Of a stretch of 64,000 bases of DNA, positions 1 through 64,000 are shown piece by piece. The notes below the pieces were generated by a model. It saw only the letters and a program-made list of their open reading frames with translations, did not search any database and was not told the DNA's origin. The DNA is from Mobula hypostoma (Eukaryota), in the NCBI RefSeq assembly GCF_963921235.1, contig NC_086108.1, positions 73,968,001 to 74,032,000 of the forward strand, written 5' to 3'. A program made the position numbers and the translations under genes. How positions within the stretch are numbered: the stretch's first letter is position 1; each line of letters opens with the position of its first letter.

Positions 1-614
1 CATGGAAAACCTATCAAATACAACAGCAAGTTGATTTGGGATTGCTACAAAAGATACACGGCACAAACAGCCACAGACCATTCTGCAGGTAGTGCGTTAA
101 GAGTTGAACCACAGGACAAGCAGCAGCCCAAATCACTTGGACTTGGACAACCCAAAGCACTCTCAATTTAGTTGTACCACACTACAAGTGACCAATTAAG
201 CACCTCTGCACTGCCCTACTCTTCCTCCTTCAAGAACGATTCCCAAAGAAAATAGTCAGCTGCCTAAACTGATACTCCACCTGTCTTTTTTGTTGCAATC
301 TTAATTTATTTCCTTCGATTACTCACTTAAAACTGCATTTATAATTAAACCCTAAATCAAACAAAATCATATTTATAATGATCCCACATCACTCACCAAA
401 GAAACATTTCAAGTGATATAATATCTTGATATCTTGAGCAGATCATAGGTCCATGGATTTTAAGAAATGGGCTGACACTTCAGTGCAATATCAAGGGAAT
501 ACTAGTCAGAACTGAGCACCTGTGAAGTATAATGTGAAAGCATAGCTCCATTTCTGATTTTTGGAATAAGAATAAAATGGGTCTATTGTATTAGGTGGCT
601 GTTATCAAGGGGGG

Positions 615-915
615 AAACTAGGATCAGGACAGTACTACGTGCCCTGTTAATGCCACCGTGTACTGTCCCAAGCCCGGCTGCCAAAGGAGAAGGCTTGATC
701 ATGGGGCTAGCAACCCAATGCTACAGGACTGCCAACAGAAGCTCCAAGGACCTCATTTCTGGGAGAGGACAGATACACCAAGGAGATGGGCTACAAATGA
801 AGATAATGTGAAAGACTGGCCCAGGACAGAGGACTCTGGTGAGCTACTGTTGGCAGCCTATGTCCCAGTCAGGGTGATGATGCCTAAGAAGAAGACAAGC
901 CCCTGTAAAAACAAA
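615..915 (+). mobile_element. Degenerate RTE-clade LINE-derived fragment(s)
   Basis: RTE 5'-type motif GGGGCTAGCAACCCA...CCCTGTAAAA. The 3' part reads like an RTE C-terminus (LAQDRGLW..VGSLCP) with an AAG-repeat tail at ~886-895. Confidence 0.4.
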
Positions 916-1252
916 ACTGGGTAGAAAAGTGAGATGCAAGGCGGATGCAGAGCATCAGCACAAGACAGTTTGAATAGATGACAACTTTGAATAGATGATG
1001 ACTGACAAAGGTGGAATTATTTCAGGCACAAGAGCTCAGTGAAGCTTTAAATAATGTGCTCAAAATGAAGAGAAGTTAAACAGAATCAATCAGGACCCAT
1101 TTTCTTCAGCCTACAGATCAATGTGGAAGAAACAGGGTTTAGAAGGGAACTGAGTGAGAGAGAGAGAGAGAAAAAAAATCCCCTAATGGGCAATTTTGAA
1201 ACTCATTGCCACAAGGGATAGTTGGGACAATTTTTTTCCATGCATTGAAGTA

Positions 1253-1425
1253 CATAGAACATAGAAACTTACAGCACATTACAGGCTCTTCAGCCTATAA
1301 TGTTGTGCTGACCATGTAACCTACTCCAGGGACTGCCTAGAATTTCCCCAGCACATAGCTGTCTATTTTTCTAAGCTCCATGTACCTACCTAAGAGGTTC
1401 TTAAAAGACCTTATTGTATCTGCAA
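1253..1425 (-). mobile_element. CR1 LINE 3' end fragment
   Basis: Reverse complement of the CR1 3' end seen at 60300-60455 (CATAGAA tail repeats, GGCCCTTCGGCCCACAA-like motif). Confidence 0.65.
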
Positions 1426-1529
1426 GTCGTAATTAGATGGACACCTGTGGTAATCTCAGACACATGCGACATGAATTTAGTCTTACCATTCTTATCATCT
1501 CCCACAGATTCCAACACTCATCTATATTA

Positions 1530-1724
1530 GGGAGTTAGCGGCCAATTAACCTACCAACCCACAGGTCTTTGGATATGTGGGGAAACCAGAGCATCTGGAG
1601 GAAACCTACCAGATCAGAAGAACAATGGGCAAGCTCCACACAGAAGGCATCCAAAATCATGATTGAAACCAAGTTCCTGGTTCAGTGAGACAGTGGCTCT
1701 TCTAGCTGCTGCACAGTGGCACCC
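1530..1724 (-). mobile_element. tRNA-derived V-SINE
   Basis: Reverse complement of the V-domain core (GGGTTTCCTCC.G.TGCTC.GGTTTCC..CCACAT.CCAAAGAC) with a tRNA-like head toward 1724. Confidence 0.6.
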
Positions 1725-1834
1725 AAAGCTTTACCTTGCCAGAACGCTTAATGGTTCAAGTACAAGTCCAGACATAAATATTAAAAGTACAGTGTGGTGT
1801 GGAAAAGATTTTCTGACTTTGGGACCAATCATCT

Positions 1835-2745
1835 ACTACAACATGGAAACCGGCAGTTCAGGCCAACACATTCAGTCTAATCTGCCACTCATCATGCAAT
1901 TCACATTGCCAATATCCCTCTAAGTCTCTTCTATCCATGTATGTCCCCAAATGACTTTTGAATGCTATTATTGTTCCTGTCTCAACTAATTTCTCTGGCA
2001 GCTCATTCCATCTACATACCAACACCCGCTTGAAAAATTTGCCTCTAATTCCATTTACAGTTTTCACCTCTCGCCTTAAATCTAAGCCCTCTAGAATTTA
2101 GTTCCCCTTCCCTTGGGAAAAGACATGTTCATCCTCTCTCTGTCTCTCAGGGTTTTATAGACTTATACAAGACCTCCTATCAATCCCCAATGCTCCAATA
2201 AATAAAGTCCTAGCCTCTCCAATTTCTCCCTATAACACAGGGCCCTGAGTCCTGGCAGCATCTTTGTAAATCTTCTCTGTACCCTTTCCAGCTTAATGAC
2301 GTCTTTCTAGAAGTGAAACTCCAACATAATGCCCTAAATCCTATGATCGATCCCCTGGCCAATGAAGGCTAGTGTGACAAATGTATTTTTCACCACCTTG
2401 AGTACCTGTGATGGGCCTTTCAGTAACTATGTACTTGAAATCCGAGGGCTGTCTGTTCCACAATACCTCCAAGACCATGCCCATTCACAGTAAGAGTCCA
2501 ACCCTGGTGTGATTTCCCAAATTGCAACGCTTTGTACTATGCAAATAGAAAGTAATTTTCCAATCCTCAGACCTTTTACCTAGCCGATCAAGATTCATCT
2601 TGATTCATCTTGATGACGGTCAAGAGGGTTTAACTTTTGATAACCCTCTTGACCGTCTATAGTATCAGCTATTTTAGTATCAGCAAATTTACGAACTAAC
2701 CATGTCTTGCACATGTATATCTAAATCATTTAATAATGAACAGCT
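1835..2745 (-). mobile_element. Old CR1 LINE 3' fragment
   Basis: Minus ORF 1858-2067 (RGKFFKRVLVCRWNELPEKLVE...FKSHLGTYMD) is the CR1 ORF2 C-terminus, with degraded RT sequence further along. Confidence 0.65.
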
Positions 2746-2849
2746 TCAAATGGAGATAATAAAATAACACAAATATAAATAAAGCTTCAAAACCAGAATC
2801 TGGTGCAAATGAACCAGAATTCATTGTGCAATGAACTAGAGTTGATTAG

Positions 2850-5138
2850 CGAGCTTAAGGTAAAAGAAGCCTTAGGAGAAAGTGATCATAATATGATCAA
2901 ATTCATCCTGAAATTTGAGAAGGAAAGCTAAAGTCTGATGTATCAGTATTACAGTGGAGTAAAAATAATTATAGAGGCATGAGAGAAGAGTTGGCCAGAA
3001 TTGATTGGATAAGAACACTGGTAGTGATGACAGCAGAGCAGCAATGGCTGGAATTTCTGGAAGCAATTCAGAAGGCACAGGATATATTCAACTCAAAGAG
3101 AAAGAAGTATTCTAGAGGAAAGATGACACAACTGTGGCTAACAAGAGAAGTCAAAGCCAACATAAAAGCCAAAGAGAGGGCATATAATAGAGCAAAAATT
3201 AGTGAGAAGTTAGAGAATTGGGAAGCTTTTAAAAACCAACAGAAGGCAACTAATAAAGTCATTAAGATAAAGATGGAATACAAAAGTAAGCTAACCAATA
3301 AAATTAAAGAGGGTACCAAAAGTTTCTTCAGATACATAAAGTGTAAAAGAGAGGCGAGAGTGGATACATCAGACTGCTGAAAAACGATGCTGGAGAGGTA
3401 GTAATGGGGGACAACGAAATGGCGGATGAACTGATAAGTATTTTGTGCCAATCTTCACTGTGGAAGATACTGGCAGAATGGTGGAAATTCCAGGTGTCGG
3501 GGGCATGAATTGTGTGCAGTTACCATTATTACAGAGAAGATTCTTGGGGAACTGAAAGGTCTGAAGGTAGATAAGTCACCTGTACTGGATAGTGGACACT
3601 CTAGAATTCTGAAATAAATAGCTGAAGAGATAACGCAGGAATTAGTAATGATCTTTAAGAATCACTAGACTCTGGAATGGTTCTGGAAGACTGGAAAATT
3701 CCAAAAGTCACACCCCTCTTCAAGAAGGGTGAGAGTCAGAAGAAAGGAAACTATAGACCAGTTAGTCTGAGCACAGTAGCTGGGAAGATGTTGAAATCGA
3801 TTATTAAGGATGAGGTCTCAGGGTACTTGAAGGCACATAAAAGGCCACAGTCAGCATGGTTTCCTCAAGGGAAAAACTTGCCTGACAATCTGTTTGAATT
3901 CTTTGAAGTAGTAACAAGCAGGATAGCCAAAGGAGAATCAGTTAATGTTGTGTACTTGGATTTTCAGAAGGTCTTTGACAAGGTGCCACACATGAGGCTG
4001 CTTAACAAGCTACGAGCCCATGGTATTACAGGAAAGATTCTAGCATGGATAAAGCAGTGGCTGATTGGCAGGAGGCAAAGAGTGGGAATAAAGATAACCT
4101 TTCCTGGTTGGCGGCCTGTGACTAGTGGCGTACCACAGGGGTCTGTGTTAGGACCGATTCTTCTTATGTCAATAGTCAATGATTTGGATAATGGAATTGA
4201 TGATTTTGCTGTAAAGTTTTCAGATATGAAGATAGGTAGAGGGGCAGGTAGTTTTGAGGAAGTAGAGAGGCCACAGAAGGACTCAGACAGATAAAGAGAA
4301 CGGGCAAAGAAATGACAGAAAGAATACAGTGTCAGGAAGTGTATGGTCAAGCAATTTGGTAGAAGTGAAAGGGTTGACTATTTTCTAAATGGAGAGAAAA
4401 TACAAAAAAAAATGAGGCACCAAAAGGGCTTGGGAACGCTTGTGCAGGATTCCCTACAGGCTAATTTGCAGGTTGAGTCTGTGGTGAGGAAGGCAAATAC
4501 AATGTTAGCATTCATTTCAAGAGGACTAGAATATAAAAGCAAGGATGTAATGATGAGACTTTATAAAGCACAGGTGAGGTCTCACTTGGACTATTATGAG
4601 CAGTTTGGGGCCTCTTGTCTTCAAAGGATTTGCTGAAAGTGGAGAGGGTTCAAAGGAGGTTCACAAAATTGATATCAGGACTAAATGGCTTGTTATATGA
4701 AGAGCACTTGATGGCTCTGGGCCCATGTTCAGTGGAATTCGAAACCTCATTGAAATCTATCTAAGAGCGAAAGGTCTTGATAAAGTGGATGTGAAGAGGA
4801 TGTTTCCTATGGTGGGAGAGTCCAAGAACAGACACAGCCTCAGAATAGAGAGGTGTCCTTTTCGAATGAAGATGAGGAGGAGTTTCTTTAGCTAAAGAGT
4901 TGTTAATCTGTGGAATTCTTTACCACAGGCAGCTATGGAGGCCAAGTCTTTATATATACATATTTAAGGCAGAGGTTGACAGGTTATTGGTTAGTCAGCG
5001 CATGAAAGGATACAGGGAGAAAGCAGGAGTTTGGGGCTGAGAGGGAAAATAGGATCAGCCATGATGAAATGACAGAGCAGACTCGATACACCAAATGGCC
5101 TGGCCTAATTCTGCTCCTATATCTTATGGTCTTACGGT
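2850..5138 (+). mobile_element. 5'-truncated CR1 LINE (ORF2 RT pseudogene)
   Basis: ORF pieces 2979-3380, 3677-4294 (YLDFQKVFDKVPH, GVPQGSVLGP) and 4343-4636, broken by stops and frameshifts. The 3' tail is TCTTATGG repeats at ~5122-5138. Confidence 0.9.
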
Positions 5139-5271
5139 TTCAAAACATTTCCAAAGCTTAATAGCAACAGGTCATTACCCTAAAACTTATTCTGAACATA
5201 ATAAAAACAATTCAAATTTAACCAGAAGTAATTCCAAAACTATCACACAGTCAATATGAAAATGGAAAAGG

Positions 5272-5462
5272 TTAGGAGTATTGCGGCATCAGCACTGGAC
5301 TTTGAGGCGAATTGTCCTGGGTTTGAATCTGGCCGGACCCTTGCAGCCCTTCTATCCGTGCTGGGTTGAGCATCGAGCTAGCAACTCAGCCTCAAAAACA
5401 AAGACAAATGCAAAGGAAAAGGCAAAAAAATGCCACCCCATACACCACAAGGCAACAATAGG
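5272..5462 (+). mobile_element. tRNA-derived SINE with RTE-like 3' module
   Basis: B-box-like GGTTTGAATC, followed by GGGTTGAGCATCGAGCTAGCAACTC, similar to the motif at ~700. Confidence 0.4.
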
Positions 5463-7990
5463 AAAATATGCTCAGGTTTAATTTAAAATCAATTTCAAAA
5501 GGAAACCAAAACACCTTCATCTGACATTTCTCGAAGCAAATATTTTCATTTACCAAAGCCAGCTAACTCAGATGACCCAAAAATAAAATTTGTTAGAGTA
5601 CTAAACAGCCTACAATACTGGCATTTATTTCAGATTATTCAAACTGATCTATCCCTCATTTTCAGTACACTAACAAATTTAAAGAGATGTCATATCTTTT
5701 ACATAAATGATTAACATAATGATAATAAATAAGAGAGAAACAATTAGGAACAAATGATTGGGAACCAACTGCACATTTGAGATTCTTCTGCTCTGGAGTT
5801 GTGGTTGCATCTCATAGGTACTGCTCAGAATCATTCCAGTTCAATGATTCCGTTTTGTGGGAGACTAATTTATGCACATCTGAACGTTGTAGATGGTGTA
5901 AAATCATTCAGATTCTAAGGATTTCTCCCTTACGGCATTTAGCAAGATAGCGACAAGTATCCTTTTGCTTCAGTCAATTAAGTTAACAACTGAACAATCA
6001 TTGAGCCTTAAAATGAAGAACTAGAGGAACAGCTGCTATGTTTAGTACACAATAAAAAAATACATCTAATACATCTCCAATGTCTAACTGCCTGCAAATC
6101 AATGAGAATCTTGCTCAACTGCAGAACATAAATTGAATAAACCACTTCTCAATCATCTCTATTGTGTTGTTTCTCACCCAACAATATGAAGTGCAATGCC
6201 CCAATTATCAAAGTAAAATATATAGATACTAATCTTTGTAAAAAAAAGGAATTCTAGATTTAGTTCAATCCAAAAGTAAACACTAAAGAATGAGGGGAAA
6301 AAAATAGAGCACTCCGTATTTCAGGTTGTAGATAATTTCAAATTGCAAAAATATTAATTAAGTTACAGATAATTTTGGTGGATAAACAAATACTTTAAAA
6401 AACTCAAAATAGCACAAGGTTGTGAACAGAAGGAAGCCAGGAAGAGAAATGTAGTTGGCAGATAAAGAAATTACTTTGTAGCCTTTAGATAATGGCTTTA
6501 GGCTTCCTGATATTTAGCTGGAGGAAATTTCTGCACATCTCATCTGGGATATGGACAAACAGCATACTAGATTATTGACAGATGGTGGGGTCAAAGGAAG
6601 CCTTGGCTGAGTTCAAGGAAAATTATAGAAGAGGCAAGCAGGAGCAAGGTTTTGTAGCTGGATTTGAAGGCAAAGTGCAAAACAAGCTGTTTTCTAGAAA
6701 TGCAATGTGATCCCCACCTCCCCTCCAAACCCAGCCATCCTAATGAGACAGTTGCCTGTACAAAAAAATCAGTTATGAAGCCTCAAGGAAAGAGATGGAG
6801 GGAAGAAATGGTGAGATGGGTTTGACGACAGCAGTTTTGTAAGTAAGGGATACTATACCCAACAAGAATTTATCTACAGTGTTAGATAAATTCCTAATTT
6901 ATCTAAGTCCTATGGACAGTATAAACCAATTACATTTCCAGGATATAACAGAACAGCCAGATATGTCAAGGTCAATTGTCAGAATCCATCAGGTGGGAAC
7001 AAGATAACAGAATTTTGGAAGTTGCACTTAGAAATATTCCTCCTCCTCCTCCTCTAGCCATAAGCAATTTAATTCTTCCTAGATATAAAAGGTCACAAAC
7101 TGTGAACCACTGATTTGTACAGGATTGCTTTCCCTGCCCTCTTTGAAAAATTCCATCTCATTGCGATTTCCATCTGATCATTGCCCCTGCTGTTGAAGTA
7201 CCAGACATATCACAGCTGAGTGATATCCAGTATGCTGAAGGCTTCAGGGATGGCACTGCCACCACTAAAATTGGTCAAAAATTAAAATGAACATGAGCAT
7301 TTTTATTTATATTAATCTCTTAATGTGCATGACACAACTATCCTCTTGGCAGACTACATAAAATTAGAGGTGAAATAATTTACCACACTGCCTAATTGTT
7401 CTTTGAATCTTAAATCTGTCAAGAGGAAGAATAATTCTAATTTTTACATTAATATTTGAGGTTCAGATCAATTCACTAGATTCATATTCTCCTTCAAACA
7501 CTGTCAAAAGCCTTCTGAAAGGTGGAATGTATTGCCCATGCATTGATGCCTTTTCAGGAAAAAAACAAGAAGCCACAAAGTATATCTGAAAATACTGAAA
7601 AGCTGTACTGTCCAGTGTAATCAAAAGAAATACCCAAGATATAAGGGCATATAGTCAGAAGAACAGTGGGAAAGTTAGCGATTAAAGATTTAACAGTGAA
7701 ATAGTCTCAATACATGAGCCAAAGACAAATTAACAGCATGGTTATGCACAATTTACAAAAACCAATCAAGAAACAGGAATTATTCACTAGTCAGGTATTT
7801 TGAACACTTCAAAATACATTCATGGACTCTTTCACAAAATCAAAAATTAAAATGTTATTTTTCACTGACAAAGTTCAAGATCAGAAGCATGAAGTCTAAA
7901 TATGCAGTCTTGTGGAAAAAAAGAGATGTCACCTCTGTGTCAAACAGCAATTCAGTAACGAGGTCAACCATACAAATCAATTTATGACGA

Positions 7991-8026
7991 AGTCCTGACG
8001 AAGGGTCTCGGCCTGAAACGTCGACT
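7991..8026 (+). ncRNA. Minimal type-I hammerhead ribozyme motif (copy 1)
   Basis: AGTC-CTGACGA-AGGGTCTCGGCCT-GAAA-CGTC^GACT. It has the core CUGANGA/GAAA/UH, stem I AGUC/GACU and a palindromic ACGU stem III. Confidence 0.8.
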
Positions 8027-8052
8027 GCACCTCTTCCTAGAGATGCTGCCTG

Positions 8053-8088
8053 AGTCCTGACGAAGGGTCTCAGCCTGAAACGTCGACT
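8053..8088 (+). ncRNA. Minimal type-I hammerhead ribozyme motif (copy 2)
   Basis: Same motif 62 nt downstream, with one substitution in the stem II loop region. Confidence 0.8.
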
Positions 8089-8914
8089 GCACCTCTTCCT
8101 AGAGATGCTGCCTGGCCTGCTGCGTTCACAGCAACTTTTATGTGTGTTGCTTAAATCAATTTATGATATAGTTTCTCCTCACATTTTTAGTTAATCTTAC
8201 CTTGAAGCATTTCAGATCCAGAAAAAGATTTTGAGAAACTTGATACATTAGCATGCACTCAGAAAAGATCTCTCTCTACTAAGAAAATAACAACAATGTT
8301 TCAGTATTCTTGGTGAACAACTCAGATACTGAAGTTAATCTCTTCAATCTCTCATCAGTTATTTTTACATGGCACACACAAGCATTTAAAATCAGCATAC
8401 ACATTTCTTTTCATTGGTACATCTAGCAAAGTTGACAGACTACAGTTATGGCCTTGTACCGTTGTCACAATCTTATCTGTGTGAATGTATAAACACAAAC
8501 AAATATATTACCTGACCAACCTGAAATAAATCCAAAAATAAATTCGATTATTTATGACTAAGAAACAGAAAAAGTCAGCCACAGCATACCAAAACTAATA
8601 TATCAGCAATGAACTAAGTTTATTTAGCAGTGTACTAAACAAAGCAAAGGACAAAAATGATCAAGAAATGAAAAAAGTTCACTTAGAGAATATATTAAAT
8701 ATTGAAGCATCACAGAGCGTTGATAGTTCTTGTAAGTAACTATACCCATGTTTTCTCCAAGGAGCTTATTTTCTACCCTTCATCCATTTTCAAGGCAGCT
8801 ATGAAAAGCCATTGCAGAATAGATTAGCAGACTACACATGAAATGGGCTGTAAAATTGGGAAAAGCATTGCCTGCTGATCCATATTAATTGTTTCCATTA
8901 GTTGGTAGACTCAG

Positions 8915-9600
8915 ACCATAAGACACAAGAGCAGAAATAGGCTATTCGGCCCACCCAGCCCGCTCCACTATTCAAATCATGGCTAATTTATTTTTCATCT
9001 TAACAACATTCTCCTGCCTTCTCCCCATAACCTTTGATGCCATAACTAATCAAGAACCTATCAACCTCCACTTTAAGTATATCCAATAACAGCTTCCATT
9101 AATGTCTGTGGCGATGAATTCCACAGATTCATCACCCTCTGACTGAAGAAATTCCTCCTCATCTCTGTTCTGAAGGGACGTCCTTCTATTCTAAGGCTGT
9201 GCCCTCTGACTCTTGACTGTCCCATTATTGGAAATATCTTTGATACATCTTTCAATATTTAGAAGGTTTTAATGAGATTACCCGCCCCCCCTCCCATTCT
9301 TCTCAATTCCAGTGAGTATAGGTCCAGAACCATCAAATACTTCTTAAACGCTAACCCTTTCATTCCGAGGATCATTCTTATAAACCTCCTGTGGGCCCTT
9401 AACAATGCCAGCACATCCTTTCTTAGATATGCAGCCTAAAACTGCCCGCAATACTCCAAATGTGGTTTGACCAATGCCCTACCAGGTCACAGCATTTCAC
9501 CCTTGTTTTTATATTCTGGTAATCTCAAAATTAATGCCAACATTGCATTTGCCTTTCCCGCTGTTCAACTGACTTATCCAGCAAGTTAACCTTTGCACTG
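8915..9600 (-). mobile_element. CR1 LINE 3' fragment
   Basis: Minus ORF 9073-9255 (RGHSLRIEGRPFRTEMRRNFFSQRVMNLWNS); tail GACCATAAGAC at ~8915. Confidence 0.85.
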
Positions 9601-12600
9601 GAACTCCAAGGTATAACCAAGGTTAAGCACAACAAGCACATGGAAATGCTACCACTGCATTTTTCACTCCAAACTGATTGGAATATATTAGCATTCTTTC
9701 TTCGCTGCAGGATGCGTATTTTAGAGATCCCTACACAACAACATGAACATGTCATTACAAAGAACATTGGAGCTGAGGATGAACACAATCACCACTTCAA
9801 GGGAAATTGAAGAAAGACAAAAAAAAGTGCTCACATTGTGAATTTAGGAGTGGGAAATCTTCTTAATAACAGAAGATGAGTCATGTAGTGTCTGGATCTA
9901 TTTCTTTTAGAATCATCACTCTCCCCACGCCCACTCCCATTCAGCACCACGTATTGATCTGCTGTCTGCACAAGCCCATTGCTCTCTCTCTCACTGCAAT
10001 GTGAATACACCAGATAAAGCCATCTTTCACATACTTGCTTTTATTTAATTGATATATAGTTGTACACAGACACAACAAATTGGTGACAAGTACAAAGCTA
10101 AATGGCAGAAAATATCACGAACTGCACCAACAGTTACGAGTTGAAACAGTGAGAGTTAAACAGCATAAGAAAGCCATCACAGACACTAACAAAGGAACGC
10201 TCAAAGGTGCTTAATCTTAAGTGAGAATAATGAGAAGTCGGCTTCAGTCAGGAAAGTTGACGAATTTGTTGGTGCTAATGAAGGTTGGGAGTCATATATC
10301 GGGAACGTTGAACTGTATTGTAATGCGAACAATGTGGAGGAGCAAAAGAAAACACTGCACTTCTTAGCTTAATGGGCCGAAGAACGTACAGTCTCTTACG
10401 CAACTTAGTAAACCCTGCAAAACTAGCAGGCAAGATGTTTGCTGAAAATTGTTACAATTTTACCACATCATTTGAGCCCTAAATCGCTGGTAATAGCTGA
10501 AAGATTTAGATTTTACAAAAGGAATTAAAGGATAAAAGTATTTCTGAATACATAGCAGAATTGCGCAAACTTTCCCAGTACTGTGACTTCAGATGGACTT
10601 CCTGATGCATTCAGGGACAGGCTTGTATATGGCATGCATAGTCAAGGCACTCAAAAGAGGCTACGATCTGAAACAGACTCAACCTTAGAACAGGCAATGA
10701 CCATTGCAATATTGTTAGAGACTTCACCAAAGGATTCAGCAGAACTACAGAAAAGGAGGTTAGAACATTAAATACACAAAATGTCCCTGAATGATGCAAA
10801 AAGCCAAAGATGTTATTGATGTAGCAAATCCTCCCATGATACAAATGACTGTTGGTTCAAAGAAAAAGTCTGCAGAAAGTGCCATAGATAAGGTCACATG
10901 GAAAGAACGTGCAAAGCAGACAAAAGCATAACCAAGTGAGAAGGCTCAAACATAAAACTAAGATACCATGAGAGAAGACCTCAGTGAGGACTTACACAGG
11001 TAAAAAAGTGTATCCCAAAGGAAAACTGGAAGTAAATGTGACATATCAAGGCAAAACACAACAATTAGAGCTCAACATATTGAAAAGTGGAGGGCCAACA
11101 CTTTTCAGACATGAATGGTTGACAAAAATCCAACTAGACTGGCACTCAACCAAGGCTCTCAGCACAGCATCAACAGGCAACAGCAGCTCAAATAGTAGTA
11201 CTAACCAGAGACTGGCACTGCTGCTTAATGATAATGAGAAGGTGTTTGAGAAGGAGATCAGTAAATTCAAAGGCACGAAGGCCAGAATTGAACTGAATGA
11301 AGCGGCAACACCAAGATTCCACAAAGCACACCCGGTGCCTTAACACATTACTTCCTAATATGGATGCTGAACTGCAGAGCTTGGAAGCATCTGGAATTCT
11401 CTCCAAGGTTGAATGGAGCAATTGGGCTACACCCATCATCCCAGTAGTCAAGAAAAGGAAGGCCGGAGCTGTTCGCATATGTGGGGTGAGCATTTCAAGG
11501 TCAGCATCAACTCGGTGTTGCGTACTGTGCAGTATCCCCTGCCATGAATAGAAGGTATTTTTGCATCTTTGGCAGGTGGGGAGCACTTTTCAAAGATTGA
11601 CATAAGTCTACAGTATCTGCAAATGGAGATTGAGGAGTCAAGTAGGAAGTCCCTCACAATCAACACTCACAAGGTACTGTTCCAGTATAATCGTCTCATC
11701 TTCGGCATTGCATTATCTCCAGCAATTTGGCGAGGAGCAATGAACCAAGTGTTCCAAGTTACACTAGAAACACAATGTTACCTTGATGACATCATCATGA
11801 CCGGCAAAAATGATGAAGAGCACCTCCGGAACCTTGGTAAAGTGCTTACCAGACTGAGTGACACGGTCTGCATGCAGAGAGAAATGTGAGTTTTTCAAGA
11901 ATAAAACCTCATATTGTGGACATGTCATTTCAAGCAATGGCTTACATAAGTCACATGAGAAAACTGAAGCAGAGCTATACAGGCACCCAAACCAGAAAAT
12001 GCGCAACTCAAGTCATATTTGGGCCTTGTAAACTACTACCACTGGTTTCTCCCAAACATCTCTACTGTGCTGCACCCATTGAACGCACTGTTACAGATAG
12101 GAGCAAAGTGGGAATGGTTAGAAAGATGTGAAAAAACATTCAAGGGAAAAAAGAGACTTAATAACATCCGATGAACTGCTCACCCATCATGACCCATCCC
12201 TGTCCATCAGACTGGCGTGCAATGCGTCCCCTAATGGCATTGGAACTGTTTAGTCACACATTATGAAAGATGAATCTGAATGCCTGATTGCATTTGCTTC
12301 AGGGTCACTGACGAGGGCAGAATGCAACTACGCACAGATCAACCAGGAGGCCCTTAGTCTAGTATCACTACTTCTATGGACAGAAGTTTACGCTAGTGAG
12401 AGATCACCAGCCCCTTGTGTCTATTTTCAACCAGTTGCCAAGTGAAGCAGCAAGGAGCTTCGAGATTGGACAGGAAGTCCTAGGACAGGATTAGCGAGAA
12501 GACAGTGGACATGTAGTAGGATAGCTACAAGAACTGGACCACTGATGTACACAGTCAATGTTGGACATTAGACATGGAGACATCATGTGGACCAGATAAT

Positions 12601-12873
12601 GGGTATTCAACTGAAAAGCACATCCGAGTCGAATGCATCCAACAAGACGGACCTATTACAGTCACCGAACTTACCTCTCAGTGATGATCATATCACTGAC
12701 AGCAACATGACACCAGAAACCGAGAAAGTTGTCTTTGACAAGACACCTACCAAACCTGATGCCACTGCACAAGTCCAAAGGCACTATCCTGAAAGGAACA
12801 GAGCGCCACCTATAAAACTGAACCTTTACAACTGTGAAGTTCATTATGGATGGTTATTGTGAAAGTATGTTTA

Positions 12874-14505
12874 CAGGTGTCCCCCGCTTTTTGAACGTTC
12901 GCTTTACGAAACCTCACTGTTACGAAAGACCTACATTAGTTACCTGTTTTCACTAACAGAAGGTGTTTTCACTGTCACGAAAGAAGCAGCACACGAAAAA
13001 ACAGCTTGCGATAAAAGGCAGCGCGTGAGAAAAAGCAGCCGCCCCCCCCCCCCCCCCGATTCGGAACTGCATTCTCACCGGCATTGCTTAAACACGTGCC
13101 TGTGAGCAGCCATTTGCAAGATGAGTTCTAAGGTATTGGAAAAGCCTGAAAGAGAGCTCGTAAGGGTGTTGCACTTAGCATAAAACTAGACATAATTAAG
13201 CGTTTCGATCGTGGTGAACGAAGTAAGGACAAAGTGAGCTTGGCTTGTGGAAGTTGACAAAGATGATATTGAAGAGGTTTTGGCATCTCATGACCAAGAA
13301 CTGATAGATGAAGAGCTGATGCAATTGGAAGAGGAAAGGATAGCAATCAAAACCGAATGCAGTAGTGAACGGACCGAAAGTGAAGTCATCCAGGAACTGA
13401 ACGTGAAGCAACTGCGTGAGATTTTCACTGCAATGATAAAGTACGACTTTAATTTTGAAAGGGTACGTCGGTTTAGGGGATATTTGCAGGATGGTTTGAG
13501 TGCTTACTAAGAACTGTATGATCTAAAAATGCGCGAGGCTAAGCAGTCAAGCAAGCCTTCCACAGCAGACGACGAACCTCGAACCTCGACCTTCGACATC
13601 GAGGCAGGCAGTCATAGGAGAAAATGACCTGCCTCCCTGATGGAAACAGACGACACCCTAGTGTCCCACCACCCCAACCCCGGGCCGCAGACAGGTACCG
13701 ATTCGCGGAGAATGCAGCTGTAGCCGGGAGACACCCAGTACATCTTTAAGAAAAAAAGCCGAAATAAACAAACTAATTAATTAGGTGCTGCCTGGCACGT
13801 AAATGTTGGCCCAGATCAGAGACAATTGCTGATTGCGTCGCCTCTGATCTGGGCCGACATTTACGTACTGGGCGGCACCTAATTAATTAGCTTGTTTATT
13901 TCGGCTTTTTTCTTAAAGATGTGCTGGGTGCGTCCCAGCTGCCGCTGTACCACTGCATGCTTCGCAGATCGGTATCAGTCAGTGGCCCGCAGGGTGGGGA
14001 CCACTGCACCACCCCAACCTCCGATGACTCAGCCTAACACACCATCATCAGTGTGCTCGATGTCTTCCCGATTCCAGTAAGTGATACTACACTGTACATA
14101 CATTATTTCTTTTTTATATCGGCTGTGTATTTTTACATGTTGTTTGGTATGATTTGGCAGCTTCATAGCTTAAAGGTTACTGGAGAGCGCTTGCACCGTG
14201 TTTCTGCCGAGAGCGCTTGCGTGAGATTTTCGCTACAGAGAACAGTGCGGCAATGATTGTGGAAAAGTATTTCTACTTTATATAGGCTGTGTATTCATCA
14301 TATCATTCCTGCTTTTACTATATGTTACTGTTATTTTAGGTTTTATGTGTTATTTGGCATGATTTGGTAGGTTATTTTTGGGTCTGTGAACGATCACAAA
14401 TTTTTCCCCTATAAACTAATGGTAATTGCTTCTTCGCTTTACGACATTCCGGCTTACGAACCATTTCATAGGAACGCTCTACCTTCGGATAGCGGGAGAA
14501 ACCTG
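12874..14505 (+). mobile_element. Tigger (pogo/Tc1-mariner) internal-deletion derivative nested in Gypsy
   Basis: TA TSDs. TIRs CAGGTGTCCCCCGCTTTTTGAACG / CAGGTTTCTCCCGCTATCCGAAGG. A transposase N-terminal HTH remnant (KLDIIKRFDRGERSKD) is joined directly to the C-terminal EVDKDDIEEVLASHDQELIDEELMQL. Confidence 0.85.
13714..13948. repeat. ~105-bp-arm imperfect inverted repeat inside the Tigger derivative
   Basis: CATCTTTAAGAAAAAAAGCCGAAATAAACA...CCAGATCAGAG is mirrored by CTCTGATCTGG...TGTTTATTTCGGCTTTTTTCTTAAAGATG; spacer ~20 nt. Confidence 0.9.
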
Positions 14506-15234
14506 TATTTGGAATAAGGATTTATTAAAGGAAAATTGAATGTTTTGTACATATACAGTTTTATATTACATTAATCTAAAGGGGGGGAAGTGTATTGTAT
14601 AGATCTATTTCTTTTAGAGCAATGAACCCCCCCCCACTTACATATCGATCTGTTGACTGCGCATGCGCTGTTGTCTACGTGTGTACATTGTTCTCTCTCA
14701 CTCACTCTCACTGTAATGCAAATAAACCAGTTAAAGCTATCTCCCGCATGCGTGCTTTTATTTAATTGATATGTAATTGTGCACAGGCAACAGGTCACAC
14801 TCCACAAGAAATCCAGCCTCTCCCCTGCAGCCACAATATATTTCTATGGCTATTCCATTTCAGTTTCTCATTAATGGTGACCCTCAGGATGTTGATGTTT
14901 GGGGACCCTGTTCTAGTCATGCCATTGAATGTTAAACATTCGCTTGTTTGAGTTGGTCAATGCATCGCATGTAGGAGACCTTAATTTTGCATCCCAATTG
15001 CCTGTTAAAGTCTGAATGTTACTCAGGTCTTGAGGCACACAAATATTTTCTACACCTTTGAGAAACTGAACACCAGTCATAAACAATACCCACTTTTCTT
15101 TAAGCAATAAGAGTTCTGCAATTTGATTTCCATTATAGCAGTATTTTAAAATTCAATTAAAACTGAGTTACTATCAAGCATGTTTGAGAAACAAGAGAAA
15201 TATTGATCAAAAAGAGCAATATGGCATAACTATT

Positions 15235-15550
15235 GTGGCACAGTAACATAGCAGTTAGCACAAGTTTTACAGCGCCAGCAATTTGGGTTGATTTCCAGCT
15301 GCTTTCTTTAAGATGTTTGTACGTTCAGCCCATGATCACGTGGGTTTCCTCCAGGTGCTCTGATTTCCACCCACATTCCAAAGAGATACAGGTTAGGGTC
15401 ATAAGTTGAGGGTATGCTATGTTGGTGCCGGAATCACGGTAATACTTGCAGGCTGTCCCTAGTGCAGCCTTGGACTGTGTTGGTCATTGATGGAAAATAT
15501 ACATTTAACTATATGTTTCAATGTACATGTGACAAATATTGCTAATGTTT
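15235..15550 (+). mobile_element. tRNA-derived V-SINE
   Basis: A-box-like GGCACAGTAACATAGCAGTTAGC; V-domain CGTGGGTTTCCTCCAGGTGCTCTGATTTCCACCCACATTCCAAAGA. Confidence 0.75.
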
Positions 15551-16839
15551 TTTAAATATACCATTTACCACATTAACATTACTTAAACACACATTGCACA
15601 GAATTTGTCATCTTCAATAGAATATTTCAAAACTTCATTACTTTCAACAAGCTAGGATGGTGATAGGAAAAAGAGTAATCTGATCTGTCAAGCTCTCTCA
15701 TTAATTATTTTTAATGGGATCTGTCCATCCTATTGACAATACTTATCAATGCTGGAGTTCATTGACAAGATTTTCCTTGCATCTCCCACAAGTGAAACCA
15801 TAACTGATCATAAATCAATCTCACATATAAATCAGATGTATGGCTAGTATGCAACAATATATGAATGTCATTTTAAGGATATTTCTCCTTAGTTTCACAA
15901 ATAAGAATTCCTCTTGGTACCTTTCCCCTTCAATATAGCAAATAAATTTCTCAGTTATGAAAGCACTATAAATAAGGAATGTTCTCATTTTTGTTATGTT
16001 ACTGATTTGGCCTGCTTCTATTCCCTACCCCCAGGCTCAATATACATTTCCTGAGATTGGCCTGCAAACATACTTCTATTGCTGTTGAGCCACCTGCTAG
16101 CAAGTGCCCAGGGAATGTACTATGATTTATGCTGCCTTTCTTTGCACTGTACTGCACAGTGGACTCCCCTTGTGCAAGCTTCTGCAGGCATCCCAGAGTT
16201 CATGTTTGGAAATATCTGCCCATGGAGCCTGCACTGTTCAACCTAATCTAAATAGAGGAATCTCACTGAAATTAATGTGAGAAAGACTGCCAAAAAGAAA
16301 AGGCAAACTAACCATTTCACATCATTCAGTTTAGTTTATAACAGTTTAAGCGCTTTTTTAAGCATTTTGAATTGTTCCAGTTTTTTTTGCATTTTTCATT
16401 GATTCAGGGCATTTTGAATGTTTGATAGTCAAAAGCATTCACAAATGGAGCAACAAAACTGGCTACAAAAGCCAATCTCTGAATATTGTTGGCTATTTAG
16501 GATAAAGTGATCCTGAGCTGCACTATACTGCATAAAGCCATAGACCAATGTAAGGAAGCAGACTTCGCAGCTGAACACTATGCCAGGTATCATAATTGAA
16601 ATAAAAATATAGTCACCAACAAAGAAAATTAATTTTACATAAAAGTAATTCCCTGCTGGCAAAATGTTATACACTGTTTCATTAATCAGGTGGTGGAAAA
16701 TACAATAAATATACTGAATACAACAGACTGATCTTTTCTTCGAGTTACATTCATAAAATAAAACTATTTGAAATTATTTTAACAAGTTATTGTGAAGTTA
16801 AGGATTCATAAGCTCCAAAAACTTAAAATAAATCTTTTA

Positions 16840-16980
16840 AAAACGCAAACAACAGGAATTCTGCAGATGCTGGAAATTCAAGCAACACACATAAAAGTTG
16901 CTGGTGGACACAGCAGGCCAGGCAGCATCTCTAGGAAGAGGTGCAGTCGACGTTTCAGGCCGAGACCCTTCGTCAGGACT
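16840..16980 (-). mobile_element. Penelope solo pseudo-LTR insertion
   Basis: Almost identical to 59180-59320; 11-bp TSD TAAATCTTTTA (16829-16839, 16981-16991). Confidence 0.9.
16945..16980 (-). ncRNA. Minimal type-I hammerhead ribozyme motif, intact
   Basis: Reverse complement reads AGTCCTGACGAAGGGTCTCGGCCTGAAACGTCGACT. Confidence 0.8.
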
Positions 16981-18204
16981 TAAATCTTTTATTTGCTTTT
17001 TTTTTTCAAATTTAGCCCTTTCCTCTTTTAAAAGATGTGTGCTTATTTTAAAATATAATTTATCACCATCAATACATACAAAACTACTATCTTCAGTAAG
17101 TGAGTTGCATTTCATCCATTTTTGGCAGTGCATTTTGCCCTAATACCACAGAAAACTAACTAGGACAAATCCACTTTTAAAAAAACTTCAGGTGATCCCT
17201 GCATTACAGAGGGGTTATGTTCTGTAATGCAAACATCTTTTCCTATTAAATTCTGTTAACAGTGGAGATGCATCCCTATGGAATGTTTCCCTTTCATAAT
17301 AAACCATTTTTCCCAGAGATGATAAGGTGACCAAATGTCATTTAAAAGCTGAAGCAACAGACTGGGAAGGTGGACAAGGCTCATGCAAAAGTAGCAACAA
17401 GTTAAGTCATTAATACTGTGGAACAATAAGATCTGGATGTGGATGTCATCACATCAATGATACTGGCAGTCGCACCAAGTCACTCCAGTTCAAGGACGTA
17501 TGAACAGATGTCTCAGAGTGCAGAGCAGCCATGATCTTCAATTGCGAGGCATTTTTTTCTAACATGCAAGACTCACGCATTAGGAAAGGGTTTCAGATAT
17601 GGGGATATCTGGAAAAGGCATGGGATTTGAGGACATGGCTTCATGGAAGAAAGGTGGTTCAGGGGAGTAATAGGTAAAAACACAGTGACTGAGTGAAAGT
17701 AAAGTAGGGACCAGGACATTGCTTTAAGGAGCTGGCCATGGATACTGCTGCTCTTCACAAAATAGTGGGTCAGAGAAAATGCCACGTTGATTATTGAAAC
17801 CAGTATGTCAATTACAACAGCGAAAAAAAAACACCAGTGTTTTGGTGAATTGTCACTGGAAGTATCCAATTTCCCAATATGTTGAACTTCCATCAGAAAC
17901 AGATCAAAAGATCTGGAATTTTAATTACACACTCTTTTCACATAAAAAGACAAATAATTTTGTTTTCCTGATCCAATTTCAAGGCAGTTATTGAAACAAT
18001 ACATTCTCATTAAACTATCTTTTCTGGTATCTCATTAGTTCCTTAAGATTGCTGCACTATATTTAACCAACCTTTCACAAAGGGAAATCCAGCATCGTAT
18101 GATGTAAAAGCAAGCCTGAGATAAGAGCAGAAATTGCAAGAAATACCTAGCATCTGAAAAGAGAGAAAGAGTTGAAGAATCAGAAAACAACAGCTCCTTT
18201 CTCC

Positions 18205-18820
18205 ATAGATGCAGACTGCATGGAACAGCTTCAAGCTCCTGGGTGCCAACATTTCAGAGGATGCATCGTGGGCGCAACACATTGATGCAATTACTAGGAA
18301 AGCACACCAGTCCCCCTATTCAATTAGGTGTTTTAGGAGAAATAGTACGCCGCCAACGATTTCTGTAAGCTTCTGCAGATTTGCTATAGAGAGAATTCTA
18401 ACTGGGTATATCACAACCTGGTATGGAGTCTCCAATGCACAGGATCACAAGAGGCTGCTCAGCCAGTTCCATCACAGACACAACTGGCCCCACCATCGAC
18501 GGCACCTTCAAGAGCCTGTGCCTCAAGAATATGGCATCCATCACTAAAGTCCCTCAACATGCCTTCTTTGCTTCACTTCCATCATGGAGGTGGTACAGGA
18601 GTCTGAAGACCCACACTCAACATTTTAAAAACAGCTTCTTCCTCTCCACCATCTGAATTCTGAACATCAATGCTCCCAGGAACACCAACTATTTATTCAT
18701 CTTTCCTAAAACTATCTATTTTTGTCAATTATAGTAATTTTTATGTCTTACAGTGTCCTGCTACAGCAAAACAACAAACTTCAAGCCATACGATAGTAAT
18801 ATCAAACATAATTCTGATTA
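18205..18820 (+). mobile_element. Rex/Babar-type LINE 3' fragment
   Basis: ORFs 18209-18547 (FKLLGANISEDASWAQHIDAITRKAHQ...IERILTGYITTWYG) and 18423-18656 (LPSWRWYRSLKTHTQHFKNSFF). Confidence 0.75.
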
Positions 18821-19433
18821 TTTACTTTGATTACAGCACTGTGTGGTTCTTCTATTAGGAGAGGAGTTAGAATCAGCTCTATTGGCCTTCACCATTCATC
18901 AGTGAACATCTGCACATTTAAAAAAATGAACTCGGGCGACAGATTAGAAACAGATTATTGTTGAAGGGGAGGCAAAGAATCACAACTCATTTGGGATTTA
19001 ATAATTACTTCTACCTACTTCAAATGATTTCATTAAAATAAACACCAATCTGAATAAATAATGGAATGGTATACGAATATCAGCGACAGCTTCATGGGTT
19101 AACTGGTAGAAAGCAATCAGCAAACCCTGAAGAAAGCATAATGACTGGAGGCCCCCTAGATCACCAGTTATTTTAAATTGCAAACAAGGGCTCTTTAATC
19201 TTTAAATGCAAATACTTTGAAGATGTATTTTTTAAAACACCTAAAGTCATCCTCAAATATTGTCAGTTCTGTGAGTCATAAACATTCTAGGTGAACAAGG
19301 CACTCCCAAGAGTTGCCAGATTGAAAATAATCCGACGAGTATCACTTCAAAACAGTGATACCAGCTCATTATCAAATTTGTTCGACTTTAATATGTAACT
19401 GTTTAGTTCGGCTTCCTCCACCACTATTCTTAC

Positions 19434-19472
19434 CTGCAGTCCTCTCCGCCTCAAAATACTCGAATCATCCAT
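19434..19472 (-). CDS. Start-codon exon of a MAST-family (microtubule-associated Ser/Thr) kinase, MAST3/short MAST4-type N-terminus
   Basis: Hand translation gives MDDSSILRRRGLQ, with strong Kozak context ATCATGG and a phase-0 donor CAG|GTAAGA. Recalled MAST3 N-terminus is MDESSLLRRRGLQ|KELSLPRRG. The paralogue cannot be resolved from 13 aa. Confidence 0.85.
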
Positions 19473-20420
19473 GATACAAGTCAAATGAAAATCCACAGTT
19501 CATGCCAGTATGCAAACACACACAAACTGAATTAACAGCTTGTTAGCCAGTCTCTCACATCAGCAGCAGACAGACTGGCAAATAAATTATTTCTATTTCT
19601 AAGCAGCCAGAGCTACCGGACTTCATTCCTCATTTCCGTGAGGATTCTTGTTCTTTTGGAGTTCGTGCTGCACAAATCCACGTCCTTCTTGACCGGAATT
19701 GGGTCTGTGCTGTACAGGTCACTTAAGCAGGGCTTTTTCCTCTCATCTGAGCAGCTGAGACATATGCGATCTGACGTTGCAGTAATTCATTCACTAGTTT
19801 TGCTGGTGAGTCCATCTCAATGTCGCAGCACCTCTGAATTGTCAGTGTTAATGGGAAAGCAGACTTGGCAAATAGCCAGTAGCTATTCCCATGTGCAAAT
19901 TACAGTCAGAACCCGGGATCCGTTTCCAAGTCACTTCAACATGAGGGCACCGTCGATATAGCCTTTTTAATCAGATTTCTCTCTTTCAGACTTGTATTTT
20001 CCCCCAGTACAAAAGATTCTTCTTTTCCACTCTCTTCAGATTTGAAGTCACACTACAAAGTGATTGTTCAAATGAGATTTCTGGAAATATATAAGCTAAG
20101 CTAGCTGAATTCATTTGGAAGCTCAACCACGATTCAGAGTAATAATATGCAAGACAAATCCAAAGTGCACTAAATGTTCAGCCTGCATATCTTGTTCCGT
20201 TATGGCAGGCAGTCCGTTTGTTGCAGATCCAGTCAGTGAGCAGTAGCACTTCCTCCCCATCTGCTGTTGAAAACAACTGAATGCAAGCAGTCAGCCAACC
20301 AGCCAACCAACCGCATGCAAGCATAGAAAGATTTGCCTAAATTATACAAGCTAGTCTGTTCATGCTGCTGAGAGAAACTCCCTGTTCCTTTGGCTCAGTC
20401 TCATTCATTCCACACTTCTT
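19473..20420 (-). promoter_or_regulatory. Probable 5' UTR/promoter region of the MAST exon, with uORFs
   Basis: Repeat-free unique sequence upstream of the ATG. uORFs at 19503-19465, 19626-19555 and 19633-19613. A possible acceptor TTTCCAG lies at 20081-20087. The TSS cannot be determined. Confidence 0.45.
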
Positions 20421-20646
20421 GTGTCACAAATATCGCACAATCCACAAATATGACAGTTTTCTAAATGTTTTGTTCTGAAGTGTGCTTTCAATTTGTGAGA
20501 AACCAATTCCACATCCTATTAAAATCAATGGGGAGTATTTTCTAATGTAAAAGTTGATTCTAAGAAAAACAGATCGGAAAGCAGAGTTAAATTTGCACAT
20601 TGAAAGCATGTCTATATCAAAGTCAAGTTTATTGTTTGCACAAGTA

Positions 20647-22292
20647 CAGGTTAAGCACCCCTTAACCGAAATGTTTTGGGCCCAGAAGCGCTTTAGATTT
20701 CAGATTTTGGAATACAGTTTGAGTACACCTTATCCAAAATGCTTGGGGCTGGGAGTGCTTTGGATTTCAGATGTTTTCAGATTTTTGGAATATATAAAGA
20801 GCTAGCTTGGGATCACCATCATTTCCGACTCAATTTATGTGCAACCAGTAAGCAGTCTTTGTCTTACACTTGTTCATCACACAAACGTGATTAACCTTAA
20901 AAATGATTATATACCATTAATATAATGAAAATACAAAATATAATGTGTGCAGGTTAACAGAAGAAGCATCTAGAGAATACCTGAAGTTGCTGTTGAACAA
21001 CAAATAACAGCAAGCTTTCAGTCCCCACCTACAATGCTGTGTTTCAGTTAAAAGGTAACAATACACGGTATTCGTATTTTACTCTTTTGAGGGCCTTATG
21101 TAAGGTATAAAAACCATCACTCTAGACTTGTTCTCATGTTAGAGTTTCATCAGCGACTCTCTAAAAAACGTAATGCTGTTCGGTTAGGTACAAAAACATT
21201 CAGCATCGTAGACTTGTTTTGATGTTAGATTTGAGATCAGCAAATGCTTTAAAAATTTAATGCTGAGATTTTCCTGAAATTTCTGTAATCAGCCTGCAGA
21301 ATATTAACAATTACCTTCAATTGTTAATATTGGAGGGAGGAGGAAAGCGGGAGGAGAAGATAGCAGCGCGCCATGCGCGCACAGCCCTCCAGTGAAAATG
21401 ATATTGTATCCGTTAAATAGGGGCCGTGGACAATTCTGATTTGATGGAGACAGACGTGAAAGCACAGAGGAACATCTGGAGAAATTTCTGAAACACAGGT
21501 TCGCTGCCACTGTTACTGGGCGATCGAGAATCTTCAGGAGGGAAGGCCCCAAAATCCCTGGCTTTGCCTGCTGCTGGCGACCAAGATTGAGGTTGAATCG
21601 TTGGAATAGAGATGGTGCTCGGTACTCGGTGTCAGAGGGCTGATCGGAGGCTCAAGGTTTTCGGACGACTCAAGAGTCGGACTGTGGTCGGGCATGGCAG
21701 GGAGAGTTTTCTTCCTTCTCCCGTCTGCGTGAGATGTGGGACATTTGAGGGACTTTGAACATTTTACTGTGCAATGGACTGTTCTTCATCAAGTTATGGT
21801 ATTGTTGCACTGTTGTAACTATATGTTATAATTATGTTGTTTTATTAGTTTTTTCAGTCTTGGTCTGTCCTGTGTTTTGTGATATCACACCGAAGGAAAT
21901 ATTGTATCATTTCTTAATGCATGCATTACTAAATGACAATAAAAGAGGACTATGTGTCTTCATAATCTAAAAATAAATTTTCAGTTCATCGTGATAGATC
22001 TGTGCTTACTTCATGATCAGCATACCGTTAAGCAGCACATGTTCACTCAGACACCGACAGTACACATTCGAGATCTTCATTTTTCACTTTACACAGGGTT
22101 TTTGTATTTTTCATTAACTTCTGTTCATTACGTATGTGAGGTCACTTCTCAGATTGTCTGTGATCCACAGGGACCTGCGCATTGCCTGGGAACCTTCCCA
22201 GCGCGTTGTAGAATTTTCCATTTGAGATTTCATGCCAGTGGATTTCGGAGGCTTTTGGATTTTGGATTTTCAGATAAGGGGTGCTCAACTTG
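20647..22292 (+). mobile_element. Non-autonomous Tigger4/Zombi-like DNA transposon
   Basis: TA-flanked TIRs CAGGTTAAGCACCCCTTAACCGAAATG / GATAAGGGGTGCTCAACTTG and subterminal GGATTTT repeats. The left end is duplicated at 20715. Confidence 0.75.
21330..21970 (+). mobile_element. Non-autonomous retroposon (SINE-like) nested in the Tigger element
   Basis: CpG-rich 5' part starting AAGATAGCAGCGCG, a T-rich 3' part, AATAAA at 21938 and a short TAATCTAA tail. Confidence 0.5.
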
Positions 22293-22319
22293 TAACTGTA
22301 TGAACAGCTACAATCACCT

Positions 22320-22988
22320 GTAAGAGCATCATGGGAACATAGCATCAGAAAGAAACATCCAACGTCCAAAAAGGAACAAATCATGCAAACAATAAAAAAA
22401 TACAAACAACATGAACCACAATGTCACCCAAAGCAAGTCCACAGCCATGTAGGTCCTGTAGCAGATCCAGGAACCCAAAGGCCACAGCTGCAGAGCCAGA
22501 TTCAGCACAGAGGCAAGTGCCGATGGCTGCAAGCCACAGCTACAGAGTTAGTTCAGCGCTGAGGAGAGTAAAGCCTCCCGCAGTGAGCTGAACACTGGTT
22601 CATGCTCCACCATCAGCCTCGACAGATTAATCTTTTTAATCTGGTTCGGCGCTTAAATCGTCCAAACATCAGTATGTTATCCGCTCCCCGGTCCAGACCT
22701 CATCGCTTCAGTCCAACCCAAAGATTCAGTCTGGCCCCAAGTTCCAGCAATGGGTACCACAACGGTACCTGCATACTTGAGAGTCCAGTTTGCTGAGACT
22801 TTCAGGGCATCACAAAAAATGCCGGGTCATGCAGATGGTTCAATAGCACACCTCCCGGTTGTACAGATGGTTCAAAAGCACACCTCCCAATGGGAAGTTG
22901 CAGGCTGAGAATTGCAGTGATTGAAGAAGTATATTTAGTAGAATTCTTAGAAGCCTCATTTGCAGCCATATCTCACCAGTGCCATCTT
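22320..22988 (-). mobile_element. Non-autonomous retroposon (SINE-like)
   Basis: Minus strand starts AAGATGGCACTGG at 22988 and has a T-rich 3' region. Internal 32-nt tandem duplication at 22832-22888. Confidence 0.4.
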
Positions 22989-22989
22989 T

Positions 22990-23440
22990 GCAGGCTTCTG
23001 TTCCTCCTGCCTTATGGTAGGTGTGAAAAGATGGTTGTGGGGAATCTTTGCTGATTGATGTTGCATGCCTGAAAAAGTACGTTCTGTAGTTAATACCAAT
23101 AGTGCGGAGGGATATGCCTGTGATGTATTGAGCAAAGTCCACTGTTCTCTACAGCTTCTTACATTCCTGCATTTGGAATGCTGTACCAGACCACGTTGCA
23201 AATCAGTCAGGATACTTTCAACAGTACATCTGCGGAAATTTGCAGAGTGCTTGATGACAAGCCAACCCTAAGAAAGTAAATAAGTTGACACATTTTCCTC
23301 ATCTTTGTATCTATGTGCTGGGTCCAGGACAGATTGTATTATGTTAATACCCAAGAATTTAAAGCTGCTGAATTACTACACTGCCATTCTCCCAATCTAG
23401 ACCAGTGTATATATGTTTGCCCTCCTTCCCCTTCTAGAAA
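22990..23440 (-). mobile_element. Rex/Babar-type LINE fragment
   Basis: The minus strand gives FLGINI..NLSWTQHID, ESILTDLQRGLVQHS and ATSISKD remnants. Confidence 0.6.
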
Positions 23441-23447
23441 TCAGTAG

Positions 23448-24330
23448 TCGTAGAAGAGTACAGCACAGAAACAGGTCCTTCGGCCTATCTAGTCCGTGCC
23501 AAAGCATTTAAACTGCCCACTCCCAACAATCTGCACTGTGACCATAGCCCTCCATACCTCCTCCACCCATCTACCTATCCAAATGGTAAAATCGAGCTTG
23601 CATGCACCACCTGTGCTGGCAGCTCATTCCACTCTCAAGACCCTGACTGAAGAAATTTCCCCTCGTATTCCCCTTAAACTATTCACCTTTCACCCTTAAC
23701 ACATAACTTCTGGTTCTAGCCCCACCCAACCCCAATGAAAAAAACGTGTTTGCATTTACCCTATCTATACCCCTCATAATTTTGAAAACCTCTATCATAT
23801 CCCCTCTCAATCTTCTATGTTCTAAAGAATGCAGTCCTAATCCGTTCAATCTTTCCTTATAACTGAGGTCCTCTTGACCTGGCAACATCTTTATAAATTT
23901 TCTCCATACTCTTTCAACTTGGTTTACATCTTTCTTGTAGGTAGGTAACCAAAACGGCACACAATCTCCAAATTAGCTAAATGTCTTACATAATAAGACC
24001 AATGTCTTTTCCAACTAAAACATAACATCCCATCTCTTATACTCAGTATTTTGATTTATAAAGGCCAATGTGCTAAAAGCTTTCTTCACGACCCTATCTA
24101 CCTGTGATGCCACTTTCAATGAATTATGAATCTGTGTTCCCAGATCTTTTTGTTCTAGTACCTCCCTCAGTGCCCTACCTTTGACTGTGCAAGACCTACC
24201 TGGTTGATCCTACCAAAAAGCAATACTTTGCACTTGCCTGCATTAAATTCCATCTGCCATTTTTCCTGCTGGGGTCCAGATCCCACACCAGCTATGATAT
24301 CCTTCCTCACTGTTCACTACCTCCCTGAAG
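23448..24330 (-). mobile_element. CR1 LINE 3' fragment
   Basis: Minus ORF 23679-23960 (FWLPTYKKDVNQVERVWRKFIKMLPG...LRGDMIEVFKIMRG). Confidence 0.85.
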
Positions 24331-25404
24331 AAATTTCCCCTCATCTTAAACTGTGCATCCTAGACTCCTCAGTGCATCCTAGATTCCTCTCTACAACAAA
24401 TCTGTCAAATCCTTGAACAATTTTTAAAGTTTCAATAATGTCTTTCATTTTTTCAAGTTCTTATCTGTTCAAGCTAACTTAATCTCTTTCTTTATGTCAT
24501 CACTGGAATCAGTAAACAGAATTTTCACTGTATTTACATGAAAAGTTTGTGAGACCAAAACAGAACACATCAGTGCAATCTCACCAATGCAATAAGATTT
24601 CCTCACTCCAGCAATCAAAACCTGTTGAAATGAAGGCTATTAGACCATTTGTACTCCAAATTGCCTTCAGCACAAAGTGATGGCCTTCAGTGAGTTGTGT
24701 ACAAGCAACCTTCGTCTCTTTCAATGTCAACAATACCCAAATTCTCATTATTTAACAAATACCTGGCTTTTCTGAAGGTCTTGAAAGTAAAATGATCAGC
24801 ACAAAGCCAAATACATTCTGGAACATATTTCTATGAAAAAGGAACAATACATTCTGAAATTAAGCTAATTCCTCTTGTAACTCACAGAATTTTCAACAAT
24901 AGAGAAGCCTAAATACAGAAGTTGTAATTTAAAAAGAATTGCTATTGAGAAATGTAAATTTTGAATGAGAAGGATGGAAAGGAAAAGGGAAATCATAAAT
25001 GTACAATACCCTTGACAAAAATAAATGGATTTATACAATCTAGGCAGGTACTTGGTGCATAAATTGTTCCCTCTCAACAAATAGATGCAGAAGATCAGTT
25101 ATAGTTTATCTTATTATCTACATAAAATGACAAGACATGGATCCAAGCAGGGAAAAAAAGGCCTTACGGGCTAATTCTTATTCAAATAGCCATTTATATA
25201 TCTGACATCATTTCTTGAAGTATATCCAACATACACATCTGTTTCTCCACAGCATAGTTTTATCATATGACTGACAGTATCTTTGCTAATCTGCTGCAGA
25301 TTAAACTGTATTTTTGTCTTTGCCTTCATTTAGTATTCTTATTAAAACAAAAACTTTTCAGCTAAGTAAGTCCAAATTTGAACATTTTGCCCATCACAAA
25401 AGTA

Positions 25405-28400
25405 GACCATAAGACACAGGAGCAGGATTAGGCCAATCAGCCCAGAGAGTCTACTCTGCTATGGCTGCTCCAGTTTCCATTTCAACCTCATTCTCCTGCC
25501 TTCAACCCATAACCTTTCGTGCCACAATCCAAAATCTATCAACCTCTACCTTAAATACACCCAATATCCTAGCCTCCATTGACACCTGGCACAGATTAAC
25601 CAGCCTCTGGGTAAAGAAACTCATCCTCATTTCCATTCTAAATGGCCATCCCTCTATTCTGAGGCTGTGCTTTCTGGTCCAAGTTCATCCACTAGGAAAC
25701 ATCTTCTCCACATCCACTCTATCTAGGCTTTTCAATATTCAATAGGTTTCAATGAAATTCCCCCCACCCGCACCCATCCATTCTTCTAAACTTCAGTGAG
25801 TACAGGCCCAGAGTCATCAAACGCTCCTCATATGATAACCCTTTCATTCCTGGTATCTTTCTCGTGACACTCCTCTGAACTCTCTCTAATGTCAGCATTC
25901 TTAGATAAGGGGCCCAAAATTGCTCACAATACTTCAAGGGATGACTCACCAGTGCCTTCTAAAGCTTCAAGATTGCTTCCTTGCTTTAATATTCTATTCT
26001 CTCAAAATGAATATTAACACTGCATTTGCTTTCCTCACCACCAACTCAACCTGCACGTTAATCTTTAGGGCATCCTGCATGAGGACTCCCAAGTCCTCGG
26101 ATTTTGGAATTTTCTCCCCACTTAGACATAATCTTTGTCTATTCCTTCTACCTAGGTGCACGGCCATACACTTCCAGAGACTATTCTATCTGATACTTAT
26201 TTGTCCATTCTCCAAATCTGTCTATGTCCTTCTTCAGCCTCCCTGCTTCGTCAACACCACTTGCCCCTCCACCTATCTTTGTTTCGTCTACAAACTTGGC
26301 CACAAAGCTATCAACTCCATCATCTAAATCACATATACATTATGTAAAAAGCAGTCCCAAAACCAATCCCTGCAGAACACTGGTCACCAGCAGCCAACCA
26401 GGAAAGGCTGCTTTATTCCACACATTGCCTCCTGCCAATCAGCCAATCCTCTATCCATGCTGGTATCTGTCCTGTAATACCAGAGGCTCTTGTTAAGCAG
26501 CGTCAAGTGTGGCCTATTGTCAAAGGCCTTCTGAAAATCCAAGTACACAAAACCACCAATTCTTCATTGTCTATCTTGTTTGTTATTTCCTCAAAGAATT
26601 CCAACGGGTTTGTCAGGCAATATTTTCCCGCAATGAAACTAAGCTGATTTTGGCTTATTTTATCATGTGCCTTCCAGTTCCCAGAGACCTCATCCTTAAC
26701 AATCTATTCCACCACCTTGCCAACCACTGAGGTCAAGCTAACTGGTCTGTAACTTCCTTTTTTCTGTCTCTTTCCCTTCTAGAAGTGTGAGGTGATGTTT
26801 GTAATTTTCCAGTCCTCCAGAACCATGCCAGAATCAAATGATTCTTGAAAGGTCATTACAGTTGCCTCCACAATCTCTTTAGCTACCATTTTCAGAACCC
26901 TGGGGTGCAGTCCATCTGGTCCAGGTGCCTTACCTACTTCAGACCTTTCAGCTTCCCAAACACCTTTTCCCTAGTAATAGCAGCATCACTCACTTCTACC
27001 CCTTTACACTCAAACTTCCAGCATACTGCTAATGTCATCTACAGTAAAGACGGATACAAAATACTTATTCAGTTCACCTATTGTTTCCTTGTTCTACATT
27101 ACTACCTCTCCAGTGTCATTATCCAGTGATCTACTCTTGCCTCTCTGTTACCCTTTATATATCTGGGAAAAAAACTTTTGGCATCCTTTTTAATATTATT
27201 GGCTAGCTTACCTTCATATTTCATCTTTTCCTTCCCTTATAACATTTTTAGTTGCCTTTTCTTTGTTTTTAAAAGCTTCACAATCCTCTATTTCCCACTA
27301 ATTTTTGCTCCATTATATGCCCTCTCTTTTGCTTTGATGCCTTTGACTTCCCTTGTAGCCACAGTTGTGTCATCCTGCTTTTAGAATACTTCTTCTTTAG
27401 AATGTATCTATCTTGCATCTTCCAATTTGCTCCCAGAAATTCTGGCCATTGCTGCTCTGCCATCATCCCTGCTAGTGTCCCCTTCCAATCAACTCTGGCC
27501 AGTTCCTCTCTCATGCCTCTGTAATTCCCTTTATTCCACCATAATACTAATACATTAGACTTCCATCTTCTCCCTCTCAAACTGCAGGGTGAATACTATT
27601 ATATTATGATCACTGCCTTCTCAGGGTACCCGTAACTAAAGCTCCCTAATCAAATCTGGTTCATTGCCTTTCCTATCATGGACCCAACCACAAACTGGTC
27701 TAAAATGCAATCTCGTACCCATGCTATAAATTCTCTCATTTGGGATCCAGCACCAACCTGATTTTTCCCAATCAACCTGCATACTGAAATCCACCATGAC
27801 TATCGTAACATTGCCCCTTGGACATGCCTTTTCTATCGCTGTTGTAATTTGTAGCCCATATCCTGGCTGCTGTTTGGAGGCCCATATACAACTCCCAACA
27901 GGGTATTTTTATCCTTGCAGTTTCTTAACTCTACTCACAAGGATTCAATGTCTTTTAATCCTATGTAATTTCTTTGTAAGGATTTGATTTCATTTTTTAC
28001 CACCCGAGCCACACTACCCCCTCTGCCTATCTGCTTGTCCTTTTGATACAAGGTGTATCCTTGGACGTTAAGCTCTCAACTATAATCTTCTTTCAGCGAC
28101 AGCTCAGTGATGCCCTCAAAGTCATATCTACCAATCTCTAACTATGTTACAAGATCATCTACCTTATTCCATATATTGAATTGAAATACAACTCCTTCAG
28201 TCCTGTGTTCGTCACCATTTTCGATTTTGTCCCCATGCTGTACTGCAACACGTCTCACTAATTGCAATTTTGACCTATCATCTGCCTGTCCTTCATCACC
28301 ATCTCACTAAGCAATTCATCTACTTGTATACCAGTGTCCCAATCATCAGCCCTACCTCTCCAGTTCCCATCCCCCTGCCAAATTAGTTTAAACCCTCCCC

Positions 28401-28800
28401 AACAGCTCTAACAAATGTGCCTACAAGGATATTGGTCCCCCTCAGGTTCAGGTGGAACCCGTTCCTTTTGTACAGGTCATACCCGCCCCAGAAGAAATCC
28501 CAGTGATCCAGAAATTTGAAGCCCTGCCCCCTGCAGCACTTCCTCAGCCATTGATTCATACACTAAATTATCCTATTCTTACCCTCACTGGCACATGGGA
28601 TAGGCAGTAATCCAGAGATTTCTACCCTGGAAGTCAACCTTCTACCTAACTTCTTAAATTCTCTCTTCAGAACTTCCATTCTTTTCCTATCTATGTCAAT
28701 GAGTACCAAGTCTCCTGGCTGTTCACCTTCCCCCTTTAGAATGCCATGGACCCAATCAGAGACACCACTGACCCTGGCACTTGGGAACCAACCCTGGCAT
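25405..28800 (-). mobile_element. Long degenerate CR1 LINE (ORF1 esterase remnant + ORF2)
   Basis: Minus ORFs 28563-28823 (esterase-like, homologous to 45192-46082), 27278-27580 and 25749-25949; tail GACCATAAGAC at ~25405. Confidence 0.88.
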
Positions 28801-29437
28801 CCAGCTATCTCTTTCACATCCACAGAATCTCATACTATTTCTATGTCTACTCCTCTATGAAATCCCCTACCACACCCGCACTCCTCTTCTCTTCCACCCC
28901 AGCCCCCACGACACCCACTCCCTTCTGAGCAACAGCACCAGACTCAGAGCTTTTTCACTGAGGGAAGTACCCACTGAATCAATTCCATTTTCCAAGCAAT
29001 GCCTTGTCCTAAAACCAAAGGATAGCTTGAAAATTTGGCACTTTCTACACAACCAGCATTCACCCAACCCCCACTCCTACCACATGTAAAAGCAGCAAAC
29101 ATTTGTATCCACAGGAGATACAGAAAATATTAGGCTAATTTTGGAACTTGCAGTCTGGCAAGCAATGTGTCATCATATCATTCCATTCTGTTTAAATTAT
29201 TTCATATACATGTAGTGGAAAGAGAATAGTAACACTGTACATGTATTTTGTTGAAAGAAAGAAAATAGAAAACTTAGCAATGGAAATCACCTTACCCAGT
29301 GACTAAAATAGTGAAATAAATGAAATTGATAAAGATAGGAAACAATTCTAACTCACAGTTGAATTCAAGCACAAGGACCGAGCCATGATCTAATGCAAAA
29401 CAAAAACAAGTAATGAACATTCATTTATCCTAAATTA

Positions 29438-29762
29438 TGTTAGGAAATGTAGAGGAGGCTTGACCCAAATACAAAGCAGCCAAGACAATTTAGCAATGAG
29501 CGATCACTTTAATAATAAACTACAAAATAGTTTTGCAGGCAACAAGGTAACTGAAGGTTAAAAACAACTGATAGAGGCTAGTTGATTTGATGGGTGAATT
29601 CGGCTTGTGGAAGAGAGCTGACTTTTAAATAGACCACAGGTGACGAGTTGGAAATATGTCACAGTTGACTGTTCACTGGATGGGCCAGCCACCGCTAATG
29701 GCTATGGCGGGTGGCCACCAGGACAGCCTCTTGTACATCTGGGACAAATAGCAGGCCTGACA
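29438..29762 (-). mobile_element. Putative solo LTR carrying a captured Gypsy fragment
   Basis: Termini TGTTAGG...CCTGACA form an inverted pair; flanks ATTA/ATTT; TATA-like and ATTAAA-like motifs on the minus strand. Confidence 0.5.
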
Positions 29763-30061
29763 ATTTGTTTCCTTTTGCTGTTTTGCTAATCTACAATATT
29801 TAAAATGTCTTAACATGAAGAGAATCTCTTCATTACTTCAAAACTTCCTGTGGTAGGCAAAACAGAAAAAAGTTGCTCTACAACGTGATCTATCTTTCTG
29901 CCTTCTGGATTTTCAAGCATTAAGTACCACCTGAGTTGCTAATGCAAAACTTTGTTGCAGTATTTTTATTTACACAGTTTTCCTTCACAAAGATATTGTA
30001 TTAAGCAGTTGACCATTTTACATGGTTCTCAAGGATCAAGTTTTTAAAAGATATAATGCAA

Positions 30062-30116
30062 CTCCTGCAGACTGGAGGATGGCAAGTGTAACGCCACTAT
30101 TTAAAAATGGGAAAAA
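30062..30116 (+). mobile_element. Tiny internal CR1 ORF2 fragment
   Basis: Translates PADWRMASVTPLFKNGK, compared with PEDWKVANVVPLFKKGR at ~47666-47716. Confidence 0.55.
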
Positions 30117-30308
30117 CCACCTACACACCCAAGTGTAATCCAAGGCAATCTCACTTTCAAAACTATTCCATTAGCTGTAAAGTGCTTTGCATCCTGAATT
30201 ACGGCCTCCAAAATCAAGTTTTTGGACTCAAGAATTGACCTCAAAGACTTTGAATATACAGTTTGCGGGAGGAACTCAATAGGTCTGGCAGCAGAGGAAA
30301 TAAACTGT

Positions 30309-33300
30309 TGTGGCAACCCACTTTCTACACAGATGAACCGGCTCACAAAATGGCGCGCATGTCGGCAGAGAGGCCAGCCCCAAAAAGGCGCTGGGCCGCC
30401 TTCTTCACCAGCAAGGGGAGAAACCTGCGCGCAGGAAGAGACTTTTGTAATGCACCTCTGATGTCATTTCTGCCCGGAGAGGGCGAGAACGGAACTGTGT
30501 AAAAGCCAGTGCCGCGAATTTTAAATAAACTAGTCTCGAGTACAACTTACAGACTGCGTGTTGTTATTTCTAGCTCTGTGTGTAGCACATCGCTACATTG
30601 GTGACCCCAATGGTCTAAACGGGATTTGGACCAAAGATGATTGACTCCATCTGTTCACACAGTTTCGCTAAAACTGCCAACTTTCTGGACGCTGTGACCA
30701 CACGTGTGGTTTGACCAAGCAGAAGCCCAGTTCCAGATTCGGCAGATATCTTCTGATTCCACGCGATACTATTATGTGGTGAGCTCCCTTGACCAGGAGA
30801 CAGCTGCCCAGGTTGAGGATTTCATACAGTCACCCCCGGAAGAAGGCAAATATGCAGCATTCAAAGCGCTGCTCATAGGGACCTCTGGCCTCTCACGGCG
30901 TAAGCAAGGTGCCTGCTTGCTGTACCTGGACAGTTTGGGAGACAGGCCACCATCAGCATTAATGAACGAGATGCTGGCCCTGGCTGAAGGACACAAGTCC
31001 TGCCTCATGTTTGAGCAGGCATTCCCAGAGCAACTGCCTGAGGACATACATCTGCTGCTGGCCGACACAGATTTCAGCAACCCCCGGAACGTGGCGACCC
31101 GGGCAGACCTTCTGTGGAAAGCCAAGAGAGAGAGCGGGACATCCGTCGGACAGATTACCAAGCCACGCACCCAACAGCAGGCCAGACCAGGCCTGGCAAC
31201 GGAGCGCACAGAACCCAGAAGCAGGAGTGAGGAGGACAATGAACAGTGGTGTTTCTACCACCAGCGATGGGGCACAGAAGCTCACCGTTGTCGCCCGCCC
31301 TGCAAGTTCCCGGAAAGTGCAAGGGCCAGCCACCGCTAATGGCTACAGCGGTTGGCCACCAGGACAGCCTCTTGTACATCTGGGACAAATAGTCGGTACG
31401 CCTCTTCTTGGTCGACACCGGAGCGGAAATCAGTGTCTTACCCCCGACGGGGTACGATACCCGCAACAGGGAGCCGGGACCCACTCTGAGGGCCGCAAAC
31501 GGCAGCACAATATGGACCTATGGCACCCCCACAGTGCAGCTGCAGTTCGGCGCCAGCCGCTTCACATGGGACTTCACACTGGCTGCCGTGGCCCAACCAC
31601 TCCTGAGGGTGGGCTTCTTGCGAGCTCACAGCCTGCTGGTCGACTTGCAAGGGAAAAGACTGGTCCATGCCAAGACTTTCCAGACATTCTCCCTGGATGA
31701 AGCCAAGTTGCCGGCCCCACACCTGGACTCCATCACGCTGTCTGACAACGAATTCACCAGAATCCTGGTGTACTTTCCATCAGTTCTGGCATTGCAGTTC
31801 ATGGCAGCCATGCCCAGACACGGAGTACAGCACTACATTCCGACCCAGGGACCAACCCTCCACACCTGTGCACGAAGGCTCCTCCAAGACAAGCTCCGCC
31901 TGGCGAAGGAGGAATTCAAGAGGATGGAGGAATTAGGGATTGTACGACGGTCCGACAGCCTGTGGCCTCCCCCCTGCACATGGTACCCAAAGCAGCTGGG
32001 GGCTGGAGACCATGCGGCAACTACCGCAGACTGAACGAGGCTACAACTTCAGACCGCTACCCCGTGCCGCACACACAGGACTTTGCAGCAAACCTGCACG
32101 GGCAAGCATCTTTTCCAAAGTAGACCTGGTCCGGGAATACCATCAAATCCCGGTACACCCTGAAGACATCCCCAAGACAGCACTCATCACCCCGTTTGGC
32201 CTGTTCAAATTGCTCCGAATGCTGCTTGGCCTGAAGAATGCCACACAGACGTGTGGATGCAGTAGGATGCAACCTGGACTTTGCGTTCATCTATTTGGAC
32301 GACATCCTCATAGCCAGCAGTAGTCATCAGGAGCATCTGTCCCACCTCCTCCAGCTCTACTCCCGCCTGAGTGATTTCGGCCTCACAATCAACCCGGCCA
32401 AATGCTAGTTCGGACTCGACACCGTCGACTTCCTGGGCCACAGGATTACCAAAAGACGGGGTAACATCTCTGCCCGTCAAGGTAGACACGATTCGCCACT
32501 TCGCCCGGCCCAACACAGTCAAAGGCCTGCAGGAGTTCGTTGGTATGGTGAACTTCTACCACCACTTCCTCTCCTCAGCAGCCCATATCATGCGCCCTTT
32601 ATTCACCCTGATGTCGGATAAAGGCAAGGGCATTACTTGGGACAAAGAGGCCACGGCCGCTTTCATTAAAGCTACGGAAGCCTTGGTAGACGCCGCGATG
32701 CTGGTGCACCCCAGAATGGACGTTTTAACTGCCCTCACAGTGGACGCATCCAACACAGCAGTCGGTGGGGTGCTGGAGCAACTCATCGAGGGGTGTTCCT
32801 ATGGCCACCCGAACTCAAGTACAGTGCCTTCCACTGGGAGCTGTTGGCACTATATCTGGCAATCCAGCATTTCAGGTACTTCTTAGAAGGCATGCCGTTC
32901 ACTGTGTTCACGGACCAGAAACCGTTGACCTTCGTGTTCACGAAGGTGTCTGATCTCTGGTCGGCCTGAGAGCAGCGACATCTGTCCTATATCTCCGAGT
33001 ACACGACAGACATCCAGCATATCTACGAGTCTGTGGTGGCCAGTGCTATCATGCTTGCTGTTGTGTGCTGGGGCAGCAGACACCAACAGAATCAACAAAT
33101 TCATTCGTGAGGCCAGTGATGTTGTGGAGATGGAACTGCACTCTCTCACGGTGGTGTCTGAAAAGAGGACGCTGTCTAAGTTGCATGCCATCTTGGTCAA
33201 TGTCTCCCATCCACTACATAATGTACTGGGTGGGCACAGGAGTACATTCAGCCAGAGACTCATTCCACCGAGATGCAACACAGAATGTCATAGGAAGTCA

Positions 33301-35140
33301 TTCCTGCCTGTGGCCATCAAACTTCACAACTCCTCCCTTGGAGGGTCAAACTTCCTGAGCCAATAGGCTGGTCCTGGACTCATTTCATAATTTACTGGCA
33401 TAATTTACATATTAATATTTAACTATTATGGTTGTATTACTATTTATTATTTATGGTGCAACTGTAACGAAAACCAATTTCCCTCGGGATCAATAAAGTA
33501 TGACTATGACTATCTCGGGAAAGGACAACGTCGTAGCGGACTCACTCTCCAGACCAGCTATCCAGGCCCTATCCCAGGGGGTGGACTATGCAGCACTGGC
33601 GGAGGCACAGGAGGCAGACGACGAGATGCCCAGCTACAGGACCACAGACTCGGGTTTGCAGCTGCAAGACTTCCTCGTAGGCCCAGGTGAAAAGACCTTC
33701 CCGTGTGACGTGGCTACCAGCCAACCTCGCCCCATCGTCCCGGCAGCCTGGCGGTGGCTAGTTTTCGACTCCATACACGGCTTGACGCACCCATCTGTCA
33801 GGACAACCATCCAGATGGTCTCCAGCAAGTTCGTGTGGCACAGACTTCACAAACAGGTCAGCGAATGGGCCAAAACGTGCACGCAATGCCAAACAGCCAA
33901 GGTGCAGCGGCACACCAAAGCCCCGCCGCAGTTCAAACCCACCCGCCGGAGGTTCGACCACATTCATGTGGATATCGTGGGGCCCCTGCCAGTGTCGCGA
34001 GGAGCGCAGTACCTCCTAACTATGTTAGACCAGTTCACGAGATGGCCAGAGGCGGTCCCGTTTACCAACACCACCGCCGATTCCTGCGCCCGAGCGCTGA
34101 TTGCAACCTGGGTAGCACGCTTCGGGATACCGGCCCACATTACCTCTAACAGAGGCGCCCAGTTCACCTCCAGCCTGTGGTCGGCTATGGCCAGCCTGTT
34201 GGGAACACAGCTATACCACAGAACTGCCTACCACCCACAGTCCAACGGACTAGTGGAACGCTTCCACCGTCACTTCAAGTCGGCCCTCATGGCCCTCCTG
34301 AAAGGGCCTAACTGGGTGGACGAGCTTCCCTGGGTCTTGCTTGGAATCCACACAGCACCCAAGGAGGATCTGCACACCTCATCGGCTGAGCTGGTGTACA
34401 GCACACCACTGGCCGTCCCAGGAGAGTTCATACCAGCCCCAAGGGGGCAAGAGGAAGAACCCGCAGCAGTCCTGGACAGACTACGCTAAAGACTCAGCAA
34501 ACTGGCCCCCGTACTAACTTCACAGCACGGACAGATCCCGACCTGCATACCCAAAGACCTGCAGAACTGTAAGTTTGTATTTGTACGAAGGGGCGCACGC
34601 CGGGCACCGCTACAGCGGCCGTACAAGGGGCCGTTCAAGGTGATCAGGAACAACGGGTCCACGTACGTTCTGGACATTGGGAGGAAAGAGGAGGCTTTCA
34701 CGGTGGACCAACTCAAACCGGCCCATGTGGACTTGGCACAGCCAGTCGAGGTTCAGGCACCATGGCGCAGAGGCAGACCGCCCAAACAGAGACTGATCCA
34801 GACTGTGGACATTGAGAGGTGTATTGCCAATTCTTGGGGGGGGGGGTTTATGTGGCGAACCGCTTTCTACGCAGGCGAACCGGCTCACAAAATGGCACGC
34901 ACGTCAGCAGAGAGGCCAGCCCCAAAATGGTGCTGGGCCTTCTTCTTCACCAGCAAGGGGAGAAAAACCACACACAGGAAGAGACTTTTGTAATGCACCT
35001 CTGACATCATTTCCGCCCGGAGAGGGCAGGAATGGAACTGCATAAAAGCCAATGCCGCGAAGTTTGAATAAACTAGTCTCGAGTGCAACTTACAGACTGC
35101 GTGTCGTTATTTCTAGCTCTGTGCGTAGCACATCCCTACA
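30309..35140 (+). mobile_element. Full-structure Ty3/Gypsy LTR retrotransposon, CsRn1-like (disrupted)
   Basis: LTRs at 30309-30597 and 34851-35140, TSD CTGT, PBS TGGTGACCCC (tRNA-Trp) at 30599 and a G-rich PPT. Gag 30704-31339 has a CHCC motif (CFYHQRW...CRPPC). Protease LVDTGA, RT, RNase H and integrase 33500-34489 (HHCC, D-N-E core with the second Asp read as N) follow. Confidence 0.95.
33025..33510 (+). mobile_element. Rex/Babar-type LINE 3' fragment inserted in Gypsy RNase H
   Basis: ORF 33043-33366 (SHPLHNVL...RKSFLPVAIKLHN), AATAAA and a TATGAC-repeat tail. TSD TATCT (33020-33024, 33511-33515) splits Gypsy IQHI/SGKDN. Confidence 0.85.
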
Positions 35141-35929
35141 CTGTCAATATTTCAGATTGAAATCCTGCATCAGAACAACTCGAAGACTTTCAGCGAGATA
35201 GTACTGATTTTCATCAGGGGTGCCAAACAGAACTGCTAATGTTTGACATTGAAACAGACACAAGTCTACAAGTTAATGATAGTTTCAGAGTCAAATCTGT
35301 CAGCTTGCCCTATGCTGCATCTCCATTAATTTAATTGAAGAACATTAAACAAAGACTCAGAAAGTACATAATTAAGAGAATATAACCAAAGTGAAATATT
35401 TTCAGTCAATAATATTTTTCTCTCTATGTTACTTTAATGTTCATGGGTCTTATAATCTCTTTGACCAAGACACATTTACCAAATATTAAAATCAATAGTA
35501 ACTCAGAGACTGGCAAAGTCCTACTGTACTGTTACACCAAGACACTCAAGGCCCAGTCCCCCATTCACATGATACTGCTTGAGTCTGGAGGTGCAAAGGT
35601 TCAGCAGAATAGGCCCTTTGATCCAGTTCAATTAAGAGCAGCTATTGTGGGTCTAAAGTGACAATTTTGGGTAGGGGGAAAATAAGGCAAACACAATCAA
35701 TGTAAATTGTACAAGAGTTGTCCAGAAAATCTGACAGTGTCGATGGGGAGAGGAAAAAAAATGGTGTTTAGATTGCTAACTTACAGAAGTGGCTAGTTCT
35801 CATGCAAAGAAAATGAGCAAACTAAAACTGCTAACTTTGGAACACAGAGGATTTTACTGTAGCTCTGACCTGCATTTCACAATTTTTGGGTTCCCTTGGC
35901 TGTGGTTCTCTCCTTAAACTATCAATGAG

Positions 35930-36094
35930 GTAGCATCTATAGGAGGAGGTACAGTCAACGATTCGGGCCGAGACCCTATGTCAACTGTACCTCGTCCTAT
36001 AGATGCAGCTTGGCCTGCTGCATTCACTAGTATTTTTTTATGTGTGTTGCTTGATTTTCCAGCATCTGCAGATTTCCTCATGTTTGCGTTTTTA
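35930..36094. mobile_element. Palindromic Penelope pLTR insertion (older subfamily)
   Basis: Inverted arms join within the hammerhead motif (~35955-35985); possible TSD AATGAG. Confidence 0.7.
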
Positions 36095-36155
36095 AATGAG
36101 ACAACCTGATCGTTTTATCAACAGCTCATCACCAAAGCCTCTCCCTATCAAAGAT

Positions 36156-37287
36156 CACACACAAAATGCTGGTGGAATGCAGCAGACCAGGCAGCATCTA
36201 TAGGAAGAAGTACAATCAATGTTTCAGGTCGAGAGCCTTCGTCAGGACTAACAGAAAAAAGAGATACAGGTTTCCCCCGCCATCCGAAGATAGAGCGTTC
36301 CTATGAAACGGTTCGTAAGCCGGAATGTCTTAAAGTGAAGAAGCAATTTATTTATATGGGAAAAATTTGTGAGCATTCGCTGACCCAAAAAATAACCTAC
36401 CAAATCATGCCAAATAACACATAAAACCTAAAATAACAGTAACATATAGTAAAAGCAGTTGCACAAACTCACTTTGTCCTTACTTCATTCACCACAATCG
36501 AAACGCTTAATTATGTCTAGTTCTATGCTAAGTGTAACACCTTTACAAGCTCTTTTAGGCTTTTCCAATACCTTAGAACTCATCTTGCTAACGGCTGCTC
36601 ACAGGCATGTGTTTAAGTAATGCCGGTTAGAATGCAGTTCCAGGGGAGGAGATTGGCTGCTCGGGGCACGCGCTGCCTTTTATCGTACGCTGCCTTTTTT
36701 CGTAACAGTGAACACCTTCTGTTAGCGAAAACAGGTAACTAATGTAGGTCTTTCGTAACAGCGAGGTTTCCTAAAGCGAACGTTCAAAAAACGGGGGACA
36801 CCTGTAGTAAGAGGTTCGAAAGGGGGACGGGGAGACCCAAAATGATTGGAGAAGACAGGAGGGGGAAGGATGAAGCCAAGAGCTGGGAAATTGATTGGCA
36901 AAAATCAACTCTCTTTCCCTCTCAGAATAACTCCTTGCCTGTTCTCCATCTTCCTCTGGTGCTCCCCTCCACCTTTCTTTCTTCCAAGGCCTTTTGTCCC
37001 ATGATACTTCCCCTTCTCCAGCCTTGTATCCCTTTTGCCAATCAACTTCCCAGCTCTTGGCTTCATCCCTCCCACTCCTGTCTTCTCCTATCATTTCAGA
37101 TCTCCCCCTCCACCCCCCCACTTTCAAATCTCTTACTATCTCTTTTTTCTGTTAGTCCTGACAAAGGGTCTTGACCCGAAATGTTGACTGTACTTCTTCC
37201 TACAGATGCTGCCTGGCCTGCTGCATTACACTAGCATTTTGTGTGTGTTGCTTGAATTTCCAGCATCTGCAGATTTTCTCATGTTTG
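36156..37287. mobile_element. Inverted (head-to-head) Penelope 3'-end insertion
   Basis: Minus arm 36156-~36904 and plus arm ~36905-37287, homologous to 55714-56000. 13-bp TSD CCCTATCAAAGAT (36143-36155, 37288-37300). The hammerheads are mutated. Confidence 0.85.
36267..36804 (-). mobile_element. Shorter Tigger deletion derivative (MITE), same family as 12874-14505
   Basis: Same TIRs in reverse orientation, TA TSD, shared HTH remnant. Confidence 0.9.
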
Positions 37288-37659
37288 CCCTATCAAAGAT
37301 ATTTACTTTGTGCCATCCATCCATCCACCTTCCTCTCTGCAAATTCAAAGCAATTTCTTAGTTCTGACAAAGGATCTTTGAGCTGAAATGTTAACTTAAC
37401 TTCTCCTTCCACAGATGCTGTCTAACCTGCTAAGTGTTTTCAGTTGAGATTTTGAACCTGCATAACAATATATGCTCTCTGGCCACAATATTTGTTGACA
37501 ACCATAAATTTAACAAATATATTGTCAATAATTACAAGAAAATCATTGTCATTTCAGCCTCTCTAATCAAGGGATGCCAAGACAAAAATAACATTTTCAT
37601 TCCACCACAAGTGAAATTGCCTTCAGCACTGGGAATACGACTATAGTGTTCTCGTGCAG

Positions 37660-38280
37660 TGTGTTGAAACTCTGACTAAACACCAAGTTAAACCGGAGCC
37701 AATGAAGACAGAGTCATAGTAAGGTTAACCATTCCACATTAACATCGTATAGTGAAAACTGTTGATAAAAAAAATACAAACATATACAACGTCTGTTTCA
37801 TTCTGGAGACCACGCGCACTCTCTTTTAGCGAGTGTCTCCAACCGCCCTGAGTAGATAGTGAGGGGGTCGCGTCAAACTGCCGCCAGGCCAGAGCCCATC
37901 CCGCGTTTCAAATTGAAAAGCCGACAGAAACCGCTTCCCTTAACAGAAACCGCATTAATATTTTTACTTCAAATACTTTGTTATGAACTAACGGCATTGC
38001 TTCCATAATGTTTCTTTGTGGGTAGACACGGAGCTCTTCACGATCATGCTGCATGCAAGGCACCCACCTTTACACCTTCCCGAACCGGAGGTTACACATA
38101 AGACGCAGCGAAGCCAGAGGTGATGTCATCACATGCCATAATAGACCATAGACAATGAATTTACCTTTGTTAGACTGTAACATAATTATCAACTTTTAAC
38201 TTTAACTAGAAAATAGTTACAAATAAAGCATTTAAAGCGTAGACCCAACAAAGTCAAATAAATGCCTTAAGGGCAACACA
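37660..38280. repeat. CpG-richer interspersed repeat, possibly a solo LTR
   Basis: TGTGTTG...CAACACA termini and more CpG than the flanks; no clear TSD. Confidence 0.3.
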
Positions 38281-39224
38281 ACGACACTGAAGCTATGCTC
38301 ATTATAGAAAAACAATGTATATAGCTACTGAATAATTGAGGATTTTATATTTTATATTCCATTACTTAACTAACGGATCAATCAATCTTCATCGCACAAA
38401 TGAGGTCAATCTATTAAACACAGTTAATTTCTGCAACAGACAATTAGCTAGCCAGATACAAATCATTTAGAAAAATAAGTTACATTCAGTGATGAGCAAA
38501 TAATGCCAGGGTAGGATTTTCTTCTAAATTCTACAAAATTTATAATTTACAGTTTAGCTTCACGTGTAGAGAGCAAGTTAAATGAGATTGATAATTTCAG
38601 AAGCAACATCAAATTCATGTTCGCATCATATATGGATGTCAGCATATTCGGAAACCATGGAAAGAATGAGAAAGTTACACAGAAATTAATCTTTTTGTAT
38701 CTTATAGACAAGGTAACCAACCTACTTTATTGGACTAATGATGCACAGTTATCGACAAGATTTTAACTTACATGAAACAAGAAGGGAAGATTTATCACTG
38801 AGAAAAAATGAAAACAGATGTTCCTCCTTATTTTCAACATCATAACCCTTCCAAGTTTTACAAGAGTATTTACAGCCACCTTGAAAGTTATTGGCTCTCA
38901 TTAAAATTCTTAGCTACAGCTATTGCCTTTAGATGCCACAACATTTACCAAAACAAAGTACTAAGTATAATGTTCTGGCATTTACAGTAATTTACTGCAA
39001 TTGACATAGAAATGGCTCCATGGATTTGTATTAGCTTCGACACTGGTCACTGCTCGTCACCTAATAAACAATCCGATGTCGTGTTCAGTGTTCCACCACC
39101 TGAAGTCAATTGAGACAGCTTGTCATAACAATTTGTATCAATGATAATAAATAAAATTTCTGAAGAAAATTTGAGTCACTGTGTACTGTCGGAAGCCCGG
39201 TATAGAGATGTCTGAATACATGCA

Positions 39225-39640
39225 ATGGTCATCAAGTGACAGAACACTACTGCTCAGAAACAGGCACTTTGACCAATCTAGTCCGAGCCAAAATATGTAT
39301 CTGCCTAGTCCCTATGACCTGCATCCAGACAATAGCCCTCCATACCCCTGTATGTACCAATCCAATTCTCTCTTAATTGTTGAAGTCGAACCCACATCCA
39401 CCACTTCTACTGGCAGATCATTGCACACTCTCACCATCCTTAGTGAAGAAGTTTCTCCCTCATGTTCCCCTTCCGCATTTCATCTTTCACCTTTAAACCA
39501 TGACCCTAGTCTCCCCCAATCTCAGTGGAAAAAGCCTGGTTACATTTACCCCTCGTCATTTTATATACCTCTATCAAATTTTCACTCATTCTCCTACATT
39601 CTTGGGAAAAATGTCCTAACCTATTCAACCTTTCCCTGAT
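39225..39640 (-). mobile_element. CR1 3' fragment
   Basis: Similar to 23448-23870. Confidence 0.65.
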
Positions 39641-39664
39641 GTCCAAAGACACAAAACAGTTTCA

Positions 39665-39925
39665 TGATTTTCAGAGAAGACACAAATGCTGGAAAGCAGA
39701 ACAATACACAAAATGCTAGAATCTGAATGGTCTCGGCCCAAAACATCAACTGCACTCTTTTCCAAAGCTGCTGCCTGGCCTGCTGAGCTCCTCCAGCATT
39801 TTGTGTGTTGCTTGCATTTCCACCATCTGCAGGTTTTCTCTTGTTTGTGCTCAAAGAATTCACCAGGTCAGGCAGCATCTGTGGAAGAAAGAGAGTAAAG
39901 GTTTTGGGTCAAGACCACATCTCAA
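39665..39925. mobile_element. Rearranged degenerate Penelope pLTR pieces
   Basis: GGTCTCGGCCCAAAACATCAACTG...GCTGCCTGGCCTGCTGAG plus inverted pieces. Further very old pLTR remnants lie at ~37350-37440 and ~40590-40690. Confidence 0.65.
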
Positions 39926-41013
39926 GAATAGATGTGGTGCAGACTCAGATTGCAATGAGGAAGTTACAAGAAATTAAATCTATTTTGGTGTATATTAAAG
40001 GAAACCAGATCGATCAAGTGCTGGTCAATAGAATTCAGTGTTAGGATTTAGGTTCAGGCACATCCTAGAAGCTGGCAAGCCAAAGATGAATTCAGCAATG
40101 CTGAATAGCCGCAAGACTGATCAAAAGATTGTGTCATACATTAAACATAAAATGGCGTTTGTTCCTTTAACCCAATGTTCTTAACCTAATTACCACAATA
40201 TATGATATGGCCATGGCTACATAAATTAATTCCTGTGTATCCATTTTAAAAATAGGATATCACCCAAATCATAGCAACATGCTCATGTGTCTTAAATAGT
40301 TCACAGATTGAGAACTAGTGCCATTAATCCTTTTAAATGACAGGCAATGTTCATTATGGATTAAGACATTCTAAAGAGTGCCTTATCATTGATAGGAAAT
40401 ACAGTCATGATTATTATGCCAAATGGTATTGCTATCCACCAATACAATCACATATTGTAAAATCAATTAATTACATGTGTGATTGTGTTAATATTGAAGT
40501 GTGAAGATCCAAAGTGGTCAAAAGAGTCAATTGCATGCAATTTCTTCAATGAAGCTGCCTTGAACTTCAAAACTACCATTTTATCTCTCTTGCCAAGTTC
40601 TGACAAAGGATGACTGCCCTTAATGTTAGTTTGCATTCTCTTTCCACAGTTGTCACCCAACTAGCTGAGTGTTTCCAGCATTTTCTATCTTCAGCCAAAA
40701 TGTAATAATCATCTGAATTTATTTTTGGTTGAGAAATAAGAACCACCAGCCTGCCTTAGGGCAGTATCACCTCCCCAGTGTTGATTACGTATGCTTAAAA
40801 TGTATTAGTATTGTACATCTGTTTGGAGTTCCCCACTAAAATCGCTGGAAAATCCTGTGCCTAACACTGAAAACACCAGAGAAAGACAGAGCTGCAGCCT
40901 CCCTTGTTGCAGAAGTACAATGGAAATGATACTGCACAAAGGGAGTATAAATATTGAAAATTTGTAACAAACAGGAAATGGTGGAAATACTCAGAAATTT
41001 AGGCAACTTGGAC

Positions 41014-41049
41014 AGAGAGAGACACACAGAGAGAGAGAGAGAGAGAGAG
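41014..41049. repeat. (GA)n/(CA)n microsatellite
   Basis: Seen directly; a shorter (GA)n is at ~1155-1170. Confidence 0.9.
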
Positions 41050-44000
41050 AAATGTTTTAGCTTGATAGTTGTTCATTTTCTATAATGAACTATATAGCAG
41101 ATAAAGGGAAGAACAGGAGGGACAAAACAGCAAAATAATCAGATCACAACTGGGTACATATCAGGAATTACAATTTGGATAAAGGAACATATTACAGGGC
41201 ATTAATAAGTGGCATTGGGGAAAAAACAAAATATGGATTCAGGAAAGTTATTCCCATGCTGCAGCTAAAGGTAAAGCAACAGCATTTCTCGGTGACCTGA
41301 AAGAAAGGTTCACCATGGAGATCTTGGAATCCATGATGTGAACTTGCAGTTTCCGACACGCACTAATGTCAGGGATCAGTTCAACATAATCATCAGTTCC
41401 CAGGAGATGCAAAGGCATCATGCTAGCTGGGAAAAAAAAACAAATAGAGAAGTGGCATAGACAGTAAGTATTTATTAACCGACTTTTCAAACAATAATTG
41501 CTGGCTTAAGCTTGCCATGAAAACTCACTTCAATATCAAGATTTACAAGATATTTATTGTGAAGCTGGCTTTTTGCAAACTAGAATTAACAACAGTTCAC
41601 ATGTTGGAGAAGGCTTAAAAAAAACAGAATATTAAGGTGCAGAAAATTTGGGGTTTTCACATTAACCTGCAGATGCACAAAAATCTTGACTTTTTTTCCA
41701 TTGTGTCACAAAACATCAAGAGTGAACGCTGGTATTTTGCTGTTGCTACCAGTACAGAATCCAGACCTCTGCGAAACATAATTAAACAAGAGACTAATGT
41801 TGAATTTTCAATTGTACAGAATAAACATTATCATTTATCATAATTCTGGACAAGTATTTATGATTTTCCAGCTTGTGCACTGTCTACTATGTAACTAAAT
41901 TGATGGGATCTCTCTGTGAAACCATAAAAGGAAACTGCATTTTGCAACTCAAATGACATTAGGGACCAATTACAGAAATCCACAGACAAAAATGTAGAGT
42001 CTGCTCAGGAGAGACTGTCTCCATGGTTATAAACATCATGATTTACTCAAAGGATAGGAACTGAAATTTTTCATCCTTAGCTTTCCTACAACATGTACAG
42101 TCAAGCCCCAATGAAGACAAATTGTTCAAACACAACACTTTTTTTGTTAGAATTGCTCTTTGAACAATGTTCCACGCCTCATTGAGGGAAAGGAGGAACC
42201 AAGAATGCAGGAAAATTAGCATGATTGTTGGCAAAAAATAAGCATTTCAATGTTCTACAGACTAATCTCTGCCAAATGTTGTCGACAGCCCCTTGTCTGA
42301 AATGACCTTTGGATACAAAGGATATAAATCATTTCGGATTGAGACCATCAATTATCAATCCTACAGGCAGTCATTATAACCAACATAATTTGGTATTAAT
42401 AACCTCCTGACCACCACATTTCATTTCAATGGACCGAAAGATCTTGATAAATCATTGTCCCCAAGGTCTTCATACTCATACGTTAAACTAGAAATTATCA
42501 ATATCATTACAGAATGGATCTTAAATGTTATAAGATGTTTAGTTCAAGCAAATCTTTGGCAAGTATTATCAACAAAGTTAAGCCTCTAATGTTTTGTTTT
42601 TCCCTGATATTCCTGAGAATTAGAATGATGGATTTCAGGTATAGATGCCTTCTGAATGTTCAAAGATTTAAAAATTTAGAAGGGATTTAATATAACAGCA
42701 CAAGAATTTTGACTGTTAATACCTAGTCACCCAAGATAATCAGTAAAAATGTGAAAACTAAACGCATTTAAGGAAAATGGAAACCACAATTAGAGTGGAC
42801 TTAACTCATGAAATGCCACAAAATCAATCAAGCTTATAAAAATTTGTCAAGATAGTATAACATCATAAACGGTGAAATTCTTAAGAGCTACAAGCAAAGA
42901 TTACTTCAAAAATGTGCAATGGCTGTATGGCACAGAAGCTGAATAAACTGTCCGAAGTTAATTAAACACTTGGAATACACTCTTTCGTCAGAAAGTTGTG
43001 TTTCTTGACCATCAAGCACCATTTTTTCCAGCAACAAATACTGCAATAAATATAGATCCATGAACTATTATTAGGAGGCTATGTTTCAAAGAAAACAGCA
43101 ATTGTGAGGACTCAAAGCAGGAAACCCTAGCCAGCACCATCTAAAGAGAGAAAAAGCAGTTGACACAAATAGACCTGTAGAAGCAACGTCAAGGACATCA
43201 TAAGCAAGTGAGGAAAAGGACAAGAAAGAGACAAGCTTTGGCAACATCTAAGGTACCTCAACAAACTGGAGAAAAAATATGCCAAGTAACTACAGTGCAA
43301 CTTTTTTGCCATTCTGCACAAGTATCCTATAGAGTGGCAATGACAAAGTGTTGCACAGAAATCAGGTTAAATGGCAAGAGAAAAGAGAAATCAGAATTTG
43401 GTTTCATTTGAAAATAGTATAATAATTAATTCCACCCCCATTTCAGCAGAGGTAACAGAATGTCATACACACTTGAGAATGATTTATATAATCACGTTGT
43501 TTTGTAAATGATATTTTTTCAGGTTTTGTGGTTTTGAATTTTCAAAGAGATGGCTTATGACCACAACAACAAAACAGGGAAAATAGTTTAAATATACACA
43601 ATTAAACACGCATAAACCTTCTTCATGAATTTTCTTATTTGACTTTGTAGGAAATCCTGTGAGGAAATGCTGAAAACAAGTGAAACAATAGAACAGATGG
43701 TGCAAAAGTGAATGACTAGTTTCTTTTAGATTTTAGAAAGCTCAACCCAATTCAATAGAAACTCAGTTGTGGAATAGCACTAAAGAATATTCTTTCCTCT
43801 GACTAAGCATGAACCCAAATGGCTATTAACAAATCATTTAATAATTGAATATCCATCTTCAATTTACTATAGGTAATGTATAACCGTACTAAATTAACAA
43901 CTTTCCATCAAATTTCACTCTTAAAATCTAGAATGAACAAAGGACTTAACAATAAATATTGCTTGACATTTACTCACATAAAATAATATGAAAAATAATA

Positions 44001-45191
44001 CATCACAAAGAGATTTATCAGTCCTCATTTTTGTTTTTAAATACAGAGCAATAATTTTTCAGTGTAGAAACGCTGATGATAAACTGGAAATGTGAAAAAT
44101 CTTGAACAGGTCAGACAAAAGAAACAGGAAAAAATACCTCCTGCACCAAGGGCTCAGGTTTTGAGAATATATCATAAGCAAAGCGAAACAAATAGAGGAT
44201 GAAGGAAATGAGAAACATTCACACAAGCTAGACATACAGTCTCCAAGCAAATAAGGAATCTGAATAGCAAACAACTTACAATCATCTGCCATTTAATTTT
44301 TCTTTTAAGTAGAATCAATATTTTCCTGTTACAAGGCAACTTTACCAATTTTCAGAAGTCTCTAAATTAGAATGCATTCCAATTTTCTGAGTGTATGCAA
44401 CAATTGAACCATTTCACCTCCGTGACTTAAGTTTTACAGCCAAAGCTAGTTTAGGAATCACAACTTAAGCAGGTTTATTCCATTAAATATGGATCAGAAT
44501 TTAGGTCATGTTTGGCAGAAAAGATCTTTTAAATCTTGAGCTCTGGACAAATGCTCTGTTAATTGTTAAATTATTACAACATTAACCTGCGCAGCATCTA
44601 GCCACAAAATGATATAAGGTATACACTAGACCTTTAAGGAAATTAATTTAACACACCTCTCTCAGAAAGGCAGCGTCCATTATTAAGAACCCCCAGCACC
44701 CAGTGCATGCCCTTTTCTCACTGTTACCTTCAGGTAGGAGGTACAGAAGCCTGAAGGCACACACTCAGCGATTCAGAAACAGCTTTTTCCCTTCGGCCAT
44801 CCGTTTCCTAAATGGACATTGAACCCGTGAACACCATCTCACTTTTTTTAATATACAATTATTTTAGTTTTTTGCACATAAGAAATAGGAGCAGAGTAGA
44901 ATTTCTCTTCAGATCAAGAAGACAGCGGTAAGAGGCTAAGGATTTCCAGCGAGAAGACATTTTATTTCTCGGAGTAGGAGAGAGGCCAGACTGCGCAGGC
45001 CCATGACGTCAGACAGTTGAGCGCGAACAATTTGAAAAGGAAACCGCCATATCCAGCAGGCAGCGTCAGAGCGGGCTGCGGAGTGAGAAGGTGCAGAGTG
45101 AAAGGGCTTTGGCTCAACGGGCTTCGGCGGAGACGGGAAGAGGCTTCCTGCGACCATTGAGTCTCATAGTAATGGAGTAAGTTACAGTTTT

Positions 45192-46082
45192 TTGGTATTT
45201 AGTACAAACAGTAGCACTAGAGGTATGCATCTAGGATTAGTGTTGTGCTTGGAGTGCCAGATGTGGGGACCCTGGGAGACTCCCAGCCTCCCCAAGAATT
45301 ACATCTGCACCAGGTGTACTGAGATGAGGCTCCTGAAGGACCGTGTTAAGGAGTTGGAGATGGAAATTGATGACCTTTGGCTAATTTGGGAAAGTGAGGA
45401 GATGATAGATACTACCTATAGAGAGGTAGTGGATAGCACCCCTGTGACAGTCCCCCTCAGAAATCGATATATCGTTTTGGATACTGTTGAAGAGGCAGAC
45501 CCGACAGAGGAGGACCACAGTGAACGAGACTCTGGCATTCTGCCCAGTGCCGAAATCAAGAGAGCAAGAAGAAACGCGGTAGTTATAGGGGATTCCATCA
45601 TAAGGGGGACGGACAAGAGATTCTGCGAGACGGACAAGGATACCCGGATGATGTGTTGCCTCCCTGGTGCCAAAGTACGGGATGTCTCAGATCGAGTCCA
45701 AAGTATTCTGAGGAGAGAGGGCGAGCAGCCGGAAGTCTTGGTACATGTTGGTACCAATGACATAGACAGAAAAAGAGAGGAGGTCCTGAAGAAAGTTTAC
45801 TGGGAGCTAGGAAGAAAATTGAAACGCCGGACCTCCAGAGTAATAATATCAGGATTGCTGCCTGAGCTGCACGCTAATGATGGTAAGAATAGCAGAATTA
45901 AGCAGATGAATGTGTGGCTAAGTAATTGGTGCAGGTGTCAGGGCTTCAAATTCTTGAATCATTGGGATCTATTTTGGGGAAGGTATAACTTATACAAAAA
46001 AGATGGATTACGCCTGAACTCAAAAGGTACTAATATCCTGGAGGGATTGTTTAATATAGCTGTTAGGGAGGGTTTAAACTAA
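45192..46082 (+). CDS. CR1 ORF1p: zinc-finger (CxxC...CxxC), coiled coil and SGNH esterase domain
   Basis: Open 296-aa frame with CLEC..CTRC, VVIGDSII, VHVGTND and DGLRLN. The likely ATG is at 45225 (MHLGLV). Confidence 0.85.
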   Translation: MVFSTNSSTRGMHLGLVLCLECQMWGPWETPSLPKNYICTRCTEMRLLKDRVKELEMEIDDLWLIWESEEMIDTTYREVVDSTPVTVPLRNRYIVLDTVEEADPTEEDHSERDSGILPSAEIKRARRNAVVIGDSIIRGTDKRFCETDKDTRMMCCLPGAKVRDVSDRVQSILRREGEQPEVLVHVGTNDIDRKREEVLKKVYWELGRKLKRRTSRVIISGLLPELHANDGKNSRIKQMNVWLSNWCRCQGFKFLNHWDLFWGRYNLYKKDGLRLNSKGTNILEGLFNIAVREGLN

Positions 46083-46183
46083 GTTGGCAAGGGGAAGGAA
46101 ACCAAGGTGTTAAGGTCGAGGAACAGGAAAATAGAAATAAGTCAAAAATACTGTGCAGCAAAGATGGCAAGAAGGACAGGCCG

Positions 46184-49038
46184 GTGAATATACAGGATAA
46201 TTTGCTGCAAAATAGAAACATAACAAAATCAGCAACAAATACTGATCTAAATGTACTGTACTTAAATGCATGCAGCATCAGAAATAAAGTGGATGACCTT
46301 ACTGCACAGCTACAGGTTAAAAGATATGACATTGTGGCCATCACCGAGTCATGGCTAAATGATGGATGTCATTGGGAGCTGAATATCCAAGGATACACAG
46401 TGTATAGGAAAGATAGGAAGGTAGGTAAAGGGGGTGGCGTGGCCCTGATGGTAAGTAACGATATCAAATCAATAGAAAGAAGGGACATAGGATCAGAAGA
46501 GGTAGAATCCTTATGGGTAGAATTAAGAAATGGCAAGGGTAAAAAGACACTAACAGCAGTTATATACAGACCTCCAACAGCAGCCAGGATGTGGACTACA
46601 AGTTGCAGCTGGAAATAGAAAAAGGGTGTCAGAAGGAAAATGTCAAGATAATTATGGGGGATTTTAATATGAAAGTGGATTGGGAAAGTCAGGAAGGTAA
46701 TGGATCTCAGGAGAGGGAGTTTGTAGAATGCCTACAGGATGGCTTTTTGGAGCAGCTTGTCCAGAAGCCCACCAGGGGACCGGCTGTTTTGGATTGGATG
46801 CTGTGTACCAAACCTGAGGCGATTGGGGAGCTGGAGGTAAAGGAACCCCTCGGAAGTAGTGATCATAATATGATTGAGTTCAGTTTCAAATTTGAAAAGG
46901 CGAAGCTGGTATCAGGTATATCGATATTTCAGTGGAACAGGGGAAATTACAGTGGTATGAGAGAGGAACTAGCCCCAAGTCGATTGGAAAAGTAAGCTAA
47001 ATGGAGGGACAGCAGAGCAGAATTGGATGAAATTCCTACAAGAAATAAAGAAAATGCAGGAAAAATATATTCCAAGAAGAAAGAAAATCATGAATGGAAA
47101 AATGGCACAAATGTGGCTAACAAGAGAGGTTAAGGCAAAAATAAAAGCAAAAGAAACGGCGTACAAGGAAGCAAAAATTAGTGGGAAAAATGAGGACTGG
47201 AAGACTTTTAAAAACTTACAGAAGGAAACTAAGAAAGTCATTAGGAAAGAAAAGATGAATTATGAAAGGAAGTTGGCGATTAACATAAAAAAGGATACTA
47301 AGAGTTTTTTTAAATATATGAAGAGTAAAAGAGTGACAAGGGTAGATACGAGACCGATTGAAAACGATGCTAGAGAAATTATAATGGATAATAAAGAGAT
47401 GGCGGAGGAACTGAATGAGTATTTTGCATCAGTCTTCACAGTGGAAGACATGAGCAATATACCTGATAGCCAGAGGTATCAGAGGATAGAATTAGGTACA
47501 GTCAAGATTACTAGAGAGAAAGTGCTTGGGAAGCTAAGTGGACTAAGAATAGATAAGTCTCCCGGTCCAGATGAGGTGCACCCAAGGGTTCTAAAGGAGG
47601 TGACTTTGGAGATTGTGGAAGCATTGGAAATGATCTTCCAGGAATCAATAGACTCTGGCATGGTTCCGGAGGACTGGAAGGTCGCAAATGTAGTTCCGCT
47701 ATTTAAGAAAGGAAGGAGGTAGCAAAAAGAAAATTACAGACCTATTAGTCTGACATCGGTAGTTGGAAAGATATTGGAGTCAATCCTCAAGGACGAGGTT
47801 ATGAAATACCACGAGGTTTATGACAAGATAGGCCGAAGCCAGCATGGTTTCATGAAGGGAAAATCCTGCCTCACCAACCTATTAGAATTTTTTGAGGTAA
47901 TCTCGAATAAGATTGACAAGGGAGAGGATGTGGATGTTGTGTATTTGGATTTTCAAAAGGCCTTTGATAAGGTGCCGCATATGAGGCTGCTTAATAAGAT
48001 GAGAGCCCATGGAATTATAGGAAAGATATTGAAATGGGTAGAGCATTGGCTGATAGGCAGAAAGCAAAGGGTGGGAATAAAGGGATCCTATTCTGATTGG
48101 TTGCCGGTTACTAGTGGTGTTCCGCAGGGGTCGGTGTTGGGGCCGCTTCTTTTTACGATGTATATCGATGATTTGGATTATGGATTAAATGGTTTTGTGG
48201 CTAAATTTGCGGATGACACCAAGATAGGTGGAGGAGCAGGAAATGTTGAAGAAACGGAAAGGTTGCAGAGAGACTTAGTTAGTTTAGGAGAGTGGGCAAA
48301 GAAGTGGCAGATGAGATACAACGTTGACAAATGTACTGTTGTACATTTCGGAAGAAGAAATAATCAGGCAGATTATTATTTAGATGGGAAGAAAATTCAA
48401 AAATCAGAAGTGCAAAGAGACTTGGGGGTCCTCGTGCAGGATACCCTAAAGATTACCCACCAAGTTGGATCGGCGGTAAGGAAAGCAAATGCTACGTTGG
48501 CATTCATTTCAAGAGGAATAGCGTATAAGAGTAAGGAGGTGTTGATGAGGCTCTATGGGGCATTAGTGAGACCTCATTTGGAATACTGTGTGCAGTTTTG
48601 GGCCCCCTATCTTAGAAAGGATGAACTGATGTTGGAGAGAGTTCAGAGAAGATTTACAAGGATGATTCCTGGAATGCAGGGGCTAACATATGAGGAGCGT
48701 TTGCCGGCTCTAGGATTGTATTCATTATAGAAGAATGAGAGGGGATCTCATAGAAACGTTTCGAATGTTCAAAGGGTTGGGCAGAGTAGATGTGGAAAGG
48801 TTGTTTCCCTTGGTGGGTGAGTCCAGGACAAGAAGCCATAGTCTTAGAATTAGAGGGTACCCAGTTAAAACAGATGAGGGGAAATTTTTTTAGCCAGAGG
48901 GTCGTGGATTTGTGGAATTCGTTGCCACATACAGCTGTGGAGGCCCGATCATTGAGGGTGTTTAAGGAGGAGATTGACAGGTATCTAATTCGTCAGAGTA
49001 TCAAGGGATATGGGGAAAAAGCCGGAAATTGGAACTAG
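46184..49038 (+). pseudogene. CR1 ORF2 (APE endonuclease + RT), frameshifted
   Basis: Consecutive ORF pieces 46184-46618, 46591-46995, 47027-47722 (TAG) and 47774-48730, then the C-terminus in other frames. Confidence 0.9.
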
Positions 49039-49128
49039 ATGGGTGAATAGTTTAGCTCATGGGGGAGCTGCGGAGCAGACTCGATGGGCCGAATGCCCTA
49101 CTTCTGCTCCTTTGTCTTGTGATCTTGT

Positions 49129-49411
49129 GAGTAAGCCATCCAGCGCATCGAGCCTGCCCCGCCATTCAATAAGATCATGGCTGATCTGTCCGTAAACTCA
49201 GCTCCATCCACCTGCTTTTTCTCCATAACCCTGAATTCCCCTACTATGTAAAACTCTATTTGTTTCTTAAATATATTTAGTGAAGAAGCCTCAACTGCTT
49301 CCCTGGGAACAGAATTCCACAGATTCACCACTCTCTGGGAACAACAATTTCTCCTCATCTCTGTCCTAAATCTTCTCCTCTGAATCTTGAGGCAATGTCC
49401 CCTAGTTCTAG
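49129..49411 (-). mobile_element. CR1 3' fragment (its tail piece is at ~44876-44898), host of the full-length CR1
   Basis: Minus ORF 49098-49358 (MRRNCCSQRVVNLWNSVPREAVEA). Confidence 0.8.
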
Positions 49412-49646
49412 ATGCATGATTTTAATCTATTCAATATATGCATTCTGTGATTTTTTATTATTTTTTCTTCTTCTACATTATGTAGTGCATTGAAGTGCTA
49501 AGTTAACAAATTTCACAACACATTTTGGTGATAATAAACCTCATTCTGTTTTTGATTATAAATAGCTATAAGTTGCCCAAACTGAAAAGTAACTCAAAAA
49601 ACCAATAAACAAGCTGTATATTATTATACAGCTGTGACCGTATATA

Positions 49647-49782
49647 CAGTGGCATGCAAATATTTGGGCACCACTGGTCAAAATTTCTGTTACTGTGAAT
49701 AGCTAAGCGAGTAAAAGATGAACTGATTTCCAAAAGGCATAAAGTTAAAGATGACACATTTCTTTAATATTTTAAGCAAGAA
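49647..49782 (+). mobile_element. Tc1-like transposon terminal fragment
   Basis: TA|CAGTGGCATGCAAATATTTGGGCACC is a typical Tc1 TIR start; no partner TIR was seen. Confidence 0.65.
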
Positions 49783-49786
49783 AACA

Positions 49787-52700
49787 TTGTGCCGGCAGTT
49801 TCGCCAATCGCTGCCAGTTTTTGTTTATTGCATCTTTGTTTTACCTTTACCATCTAGTATTGGAGAGTGAAGAACTTACCAAAGTACAGGAACCCGAAGG
49901 ATTGACTAAAGTTGGTGTCGCTCGGCGGTTTTATAAAGGATCTACCTTATTGAATCTTCGTTCAGGAATAGTGGACTGCATCTGAGATAACCCCTGCAAG
50001 ATCAGGAAGGTTTGTGCAGTGTTCACTCTCCAGGGAAAGGTCAGTTCCTTTAAGCCGTTATTTCCTTCATCCTAAATCCTTTGGACAAGGTATGTCTCGG
50101 CTGGGATCAGCAGTAACGTCACCCCAGTACCAGAGGGCATGCTTTAAGAATAAGGGGTAGGTTATTTAGGACAGAGTTGAGGAGGAACTTCTTCTCCCAG
50201 AGAGTTGTGGAGGTGTGGAATGCACTGCCTCAGAAGGCAGTGGAGGCCAATTCTCTGGATACTTTCAAGAAGGAGCTAGATAGGTATCTTATGGATAGGG
50301 GAATCAAGGGTTATGGGGACAAGGCAGGAACCGGGTATTGATAGTAGATGATCAGCCATGATCTCAGAATGGCGGTGCAGGCTCGAAGGGCCGAATGGTC
50401 TACTTCTGCACCTATTGCCTATTGTCTTCGAAAAAATCAGTTTTCAGGGAAGTCTCTCCTTACTGACTGTATAAATCACTTGGACTTTCGAATTTACCAC
50501 TTTAAGACTGTGTTCGAATTTACCACTTGAAGAACTGTTCCAGAGTTCGGCTGTTAAATTGCCATATAGCAGTTAACTTCCGGTTAAAGTAGTCATTTGT
50601 TTACTTTTCACTATTATTGAGCAGAGTTTAATAAATGTTTACATTTGTTTATAAAACCTGAATAAATTCTATATTCATTGTTGCCGACCACGTAACAGAA
50701 ATTGGGGGCTCGTCTGGGATTTGTTCCAATTTTGAGTTTAAGTGCTTGTTTAATTATCAATCTGATTTGGAAAAGGGAAATACCCGATTCTTTTGTTTGA
50801 TTGGTCTGTGGGTGGTATTTGGCAGCAATGACTATTGACAAATTTCTGGCATCACCAGACCCGGAGGTATTAGCAAAGGCGAAAAAGGGTGATGTATCCA
50901 AGACTGCTACAAGGTTGGACCTTAAAGGGATATCGAAGGTTACAACAAAGCCAGTAATTCAGAGGAAAATAGCAGATCACTATATAAACTCGGGAGATTT
51001 TGATGAAGATGTGTTAGATATGTTTCCAATGAGTAAACTGAAGATGCAGTTACATATCGAACAAATAAAGTTAGAGCAATTTAAACTGGCGGTGGCGGCT
51101 AGAGAAGCAGATAAACAGAGGGAACTTGAGCTAGCAATGGAGAAATTAAAGTCTGAGAATAAGGCGTCTGGTTCTAGGAAACGGTTTGCTGTTAATCAGG
51201 AAATTAAATTAGTTCCTCCATTTAAATGAGGCAGATGTAGATAAATATTTCCAGCATTTTGAAACTATTGCTCTGATTTCACAGTGGCCGAAAGATAAAT
51301 AGCCAGTGCTGTTACAAAGTGTAATTAAAGGTAAGGCACAACAGGTTTATACAGCTTTAACTGCTGAGCAAGCACTTGATTATGATATTGTGAAGCAGCA
51401 TATATTGAAAGCATATGAACTGGTTCCGGAAGCTTATAGAGAAAGATTCAGAAATTTGAAGAAATCCGTGGACAAAACTTACGTGGAATTTGCCTACGAT
51501 AAATCTGTGTGTTTTGAGCAATGGGTTTCCTTTAAAAAATGTGAATGGGCAGTATGATAACTTAAAAGAGTTGATTTTAATGGAGGAGTTTAAAAGGTGC
51601 GACCCTGTTGACGTAAGGACATACTTAAATGAGAGGGACACTGCTACATTGCAGGAGTCTGCTAAATTACCAGATGAGTATGCCTTAATCCACAAGAGTA
51701 AATTTCCTCCGGGTAGAACTTTTAAAGGGAAAAATAGCACAGAGAGTCAAGGTAAACCAGAAATTAAATCAGAAGTTAGTGAGAAAGGTAAGGATGAAGG
51801 GGAAACATGTGAAGGGAAGTCATTTTGGTCCTATTTGTAATTATTGTAAGAAACCTGGTCATGTAGCAGCTAACTGTTTCCAACTGAAGAAGAAGGGGAA
51901 GGAGGCAGTCCCAGATGCCTGTGTGCAACATATTGAAAAACCTGTAAATCCACAGGGTTCGATAAATTTGAATGAAGCTTTGTCAAAGTCTGACCAAGTT
52001 AAGAGGGAATGTGATCATTTTATAACCGAAGGATTTGTATCCTTGAAAGAGGGGTCCACTCCAGTGACAATAAAAACTCTTAGGGATACTGGAGCTTCTC
52101 AGTCACTTATGTTAGACAGTGCTCTAAAGTTTAATGATGAGTCTGACACTGTTGAGGTAAACTATATACGAGATGTTGGGAGTGCCCTTATGCCTGTATA
52201 TTTGCATAGAGTAAATTAAGGTCAAGGTTAGTTACAGGACCTGTTAAAGTAGTACTACAACCCAGTTTACCCATGAATGATGTTTCTCTATTGTTAGGGA
52301 ATGACTTAGCAGATGGACAAGTTTTTCCTGAAGTCCATTTGACGATTAAGCCCATCTCTGATGAACCAAAGATGATTTCTAACATGGATTCCCCCTGTGT
52401 TGTAACCTGAGCTATGGGCAAAAAGATTGCTGAGGTGAATGGGCCTGTGCAGGATGAGGCTGCTACCCATAACCGCTCAACTCGGGATTCGAATTTTTAG
52501 GATGTGTCAGAAACTTTCTTACCTTCATTGTTTGATCAAGATTCTTGTAGTAAGCCTGACCATGAAGATTTGCCTCTGTCTCGGAAGGAGATGATAACAG
52601 AGCAGAGACAGAAGGAGATGATAACAGAGCAGAGACCCTGAGATAGTCAAGTTAAAGGAACAAACTCTCCCAGATAGTGAAATTGAGAAGGTGCCAATAG

Positions 52701-55440
52701 GATATTATTTTTAGAAGGGAGTATTAATGAGGAAGTGGAGATCACCTACAATTTCTGCAAGTGAGGAATGAGAGGTTGTTCACCAGGTAGTAGTTCCTAA
52801 AGTTTATCGGAATGAGATTTTAATTTTGGCTCATAGTATGCCCTTGAGTGGCCATCAAGGTGTGAAGAAAACGGCGAACCAGATTTTTAAACATTTTTAC
52901 TGGCCTGGTTTAAGAAAAGATGTGGCGACATTTTGCCAAACAGGTCATACTTGTCAGATTGTGGGTAAACCTAATCAAGTTACTCCAGTGGCCCCACTGC
53001 AACCTATTCCTGCAATTGTTGAACCATTTTCCAAAATTATTGTAGATTGTGTAGGCTCATTGGCAAAAGCTAAAACTGGCCATCAATATTTGCTGACCAT
53101 CATGTGTACTGCATCTAGGTTTCCAGAGGCAATACCTCTTAGGAATATAAAAGCCAAAACTGTGACAAGGGTTCTCATAAAGCTCTTTACTTTATTTGGG
53201 TTGCCTGAGGAAATACAATCTGATCAAGGTAGTAATTTTATGTCTGGATTTTTTCAGCAGATAGTTTATAAACTGCGAGCCAAACAGATTACATCATCTG
53301 CATATCATCCCGAATCACAAGGGGCCTTAGAGGGGTTCCATTCTACCCTCAAAACAATGATTAAGACATTTTGTATGGAAAATGAAAAGGATTGGGATGA
53401 GAGCGCTCATTTACTTTTATTTTCAGTCAGAGGGTCAGTGCAGGAATCTTTAGGTTTTAGTCCTTTTGAACTTGTGTTTGGGCATAGAGTTAGAGGACCT
53501 TTGGCATTGTTAAAAGAATAGTGGATTAATAAATAGGTACATACTAATTTATTGGATTATGTTTTCAAGTTTAAGGAAAGATTGCATAAAGCTTGTAGCT
53601 CAGCCAGGGAAAATTTAAAATTGGCTCAGGAGAAAATGAAAACTTGGTATGACAAGGAAGCTAGACTGAGGTCATTTAAGCCTGAAGTGTTGGTTCTTTT
53701 CCTGGTGCAAACAAACCCTTTACAAGCCAAATTTCATGGTCCTTATGAGATTATACCTAAAGTTAATGATGCGAATTATGTGATAAAAACACCAGATCGA
53801 AGAAGGCCAACACAGCTTTGTCATATAAATATGATAAAGCCATTTTATGAAAAACAGTCTACTACTATGACTGTTGTGGTCAATAATAGTGAGTCTGATC
53901 CCACTGGGAACTTAATGGATGATTCATCTGAGTCTTATTTTAAACCAAACATTATTTCTGCCAGATTACCAAACTCAACAATTCTGGAAAGCATTGATGA
54001 GAAATTAGCTCATTGACAGCTAGAGCAGAGGCAGCAGATGAAGCAGTTAATTTTTAAATATAGGGATTTATTTCCAGATGTTCCTAAAAGAACCACAGTA
54101 GCTTCACATAATGTAGATGTTGGAGATTCCAAACCCATAAAGCAACATCCATATGGGATGAACATGAAGAAATGTGCACTTGCTGAACAAGAAATTAAGT
54201 GTATGCTAGAGAATAATATTATTAGACCTTCTAATTCGAATTGGAGTTCACCTTATGTTATGGTGCCTAAGCCAGACGATAGTATTCAGTGTTGTACTGA
54301 TTACAGGAAGGTGAATGCTGTAACAAAAAACTGATGTATATCCAATCCCTAAGGTAGATGATTGCGTGGATAAAGTTGGAAAAGCAAAGTTCCTTACAAA
54401 GATTGATTTGTTAATGGTGTGTTCCATTGACGGATAGAGGTAGAGAGATTTCTGCATTTGTAACACCTTCTAGGTTAGATGAATATAATGTTCTACTATT
54501 TGGAATGAAGAATGCACCAGGTACTTTCCAGTGGATGATTAATTCTGTGATTCATGGGTTAAAAGATACAGATGCCTATATTGATGATTAGTTACAGGAA
54601 ATGATTCCTGGGAAGCACATATTGCTGTGGTGGAGAAACTATTTGAAAGGCTTTCAAAAGCTAACTTAACTATTAACTTAGCTAAAAGTGAATTTGATCA
54701 TGCCACTGTGACCTACCTTGGTTATGTTATGGGTCAAGGTAAGTTCGCTCTTGTTCAAGCAAAAGTTCAGGCAATATTAGAGGTACCCACTCCAACTGGT
54801 AAAAAGACTCTCAGAAGATTCTTGGGAATGGTAGGATATTACCGAAAAATTTGTAAGTATTTTGCTGACATTGCCCTTCCATTAACTAATCTCTTGAAGA
54901 AAAGTGAAAAGTTTGTTTGGACAGAGCCTTGTCAGGAGGCATTTGATAAATTGAAAACTATGCTATGTCACAAACCTGTGCTCAAATCACCTGACTTTGA
55001 AAAACCATTTTCATTAGCTGTAGATGCTAGTGATGAGGCTACAGGAGCAGTGTTACTTCAAAGGGATGAGGGTGATGAGGTTGATCATCCAGTAGCTTAC
55101 TTTTCTAAGAAATTTAATGGGTTTCAAAGAAAGTATTCAACTATAGAAAAGGAATTATTATCCCTTGTTTTGGCTTTACATTTTAATGTGTATGTGGGTA
55201 CAACTCAGAAAGCACTCGTAGTTTACACCAATCATAATCCGTTAGTGTTTTTGAGTAAGATGAAAAACAAAAATAGAAGGTTACTGAACTGGAGTTTGAT
55301 GTTACAGGAGAATAATACTTTGATAACTCATTAAAGGCAAAGATAATGTGATTGCACCCTGTCTATCTAGATGTTGAATGTACAATGTAATTTTTTTTAT
55401 GGAGTGGTATTTTAACATTTGTAACACTCCTACTGTACAT
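49787..55440 (+). mobile_element. Gmr1-like Ty3/Gypsy retrotransposon (gag-PR-IN-RT-RH order), degenerate, 3' LTR missing
   Basis: The LTR ends ...GTAACA at 50697. PBS TGGGGGCTCGTCTGGGAT (tRNA-Pro) at 50703-50720. Gag has a SCAN-like region and CNYCKKPGHVAANC; protease LRDTGA. Integrase 52826-53521 and a GPY/F region come before RT (54038-~54900) and RNase H (AVDASD, YSTIEKE). Confidence 0.92.
50127..50428 (+). mobile_element. CR1 3' fragment inserted in the Gmr1-like LTR
   Basis: Translates TRGHALRIRGRLFRTELRRNFFSQRVVEVWNALP; CCTATTG tail repeats. Confidence 0.85.
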
Positions 55441-55777
55441 TAGGTTAGCTGCTGAGTCCTTGAATACTAACCAGTCCACCGATTCAAAGCAGCTGAAGGT
55501 TTCCTCAATTCCCACTGCATCCAATTTTATATCAATTTCCTTACATCATTACTCCTGAACTAAGACTAACATTAAACAATCAACAACCAGTGGATTGTTT
55601 AAGGTAGTACATCAAATCCACATGATTGGAACCAAATGGAAAATAAAATCACTCAAATATGGCTTTGAGGAGACGTGCTAAAATTGTCATCAACAGTAGT
55701 CACTCTTACCTCAAGCAACACACATAAAAGTTGCTGGTGAACGCAGCAGGCCAGGCAGCATCGCTAGGAAGAGGTGC

Positions 55778-55813
55778 AGTCGACATTTCAGGCCGAGACT
55801 CTTCGTCAGGACT
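55778..55813 (-). ncRNA. Hammerhead motif in 3' pLTR (two substitutions)
   Basis: Reverse complement reads AGTCCTGACGAAGAGTCTCGGCCTGAAATGTCGACT. Confidence 0.65.
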
Positions 55814-56108
55814 AACTGAAGGAAGAGTGAGTAAGGGATTTGAAAGTTGGAGGGGGAGGGGGAGATCCAAAATGATAGGAGAAGACAGGAGGGGGAGGGA
55901 TGGAGCCAAGAGCTGGACAGGTGATAGGCAAAAGGGATACGAGAGGATCATGGGACAGGAGGTCCGGGAAGAAAGACGGGGGGGGGACGGGACCCAGAGG
56001 ATGGGCAAGAGGTATATTCAGAGGGACAGAGGGAGAAAAGGGAAAGTGAGAGAAAGAATGTGTGTATAAAAATCAGTAACAGATGGAGTACGAGGGGGAG
56101 GTGGGGCA

Positions 56109-59100
56109 TTAGCGGAAGTTAGAGAAGTCAATGTTCATGCCATCAGGTTGGAGGCTACCCAGACGGAATATAAGGTGTTGTTCCTCCAACCTGAGAGTGG
56201 CTTCATCTTTACAGTAGAGGAGGCCGTGGATAGACATGTCAGAATGGGAATGGGACGTGAAATTAAAATGTGTGGCCACTGGGAGATCCTGCTTTCTCTG
56301 GCGGACAGAGCGTAGGTGTTCAGCAAAGCGGTCTCCCAGTCTGCATCGGGTCTCGTCAACATATAAAAGGCCACATCGGGAGCACCAGACGCAGTATATC
56401 ACCCCAGCCGACTCACAGGTGAAGTGTTGCCTCACCTGGAAGGACTGTTTGGGGCCCTGAATGGTGGTAAGGGAGGAAGTGTAAGGGCATGTGTAGCACT
56501 TGTTCCGCTTACACGGGTAAGTGCCAGGAGGGAGTTCAGTGGGGAAGGATGGGGGGGACGAATGGACAAGGGAGTTGCGTAGGGAGCGATCCCTGCGGAA
56601 TGCAGAGGGGGGGGGAGGGAAAGATGTGCTTAGTGGTGGGATCCCGTTGGAGGTAGCGGAAGTTACGGAGAATAATATGTTGGACCCGGAGGCTGGTAGG
56701 GTGGTAGGTGAGGACCAGGGGAACCCTATTCCTAGTGGGGTGGCGGGAGGATGGAGTGAGAGAAGATGTACGTGAAATGGGGGAGATGCGTTTAAGAGCA
56801 GAGTTGATAGTGGAGGAAGGGAAGCCCCTTTCTTTAAAAAAGGAAGACATCTCCCTCGTCCTAGAATGAAAAGTCTCATCCTGAGAGCAGATGCGGCGGA
56901 GATGGAGGAATTGCGAGAAGGGGATGGCGTTTTTGCAAGAGACAGGGTGAGAAGAGGAATAGTCCAGATAGCTGTGAGAGTCAGTAGGCTTATAGTAGAC
57001 ATCAGTGGATAAGCTGTCTCCAGAGACAGAGACAGAAAGATCTAGAAAGGGGAGGGAGGTGTCGGAAATGGACCAGGTAAACTTGAGGGCAGGGTGAAAG
57101 TTGGAGGCAAAATTAATAAAGTCAACGAGCTCTGCATGCGTGCAGGAAGCAGCGCCAATGTAGTCGTCGATGTAGCGAAGGAAAAGTGGGGGACAGATAC
57201 CAGAATAGGCACGGAACATAGATTGTTCCACAAAGCCAACAAAAAGGCAGGCATAGCTAGGACCCATATGGGTGCCCATAGCTACACCTTTAGTTTGGAG
57301 GAAGTGGGAGGAGCCAAAGGAGAAATTATTAAGAGTAAGGACTAATTCCGCTAGACAGAGCAGAGTGGTGGTAGAGGGGAACTGATTAGGTCTGGAATCC
57401 AAAAAGAAGCATAGAGCTTTGAGACCTTCCTGATGAGGGATGTAAGTATATAGGGACTGGACATCCATGGTAAAAATAAAGCGGTGGGGGCCAGGGAACT
57501 TAAAATCATCGAAAAGTTTAAGAGTGTGAGAAGTGTCACGAACATAGGTAGGAAGGGATTGAACAAGGGGGGATAAAACCGTATCGAGGTATGCAGAAAT
57601 GAGTTCAGTGGGGCAGGAGCAAGCTGAGACAATAGGTCGGCCAGGACAGGCAGGTTTGTGGATCTTGGGTAGGAGGTAGAAACGGGAAGTGCGAGGTGTG
57701 GGAACTATAAGGTTGGTAGCAGTGGATGGGAGATCCCCTGAGCGGATAAAGTTGGTGATGGTGTTGGAGACTGTGGCCTGGTGCTCCTTACTGGGGTCAT
57801 GATCGAGGGGTAAATAAGAGGAGGCATCCGCGAGTTGTCGCTGTGCCTGGGCAAGGTAGAGGTCAGTACGCCAGACTACAATAGCACCCCCCTTATCGGC
57901 GGGTTTAATAATAAGGTTAGGATTAGTGCGGAGGGAGTGGAGAGCAGAGCGTTCGGAAGGAGTGAGGTTGGAATGGGGACAAGGTGCGGTGAAGTCGAGA
58001 CGGTTGATGTCCCGTGGGCAGTTAGCAATAAAGAGATCCAGAGCAGGCAGAAGACCAGAGCGGGGTGTCCATGAAGAAGAGGAGGGTTGAAGACGGGAGA
58101 AGGGGTCATCGGTGGGCGTGGAAGAGTCCTTGCCGAAGAAGTAGGCTCAGAGACGGAGATGGCGGAAGAAAAGTTCCGCATCATGGCGAACACGGAACTC
58201 GCTGAGGTGTGGGCGAAGGGGGACAAAGGTGAGGCCCTTACTGAGGACAGAGCGCTCTGCCTCCGACAGTTGAAGGTCGGAGGGGATGGTAAAGACCCGG
58301 CACGGATGAGATCTGGGATCAGAGGGGGGAGGGAGGTTGGTGTCAATGGAGAGGGGATGGTTGGGGTGAGAGGAAGATGGAGCCTCTGAGGGCCCAGGAG
58401 CTGATGGTGGGATCTGAGGGAGACAGCGTTGCAGAGTGGTGGTGGGGGAAGGGGAGATGGGAGTCACAACAGCAGCACATAAAGACCCGGCTTGGAGTTC
58501 AAAGCTGGAGTCGCAGTTGGTGGTTGCGCAATCGCTTTGAATGTGTCCATGGTCGTTGCTGGAGTCCGGGTTTTGAATATACCGTGAGGTGTTGGAGCCG
58601 GCAAGATCAATGGCAGAGGCAATCTGAAGTTCATGCCTGCTAGTTTCATGGCCAGCAGGCTCTGGAGTCCGTAGATGTAGGATCTTGCGATCTTTGCCTA
58701 ACATGACAAAGTCAAAAAAACGGCGATTGCAGGCGTGGATCCGATGGAGGATGAAATAATGGGTAGGACCATTACAGACGGCGGAGAAAGTGTCCCAAAG
58801 GTGTGGAAGGGTCTTGGATAGGGACACCAAGTACCTCCTCATGGCGGAGAGAGTCGCCTTCAGAGCTTGACGGGAGAAGCGGCAAGAGGCAGAGTCAATA
58901 AAATGTGAGTACCTGGGATCCTCAGAAAGTCCAAATTGAGAGGCTTGGAAACAAATCCTAAAGCCAACTGGAGTAAGTTGACGGCGGAGGCACGTTCCAA
59001 GAAAGGATATATAGCTGTGATAGCGAGTCTGAGTCAAAGTGTGGTCGAAAAGTTGAAGAGACGAAGAAATTACAGATGGGGAACAGTGAGAGATGGTTTC

Positions 59101-59148
59101 ACTAAACTCCCGTCGAAGAAAGGATCTAAACTTCTTCGGTGTAGGCAT
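56109..59148 (-). pseudogene. Penelope RT-endonuclease ORF with one in-frame TGA and one homopolymer frameshift
   Basis: ORF 58147-59151 is in frame with ORF 56536-57468 across the TGA at 58147-58149. The reading switches to the frame ending at 56109 at the G-run ~56607-56616. Confidence 0.88.
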
Positions 59149-59284
59149 CACTGGAAGAGGCTTCGCAGTAGTGAATTTAAAAACGCAAACAACAGGAATT
59201 CTGCAGATGCTGGAAATTCAAGCAACACACATCAAAGTTGCTGGTGAACGCAGCGGGCCAGGCAGCATCTCTAGGAAGAGGTGC

Positions 59285-59320
59285 AGTCGACGTTTCAGGC
59301 CGAGACCCTTCGTCAGGACT
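59285..59320 (-). ncRNA. Hammerhead motif in 5' pLTR, intact
   Basis: Reverse complement reads AGTCCTGACGAAGGGTCTCGGCCTGAAACGTCGACT. Confidence 0.8.
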
Positions 59321-59775
59321 AACTGAAGGAAGAGTGAGTAAGGGACTTGTTGTTTGCGTCACTCTTACCTCAGCCATTTTCTTTACTTAGTGATCAGAGA
59401 TTCTACCAATTTTTATTACCTTATAAACACTTAGATTGAACAGATACATTAAATCATCGGCAACAATAGCACATTAAATCAACACAGTTGGAATAAAAAG
59501 GAAAGTTACTCAATCCAAAATTCTCTATTAAAAAAGGCCACATCAGAGTCATAAAGATATTTAGTTTGGAAACAGCCCCTTGTCCAGATCAGCCAAGTTG
59601 TCTTCCTAAACTAATCCCTTTTGCCTGCATTTGGTCTGTATCCCTTGAAAGCTTTCCCATTTGTAAACTTGATCAAATTTCTTTTGAAGATAATGGTACT
59701 TGTCTCTACTACTTATTCCATATGCTAACACCCTATGCATGAACAGTTGCCCTCAACCCCTCTTTTCCCTTCACC

Positions 59776-60455
59776 CTAGGTTGACTCTGTGGTTAAGAAG
59801 GTGTACAGTGTTTTGGCCTTCATAAATCATGGAATTGAATTTAGGAGCCGAGAGGTAATGTTGCAGCTATATAGGACCCTGGTCAGACCCACTTGGAGTA
59901 CTGTGCTCCGTTCTGGTCGCCTCACTACGAGAAGGATGTGGAAGCCATAGAAAGGGTGCAGAGGAGGTTTACAAGGATGTTGCCTGGATTGGGGAGTATA
60001 CCTTATGAAAACAGGTTAAGTGAACTCAGGCTTTTCTCCTTGGAGCAATGGAGGATGAGAGGTGACCTGATAGAAGTGTATAAGATGATGAGAGGCATTG
60101 ATCGTGTAGATAGTCAGAGGCATTGATTGTGTGGTTAGTCAGAAGCTTTTTCCCAGCGCTGAAATGGTTGCCACAAGAAGACACAGTTTTAAGGTGCTGG
60201 GGAGTAGGTACAGAGGAGATGTCAGGGGTAAGCTTTTTCACTCAGAGTGTGGTGAGTGAGTGGAATGGGCTGCCGGCAACAGTGGTGGAGGCATATACAA
60301 TAGGGTCTTTTAAGAGACTTTTGGATAGGTACACGGAGCTTAGAAAAATAGAGGGCTATGGGTAAGCCTAGTAATTTCTAAGGTAGGGACATGCTCGGCA
60401 CAACTTTGTGGGCCGAAGGGCCTGTATTGTACTGCAGGTTTTCTATGTTCTATGT
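59776..60455 (+). mobile_element. CR1 3' fragment nested in an older minus-strand CR1 remnant (~59545-60575)
   Basis: ORF 59893-60126 (EYCAPFWSPHYEKDVEAIERVQRRFTRMLPG), a 25-nt internal duplication at ~60096-60145 and a TTCTATG tail. Confidence 0.88.
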
Positions 60456-60587
60456 CTTCTTGTTTTAGACTCCGCTGGGAAAAAGACAGTGGCCATCTAC
60501 CTTATCAATGCCTTTCCTGATTTTACAAATCTCTGTGAGGTCACCACTTAGTCCCCTTCACTCCAGGGAAAACTAGAGTTCCACAGT

Positions 60588-61135
60588 TTAGGAGCGTAGT
60601 TCAAAAAAAGCTGACCTGCCAATTATCTTTTGAGAGACGTTGTTTAAATTTAAGAGACCAGTGGCAGAAGACTTGAGTGCTTGAGCAGGATTATACAATG
60701 AAAGCAATTCTGTGATGTACTCTGGTCCCAGTCCATTAAGAGCTTCAAAAGCAAGTAAGAGAACATTAAAATCAATTCTAAAAGATAAAGGAAGCCAATG
60801 CAGAGTAGCTGGGACAGGAGTGATAATTTCCCTCATCCTTGCCCTCATCCTCGTTTTAGTTATAAGTCCAGCAGCAGCGTTCTGAATGAGTTGAAGTTTG
60901 TCAATAGATTGCTTTCGAAAACCAGTAAGGAGTGCATAGCAGTCTAGTTTATTAAAGGCGTGAATTAGTTTCTCAGCATCATTATGTGCCAGAAACTGAT
61001 GTACCTTAGTAATATTTCTTAAATATACAAATATTATTCTGTCACTTTCTTTAGGTGGGAATTAAAATCAGGGACAACACCCAGGCTTGTTACTTATGAT
61101 TTTACAAGAAGAGCCAAGTTCCCAAGTTTATCAAG
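60588..61135 (-). mobile_element. L2 LINE fragment
   Basis: Minus ORF IITPVPATLHWLPLSFRIDFNVLLLAFEALNGLGP, preceded by KLQLIQNAAAGLIT (L2 ORF2 C-terminal motifs). Confidence 0.85.
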
Positions 61136-61549
61136 AAGTTTATTCTTATAAATTTTATTCTTATAAAATTCATATTTTAACTTGAAGCACATCCATCTCC
61201 ATCCAGTCATTATTTGCCCTTGAAACAGTACTGTAAGTCAAGCTTTCTAAATATTGGTAAACATCTATAGATGTACTTTGAAGTATTATGTTTATCATTC
61301 ATCATTATTAAGCTGTCATCGCACCATAGATCTTTCTCGTTCACAGCTATAAAGTGGTGCAAGTGCGTATTACCCTGTTTAACGCTGAGCATGAGAATAA
61401 TCAATAATATTAACATATACAGACATATTTTACTTAACACTGCAGTATCACAAAGTTTTCTCTCTAAAAAACTTGAAGACAACTTTTGGTTCGGGTGATT
61501 TTGAAAAGGTGTTAACTCCCTGCCCAGGTTTATACACAACATACTGCAA

Positions 61550-61845
61550 AGGCATGTGCTTTTTTCTCCATTTTGTCTATCTGTGTTGCCACTTTCATGG
61601 AACTCTGTACTTGTATCCTTAGGTGTCTTCTACAACACTGCCCAGGACACTTCCATTCACTGCATATATTCTGCCTTGGTTTAACTTCCCAAAATACACA
61701 CACTTATCTCAGTTAAATTCCCTTTGCCATTCCATTGTCCACATTCCATCTGATCCAGATCTTGTAACCTGAGACAACTGTTTTCACAATCTACCATACC
61801 AGCAATTTCAGTGTTGTCCGCAAACCGACTAATCTTGCCACTTAC
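61550..61845 (-). mobile_element. Internal CR1 RT fragment
   Basis: Minus ORF 61681-61869 (ISRFADNTEIAGMVD...LQDLDQM). Confidence 0.7.
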
Positions 61846-61873
61846 ACGATAAAAGGCAATTCTTTGCATTTTG

Positions 61874-62063
61874 GTGGTTGGTGCGTGGAATGCACTGCCT
61901 GAGTCAGTGGTGGAGGCAGATACACTCGTGAAGTTTAAGAGACTACTAAACAGGTATATGGAGGAATTGAATGTGGGGGGTTATATGGGTGGCAGGGTTT
62001 GAGGGTCGGCACAACATTGTGGGCCGAAGGGCCTGTAATGTGCTGTACTATTCTATGTTCTAT
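61874..62063 (+). mobile_element. Short CR1 3' insertion
   Basis: Translates VGAWNALPESVVEADTLVKFKRLL; TTCTATG tail; TSD TTTGCATTTTG (61863-61873, 62064-62074). Confidence 0.85.
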
Positions 62064-62366
62064 TTTGCATTTTGAGTAAAATACACAAGATTCAATGTCA
62101 GTGTATCCATTAACGCTATCAGTTCTCAGAGTGCTTCAAATTACAACTCATATGCAACTAAAATGCATTTGCTTAAAAAGTGCTACTTAGCCTGATTTAA
62201 AAGACAACAAAGCAATAATCTTAGTTTTTAAGGAATTCTTAAATATTCACTTTTTAGTGATTCTGTATTATGCAATTAAATGGATTTTTTCCCTCCACCT
62301 AAATTATTCATGTAAATAAAACTTTCCAGTTAAATATGACTGTTAAACTGACACTCCAATATATTT

Positions 62367-62567
62367 AAAAACGCAAACAACAGGAATTCTGCAGATGCTG
62401 GAAATTCAAGCAACACACATAAAAGTTGCTGGTGAAAGTAGCAGGCCAGGCAGCATCTCTAGGAAGAGGTACAGTCGATGAAGGGTCTCGGCCTGAAACA
62501 TCGACTGTACCTCTTCCTAGAGATGCTGCCTGGCCTGCTGCGTTCACCAGCAACTTTTATGTGTGTT
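62367..62567. mobile_element. Palindromic (fold-back) Penelope pLTR insertion
   Basis: 69-nt arms at 62412-62480 and 62499-62567 with 2 mismatches; 14-bp TSD ACTCCAATATATTT (62353-62366, 62568-62581). Confidence 0.9.
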
Positions 62568-63492
62568 ACTCCAATATATTTGTCATGTATCTTTTCTGCC
62601 AGCATGCAATGAAAGTGCAGCGAGATTGAAGTTAGCACTTGAACAACAGGCATCAAATCAGTTTCATTTAATTGTACTTATTGGAATACATCCATATTTA
62701 TCCTCTTTAATTGTATATAGTTCTTGTGCAGACACAGTCTGAAAAATGTTTATCAAATATTTTCACTGATTTGCATGCACAATTCAATTCCTTTAATTCA
62801 AAATCACACCCTCTCAGCCACCCACCTTTCCACATGTTCCATTTTCTCTTTTCTACTTCTCTGTTAGCCCCAAGCTGATCAGGCACAAAAATGTCAGCTA
62901 GCAACAAAAAAAAATAACATTTTGTCACAGGCACTGGATTTTCCTGCTTTCACATGCTTGCAACAACAGGACATAATATAATGAAAATACTTATCAACTT
63001 TCAGAAATTATTCTTTTCTAAATAGTTACTTTTGCATTAAAACCTCACTAAATCAGCCTCTGATCAAGAGAATGCAAAATGCACAGACTTCTGACATAAA
63101 TTAGTAGACCAACCCCTCCTGTCTTAAGATGAAGCAAGAATGGCTTGCAATTTGAAATTTACCTAAAATTGCTTCTCAATTATTATAGTATTAATTGAAT
63201 ATACAAGTAGCTGCAGCCATGCTTGTGTTAGTTTTCTGGGTGTGGTCTCACTGGGTATTATTTTGGCCTTATTTAAGGAGGGTTATACTTGAGTTGGAAG
63301 TAGTTCAGAGAAAGTTGACTAGTTTTGCTGAGATGAAAGGATTTAGCAGGTTAAATCCATACCCAAATTAAGTTTAAAGAGTGAAGAGGGGAAGCTGGTT
63401 TCCATAATGTGCTCTGCTATATCCACAACTCTCTGCAGTTACTTGCAGTCATACACAGATCAGTTGCCTTACCAAGCCATGAGGCATTCATA

Positions 63493-63716
63493 CAGCAAAC
63501 AGAAGAAAATCTACAGATGCTGGAAATCCAAGCAGCACACACAAAATGCTGAAGGAATTCAGCCAGCTAGGCAGCATCTATGGAAATGAACACAGTCGAC
63601 ATTTCAGGCCAAGACCCTTCAGCGGGACTCATCTTTCTTTCACCAGTCCTGCTGAAGGGTCTCAGCCCGAAACGTCGGCTGTCCTCTTTTCCATAGATAC
63701 TGCCTGGCCTGCTGAG
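63493..63716. mobile_element. Older inverted Penelope pLTR pair inside a Rex/Babar minus-strand remnant (~63405-63788)
   Basis: Degenerate hammerheads at 63594-63629 (minus) and 63645-63680 (plus). Confidence 0.7.
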
Positions 63717-64000
63717 ATGCTTTCTATCATGCGCCCATAAAAACTGCTAAGAATCAACGGGGACATTCATTAGACTCCTGAGAAAGTAAGGGCTCTGGAA
63801 TCAGTACCGAGGACTCGTGGGACTAACTCCTTCCGGCTTGCACACTGATATCACCCCCCTTCAAGTGGATCCATCCTCCTGGAGAAATAAGACATACATA
63901 GGGATTGTTTTAGAATGGCCTAGCTCATTTTACATTGCTCTATCTCAATGCAGTGCAGAGTCATGGAGACACAGGAAAGTACAGCAGAGAAACAGACCCT

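Follow-up and report, generated by a model that had tools for sequence, protein, structure and literature searches.

The question raised by this locus is how two complete hammerhead motifs came to lie head to tail within one small insertion in the genome of Mobula hypostoma, and whether the pair could act as a ribozyme. In the window (the whole 64,000-nucleotide stretch analysed, by whose positions all features are given here), the 165 bases at 7988–8152 are enclosed by a single 14-bp target-site duplication, the copies of which, recognised by sequence comparison, lie at 7974–7987 and 8153–8166, occur nowhere else in the window and would be expected by chance at about 1e-6, allowing 30 offsets. 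With element position +1 set at the 5′ base of stem I, the insert runs from the target through 3 filler bases (7988–7990, plus strand) into +1 to +62, then again from +1 to +101, and back into the target. Unit 1 (+1 to +62; 7991–8052) and unit 2 (+1 to +62; 8053–8114), both on the plus strand, differ at a single site (G at 8010, A at 8072), the latter being a CpG-type change in the stem II loop, and the linear continuation of the pLTR (+63 to +101; 8115–8152, plus strand) has one base missing near 8128. Tandem Repeats Finder (62-nt period, 2.0 copies, 98% at 7991–8114) and our reading of the motifs agree on two complete head-to-tail hammerheads with a 62-nt period, as the preliminary description had proposed, and its placing of both within one 14-bp duplication likewise holds.

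Each unit carries a minimal type I hammerhead motif (plus strand; motif 1 at 7991–8026 with a predicted cut between 8022 and 8023, motif 2 at 8053–8088 with a predicted cut between 8084 and 8085), consisting of a 4-bp stem I, the core CUGACGA, an extra A, a short stem II of 3–4 bp, GAAAC and GUC, with ACGU palindromes at 8018–8021 and 8080–8083. Core and positions were read against the hammerhead consensus and its numbering, by which C17 falls at 8022 and 8084, the two cytosines after which cleavage had been predicted at first inspection. The description of hammerheads by Cervera and de la Pena 2014 (PMC4209133) agrees with this consensus and numbering. The features of the minimal hammerhead (min-HHR), namely an intact core, stem I, stem II and a palindromic 15.2–16.2, are present in both units. 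As in the min-HHR reported there from the pLTRs of metazoan Penelope-like elements (PLEs), stem I has 4–5 bp, an extra base lies between 9 and 10.1, loop III is absent beside the palindromic 15.2–16.2, and the motif occurs in both pLTRs of an element with RT and GIY-YIG domains as well as in abundant truncated copies with single motifs. In contrast to the Schistosoma families of that account, in which stem II has 7–8 bp and G-C closure, the ray stem II has 3–4 bp and closes with G-U or A-U, and the ray insertion holds two motifs, 62 nt apart (PMC4209133). A literature search combining hammerhead ribozyme and Penelope with stingray or elasmobranch found no published case.

The main departure from the minimal motif concerns stem II. 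The G10.1-C11.1 pair, which is highly conserved in min-HHR and lies outside the search descriptor of that study (PMC4209133), is missing here, the parent element and the two units alike having G-U or A-U in its place, and a G-U closing pair of stem II is not among the variants tested in the available part of PMC544870. Within the window, G-C closure is found in older copies (37154, 63645, 35983), while the young subfamily has G-U or A-U; judging from these pairs at 8014, at 8076 and in the parent copies, an expanding young subfamily may carry a weakened ribozyme. Rfam gave no match in the window at the gathering threshold and two unrelated matches near the locus, attributed to chance, when E was allowed to reach 10, a silence on the motif that is expected because it lacks stem III.

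By sequence comparison, the insert is a 5′-truncated pLTR of a very abundant PLE. A near-full but broken parent lies at 55713–59357 on the minus strand, with two pLTRs bearing the same motif, an RT, a CX4CxxC linker, a GIY-YIG-like endonuclease and its own 14-bp target duplication; its frame is disrupted by one stop and one frameshift. Unit 1 is identical to the parent's 5′ pLTR at 62/62 positions, unit 2 with its tail is 95% identical to either parent pLTR, and the insert ends at +101, exactly where the parent itself ends, so that with 95–100% identity to both parent pLTRs, a fixed 3′ end and a 14-bp target duplication the insert has the marks of a PLE pLTR. Other copies of the family end at about +136 to +146, and the two usual start sites are +101 and about +143. 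The parent's RT match (E 1.6e-4) is below Pfam's cut-off, and its endonuclease matches at 38% a protein with a passing GIY-YIG match, its own match being weak (E 0.06–0.18); its best relatives, at 70–89% identity, are from sharks and rays. The parent resembles the Neptune/Nematis-type PLEs of Craig et al. 2021 (PMC8557442) in its C-terminal GIY-YIG with internal CxxC, its CX4CxxC linker and its pLTRs, a clade placement made by motif alone, and its family resembles them in an optional tail of about 40 bp and in inverted truncated partners (PMC8557442). A 9-base inverted piece of the parent's tail was also observed at the parent's 5′ end.

The family is well represented around the locus. At E below 1e-10, the window holds 14 fragments of the same pLTR sequence, both units counted, 4 of which have an intact motif, and 50,096 contigs of run X1 align to a 751-base stretch, nearly all of them on the element, a figure that is not a copy number. 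The preliminary description had passed over both these fragments and the parent. A sibling mini-insertion at 16836–16980 (minus strand) starts at +1 and has a longer tail and a single intact motif. Starts at +1 are found at 7991, 8053, 16980 (minus strand), 63629 (minus strand) and possibly 63645, and thus in 4–5 of the 14 fragments and 3–4 insertions. In the fold model the motif also forms an inactive rod (about −10 kcal/mol) that begins at +1 and might set an RNA end or an enzyme stop; the fold of the whole element was not better than that of shuffles (z −1.42). Two inverted pLTR pairs (62363–62570 and 35928–36097) have the same layout, with a 4-nt inverted repeat of the motif at the joint, one arm running from the long tail to +28 to +33 and the other from +6 or +7 onward. 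Priming of a cDNA from each target strand would yield such pairs; they were also considered as traces of cleavage, given the arm starting at +28 to +33, a reading set aside since the 4-nt inverted repeat accounts for the junction equally well.

The frames scanned gave no sign of the MAST host gene named in the preliminary description. The 42 minus-strand frames near the locus yielded none with a kinase, PDZ or MAST-type family (5 weak unrelated matches, E 0.03–0.09), and a further 142 minus-strand frames elsewhere, out of 374 frames listed, yielded none either (1 weak unrelated match). A strict splice-site scan returned 13 candidates, none of them recognisable. Each unit contains a pyrimidine run that ends in a splice-acceptor-like AG (8026–8041 and 8088–8103, plus strand), and the splice scan proposed a candidate exon at 8041–8139; back-splicing was considered by eye as a source of the inner junction and rejected for want of a fitting donor or acceptor. 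Elsewhere in the window, three LTR-retrotransposon-like remnants with protease, RT and integrase-like frames (30698–34993, 51689–55334 and 10190–12859) and a long CR1-like LINE (45102–48730, from translations) were recognised by eye. A 22-nt core pattern was found in no stretch of the metagenome contigs searched, and a 16-nt pattern found in 9 viral contigs was judged to be chance, the similarity stopping at 15–21 nt.

We consider it probable that the first 62 pLTR bases were doubled within a single insertion, when reverse transcription reached a recurrent 5′ stop, ran off and began again inside the element. The element's reverse transcriptase would have been primed at +101, copied down to +1 and begun afresh at +62, using either the same or a second RNA and needing no homology. 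After reaching +1 once more, it would have restarted for a last time, over a few bases, at about +11 to +13. The cDNA end would then have annealed to the target, with 3 nt of microhomology joining the very short templated restart. On this account the double hammerhead would be a by-product of insertion, probably transcribed little and cleaving weakly or not at all.

The parentage of the insert, the 3′ end in common with the parent, the single target duplication and the start of both units at +1 are direct observations, as is the lack of homology (0 nt in either direction) at the inner junction. At the left junction, 7985–7992 (the filler and its neighbours) forms an 8-nt match to +6 to +13 of the element, with a rough chance of 0.001–0.09, and this match suggests the second restart. 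Independently of this locus, the PLE reverse transcriptase initiates internally without primer homology in vitro (PMC11167929), and PLE insertions typically show partial tandems (PMC8557442). In run X5, which bears the label of a second species, one joint returns to +1 from another place (8126 to 7991, with one base between), a joint that is forced to land at or inside 7991 because the query stretch lacks the parent's upstream sequence. Restart within the insertion is a model built on one locus, and +62, against it, is not a usual start site, with one other window fragment ending near it (+61). Enzymes of the R1/R2 type jump end to end between templates. For these enzymes, the available part of PMC2718515 describes microhomology and non-templated bases and no internal restarts.

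A less probable but serious alternative is that a single 100-nt pLTR scrap landed first and only afterwards had its 5′ 62 bases doubled, by ordinary DNA repair or slippage. Vertebrate genomes commonly contain short tandem duplications formed without homology, and the position of +62 outside the usual start sites also favours this account. Furthermore, Li et al. 2026 (10.64898/2026.07.22.740005) propose that retrozymes originate in local tandem amplification of a landed pLTR. However, a random 62-nt duplication that retains both motifs has 27–35 possible starts, so that landing on +1, exactly the family's recurrent 5′ edge, would be about a 1-in-30 event, and the homology that slippage would use is absent. 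The two units also have no derived change in common, which is weak evidence against later duplication, there being little power at about 1% divergence. A restart during insertion is therefore the reading that we prefer for the tandem.

The activity of the pair is a separate matter, and it seems unlikely that the two motifs act as an intramolecular double hammerhead in a plus-strand transcript, releasing a 62-nt RNA (8023–8084) that a host ligase could close into a circle. Both cores are intact, which is true of only 4 of the 14 window fragments, but youth alone predicts as much. The double-hammerhead geometry proposed at first inspection can indeed be drawn with all stems of the intramolecular form paired, the 26-nt linker being its own hairpin, and a fold of −11.8 kcal/mol is predicted for the 62-nt circle; dimers of minimal hammerheads do cut, if weakly (PMC4209133), and the tandem type I hammerheads of coral, mussel and axolotl yield circles (PMC7229834). 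In contrast, truncation has cost stem I one of its 5 pairs, leaving 4, the pair closing stem II is G-U or A-U and not G10.1-C11.1, and the two GUCGAC palindromes (6 bp) are predicted by the fold model to pair with each other at a probability of 0.8–1.0, burying both cut sites. The active form lies 18–22 kcal/mol above the free ensemble in this uncalibrated model, but this counts for little, since under the same model the parental motif, acting in trans, pays about 19 kcal/mol; the penalty thus appears not to be specific to the tandem, and part of it may come from the model itself. Among natural Xenopus dimers, 1 of 9 cleaved in vitro (10.64898/2026.07.22.740005), and the hammerhead motif of Anolis requires the element's protein (PMC11167929). 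More doubtful still is the birth of a retrozyme in one step, in which run-off and restart would have built an active pair whose 62-nt RNA circularises. If this were true, the product would be among the smallest natural ribozyme-made circles, and restarts in so large a family would give rise to many micro-retrozymes with different periods.

Tandem hammerheads of this type are already known, as the preliminary description had maintained (PMC7229834; 10.64898/2026.07.22.740005). Like the PLE-derived non-LTR retrozyme dimers of Li, Clavereau and Pollet (10.64898/2026.07.22.740005), the ray pair is a pLTR-derived tandem of two units with a complete type I motif in each. Dimer units in that account span 51–972 bp, and the only cartilaginous fish sampled there has them; the ray unit, at 62 nt, is near the short end of the range, and the ray pair comprises exactly two units, set in a linear stretch of pLTR that has a single target duplication (10.64898/2026.07.22.740005). 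The locus falls under their operational definition of a dimer (at least 2 consecutive units, each with a complete type I motif folding below −5 kcal/mol), having two such units and a motif fold of −10.0 kcal/mol, as obtained with Tandem Repeats Finder settings slightly unlike theirs and with the motif read from the sequence in place of their rnabob descriptor. Coral, mussel and axolotl have non-LTR retrozymes with the same head-to-tail type I arrangement (Cervera and de la Pena 2020, PMC7229834), and in axolotl cleavage depends on the dimer. However, the retrozymes that produce circles have canonical hammerheads, monomers of about 220–350 nt (circles of at least 150 nt), long arrays and abundant RNA, whereas the ray locus has a minimal motif, a 62-nt unit and two units, and is known from DNA alone (PMC7229834). 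It therefore has neither the canonical hammerhead nor the monomer of at least 150 nt that marks a circle-producing retrozyme.

The locus itself is real and young. Unique contigs of run X1, which may share its source with this DNA, enter the insert from both flanks without difference (7700–8013 and 8132–8450), and those of run X5 do so with 3 differences (7700–8018) and with 6 differences and a 3-base gap (8129–8450); as the insertion is present in both runs, it is older than the split between these species. At 8019–8020 and 8123–8128 the last 2 and 6 letters of the X5 contigs disagree with the window, and these may reflect a change in organism B beside the first palindrome and a 1-base loss near 8128 private to organism A. 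In run X9 the left contig ends at 7987, at low depth and with no joint across the site, so that no empty site was seen, and in run X10, presumed to be RNA, contigs cover the element and neither flank, which has no bearing on expression. It is most improbable that the second unit is an assembly artefact. Among the longest contigs listed, none bridges the inner junction 8052/8053 with 31 letters on each side, so that the number of units rests on the assembly, and the unique X1 contigs stop at 8013 and resume at 8132. In a family as dense as this one, a contig crossing a unique junction would nevertheless probably be shorter than the pieces listed, and such a blank is to be expected; moreover, a CpG-type difference separates the two units, and the outer junctions are both confirmed without difference in X1 and are present in X5 too.

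Least credible is that the tandem arose by rolling-circle reverse transcription of a 62-nt circular RNA, for although more-than-unit copying from circles has been proposed for PLEs and retrozymes (PMC4209133, PMC7229834), filler and target precede unit 1 and the parent's linear sequence follows unit 2, so that the sequence leaves the circle at both ends and is not a copy of it, and the circle itself presupposes the junction, on which copying would have had to end exactly. Nor are the repeat edges cleavage ends, because the cut site lies at +32/+33 and the edges at the foot of stem I, 32 nt away. The earlier suggestion that reverse transcription or template jumping produced the duplication is thus retained in part: template jumping at insertion is favoured by the +1 starts and the lack of homology, while copying from a released or circular 62-nt template is not.

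The locus is ordinary in kind, PLE-derived hammerhead dimers like it having been catalogued across vertebrates in 2026, and its modest value is that of a clean young example whose parent lies in the same window. Besides arising by later satellite-like amplification, such dimers may, as this case suggests, form at insertion via restart from a recurrent 5′ edge. The locus also provides a natural substrate for asking whether the minimal hammerheads of rays cut in cis, and if a circle were released, errors of PLE insertion would be tied directly to the origin of retrozymes.

Follow-up and report, generated by a model that had tools for sequence, protein, structure and literature searches.

The short hammerhead-bearing copies dispersed in the genome of Mobula hypostoma are likely dead by-products of a Penelope element and not a separate mobile family. 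Judging from the positions of their ends, they are probably insertion products that were dead on arrival, for which both strands of a staggered cut were primed on one uncut RNA, at two sites (named S and L), and copying stopped at the 5' end of the RNA, by the foot of the ribozyme.

Hammerhead motifs and Penelope-like insertions in the window

The window (the whole 64-kb stretch of DNA that was analysed) contains 12 sites of a 36-nt motif, which belong to 8 insertions. A 36-mer search of the window found zero-mismatch sites at 7991, 16945-16980 (minus strand) and 59285-59320 (minus strand), together with sites at 8053 (1 mismatch) and 55778-55813 (minus strand, 2 mismatches). Decayed 36-mers lie at 36214 (minus strand), 63594 (minus strand) and 63645 with 5 mismatches each, at 37154 (6), at 62471 (7; a mainly truncated copy that begins at motif position 7) and at 35953 (minus strand, 9), and the site at 39725 is a BLAST match that starts inside the motif. 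No match with up to 12 mismatches was found in 20 shuffled windows; a match at 35142 with 13 mismatches is hardly better than chance, which gives 0.05 per shuffled window, and it was left out of the count. The motif sites listed in the initial annotation are thus real, but the 12 sites make up 8 insertions, not 12 mini-elements. The sites at 7991/8053 and at 63594/63645 are one insertion each, those at 36214 and 37154 are the two arms of a single 1.1-kb insertion, and those at 55778 and 59285 are the two pseudo-LTR (pLTR) hammerheads of a single 3.6-kb element. Genome-wide, the 36-mer has 32,886 exact copies, and the reversed-pattern control has none.

The 3.6-kb element comprises the following features, numbered from 59320 (position +1), with the predicted cleavage between +32 and +33.

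55713..59357, minus strand: near full-length inactivated Penelope-like element (PLE), with a partial-tandem pLTR, an ORF, a pLTR ending at site S and a tiny inverted arm from site L
59345..59357, plus strand: tiny inverted arm that derives from site L and lies where the long element begins, at its 5' junction
59319..59341, minus strand: motif like a branch point, with a pyrimidine tract and an AG that ends at +2; together they resemble a 3' splice site
59285..59320, minus strand: minimal type-I hammerhead motif of the 5' pLTR, with the architecture described in PMC4209133
59217..59226, minus strand: site S (+95 to +104), first 3'-end cluster and putative reverse-transcription start
59176..59189, minus strand: site L (+132 to +145), second 3'-end cluster
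56109..59148, minus strand: broken ORF with a DKG motif, RT (YIDD), Cx4CxxC linker and GIY-YIG-type endonuclease
55778..55813, minus strand: minimal hammerhead motif of the 3' pLTR, 2 mismatches

The element is flanked by a TSD (55699-55713 / 59358-59372), and the interval between S and L is the PLE 'tail'. Its ORF is broken by one stop at 58149 and by a frameshift in the linker that joins RT to the endonuclease. The RT domain matches Pfam RVT_1 at E=1.6e-4, below its cut-off, and a PDB sequence search with the RT part gave no matches; the endonuclease domain clusters with GIY-YIG (score 0.96). The Cx4CxxC finger at 56513 fits the CX2-5CxxC linker finger that is found in Neptune/Nematis and missing in Penelope/Poseidon (PMC8557442). 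Apart from the stop and the frameshift, the copy has the makeup of an EN+ PLE, and the traits of that group (partial-tandem pLTR, inverted arm, 30-40-nt tail and variable TSD) are all present.

The motif has a hammerhead core with helices I and II and a palindromic, loop-less helix III. It closely resembles the minimal type-I hammerhead (min-HHR) that sits in the pLTRs of metazoan PLEs (Cervera and de la Pena 2014, PMC4209133), which supports the initial assignment of the core to a Penelope-like element. The resemblance covers the CUGANGA and GAAA core, the 4-bp helix I, the unpaired base between 9 and 10.1, the loop-less palindromic helix III, the presence in both pLTRs, and the predominance of solo copies, ascribed to truncated elements. 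The Mobula motif differs in the short helix II (3-4 bp) and, in the young subfamily, in a G.U instead of a G-C pair at 10.1-11.1, the sole subfamily-level change within the motif. Its exact copies are also more numerous than the motifs in coelacanth and Xenopus, for which 4,000-9,000 are reported (PMC4209133). In the aligned copies, 86.8% of cells are paired versus 19-44% in slid controls, for a structure derived from the same sequences. The Rfam scan returned no hammerhead family, only chance hairpin matches over inverted copies. The hammerhead is not the lowest-energy predicted fold (folding z -0.07 to -1.4), and folding energy is uninformative here because a non-hammerhead optimum is expected for a minimal motif. 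Stem covariation, which the initial annotation had proposed as a refuting test, gave 0 pairs with two-sided change among 19 hand-picked copies, a test of low power on decayed copies. The motif thus matches a known minimal hammerhead, carried here by the end of a Penelope-type element of very high copy number, and its self-cleavage is predicted.

The other seven insertions are short or split.

7988..8152, plus strand: short insertion in which +1 to +62 is joined in tandem to a second piece, +1 to about +100, that stops at S; TSD of 14 nt, 7974-7987 / 8153-8166
16840..16980, minus strand: stub with one arm, running from +1 up to the L end; TSD of 11 nt, 16829-16839 / 16981-16991
35928..36097, no single strand: older head-to-head insertion, +6 to +61 inverted and +30 to L; TSD not found
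36156..37287, no single strand: older head-to-head insertion whose minus-strand S arm extends to about -120 and whose plus-strand L arm extends to about -188; a later repeat (36264-36820) splits the S arm; TSD of 13 nt, 36143-36155 / 37288-37300
39700..39852, plus strand: old stub running from +10 to L; a tiny inverted S arm probably precedes it (by eye); TSD not found
62367..62567, no single strand: young head-to-head insertion with a minus-strand L arm that starts at +31 and a plus-strand S arm that starts at +7; TSD of 14 nt, 62353-62366 / 62568-62581
63495..63714, no single strand: old-family head-to-head insertion, L arm from +1, with a catalytic-core change common to both arms; TSD not found

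Collectively, five of the eight window insertions have a TSD, and none was found for the other three. An element of the autonomous type and TSD-flanked short copies of several ages do coexist here, as initially described.

Pairing of S and L ends

We sampled 362 copies with near-exact patterns from the first 54 Mb of one contig, a sample biased to young copies. Their 3' ends cluster at two sites about 35 nt apart, with 217 at S, 143 at L and 2 elsewhere. More than half of the copies (209/362) are arms of head-to-head insertions. Among 160 head-to-head pairs, 112 combine one L with one S end, 1 is S+S and none is L+L (binomial P ~1e-32), while 39 are complex and 8 lie at a locus edge. Tracing the 39 complex pairs outward added 15 L+S pairs and no S+S or L+L pair, with 20 still complex and 4 running to the edge, so that 127 of the 128 resolved pairs are L+S, 1 is S+S and none is L+L. 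A TSD surrounds 104 of the 112 L+S pairs, compared with 6 of 221 swapped-flank controls. Single-arm copies without a TSD number 59 of 110.

The two arms of a pair also resemble each other in sequence. Minor variants are common to paired arms at 0.27, versus 0.085 (sd 0.012) in shuffled pairs, and three loci (L304, L333 and L273) carry an identical unusual tandem junction in both arms. Rare variants are shared between arms in only 7 of 149 cases, and the L333 junction recurs at three other loci. Shared arm variants could stem from one source locus instead of one molecule. A literature search, with most subscription papers and all supplements outside its reach, found no statement of the one-S-one-L rule or of the 5' pile-up described below.

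5' ends and the ribozyme foot

The 5' ends of the 362 copies are spread continuously between +52 and positions upstream of -1400, and there is a partial peak at +1/+2. At +1/+2 there are 33 ends, and 104 lie within -10 to +10; the rate per nt is 0.026 at +1 to +10 versus 0.0013-0.0018 at -61 to -500. At +33, the predicted cleavage site, a single copy of the 362 starts. Genome-wide boundary counts, whose pattern denominators differ, are 2,154 at +2, 469 at -4, 487 at +33 and 289 at the neighbouring control +35. The cleavage-site boundary is thus 1.7 times its control, and a small fraction of cleaved RNA is possible on these counts. Seamless cleavage followed by re-ligation would be traceless in genomic ends.

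The +1/+2 peak may fit a transcription start, nuclease trimming or a roadblock alike. The bases preceding +2 vary among the first 100 boundary matches listed, and a cap-like extra G before +1 shows no excess (3/12). On the counts above (469 vs 2,154), the main boundary is not at -4, where an initiator-like site lies. Splicing was also rejected as the cause, since the 102 same-strand junctions include none that leads from an upstream donor to +3 or -2; GT donors are missing from the tandem junctions, and no capture of host exons with a distant TSD was seen among the copies examined, except at L073. An apparent cluster of 5' ends at -149 proved to be a subfamily difference from the reference, and small clusters near -14 and -22 may be of the same kind.

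The following scheme, with the copies as dead-on-arrival products, probably accounts for these ends. The endonuclease would cut both target strands about 14 nt apart, and each target 3' end would prime reverse transcription internally on the same RNA, perhaps via a protein dimer. The two cDNAs would be trimmed and then joined head to head; loss of one arm would leave a single-arm stub with or without the tail. In about two thirds of the two-arm events the RNA 5' end would lie near +1/+2, making both arms short, and the remainder would derive from longer RNAs. Tandem units would arise when copying now and then jumps from the 5' end of the RNA to its 3' end, or from small circles, and the insertion of short copies would need no ribozyme cleavage. 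In LINE-1 twin priming, too, both target strands prime on the RNA and produce an inverted 5' arm, with the second primer at a variable internal site and non-overlapping arms; the Mobula insertions share the two-strand priming and differ in their fixed sites and in arms that duplicate the same sequence. We give even weight, for and against, to the wider proposal that Penelope integration is an obligatory asymmetric twin priming, in which one complex on one uncut RNA uses S for one strand and L for the other. This would explain the solo ribozyme stubs as well as the tail and the inverted pLTRs. The templates would mostly be short RNAs from the ribozyme foot, and jumps or circles would yield tandem hammerhead units as a first step to retrozymes; one such tandem unit would have spread to four loci.

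Two other origins of the 5' boundary were weighed. Two-strand priming may be right and +1/+2 a stall on a long RNA, imposed by the folded ribozyme, by a protein of the element bound to the RNA or by splicing factors at the AG, a reading that we consider rather unlikely. The boundary falls at the first stem I pair and at an AG behind the pyrimidine tract that is retained in older families, the intron in D. virilis terminates at helix I (PMC4209133), and a roadblock on a shared RNA would likewise limit both arms. However, independent stalling predicts many pairs of a long arm with a partner in the hot zone, and only 1 of 32 long-arm pairs is of this kind, compared with 15.8 (sd 3.1) by permutation. 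Moreover, at least 8 direct-tandem junctions, found in the window and at seven loci, link a position further downstream to one within -2 to +2, as run-off followed by a jump predicts, and neither the spliced-out junctions nor the captured exons sought above were seen. That the ribozyme cuts and so defines the template, either linear from +33 or as a ligated circle as in the retrozyme model, seems less probable still. The core is conserved in old and young families despite diverging flanks, copies of more than unit length and multi-round tandem units are present, and the +33 boundary exceeds its control. Against these points stand the lone start at +33, the intact cleavage site inside most short arms, which end about 31 nt upstream of it, the position of tandem-unit joints off the cleavage site, and the core change common to both arms at 63594/63645. 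Furthermore, minimal hammerheads are poor cleavers in vitro (PMC4209133) and dispensable for insertion (PMC11167929). The retrozyme model could still apply to long copies, in which a re-ligated site would be invisible.

The paired arms and the abundance of short copies bear on two further readings. Fold-back self-priming, possibly on an antisense template, with a one-sided tail left by endonuclease resolution, was proposed in PMC3846280 and PMC8557442 (as far as their available text goes), and the short microhomologies or palindromes at many junctions, with arm overlaps of 1-5 nt at 57 of the 160, fit it. A fold-back arm is nevertheless limited to the content of the first arm. In at least 36 of the 112 L+S pairs the S arm extends further upstream than the L arm, so each arm holds sequence missing in the other (the upstream part in the S arm, the tail in the L arm) and neither is therefore a fold-back copy of the other; many junctions also contain gaps or inserted bases. 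We hold this reading to be improbable. Lower still we place the view, close to that of the initial annotation and already largely refuted, that the short copies are a SINE-like family which carries the ribozyme, propagates itself and is mobilised by the protein of Penelope. Short copies are indeed far commoner (57,460 exact pLTR 33-mers versus 55 exact ORF-start 32-mers), arms of at most 200 nt make up 221 of the 362, a hot spot exists at the 5' end, L073 holds a re-copied version of the short copy L033 together with 300 nt of the flank of L033, and a 447-nt tandem unit is present at four loci. But the copies lack the defined shared ends of a SINE, having two alternative 3' ends and a 5' continuum in which 147 of 362 reach more than 60 nt upstream into the 3' UTR and ORF of the parent. 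Each two-arm insertion has its own junction, and the ends lie off the cleavage site. Descent from another short copy was shown for only 1 of 110 single-arm copies, the one that has a host flank in common with another (three other matches are element variants); the arms carry the subfamily variants of the long parent, and the re-copied source L033 has no ribozyme.

Relation to known systems and meaning

The closest experimental counterpart is PAc, the Poseidon element of Anolis carolinensis (Frangieh et al. 2024, PMC11167929). In that study, both target strands are cut and extended in vitro, copying starts at two internal sites which lie some 35 nt from each other and delimit the tail, the substrate is uncleaved RNA, and insertion proceeds without ribozyme cleavage. 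Start sites of top and bottom strands did not differ in bulk, a result that speaks neither for nor against pairing within one event; the one-S-one-L rule and the 5' pile-up, found in Mobula, are not mentioned for PAc in the available text. The Mobula element also differs from PAc in its Neptune/Nematis-type linker and in the location of its ribozyme and of S and L, all of them upstream of where the ORF starts. The EN+ PLE units described in the accessible portions of PMC3846280 and PMC8557442 share head-to-head 5'-truncated arms, a 30-40-bp tail that is often one-ended, variable TSDs and partial tandems. There the asymmetry is qualitative and ascribed to endonuclease resolution or self-priming, whereas in Mobula it was counted (127/128) and fold-back is disfavoured. 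The one-sided tail itself is thus published, and what is given here is counts per insertion.

Non-LTR retrozymes (PMC7229834; bioRxiv 10.64898/2026.07.22.740005) are likewise non-coding, pLTR-related and hammerhead-bearing. The flagged Mobula copies differ in being scattered stubs, single or inverted, whose hammerhead is minimal and not canonical, and the sample holds no large arrays. Tandem units of 150-400 nt, each with a hammerhead, are not seen among the flagged copies, barring the 62-nt duplication at 7991; elsewhere they occur at a few loci (L319, with three 235-nt units, L004, L329 and L333).

The ribozyme and the element class are already known, and a new ribozyme-SINE family is unsupported. 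The origin of the inverted repeats, tails and tandems of PLEs is described as unsettled in PMC8557442 and PMC2377424. The value of the Mobula copies is as an insertion record, with tens of thousands of young copies and two sharp patterns: one S plus one L end per insertion, and a boundary at +1/+2, not at the cleavage site. Both are directly testable in the existing in vitro system (PMC11167929). The end patterns argue against ribozyme cleavage defining most templates, and the tandem units may include intermediates between pLTRs and retrozymes.

The Penelope-like element and its hammerhead motif

All motif sites listed in the initial annotation are present in the window, where 12 sites belong to 8 insertions, and searches of shuffled windows allowing as many as 12 mismatches yielded no hit. 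The exact 36-mer occurs 32,886 times in the 3.48-Gb genome, and the 33-mer immediately downstream of it 57,460 times. The motifs at 55778 and 59285 lie within the two pseudo-LTRs of the following element.

55713-59357, minus strand, near full-length Penelope-like element flanked by a 15-nt target-site duplication (TSD)

Its coding part carries a DKG motif, a reverse transcriptase (RT) with YIDD and a weak Pfam RVT_1 match, and a GIY-YIG-type endonuclease joined to the RT through a Cx4CxxC linker; it is broken by one frameshift and one stop. The finger in this linker indicates the Neptune/Nematis type (PMC8557442). Three loci outside the window (L016, L026, L320) share an internal duplication in the 5' part of the ORF (+812 to +1014, counted from the first motif base at 59320 as +1), which marks a long-copy subfamily. 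Relatives of the element are also contained in four runs labelled as other organisms (X1, X5, X9, X20), three of which show a steep 3'-to-5' drop in depth over it, as for 5'-truncated copies. Other decayed elements lie in the same window.

30309-35143 and 51689-55334, two elements of LTR retrotransposon type carrying integrase domains (Pfam rve), with direct repeats at 30309-30600 and 34851-35143 in the first
45102-48730, LINE with an esterase-like ORF1 (GDSL match) and RT, with related copies at 2825-4940 and 25460-28590, all of which we take to be CR1/L2-like

The motif layout, derived from sequence, combines a core of CUGANGA and GAAA with a helix I of 4 bp, a palindromic loop-less helix III and a helix II of 3-4 bp preceded by one unpaired base, with the cut predicted between +32 and +33. 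Judged from this layout, the motif is the minimal hammerhead known from metazoan Penelope-like elements (PMC4209133), and the earlier identification holds as already known biology. That paper describes such hammerheads as mostly solo, ascribed to truncated elements, with monomers showing no cleavage and dimers cleaving weakly. Older families keep the motif with different flanks, and in the young family the sole subfamily-level change inside it is C/T at position 24, which retains pairing. No stem pair had changed on both sides among 19 hand-picked copies, a comparison with little power in decayed copies, and neither Rfam nor energy folding recognised the motif as a hammerhead. In the old insertion at 63594-63680, the catalytic CUGA core is altered in the same way in both inverted arms, which suggests that the source RNA was mobilised despite a putatively impaired ribozyme.

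Two 3' ends and head-to-head insertions

Copies were sampled from contig C1, at the first-listed matches to each of three variants of a downstream 33-mer anchor (all 100 listed for the first variant and all 100 for the second, with most of those for the third; 268 loci). Matching at up to two mismatches gave 365 copies, and removal of three with less than 150 nt of upstream sequence left 362, a sample biased towards one contig and young copies. Because the anchor spans +52 to +84, the choice of copies was independent of either end. The 3' ends form two clusters, S with 217 copies (82-112, mode about +97 to +101) and L with 143 (113-155, mode about +134), with two others. They match the two internal start sites and tail of an anole element, as given in PMC11167929.

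An inverted arm adjoins 209 of the 362 copies. The 160 distinct head-to-head pairs, each consisting of two inverted arms, comprise 112 L+S, one S+S, no L+L, 39 complex and eight at an edge. Tracing the complex pairs outward added 15 L+S and no S+S or L+L; 20 were left without resolution and four ran to the edge. A TSD surrounds 104 of the 112 L+S pairs versus 6 of 221 controls, and each pair is therefore one event. In single-arm copies, small inserts between TSD and arm are often readable as a very short arm belonging to the other site (L252, L077, L120, L205), like the one on the window's long element. The S arm of the insertion at 36156-37287 is split by a further repeat.

36264-36820, repeat ending in short inverted termini beside a TA-like flank, probably a Tc1/mariner-pogo-type DNA transposon; related pieces at 12872-14508

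One-sided tails are a frequent feature that PMC8557442 and PMC3846280 put down to endonuclease resolution or self-priming. In at least 36 of the 112 L+S pairs each arm holds sequence missing from its partner, which a fold-back origin of these pairs cannot yield. Minor variants are common to both arms more often than in shuffled pairs, and three insertions carry an identical odd junction in both arms. Both arms of an insertion likely derive from one molecule; we put this no more firmly because one of the three junctions recurs at further loci, and the arms share only 7 of the 149 rare variants.

Short and tandem derivatives

The initial annotation had proposed a ribozyme-bearing SINE-like family beside the autonomous element. 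This is for the most part not supported, as the stubs (short single-arm copies) lack a defined 5' end and bear variants of the parent. Among 110 single-arm copies, one pair (L073 and L033) has host flank in common. L073 carries the L033 stub and about 300 nt of its upstream flank within a TSD-bounded compound insertion, and is the closest match to the L033 flank among 40 scored; the source stub begins at +41, without the ribozyme. L073 is likely a 5' transduction from a short copy. At this locus (minus strand, about 870-1550) the re-copied stub is joined to a second two-arm unit, and a single TSD encloses all.

The ORF-start 32-mer has only 55 exact copies in the genome; of 30 inspected, many prove to be short tandem units in which a point between +177 and +465 is joined to one between -137 and +113. 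Some junctions repeat within an insertion, as in L319 with three 235-nt units, and such units look as if produced by repeated end-to-end jumps or by rolling-circle copying. L319, L004, L304, L318, L307 and L321 all contain short direct-tandem units whose junction recurs inside a single insertion. Four loci (L329, L331, L333, L335) together hold seven instances of a 447-nt unit in which +324 is joined to -123; this is either a recurring junction or a small non-coding derivative that has been mobilised again. The short tandem units resemble nascent non-LTR retrozymes as described in PMC7229834 and bioRxiv 10.64898/2026.07.22.740005, but are rare and distinct from the copies flagged initially.

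5' boundaries at the foot of the ribozyme

The 5' ends of the 362 copies form a continuum, with 147 lying more than 60 nt upstream and some beyond 1.4 kb. A peak of 33 at +1/+2 stands within a -10 to +10 zone of 104, the rate per base over +1 to +10 being about 15-20 times that upstream. Single-arm copies show a sharper peak (17 of 110 at +1/+2), and junction microhomology is therefore not its sole source. One copy of 362 starts at +33, after the predicted cut. Genome-wide counts, which required two non-matching letters before the boundary and have denominators differing between patterns, were 2,154 at +2, 469 at -4, 487 at +33 and 289 at +35. In pairs with a long arm, the partner begins in the zone in only 1 of 32 versus about 16 expected, which suggests that the templates fall into two classes, with a boundary near +1 in one of them.

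This boundary falls at the foot of helix I and at an AG that follows a branch-point-like motif and a pyrimidine tract. Spliced junctions and exon capture were not found among the copies examined. For D. virilis, PMC4209133 and PMC2377424 describe an intron that ends at helix I, 121 nt past the start site. The +1/+2 boundary may reflect a start site, trimming or a roadblock. Further 5' ends cluster loosely between -119 and -137 (L006, L308, L309, L301, L004, L187, L324, L327); by analogy with D. virilis, this position is a candidate for an upstream transcription start. Overall, the insertions probably arose when both strands of the target primed on uncut RNA, using S and L, the resulting copies often being bounded on their 5' side at the foot of the ribozyme.
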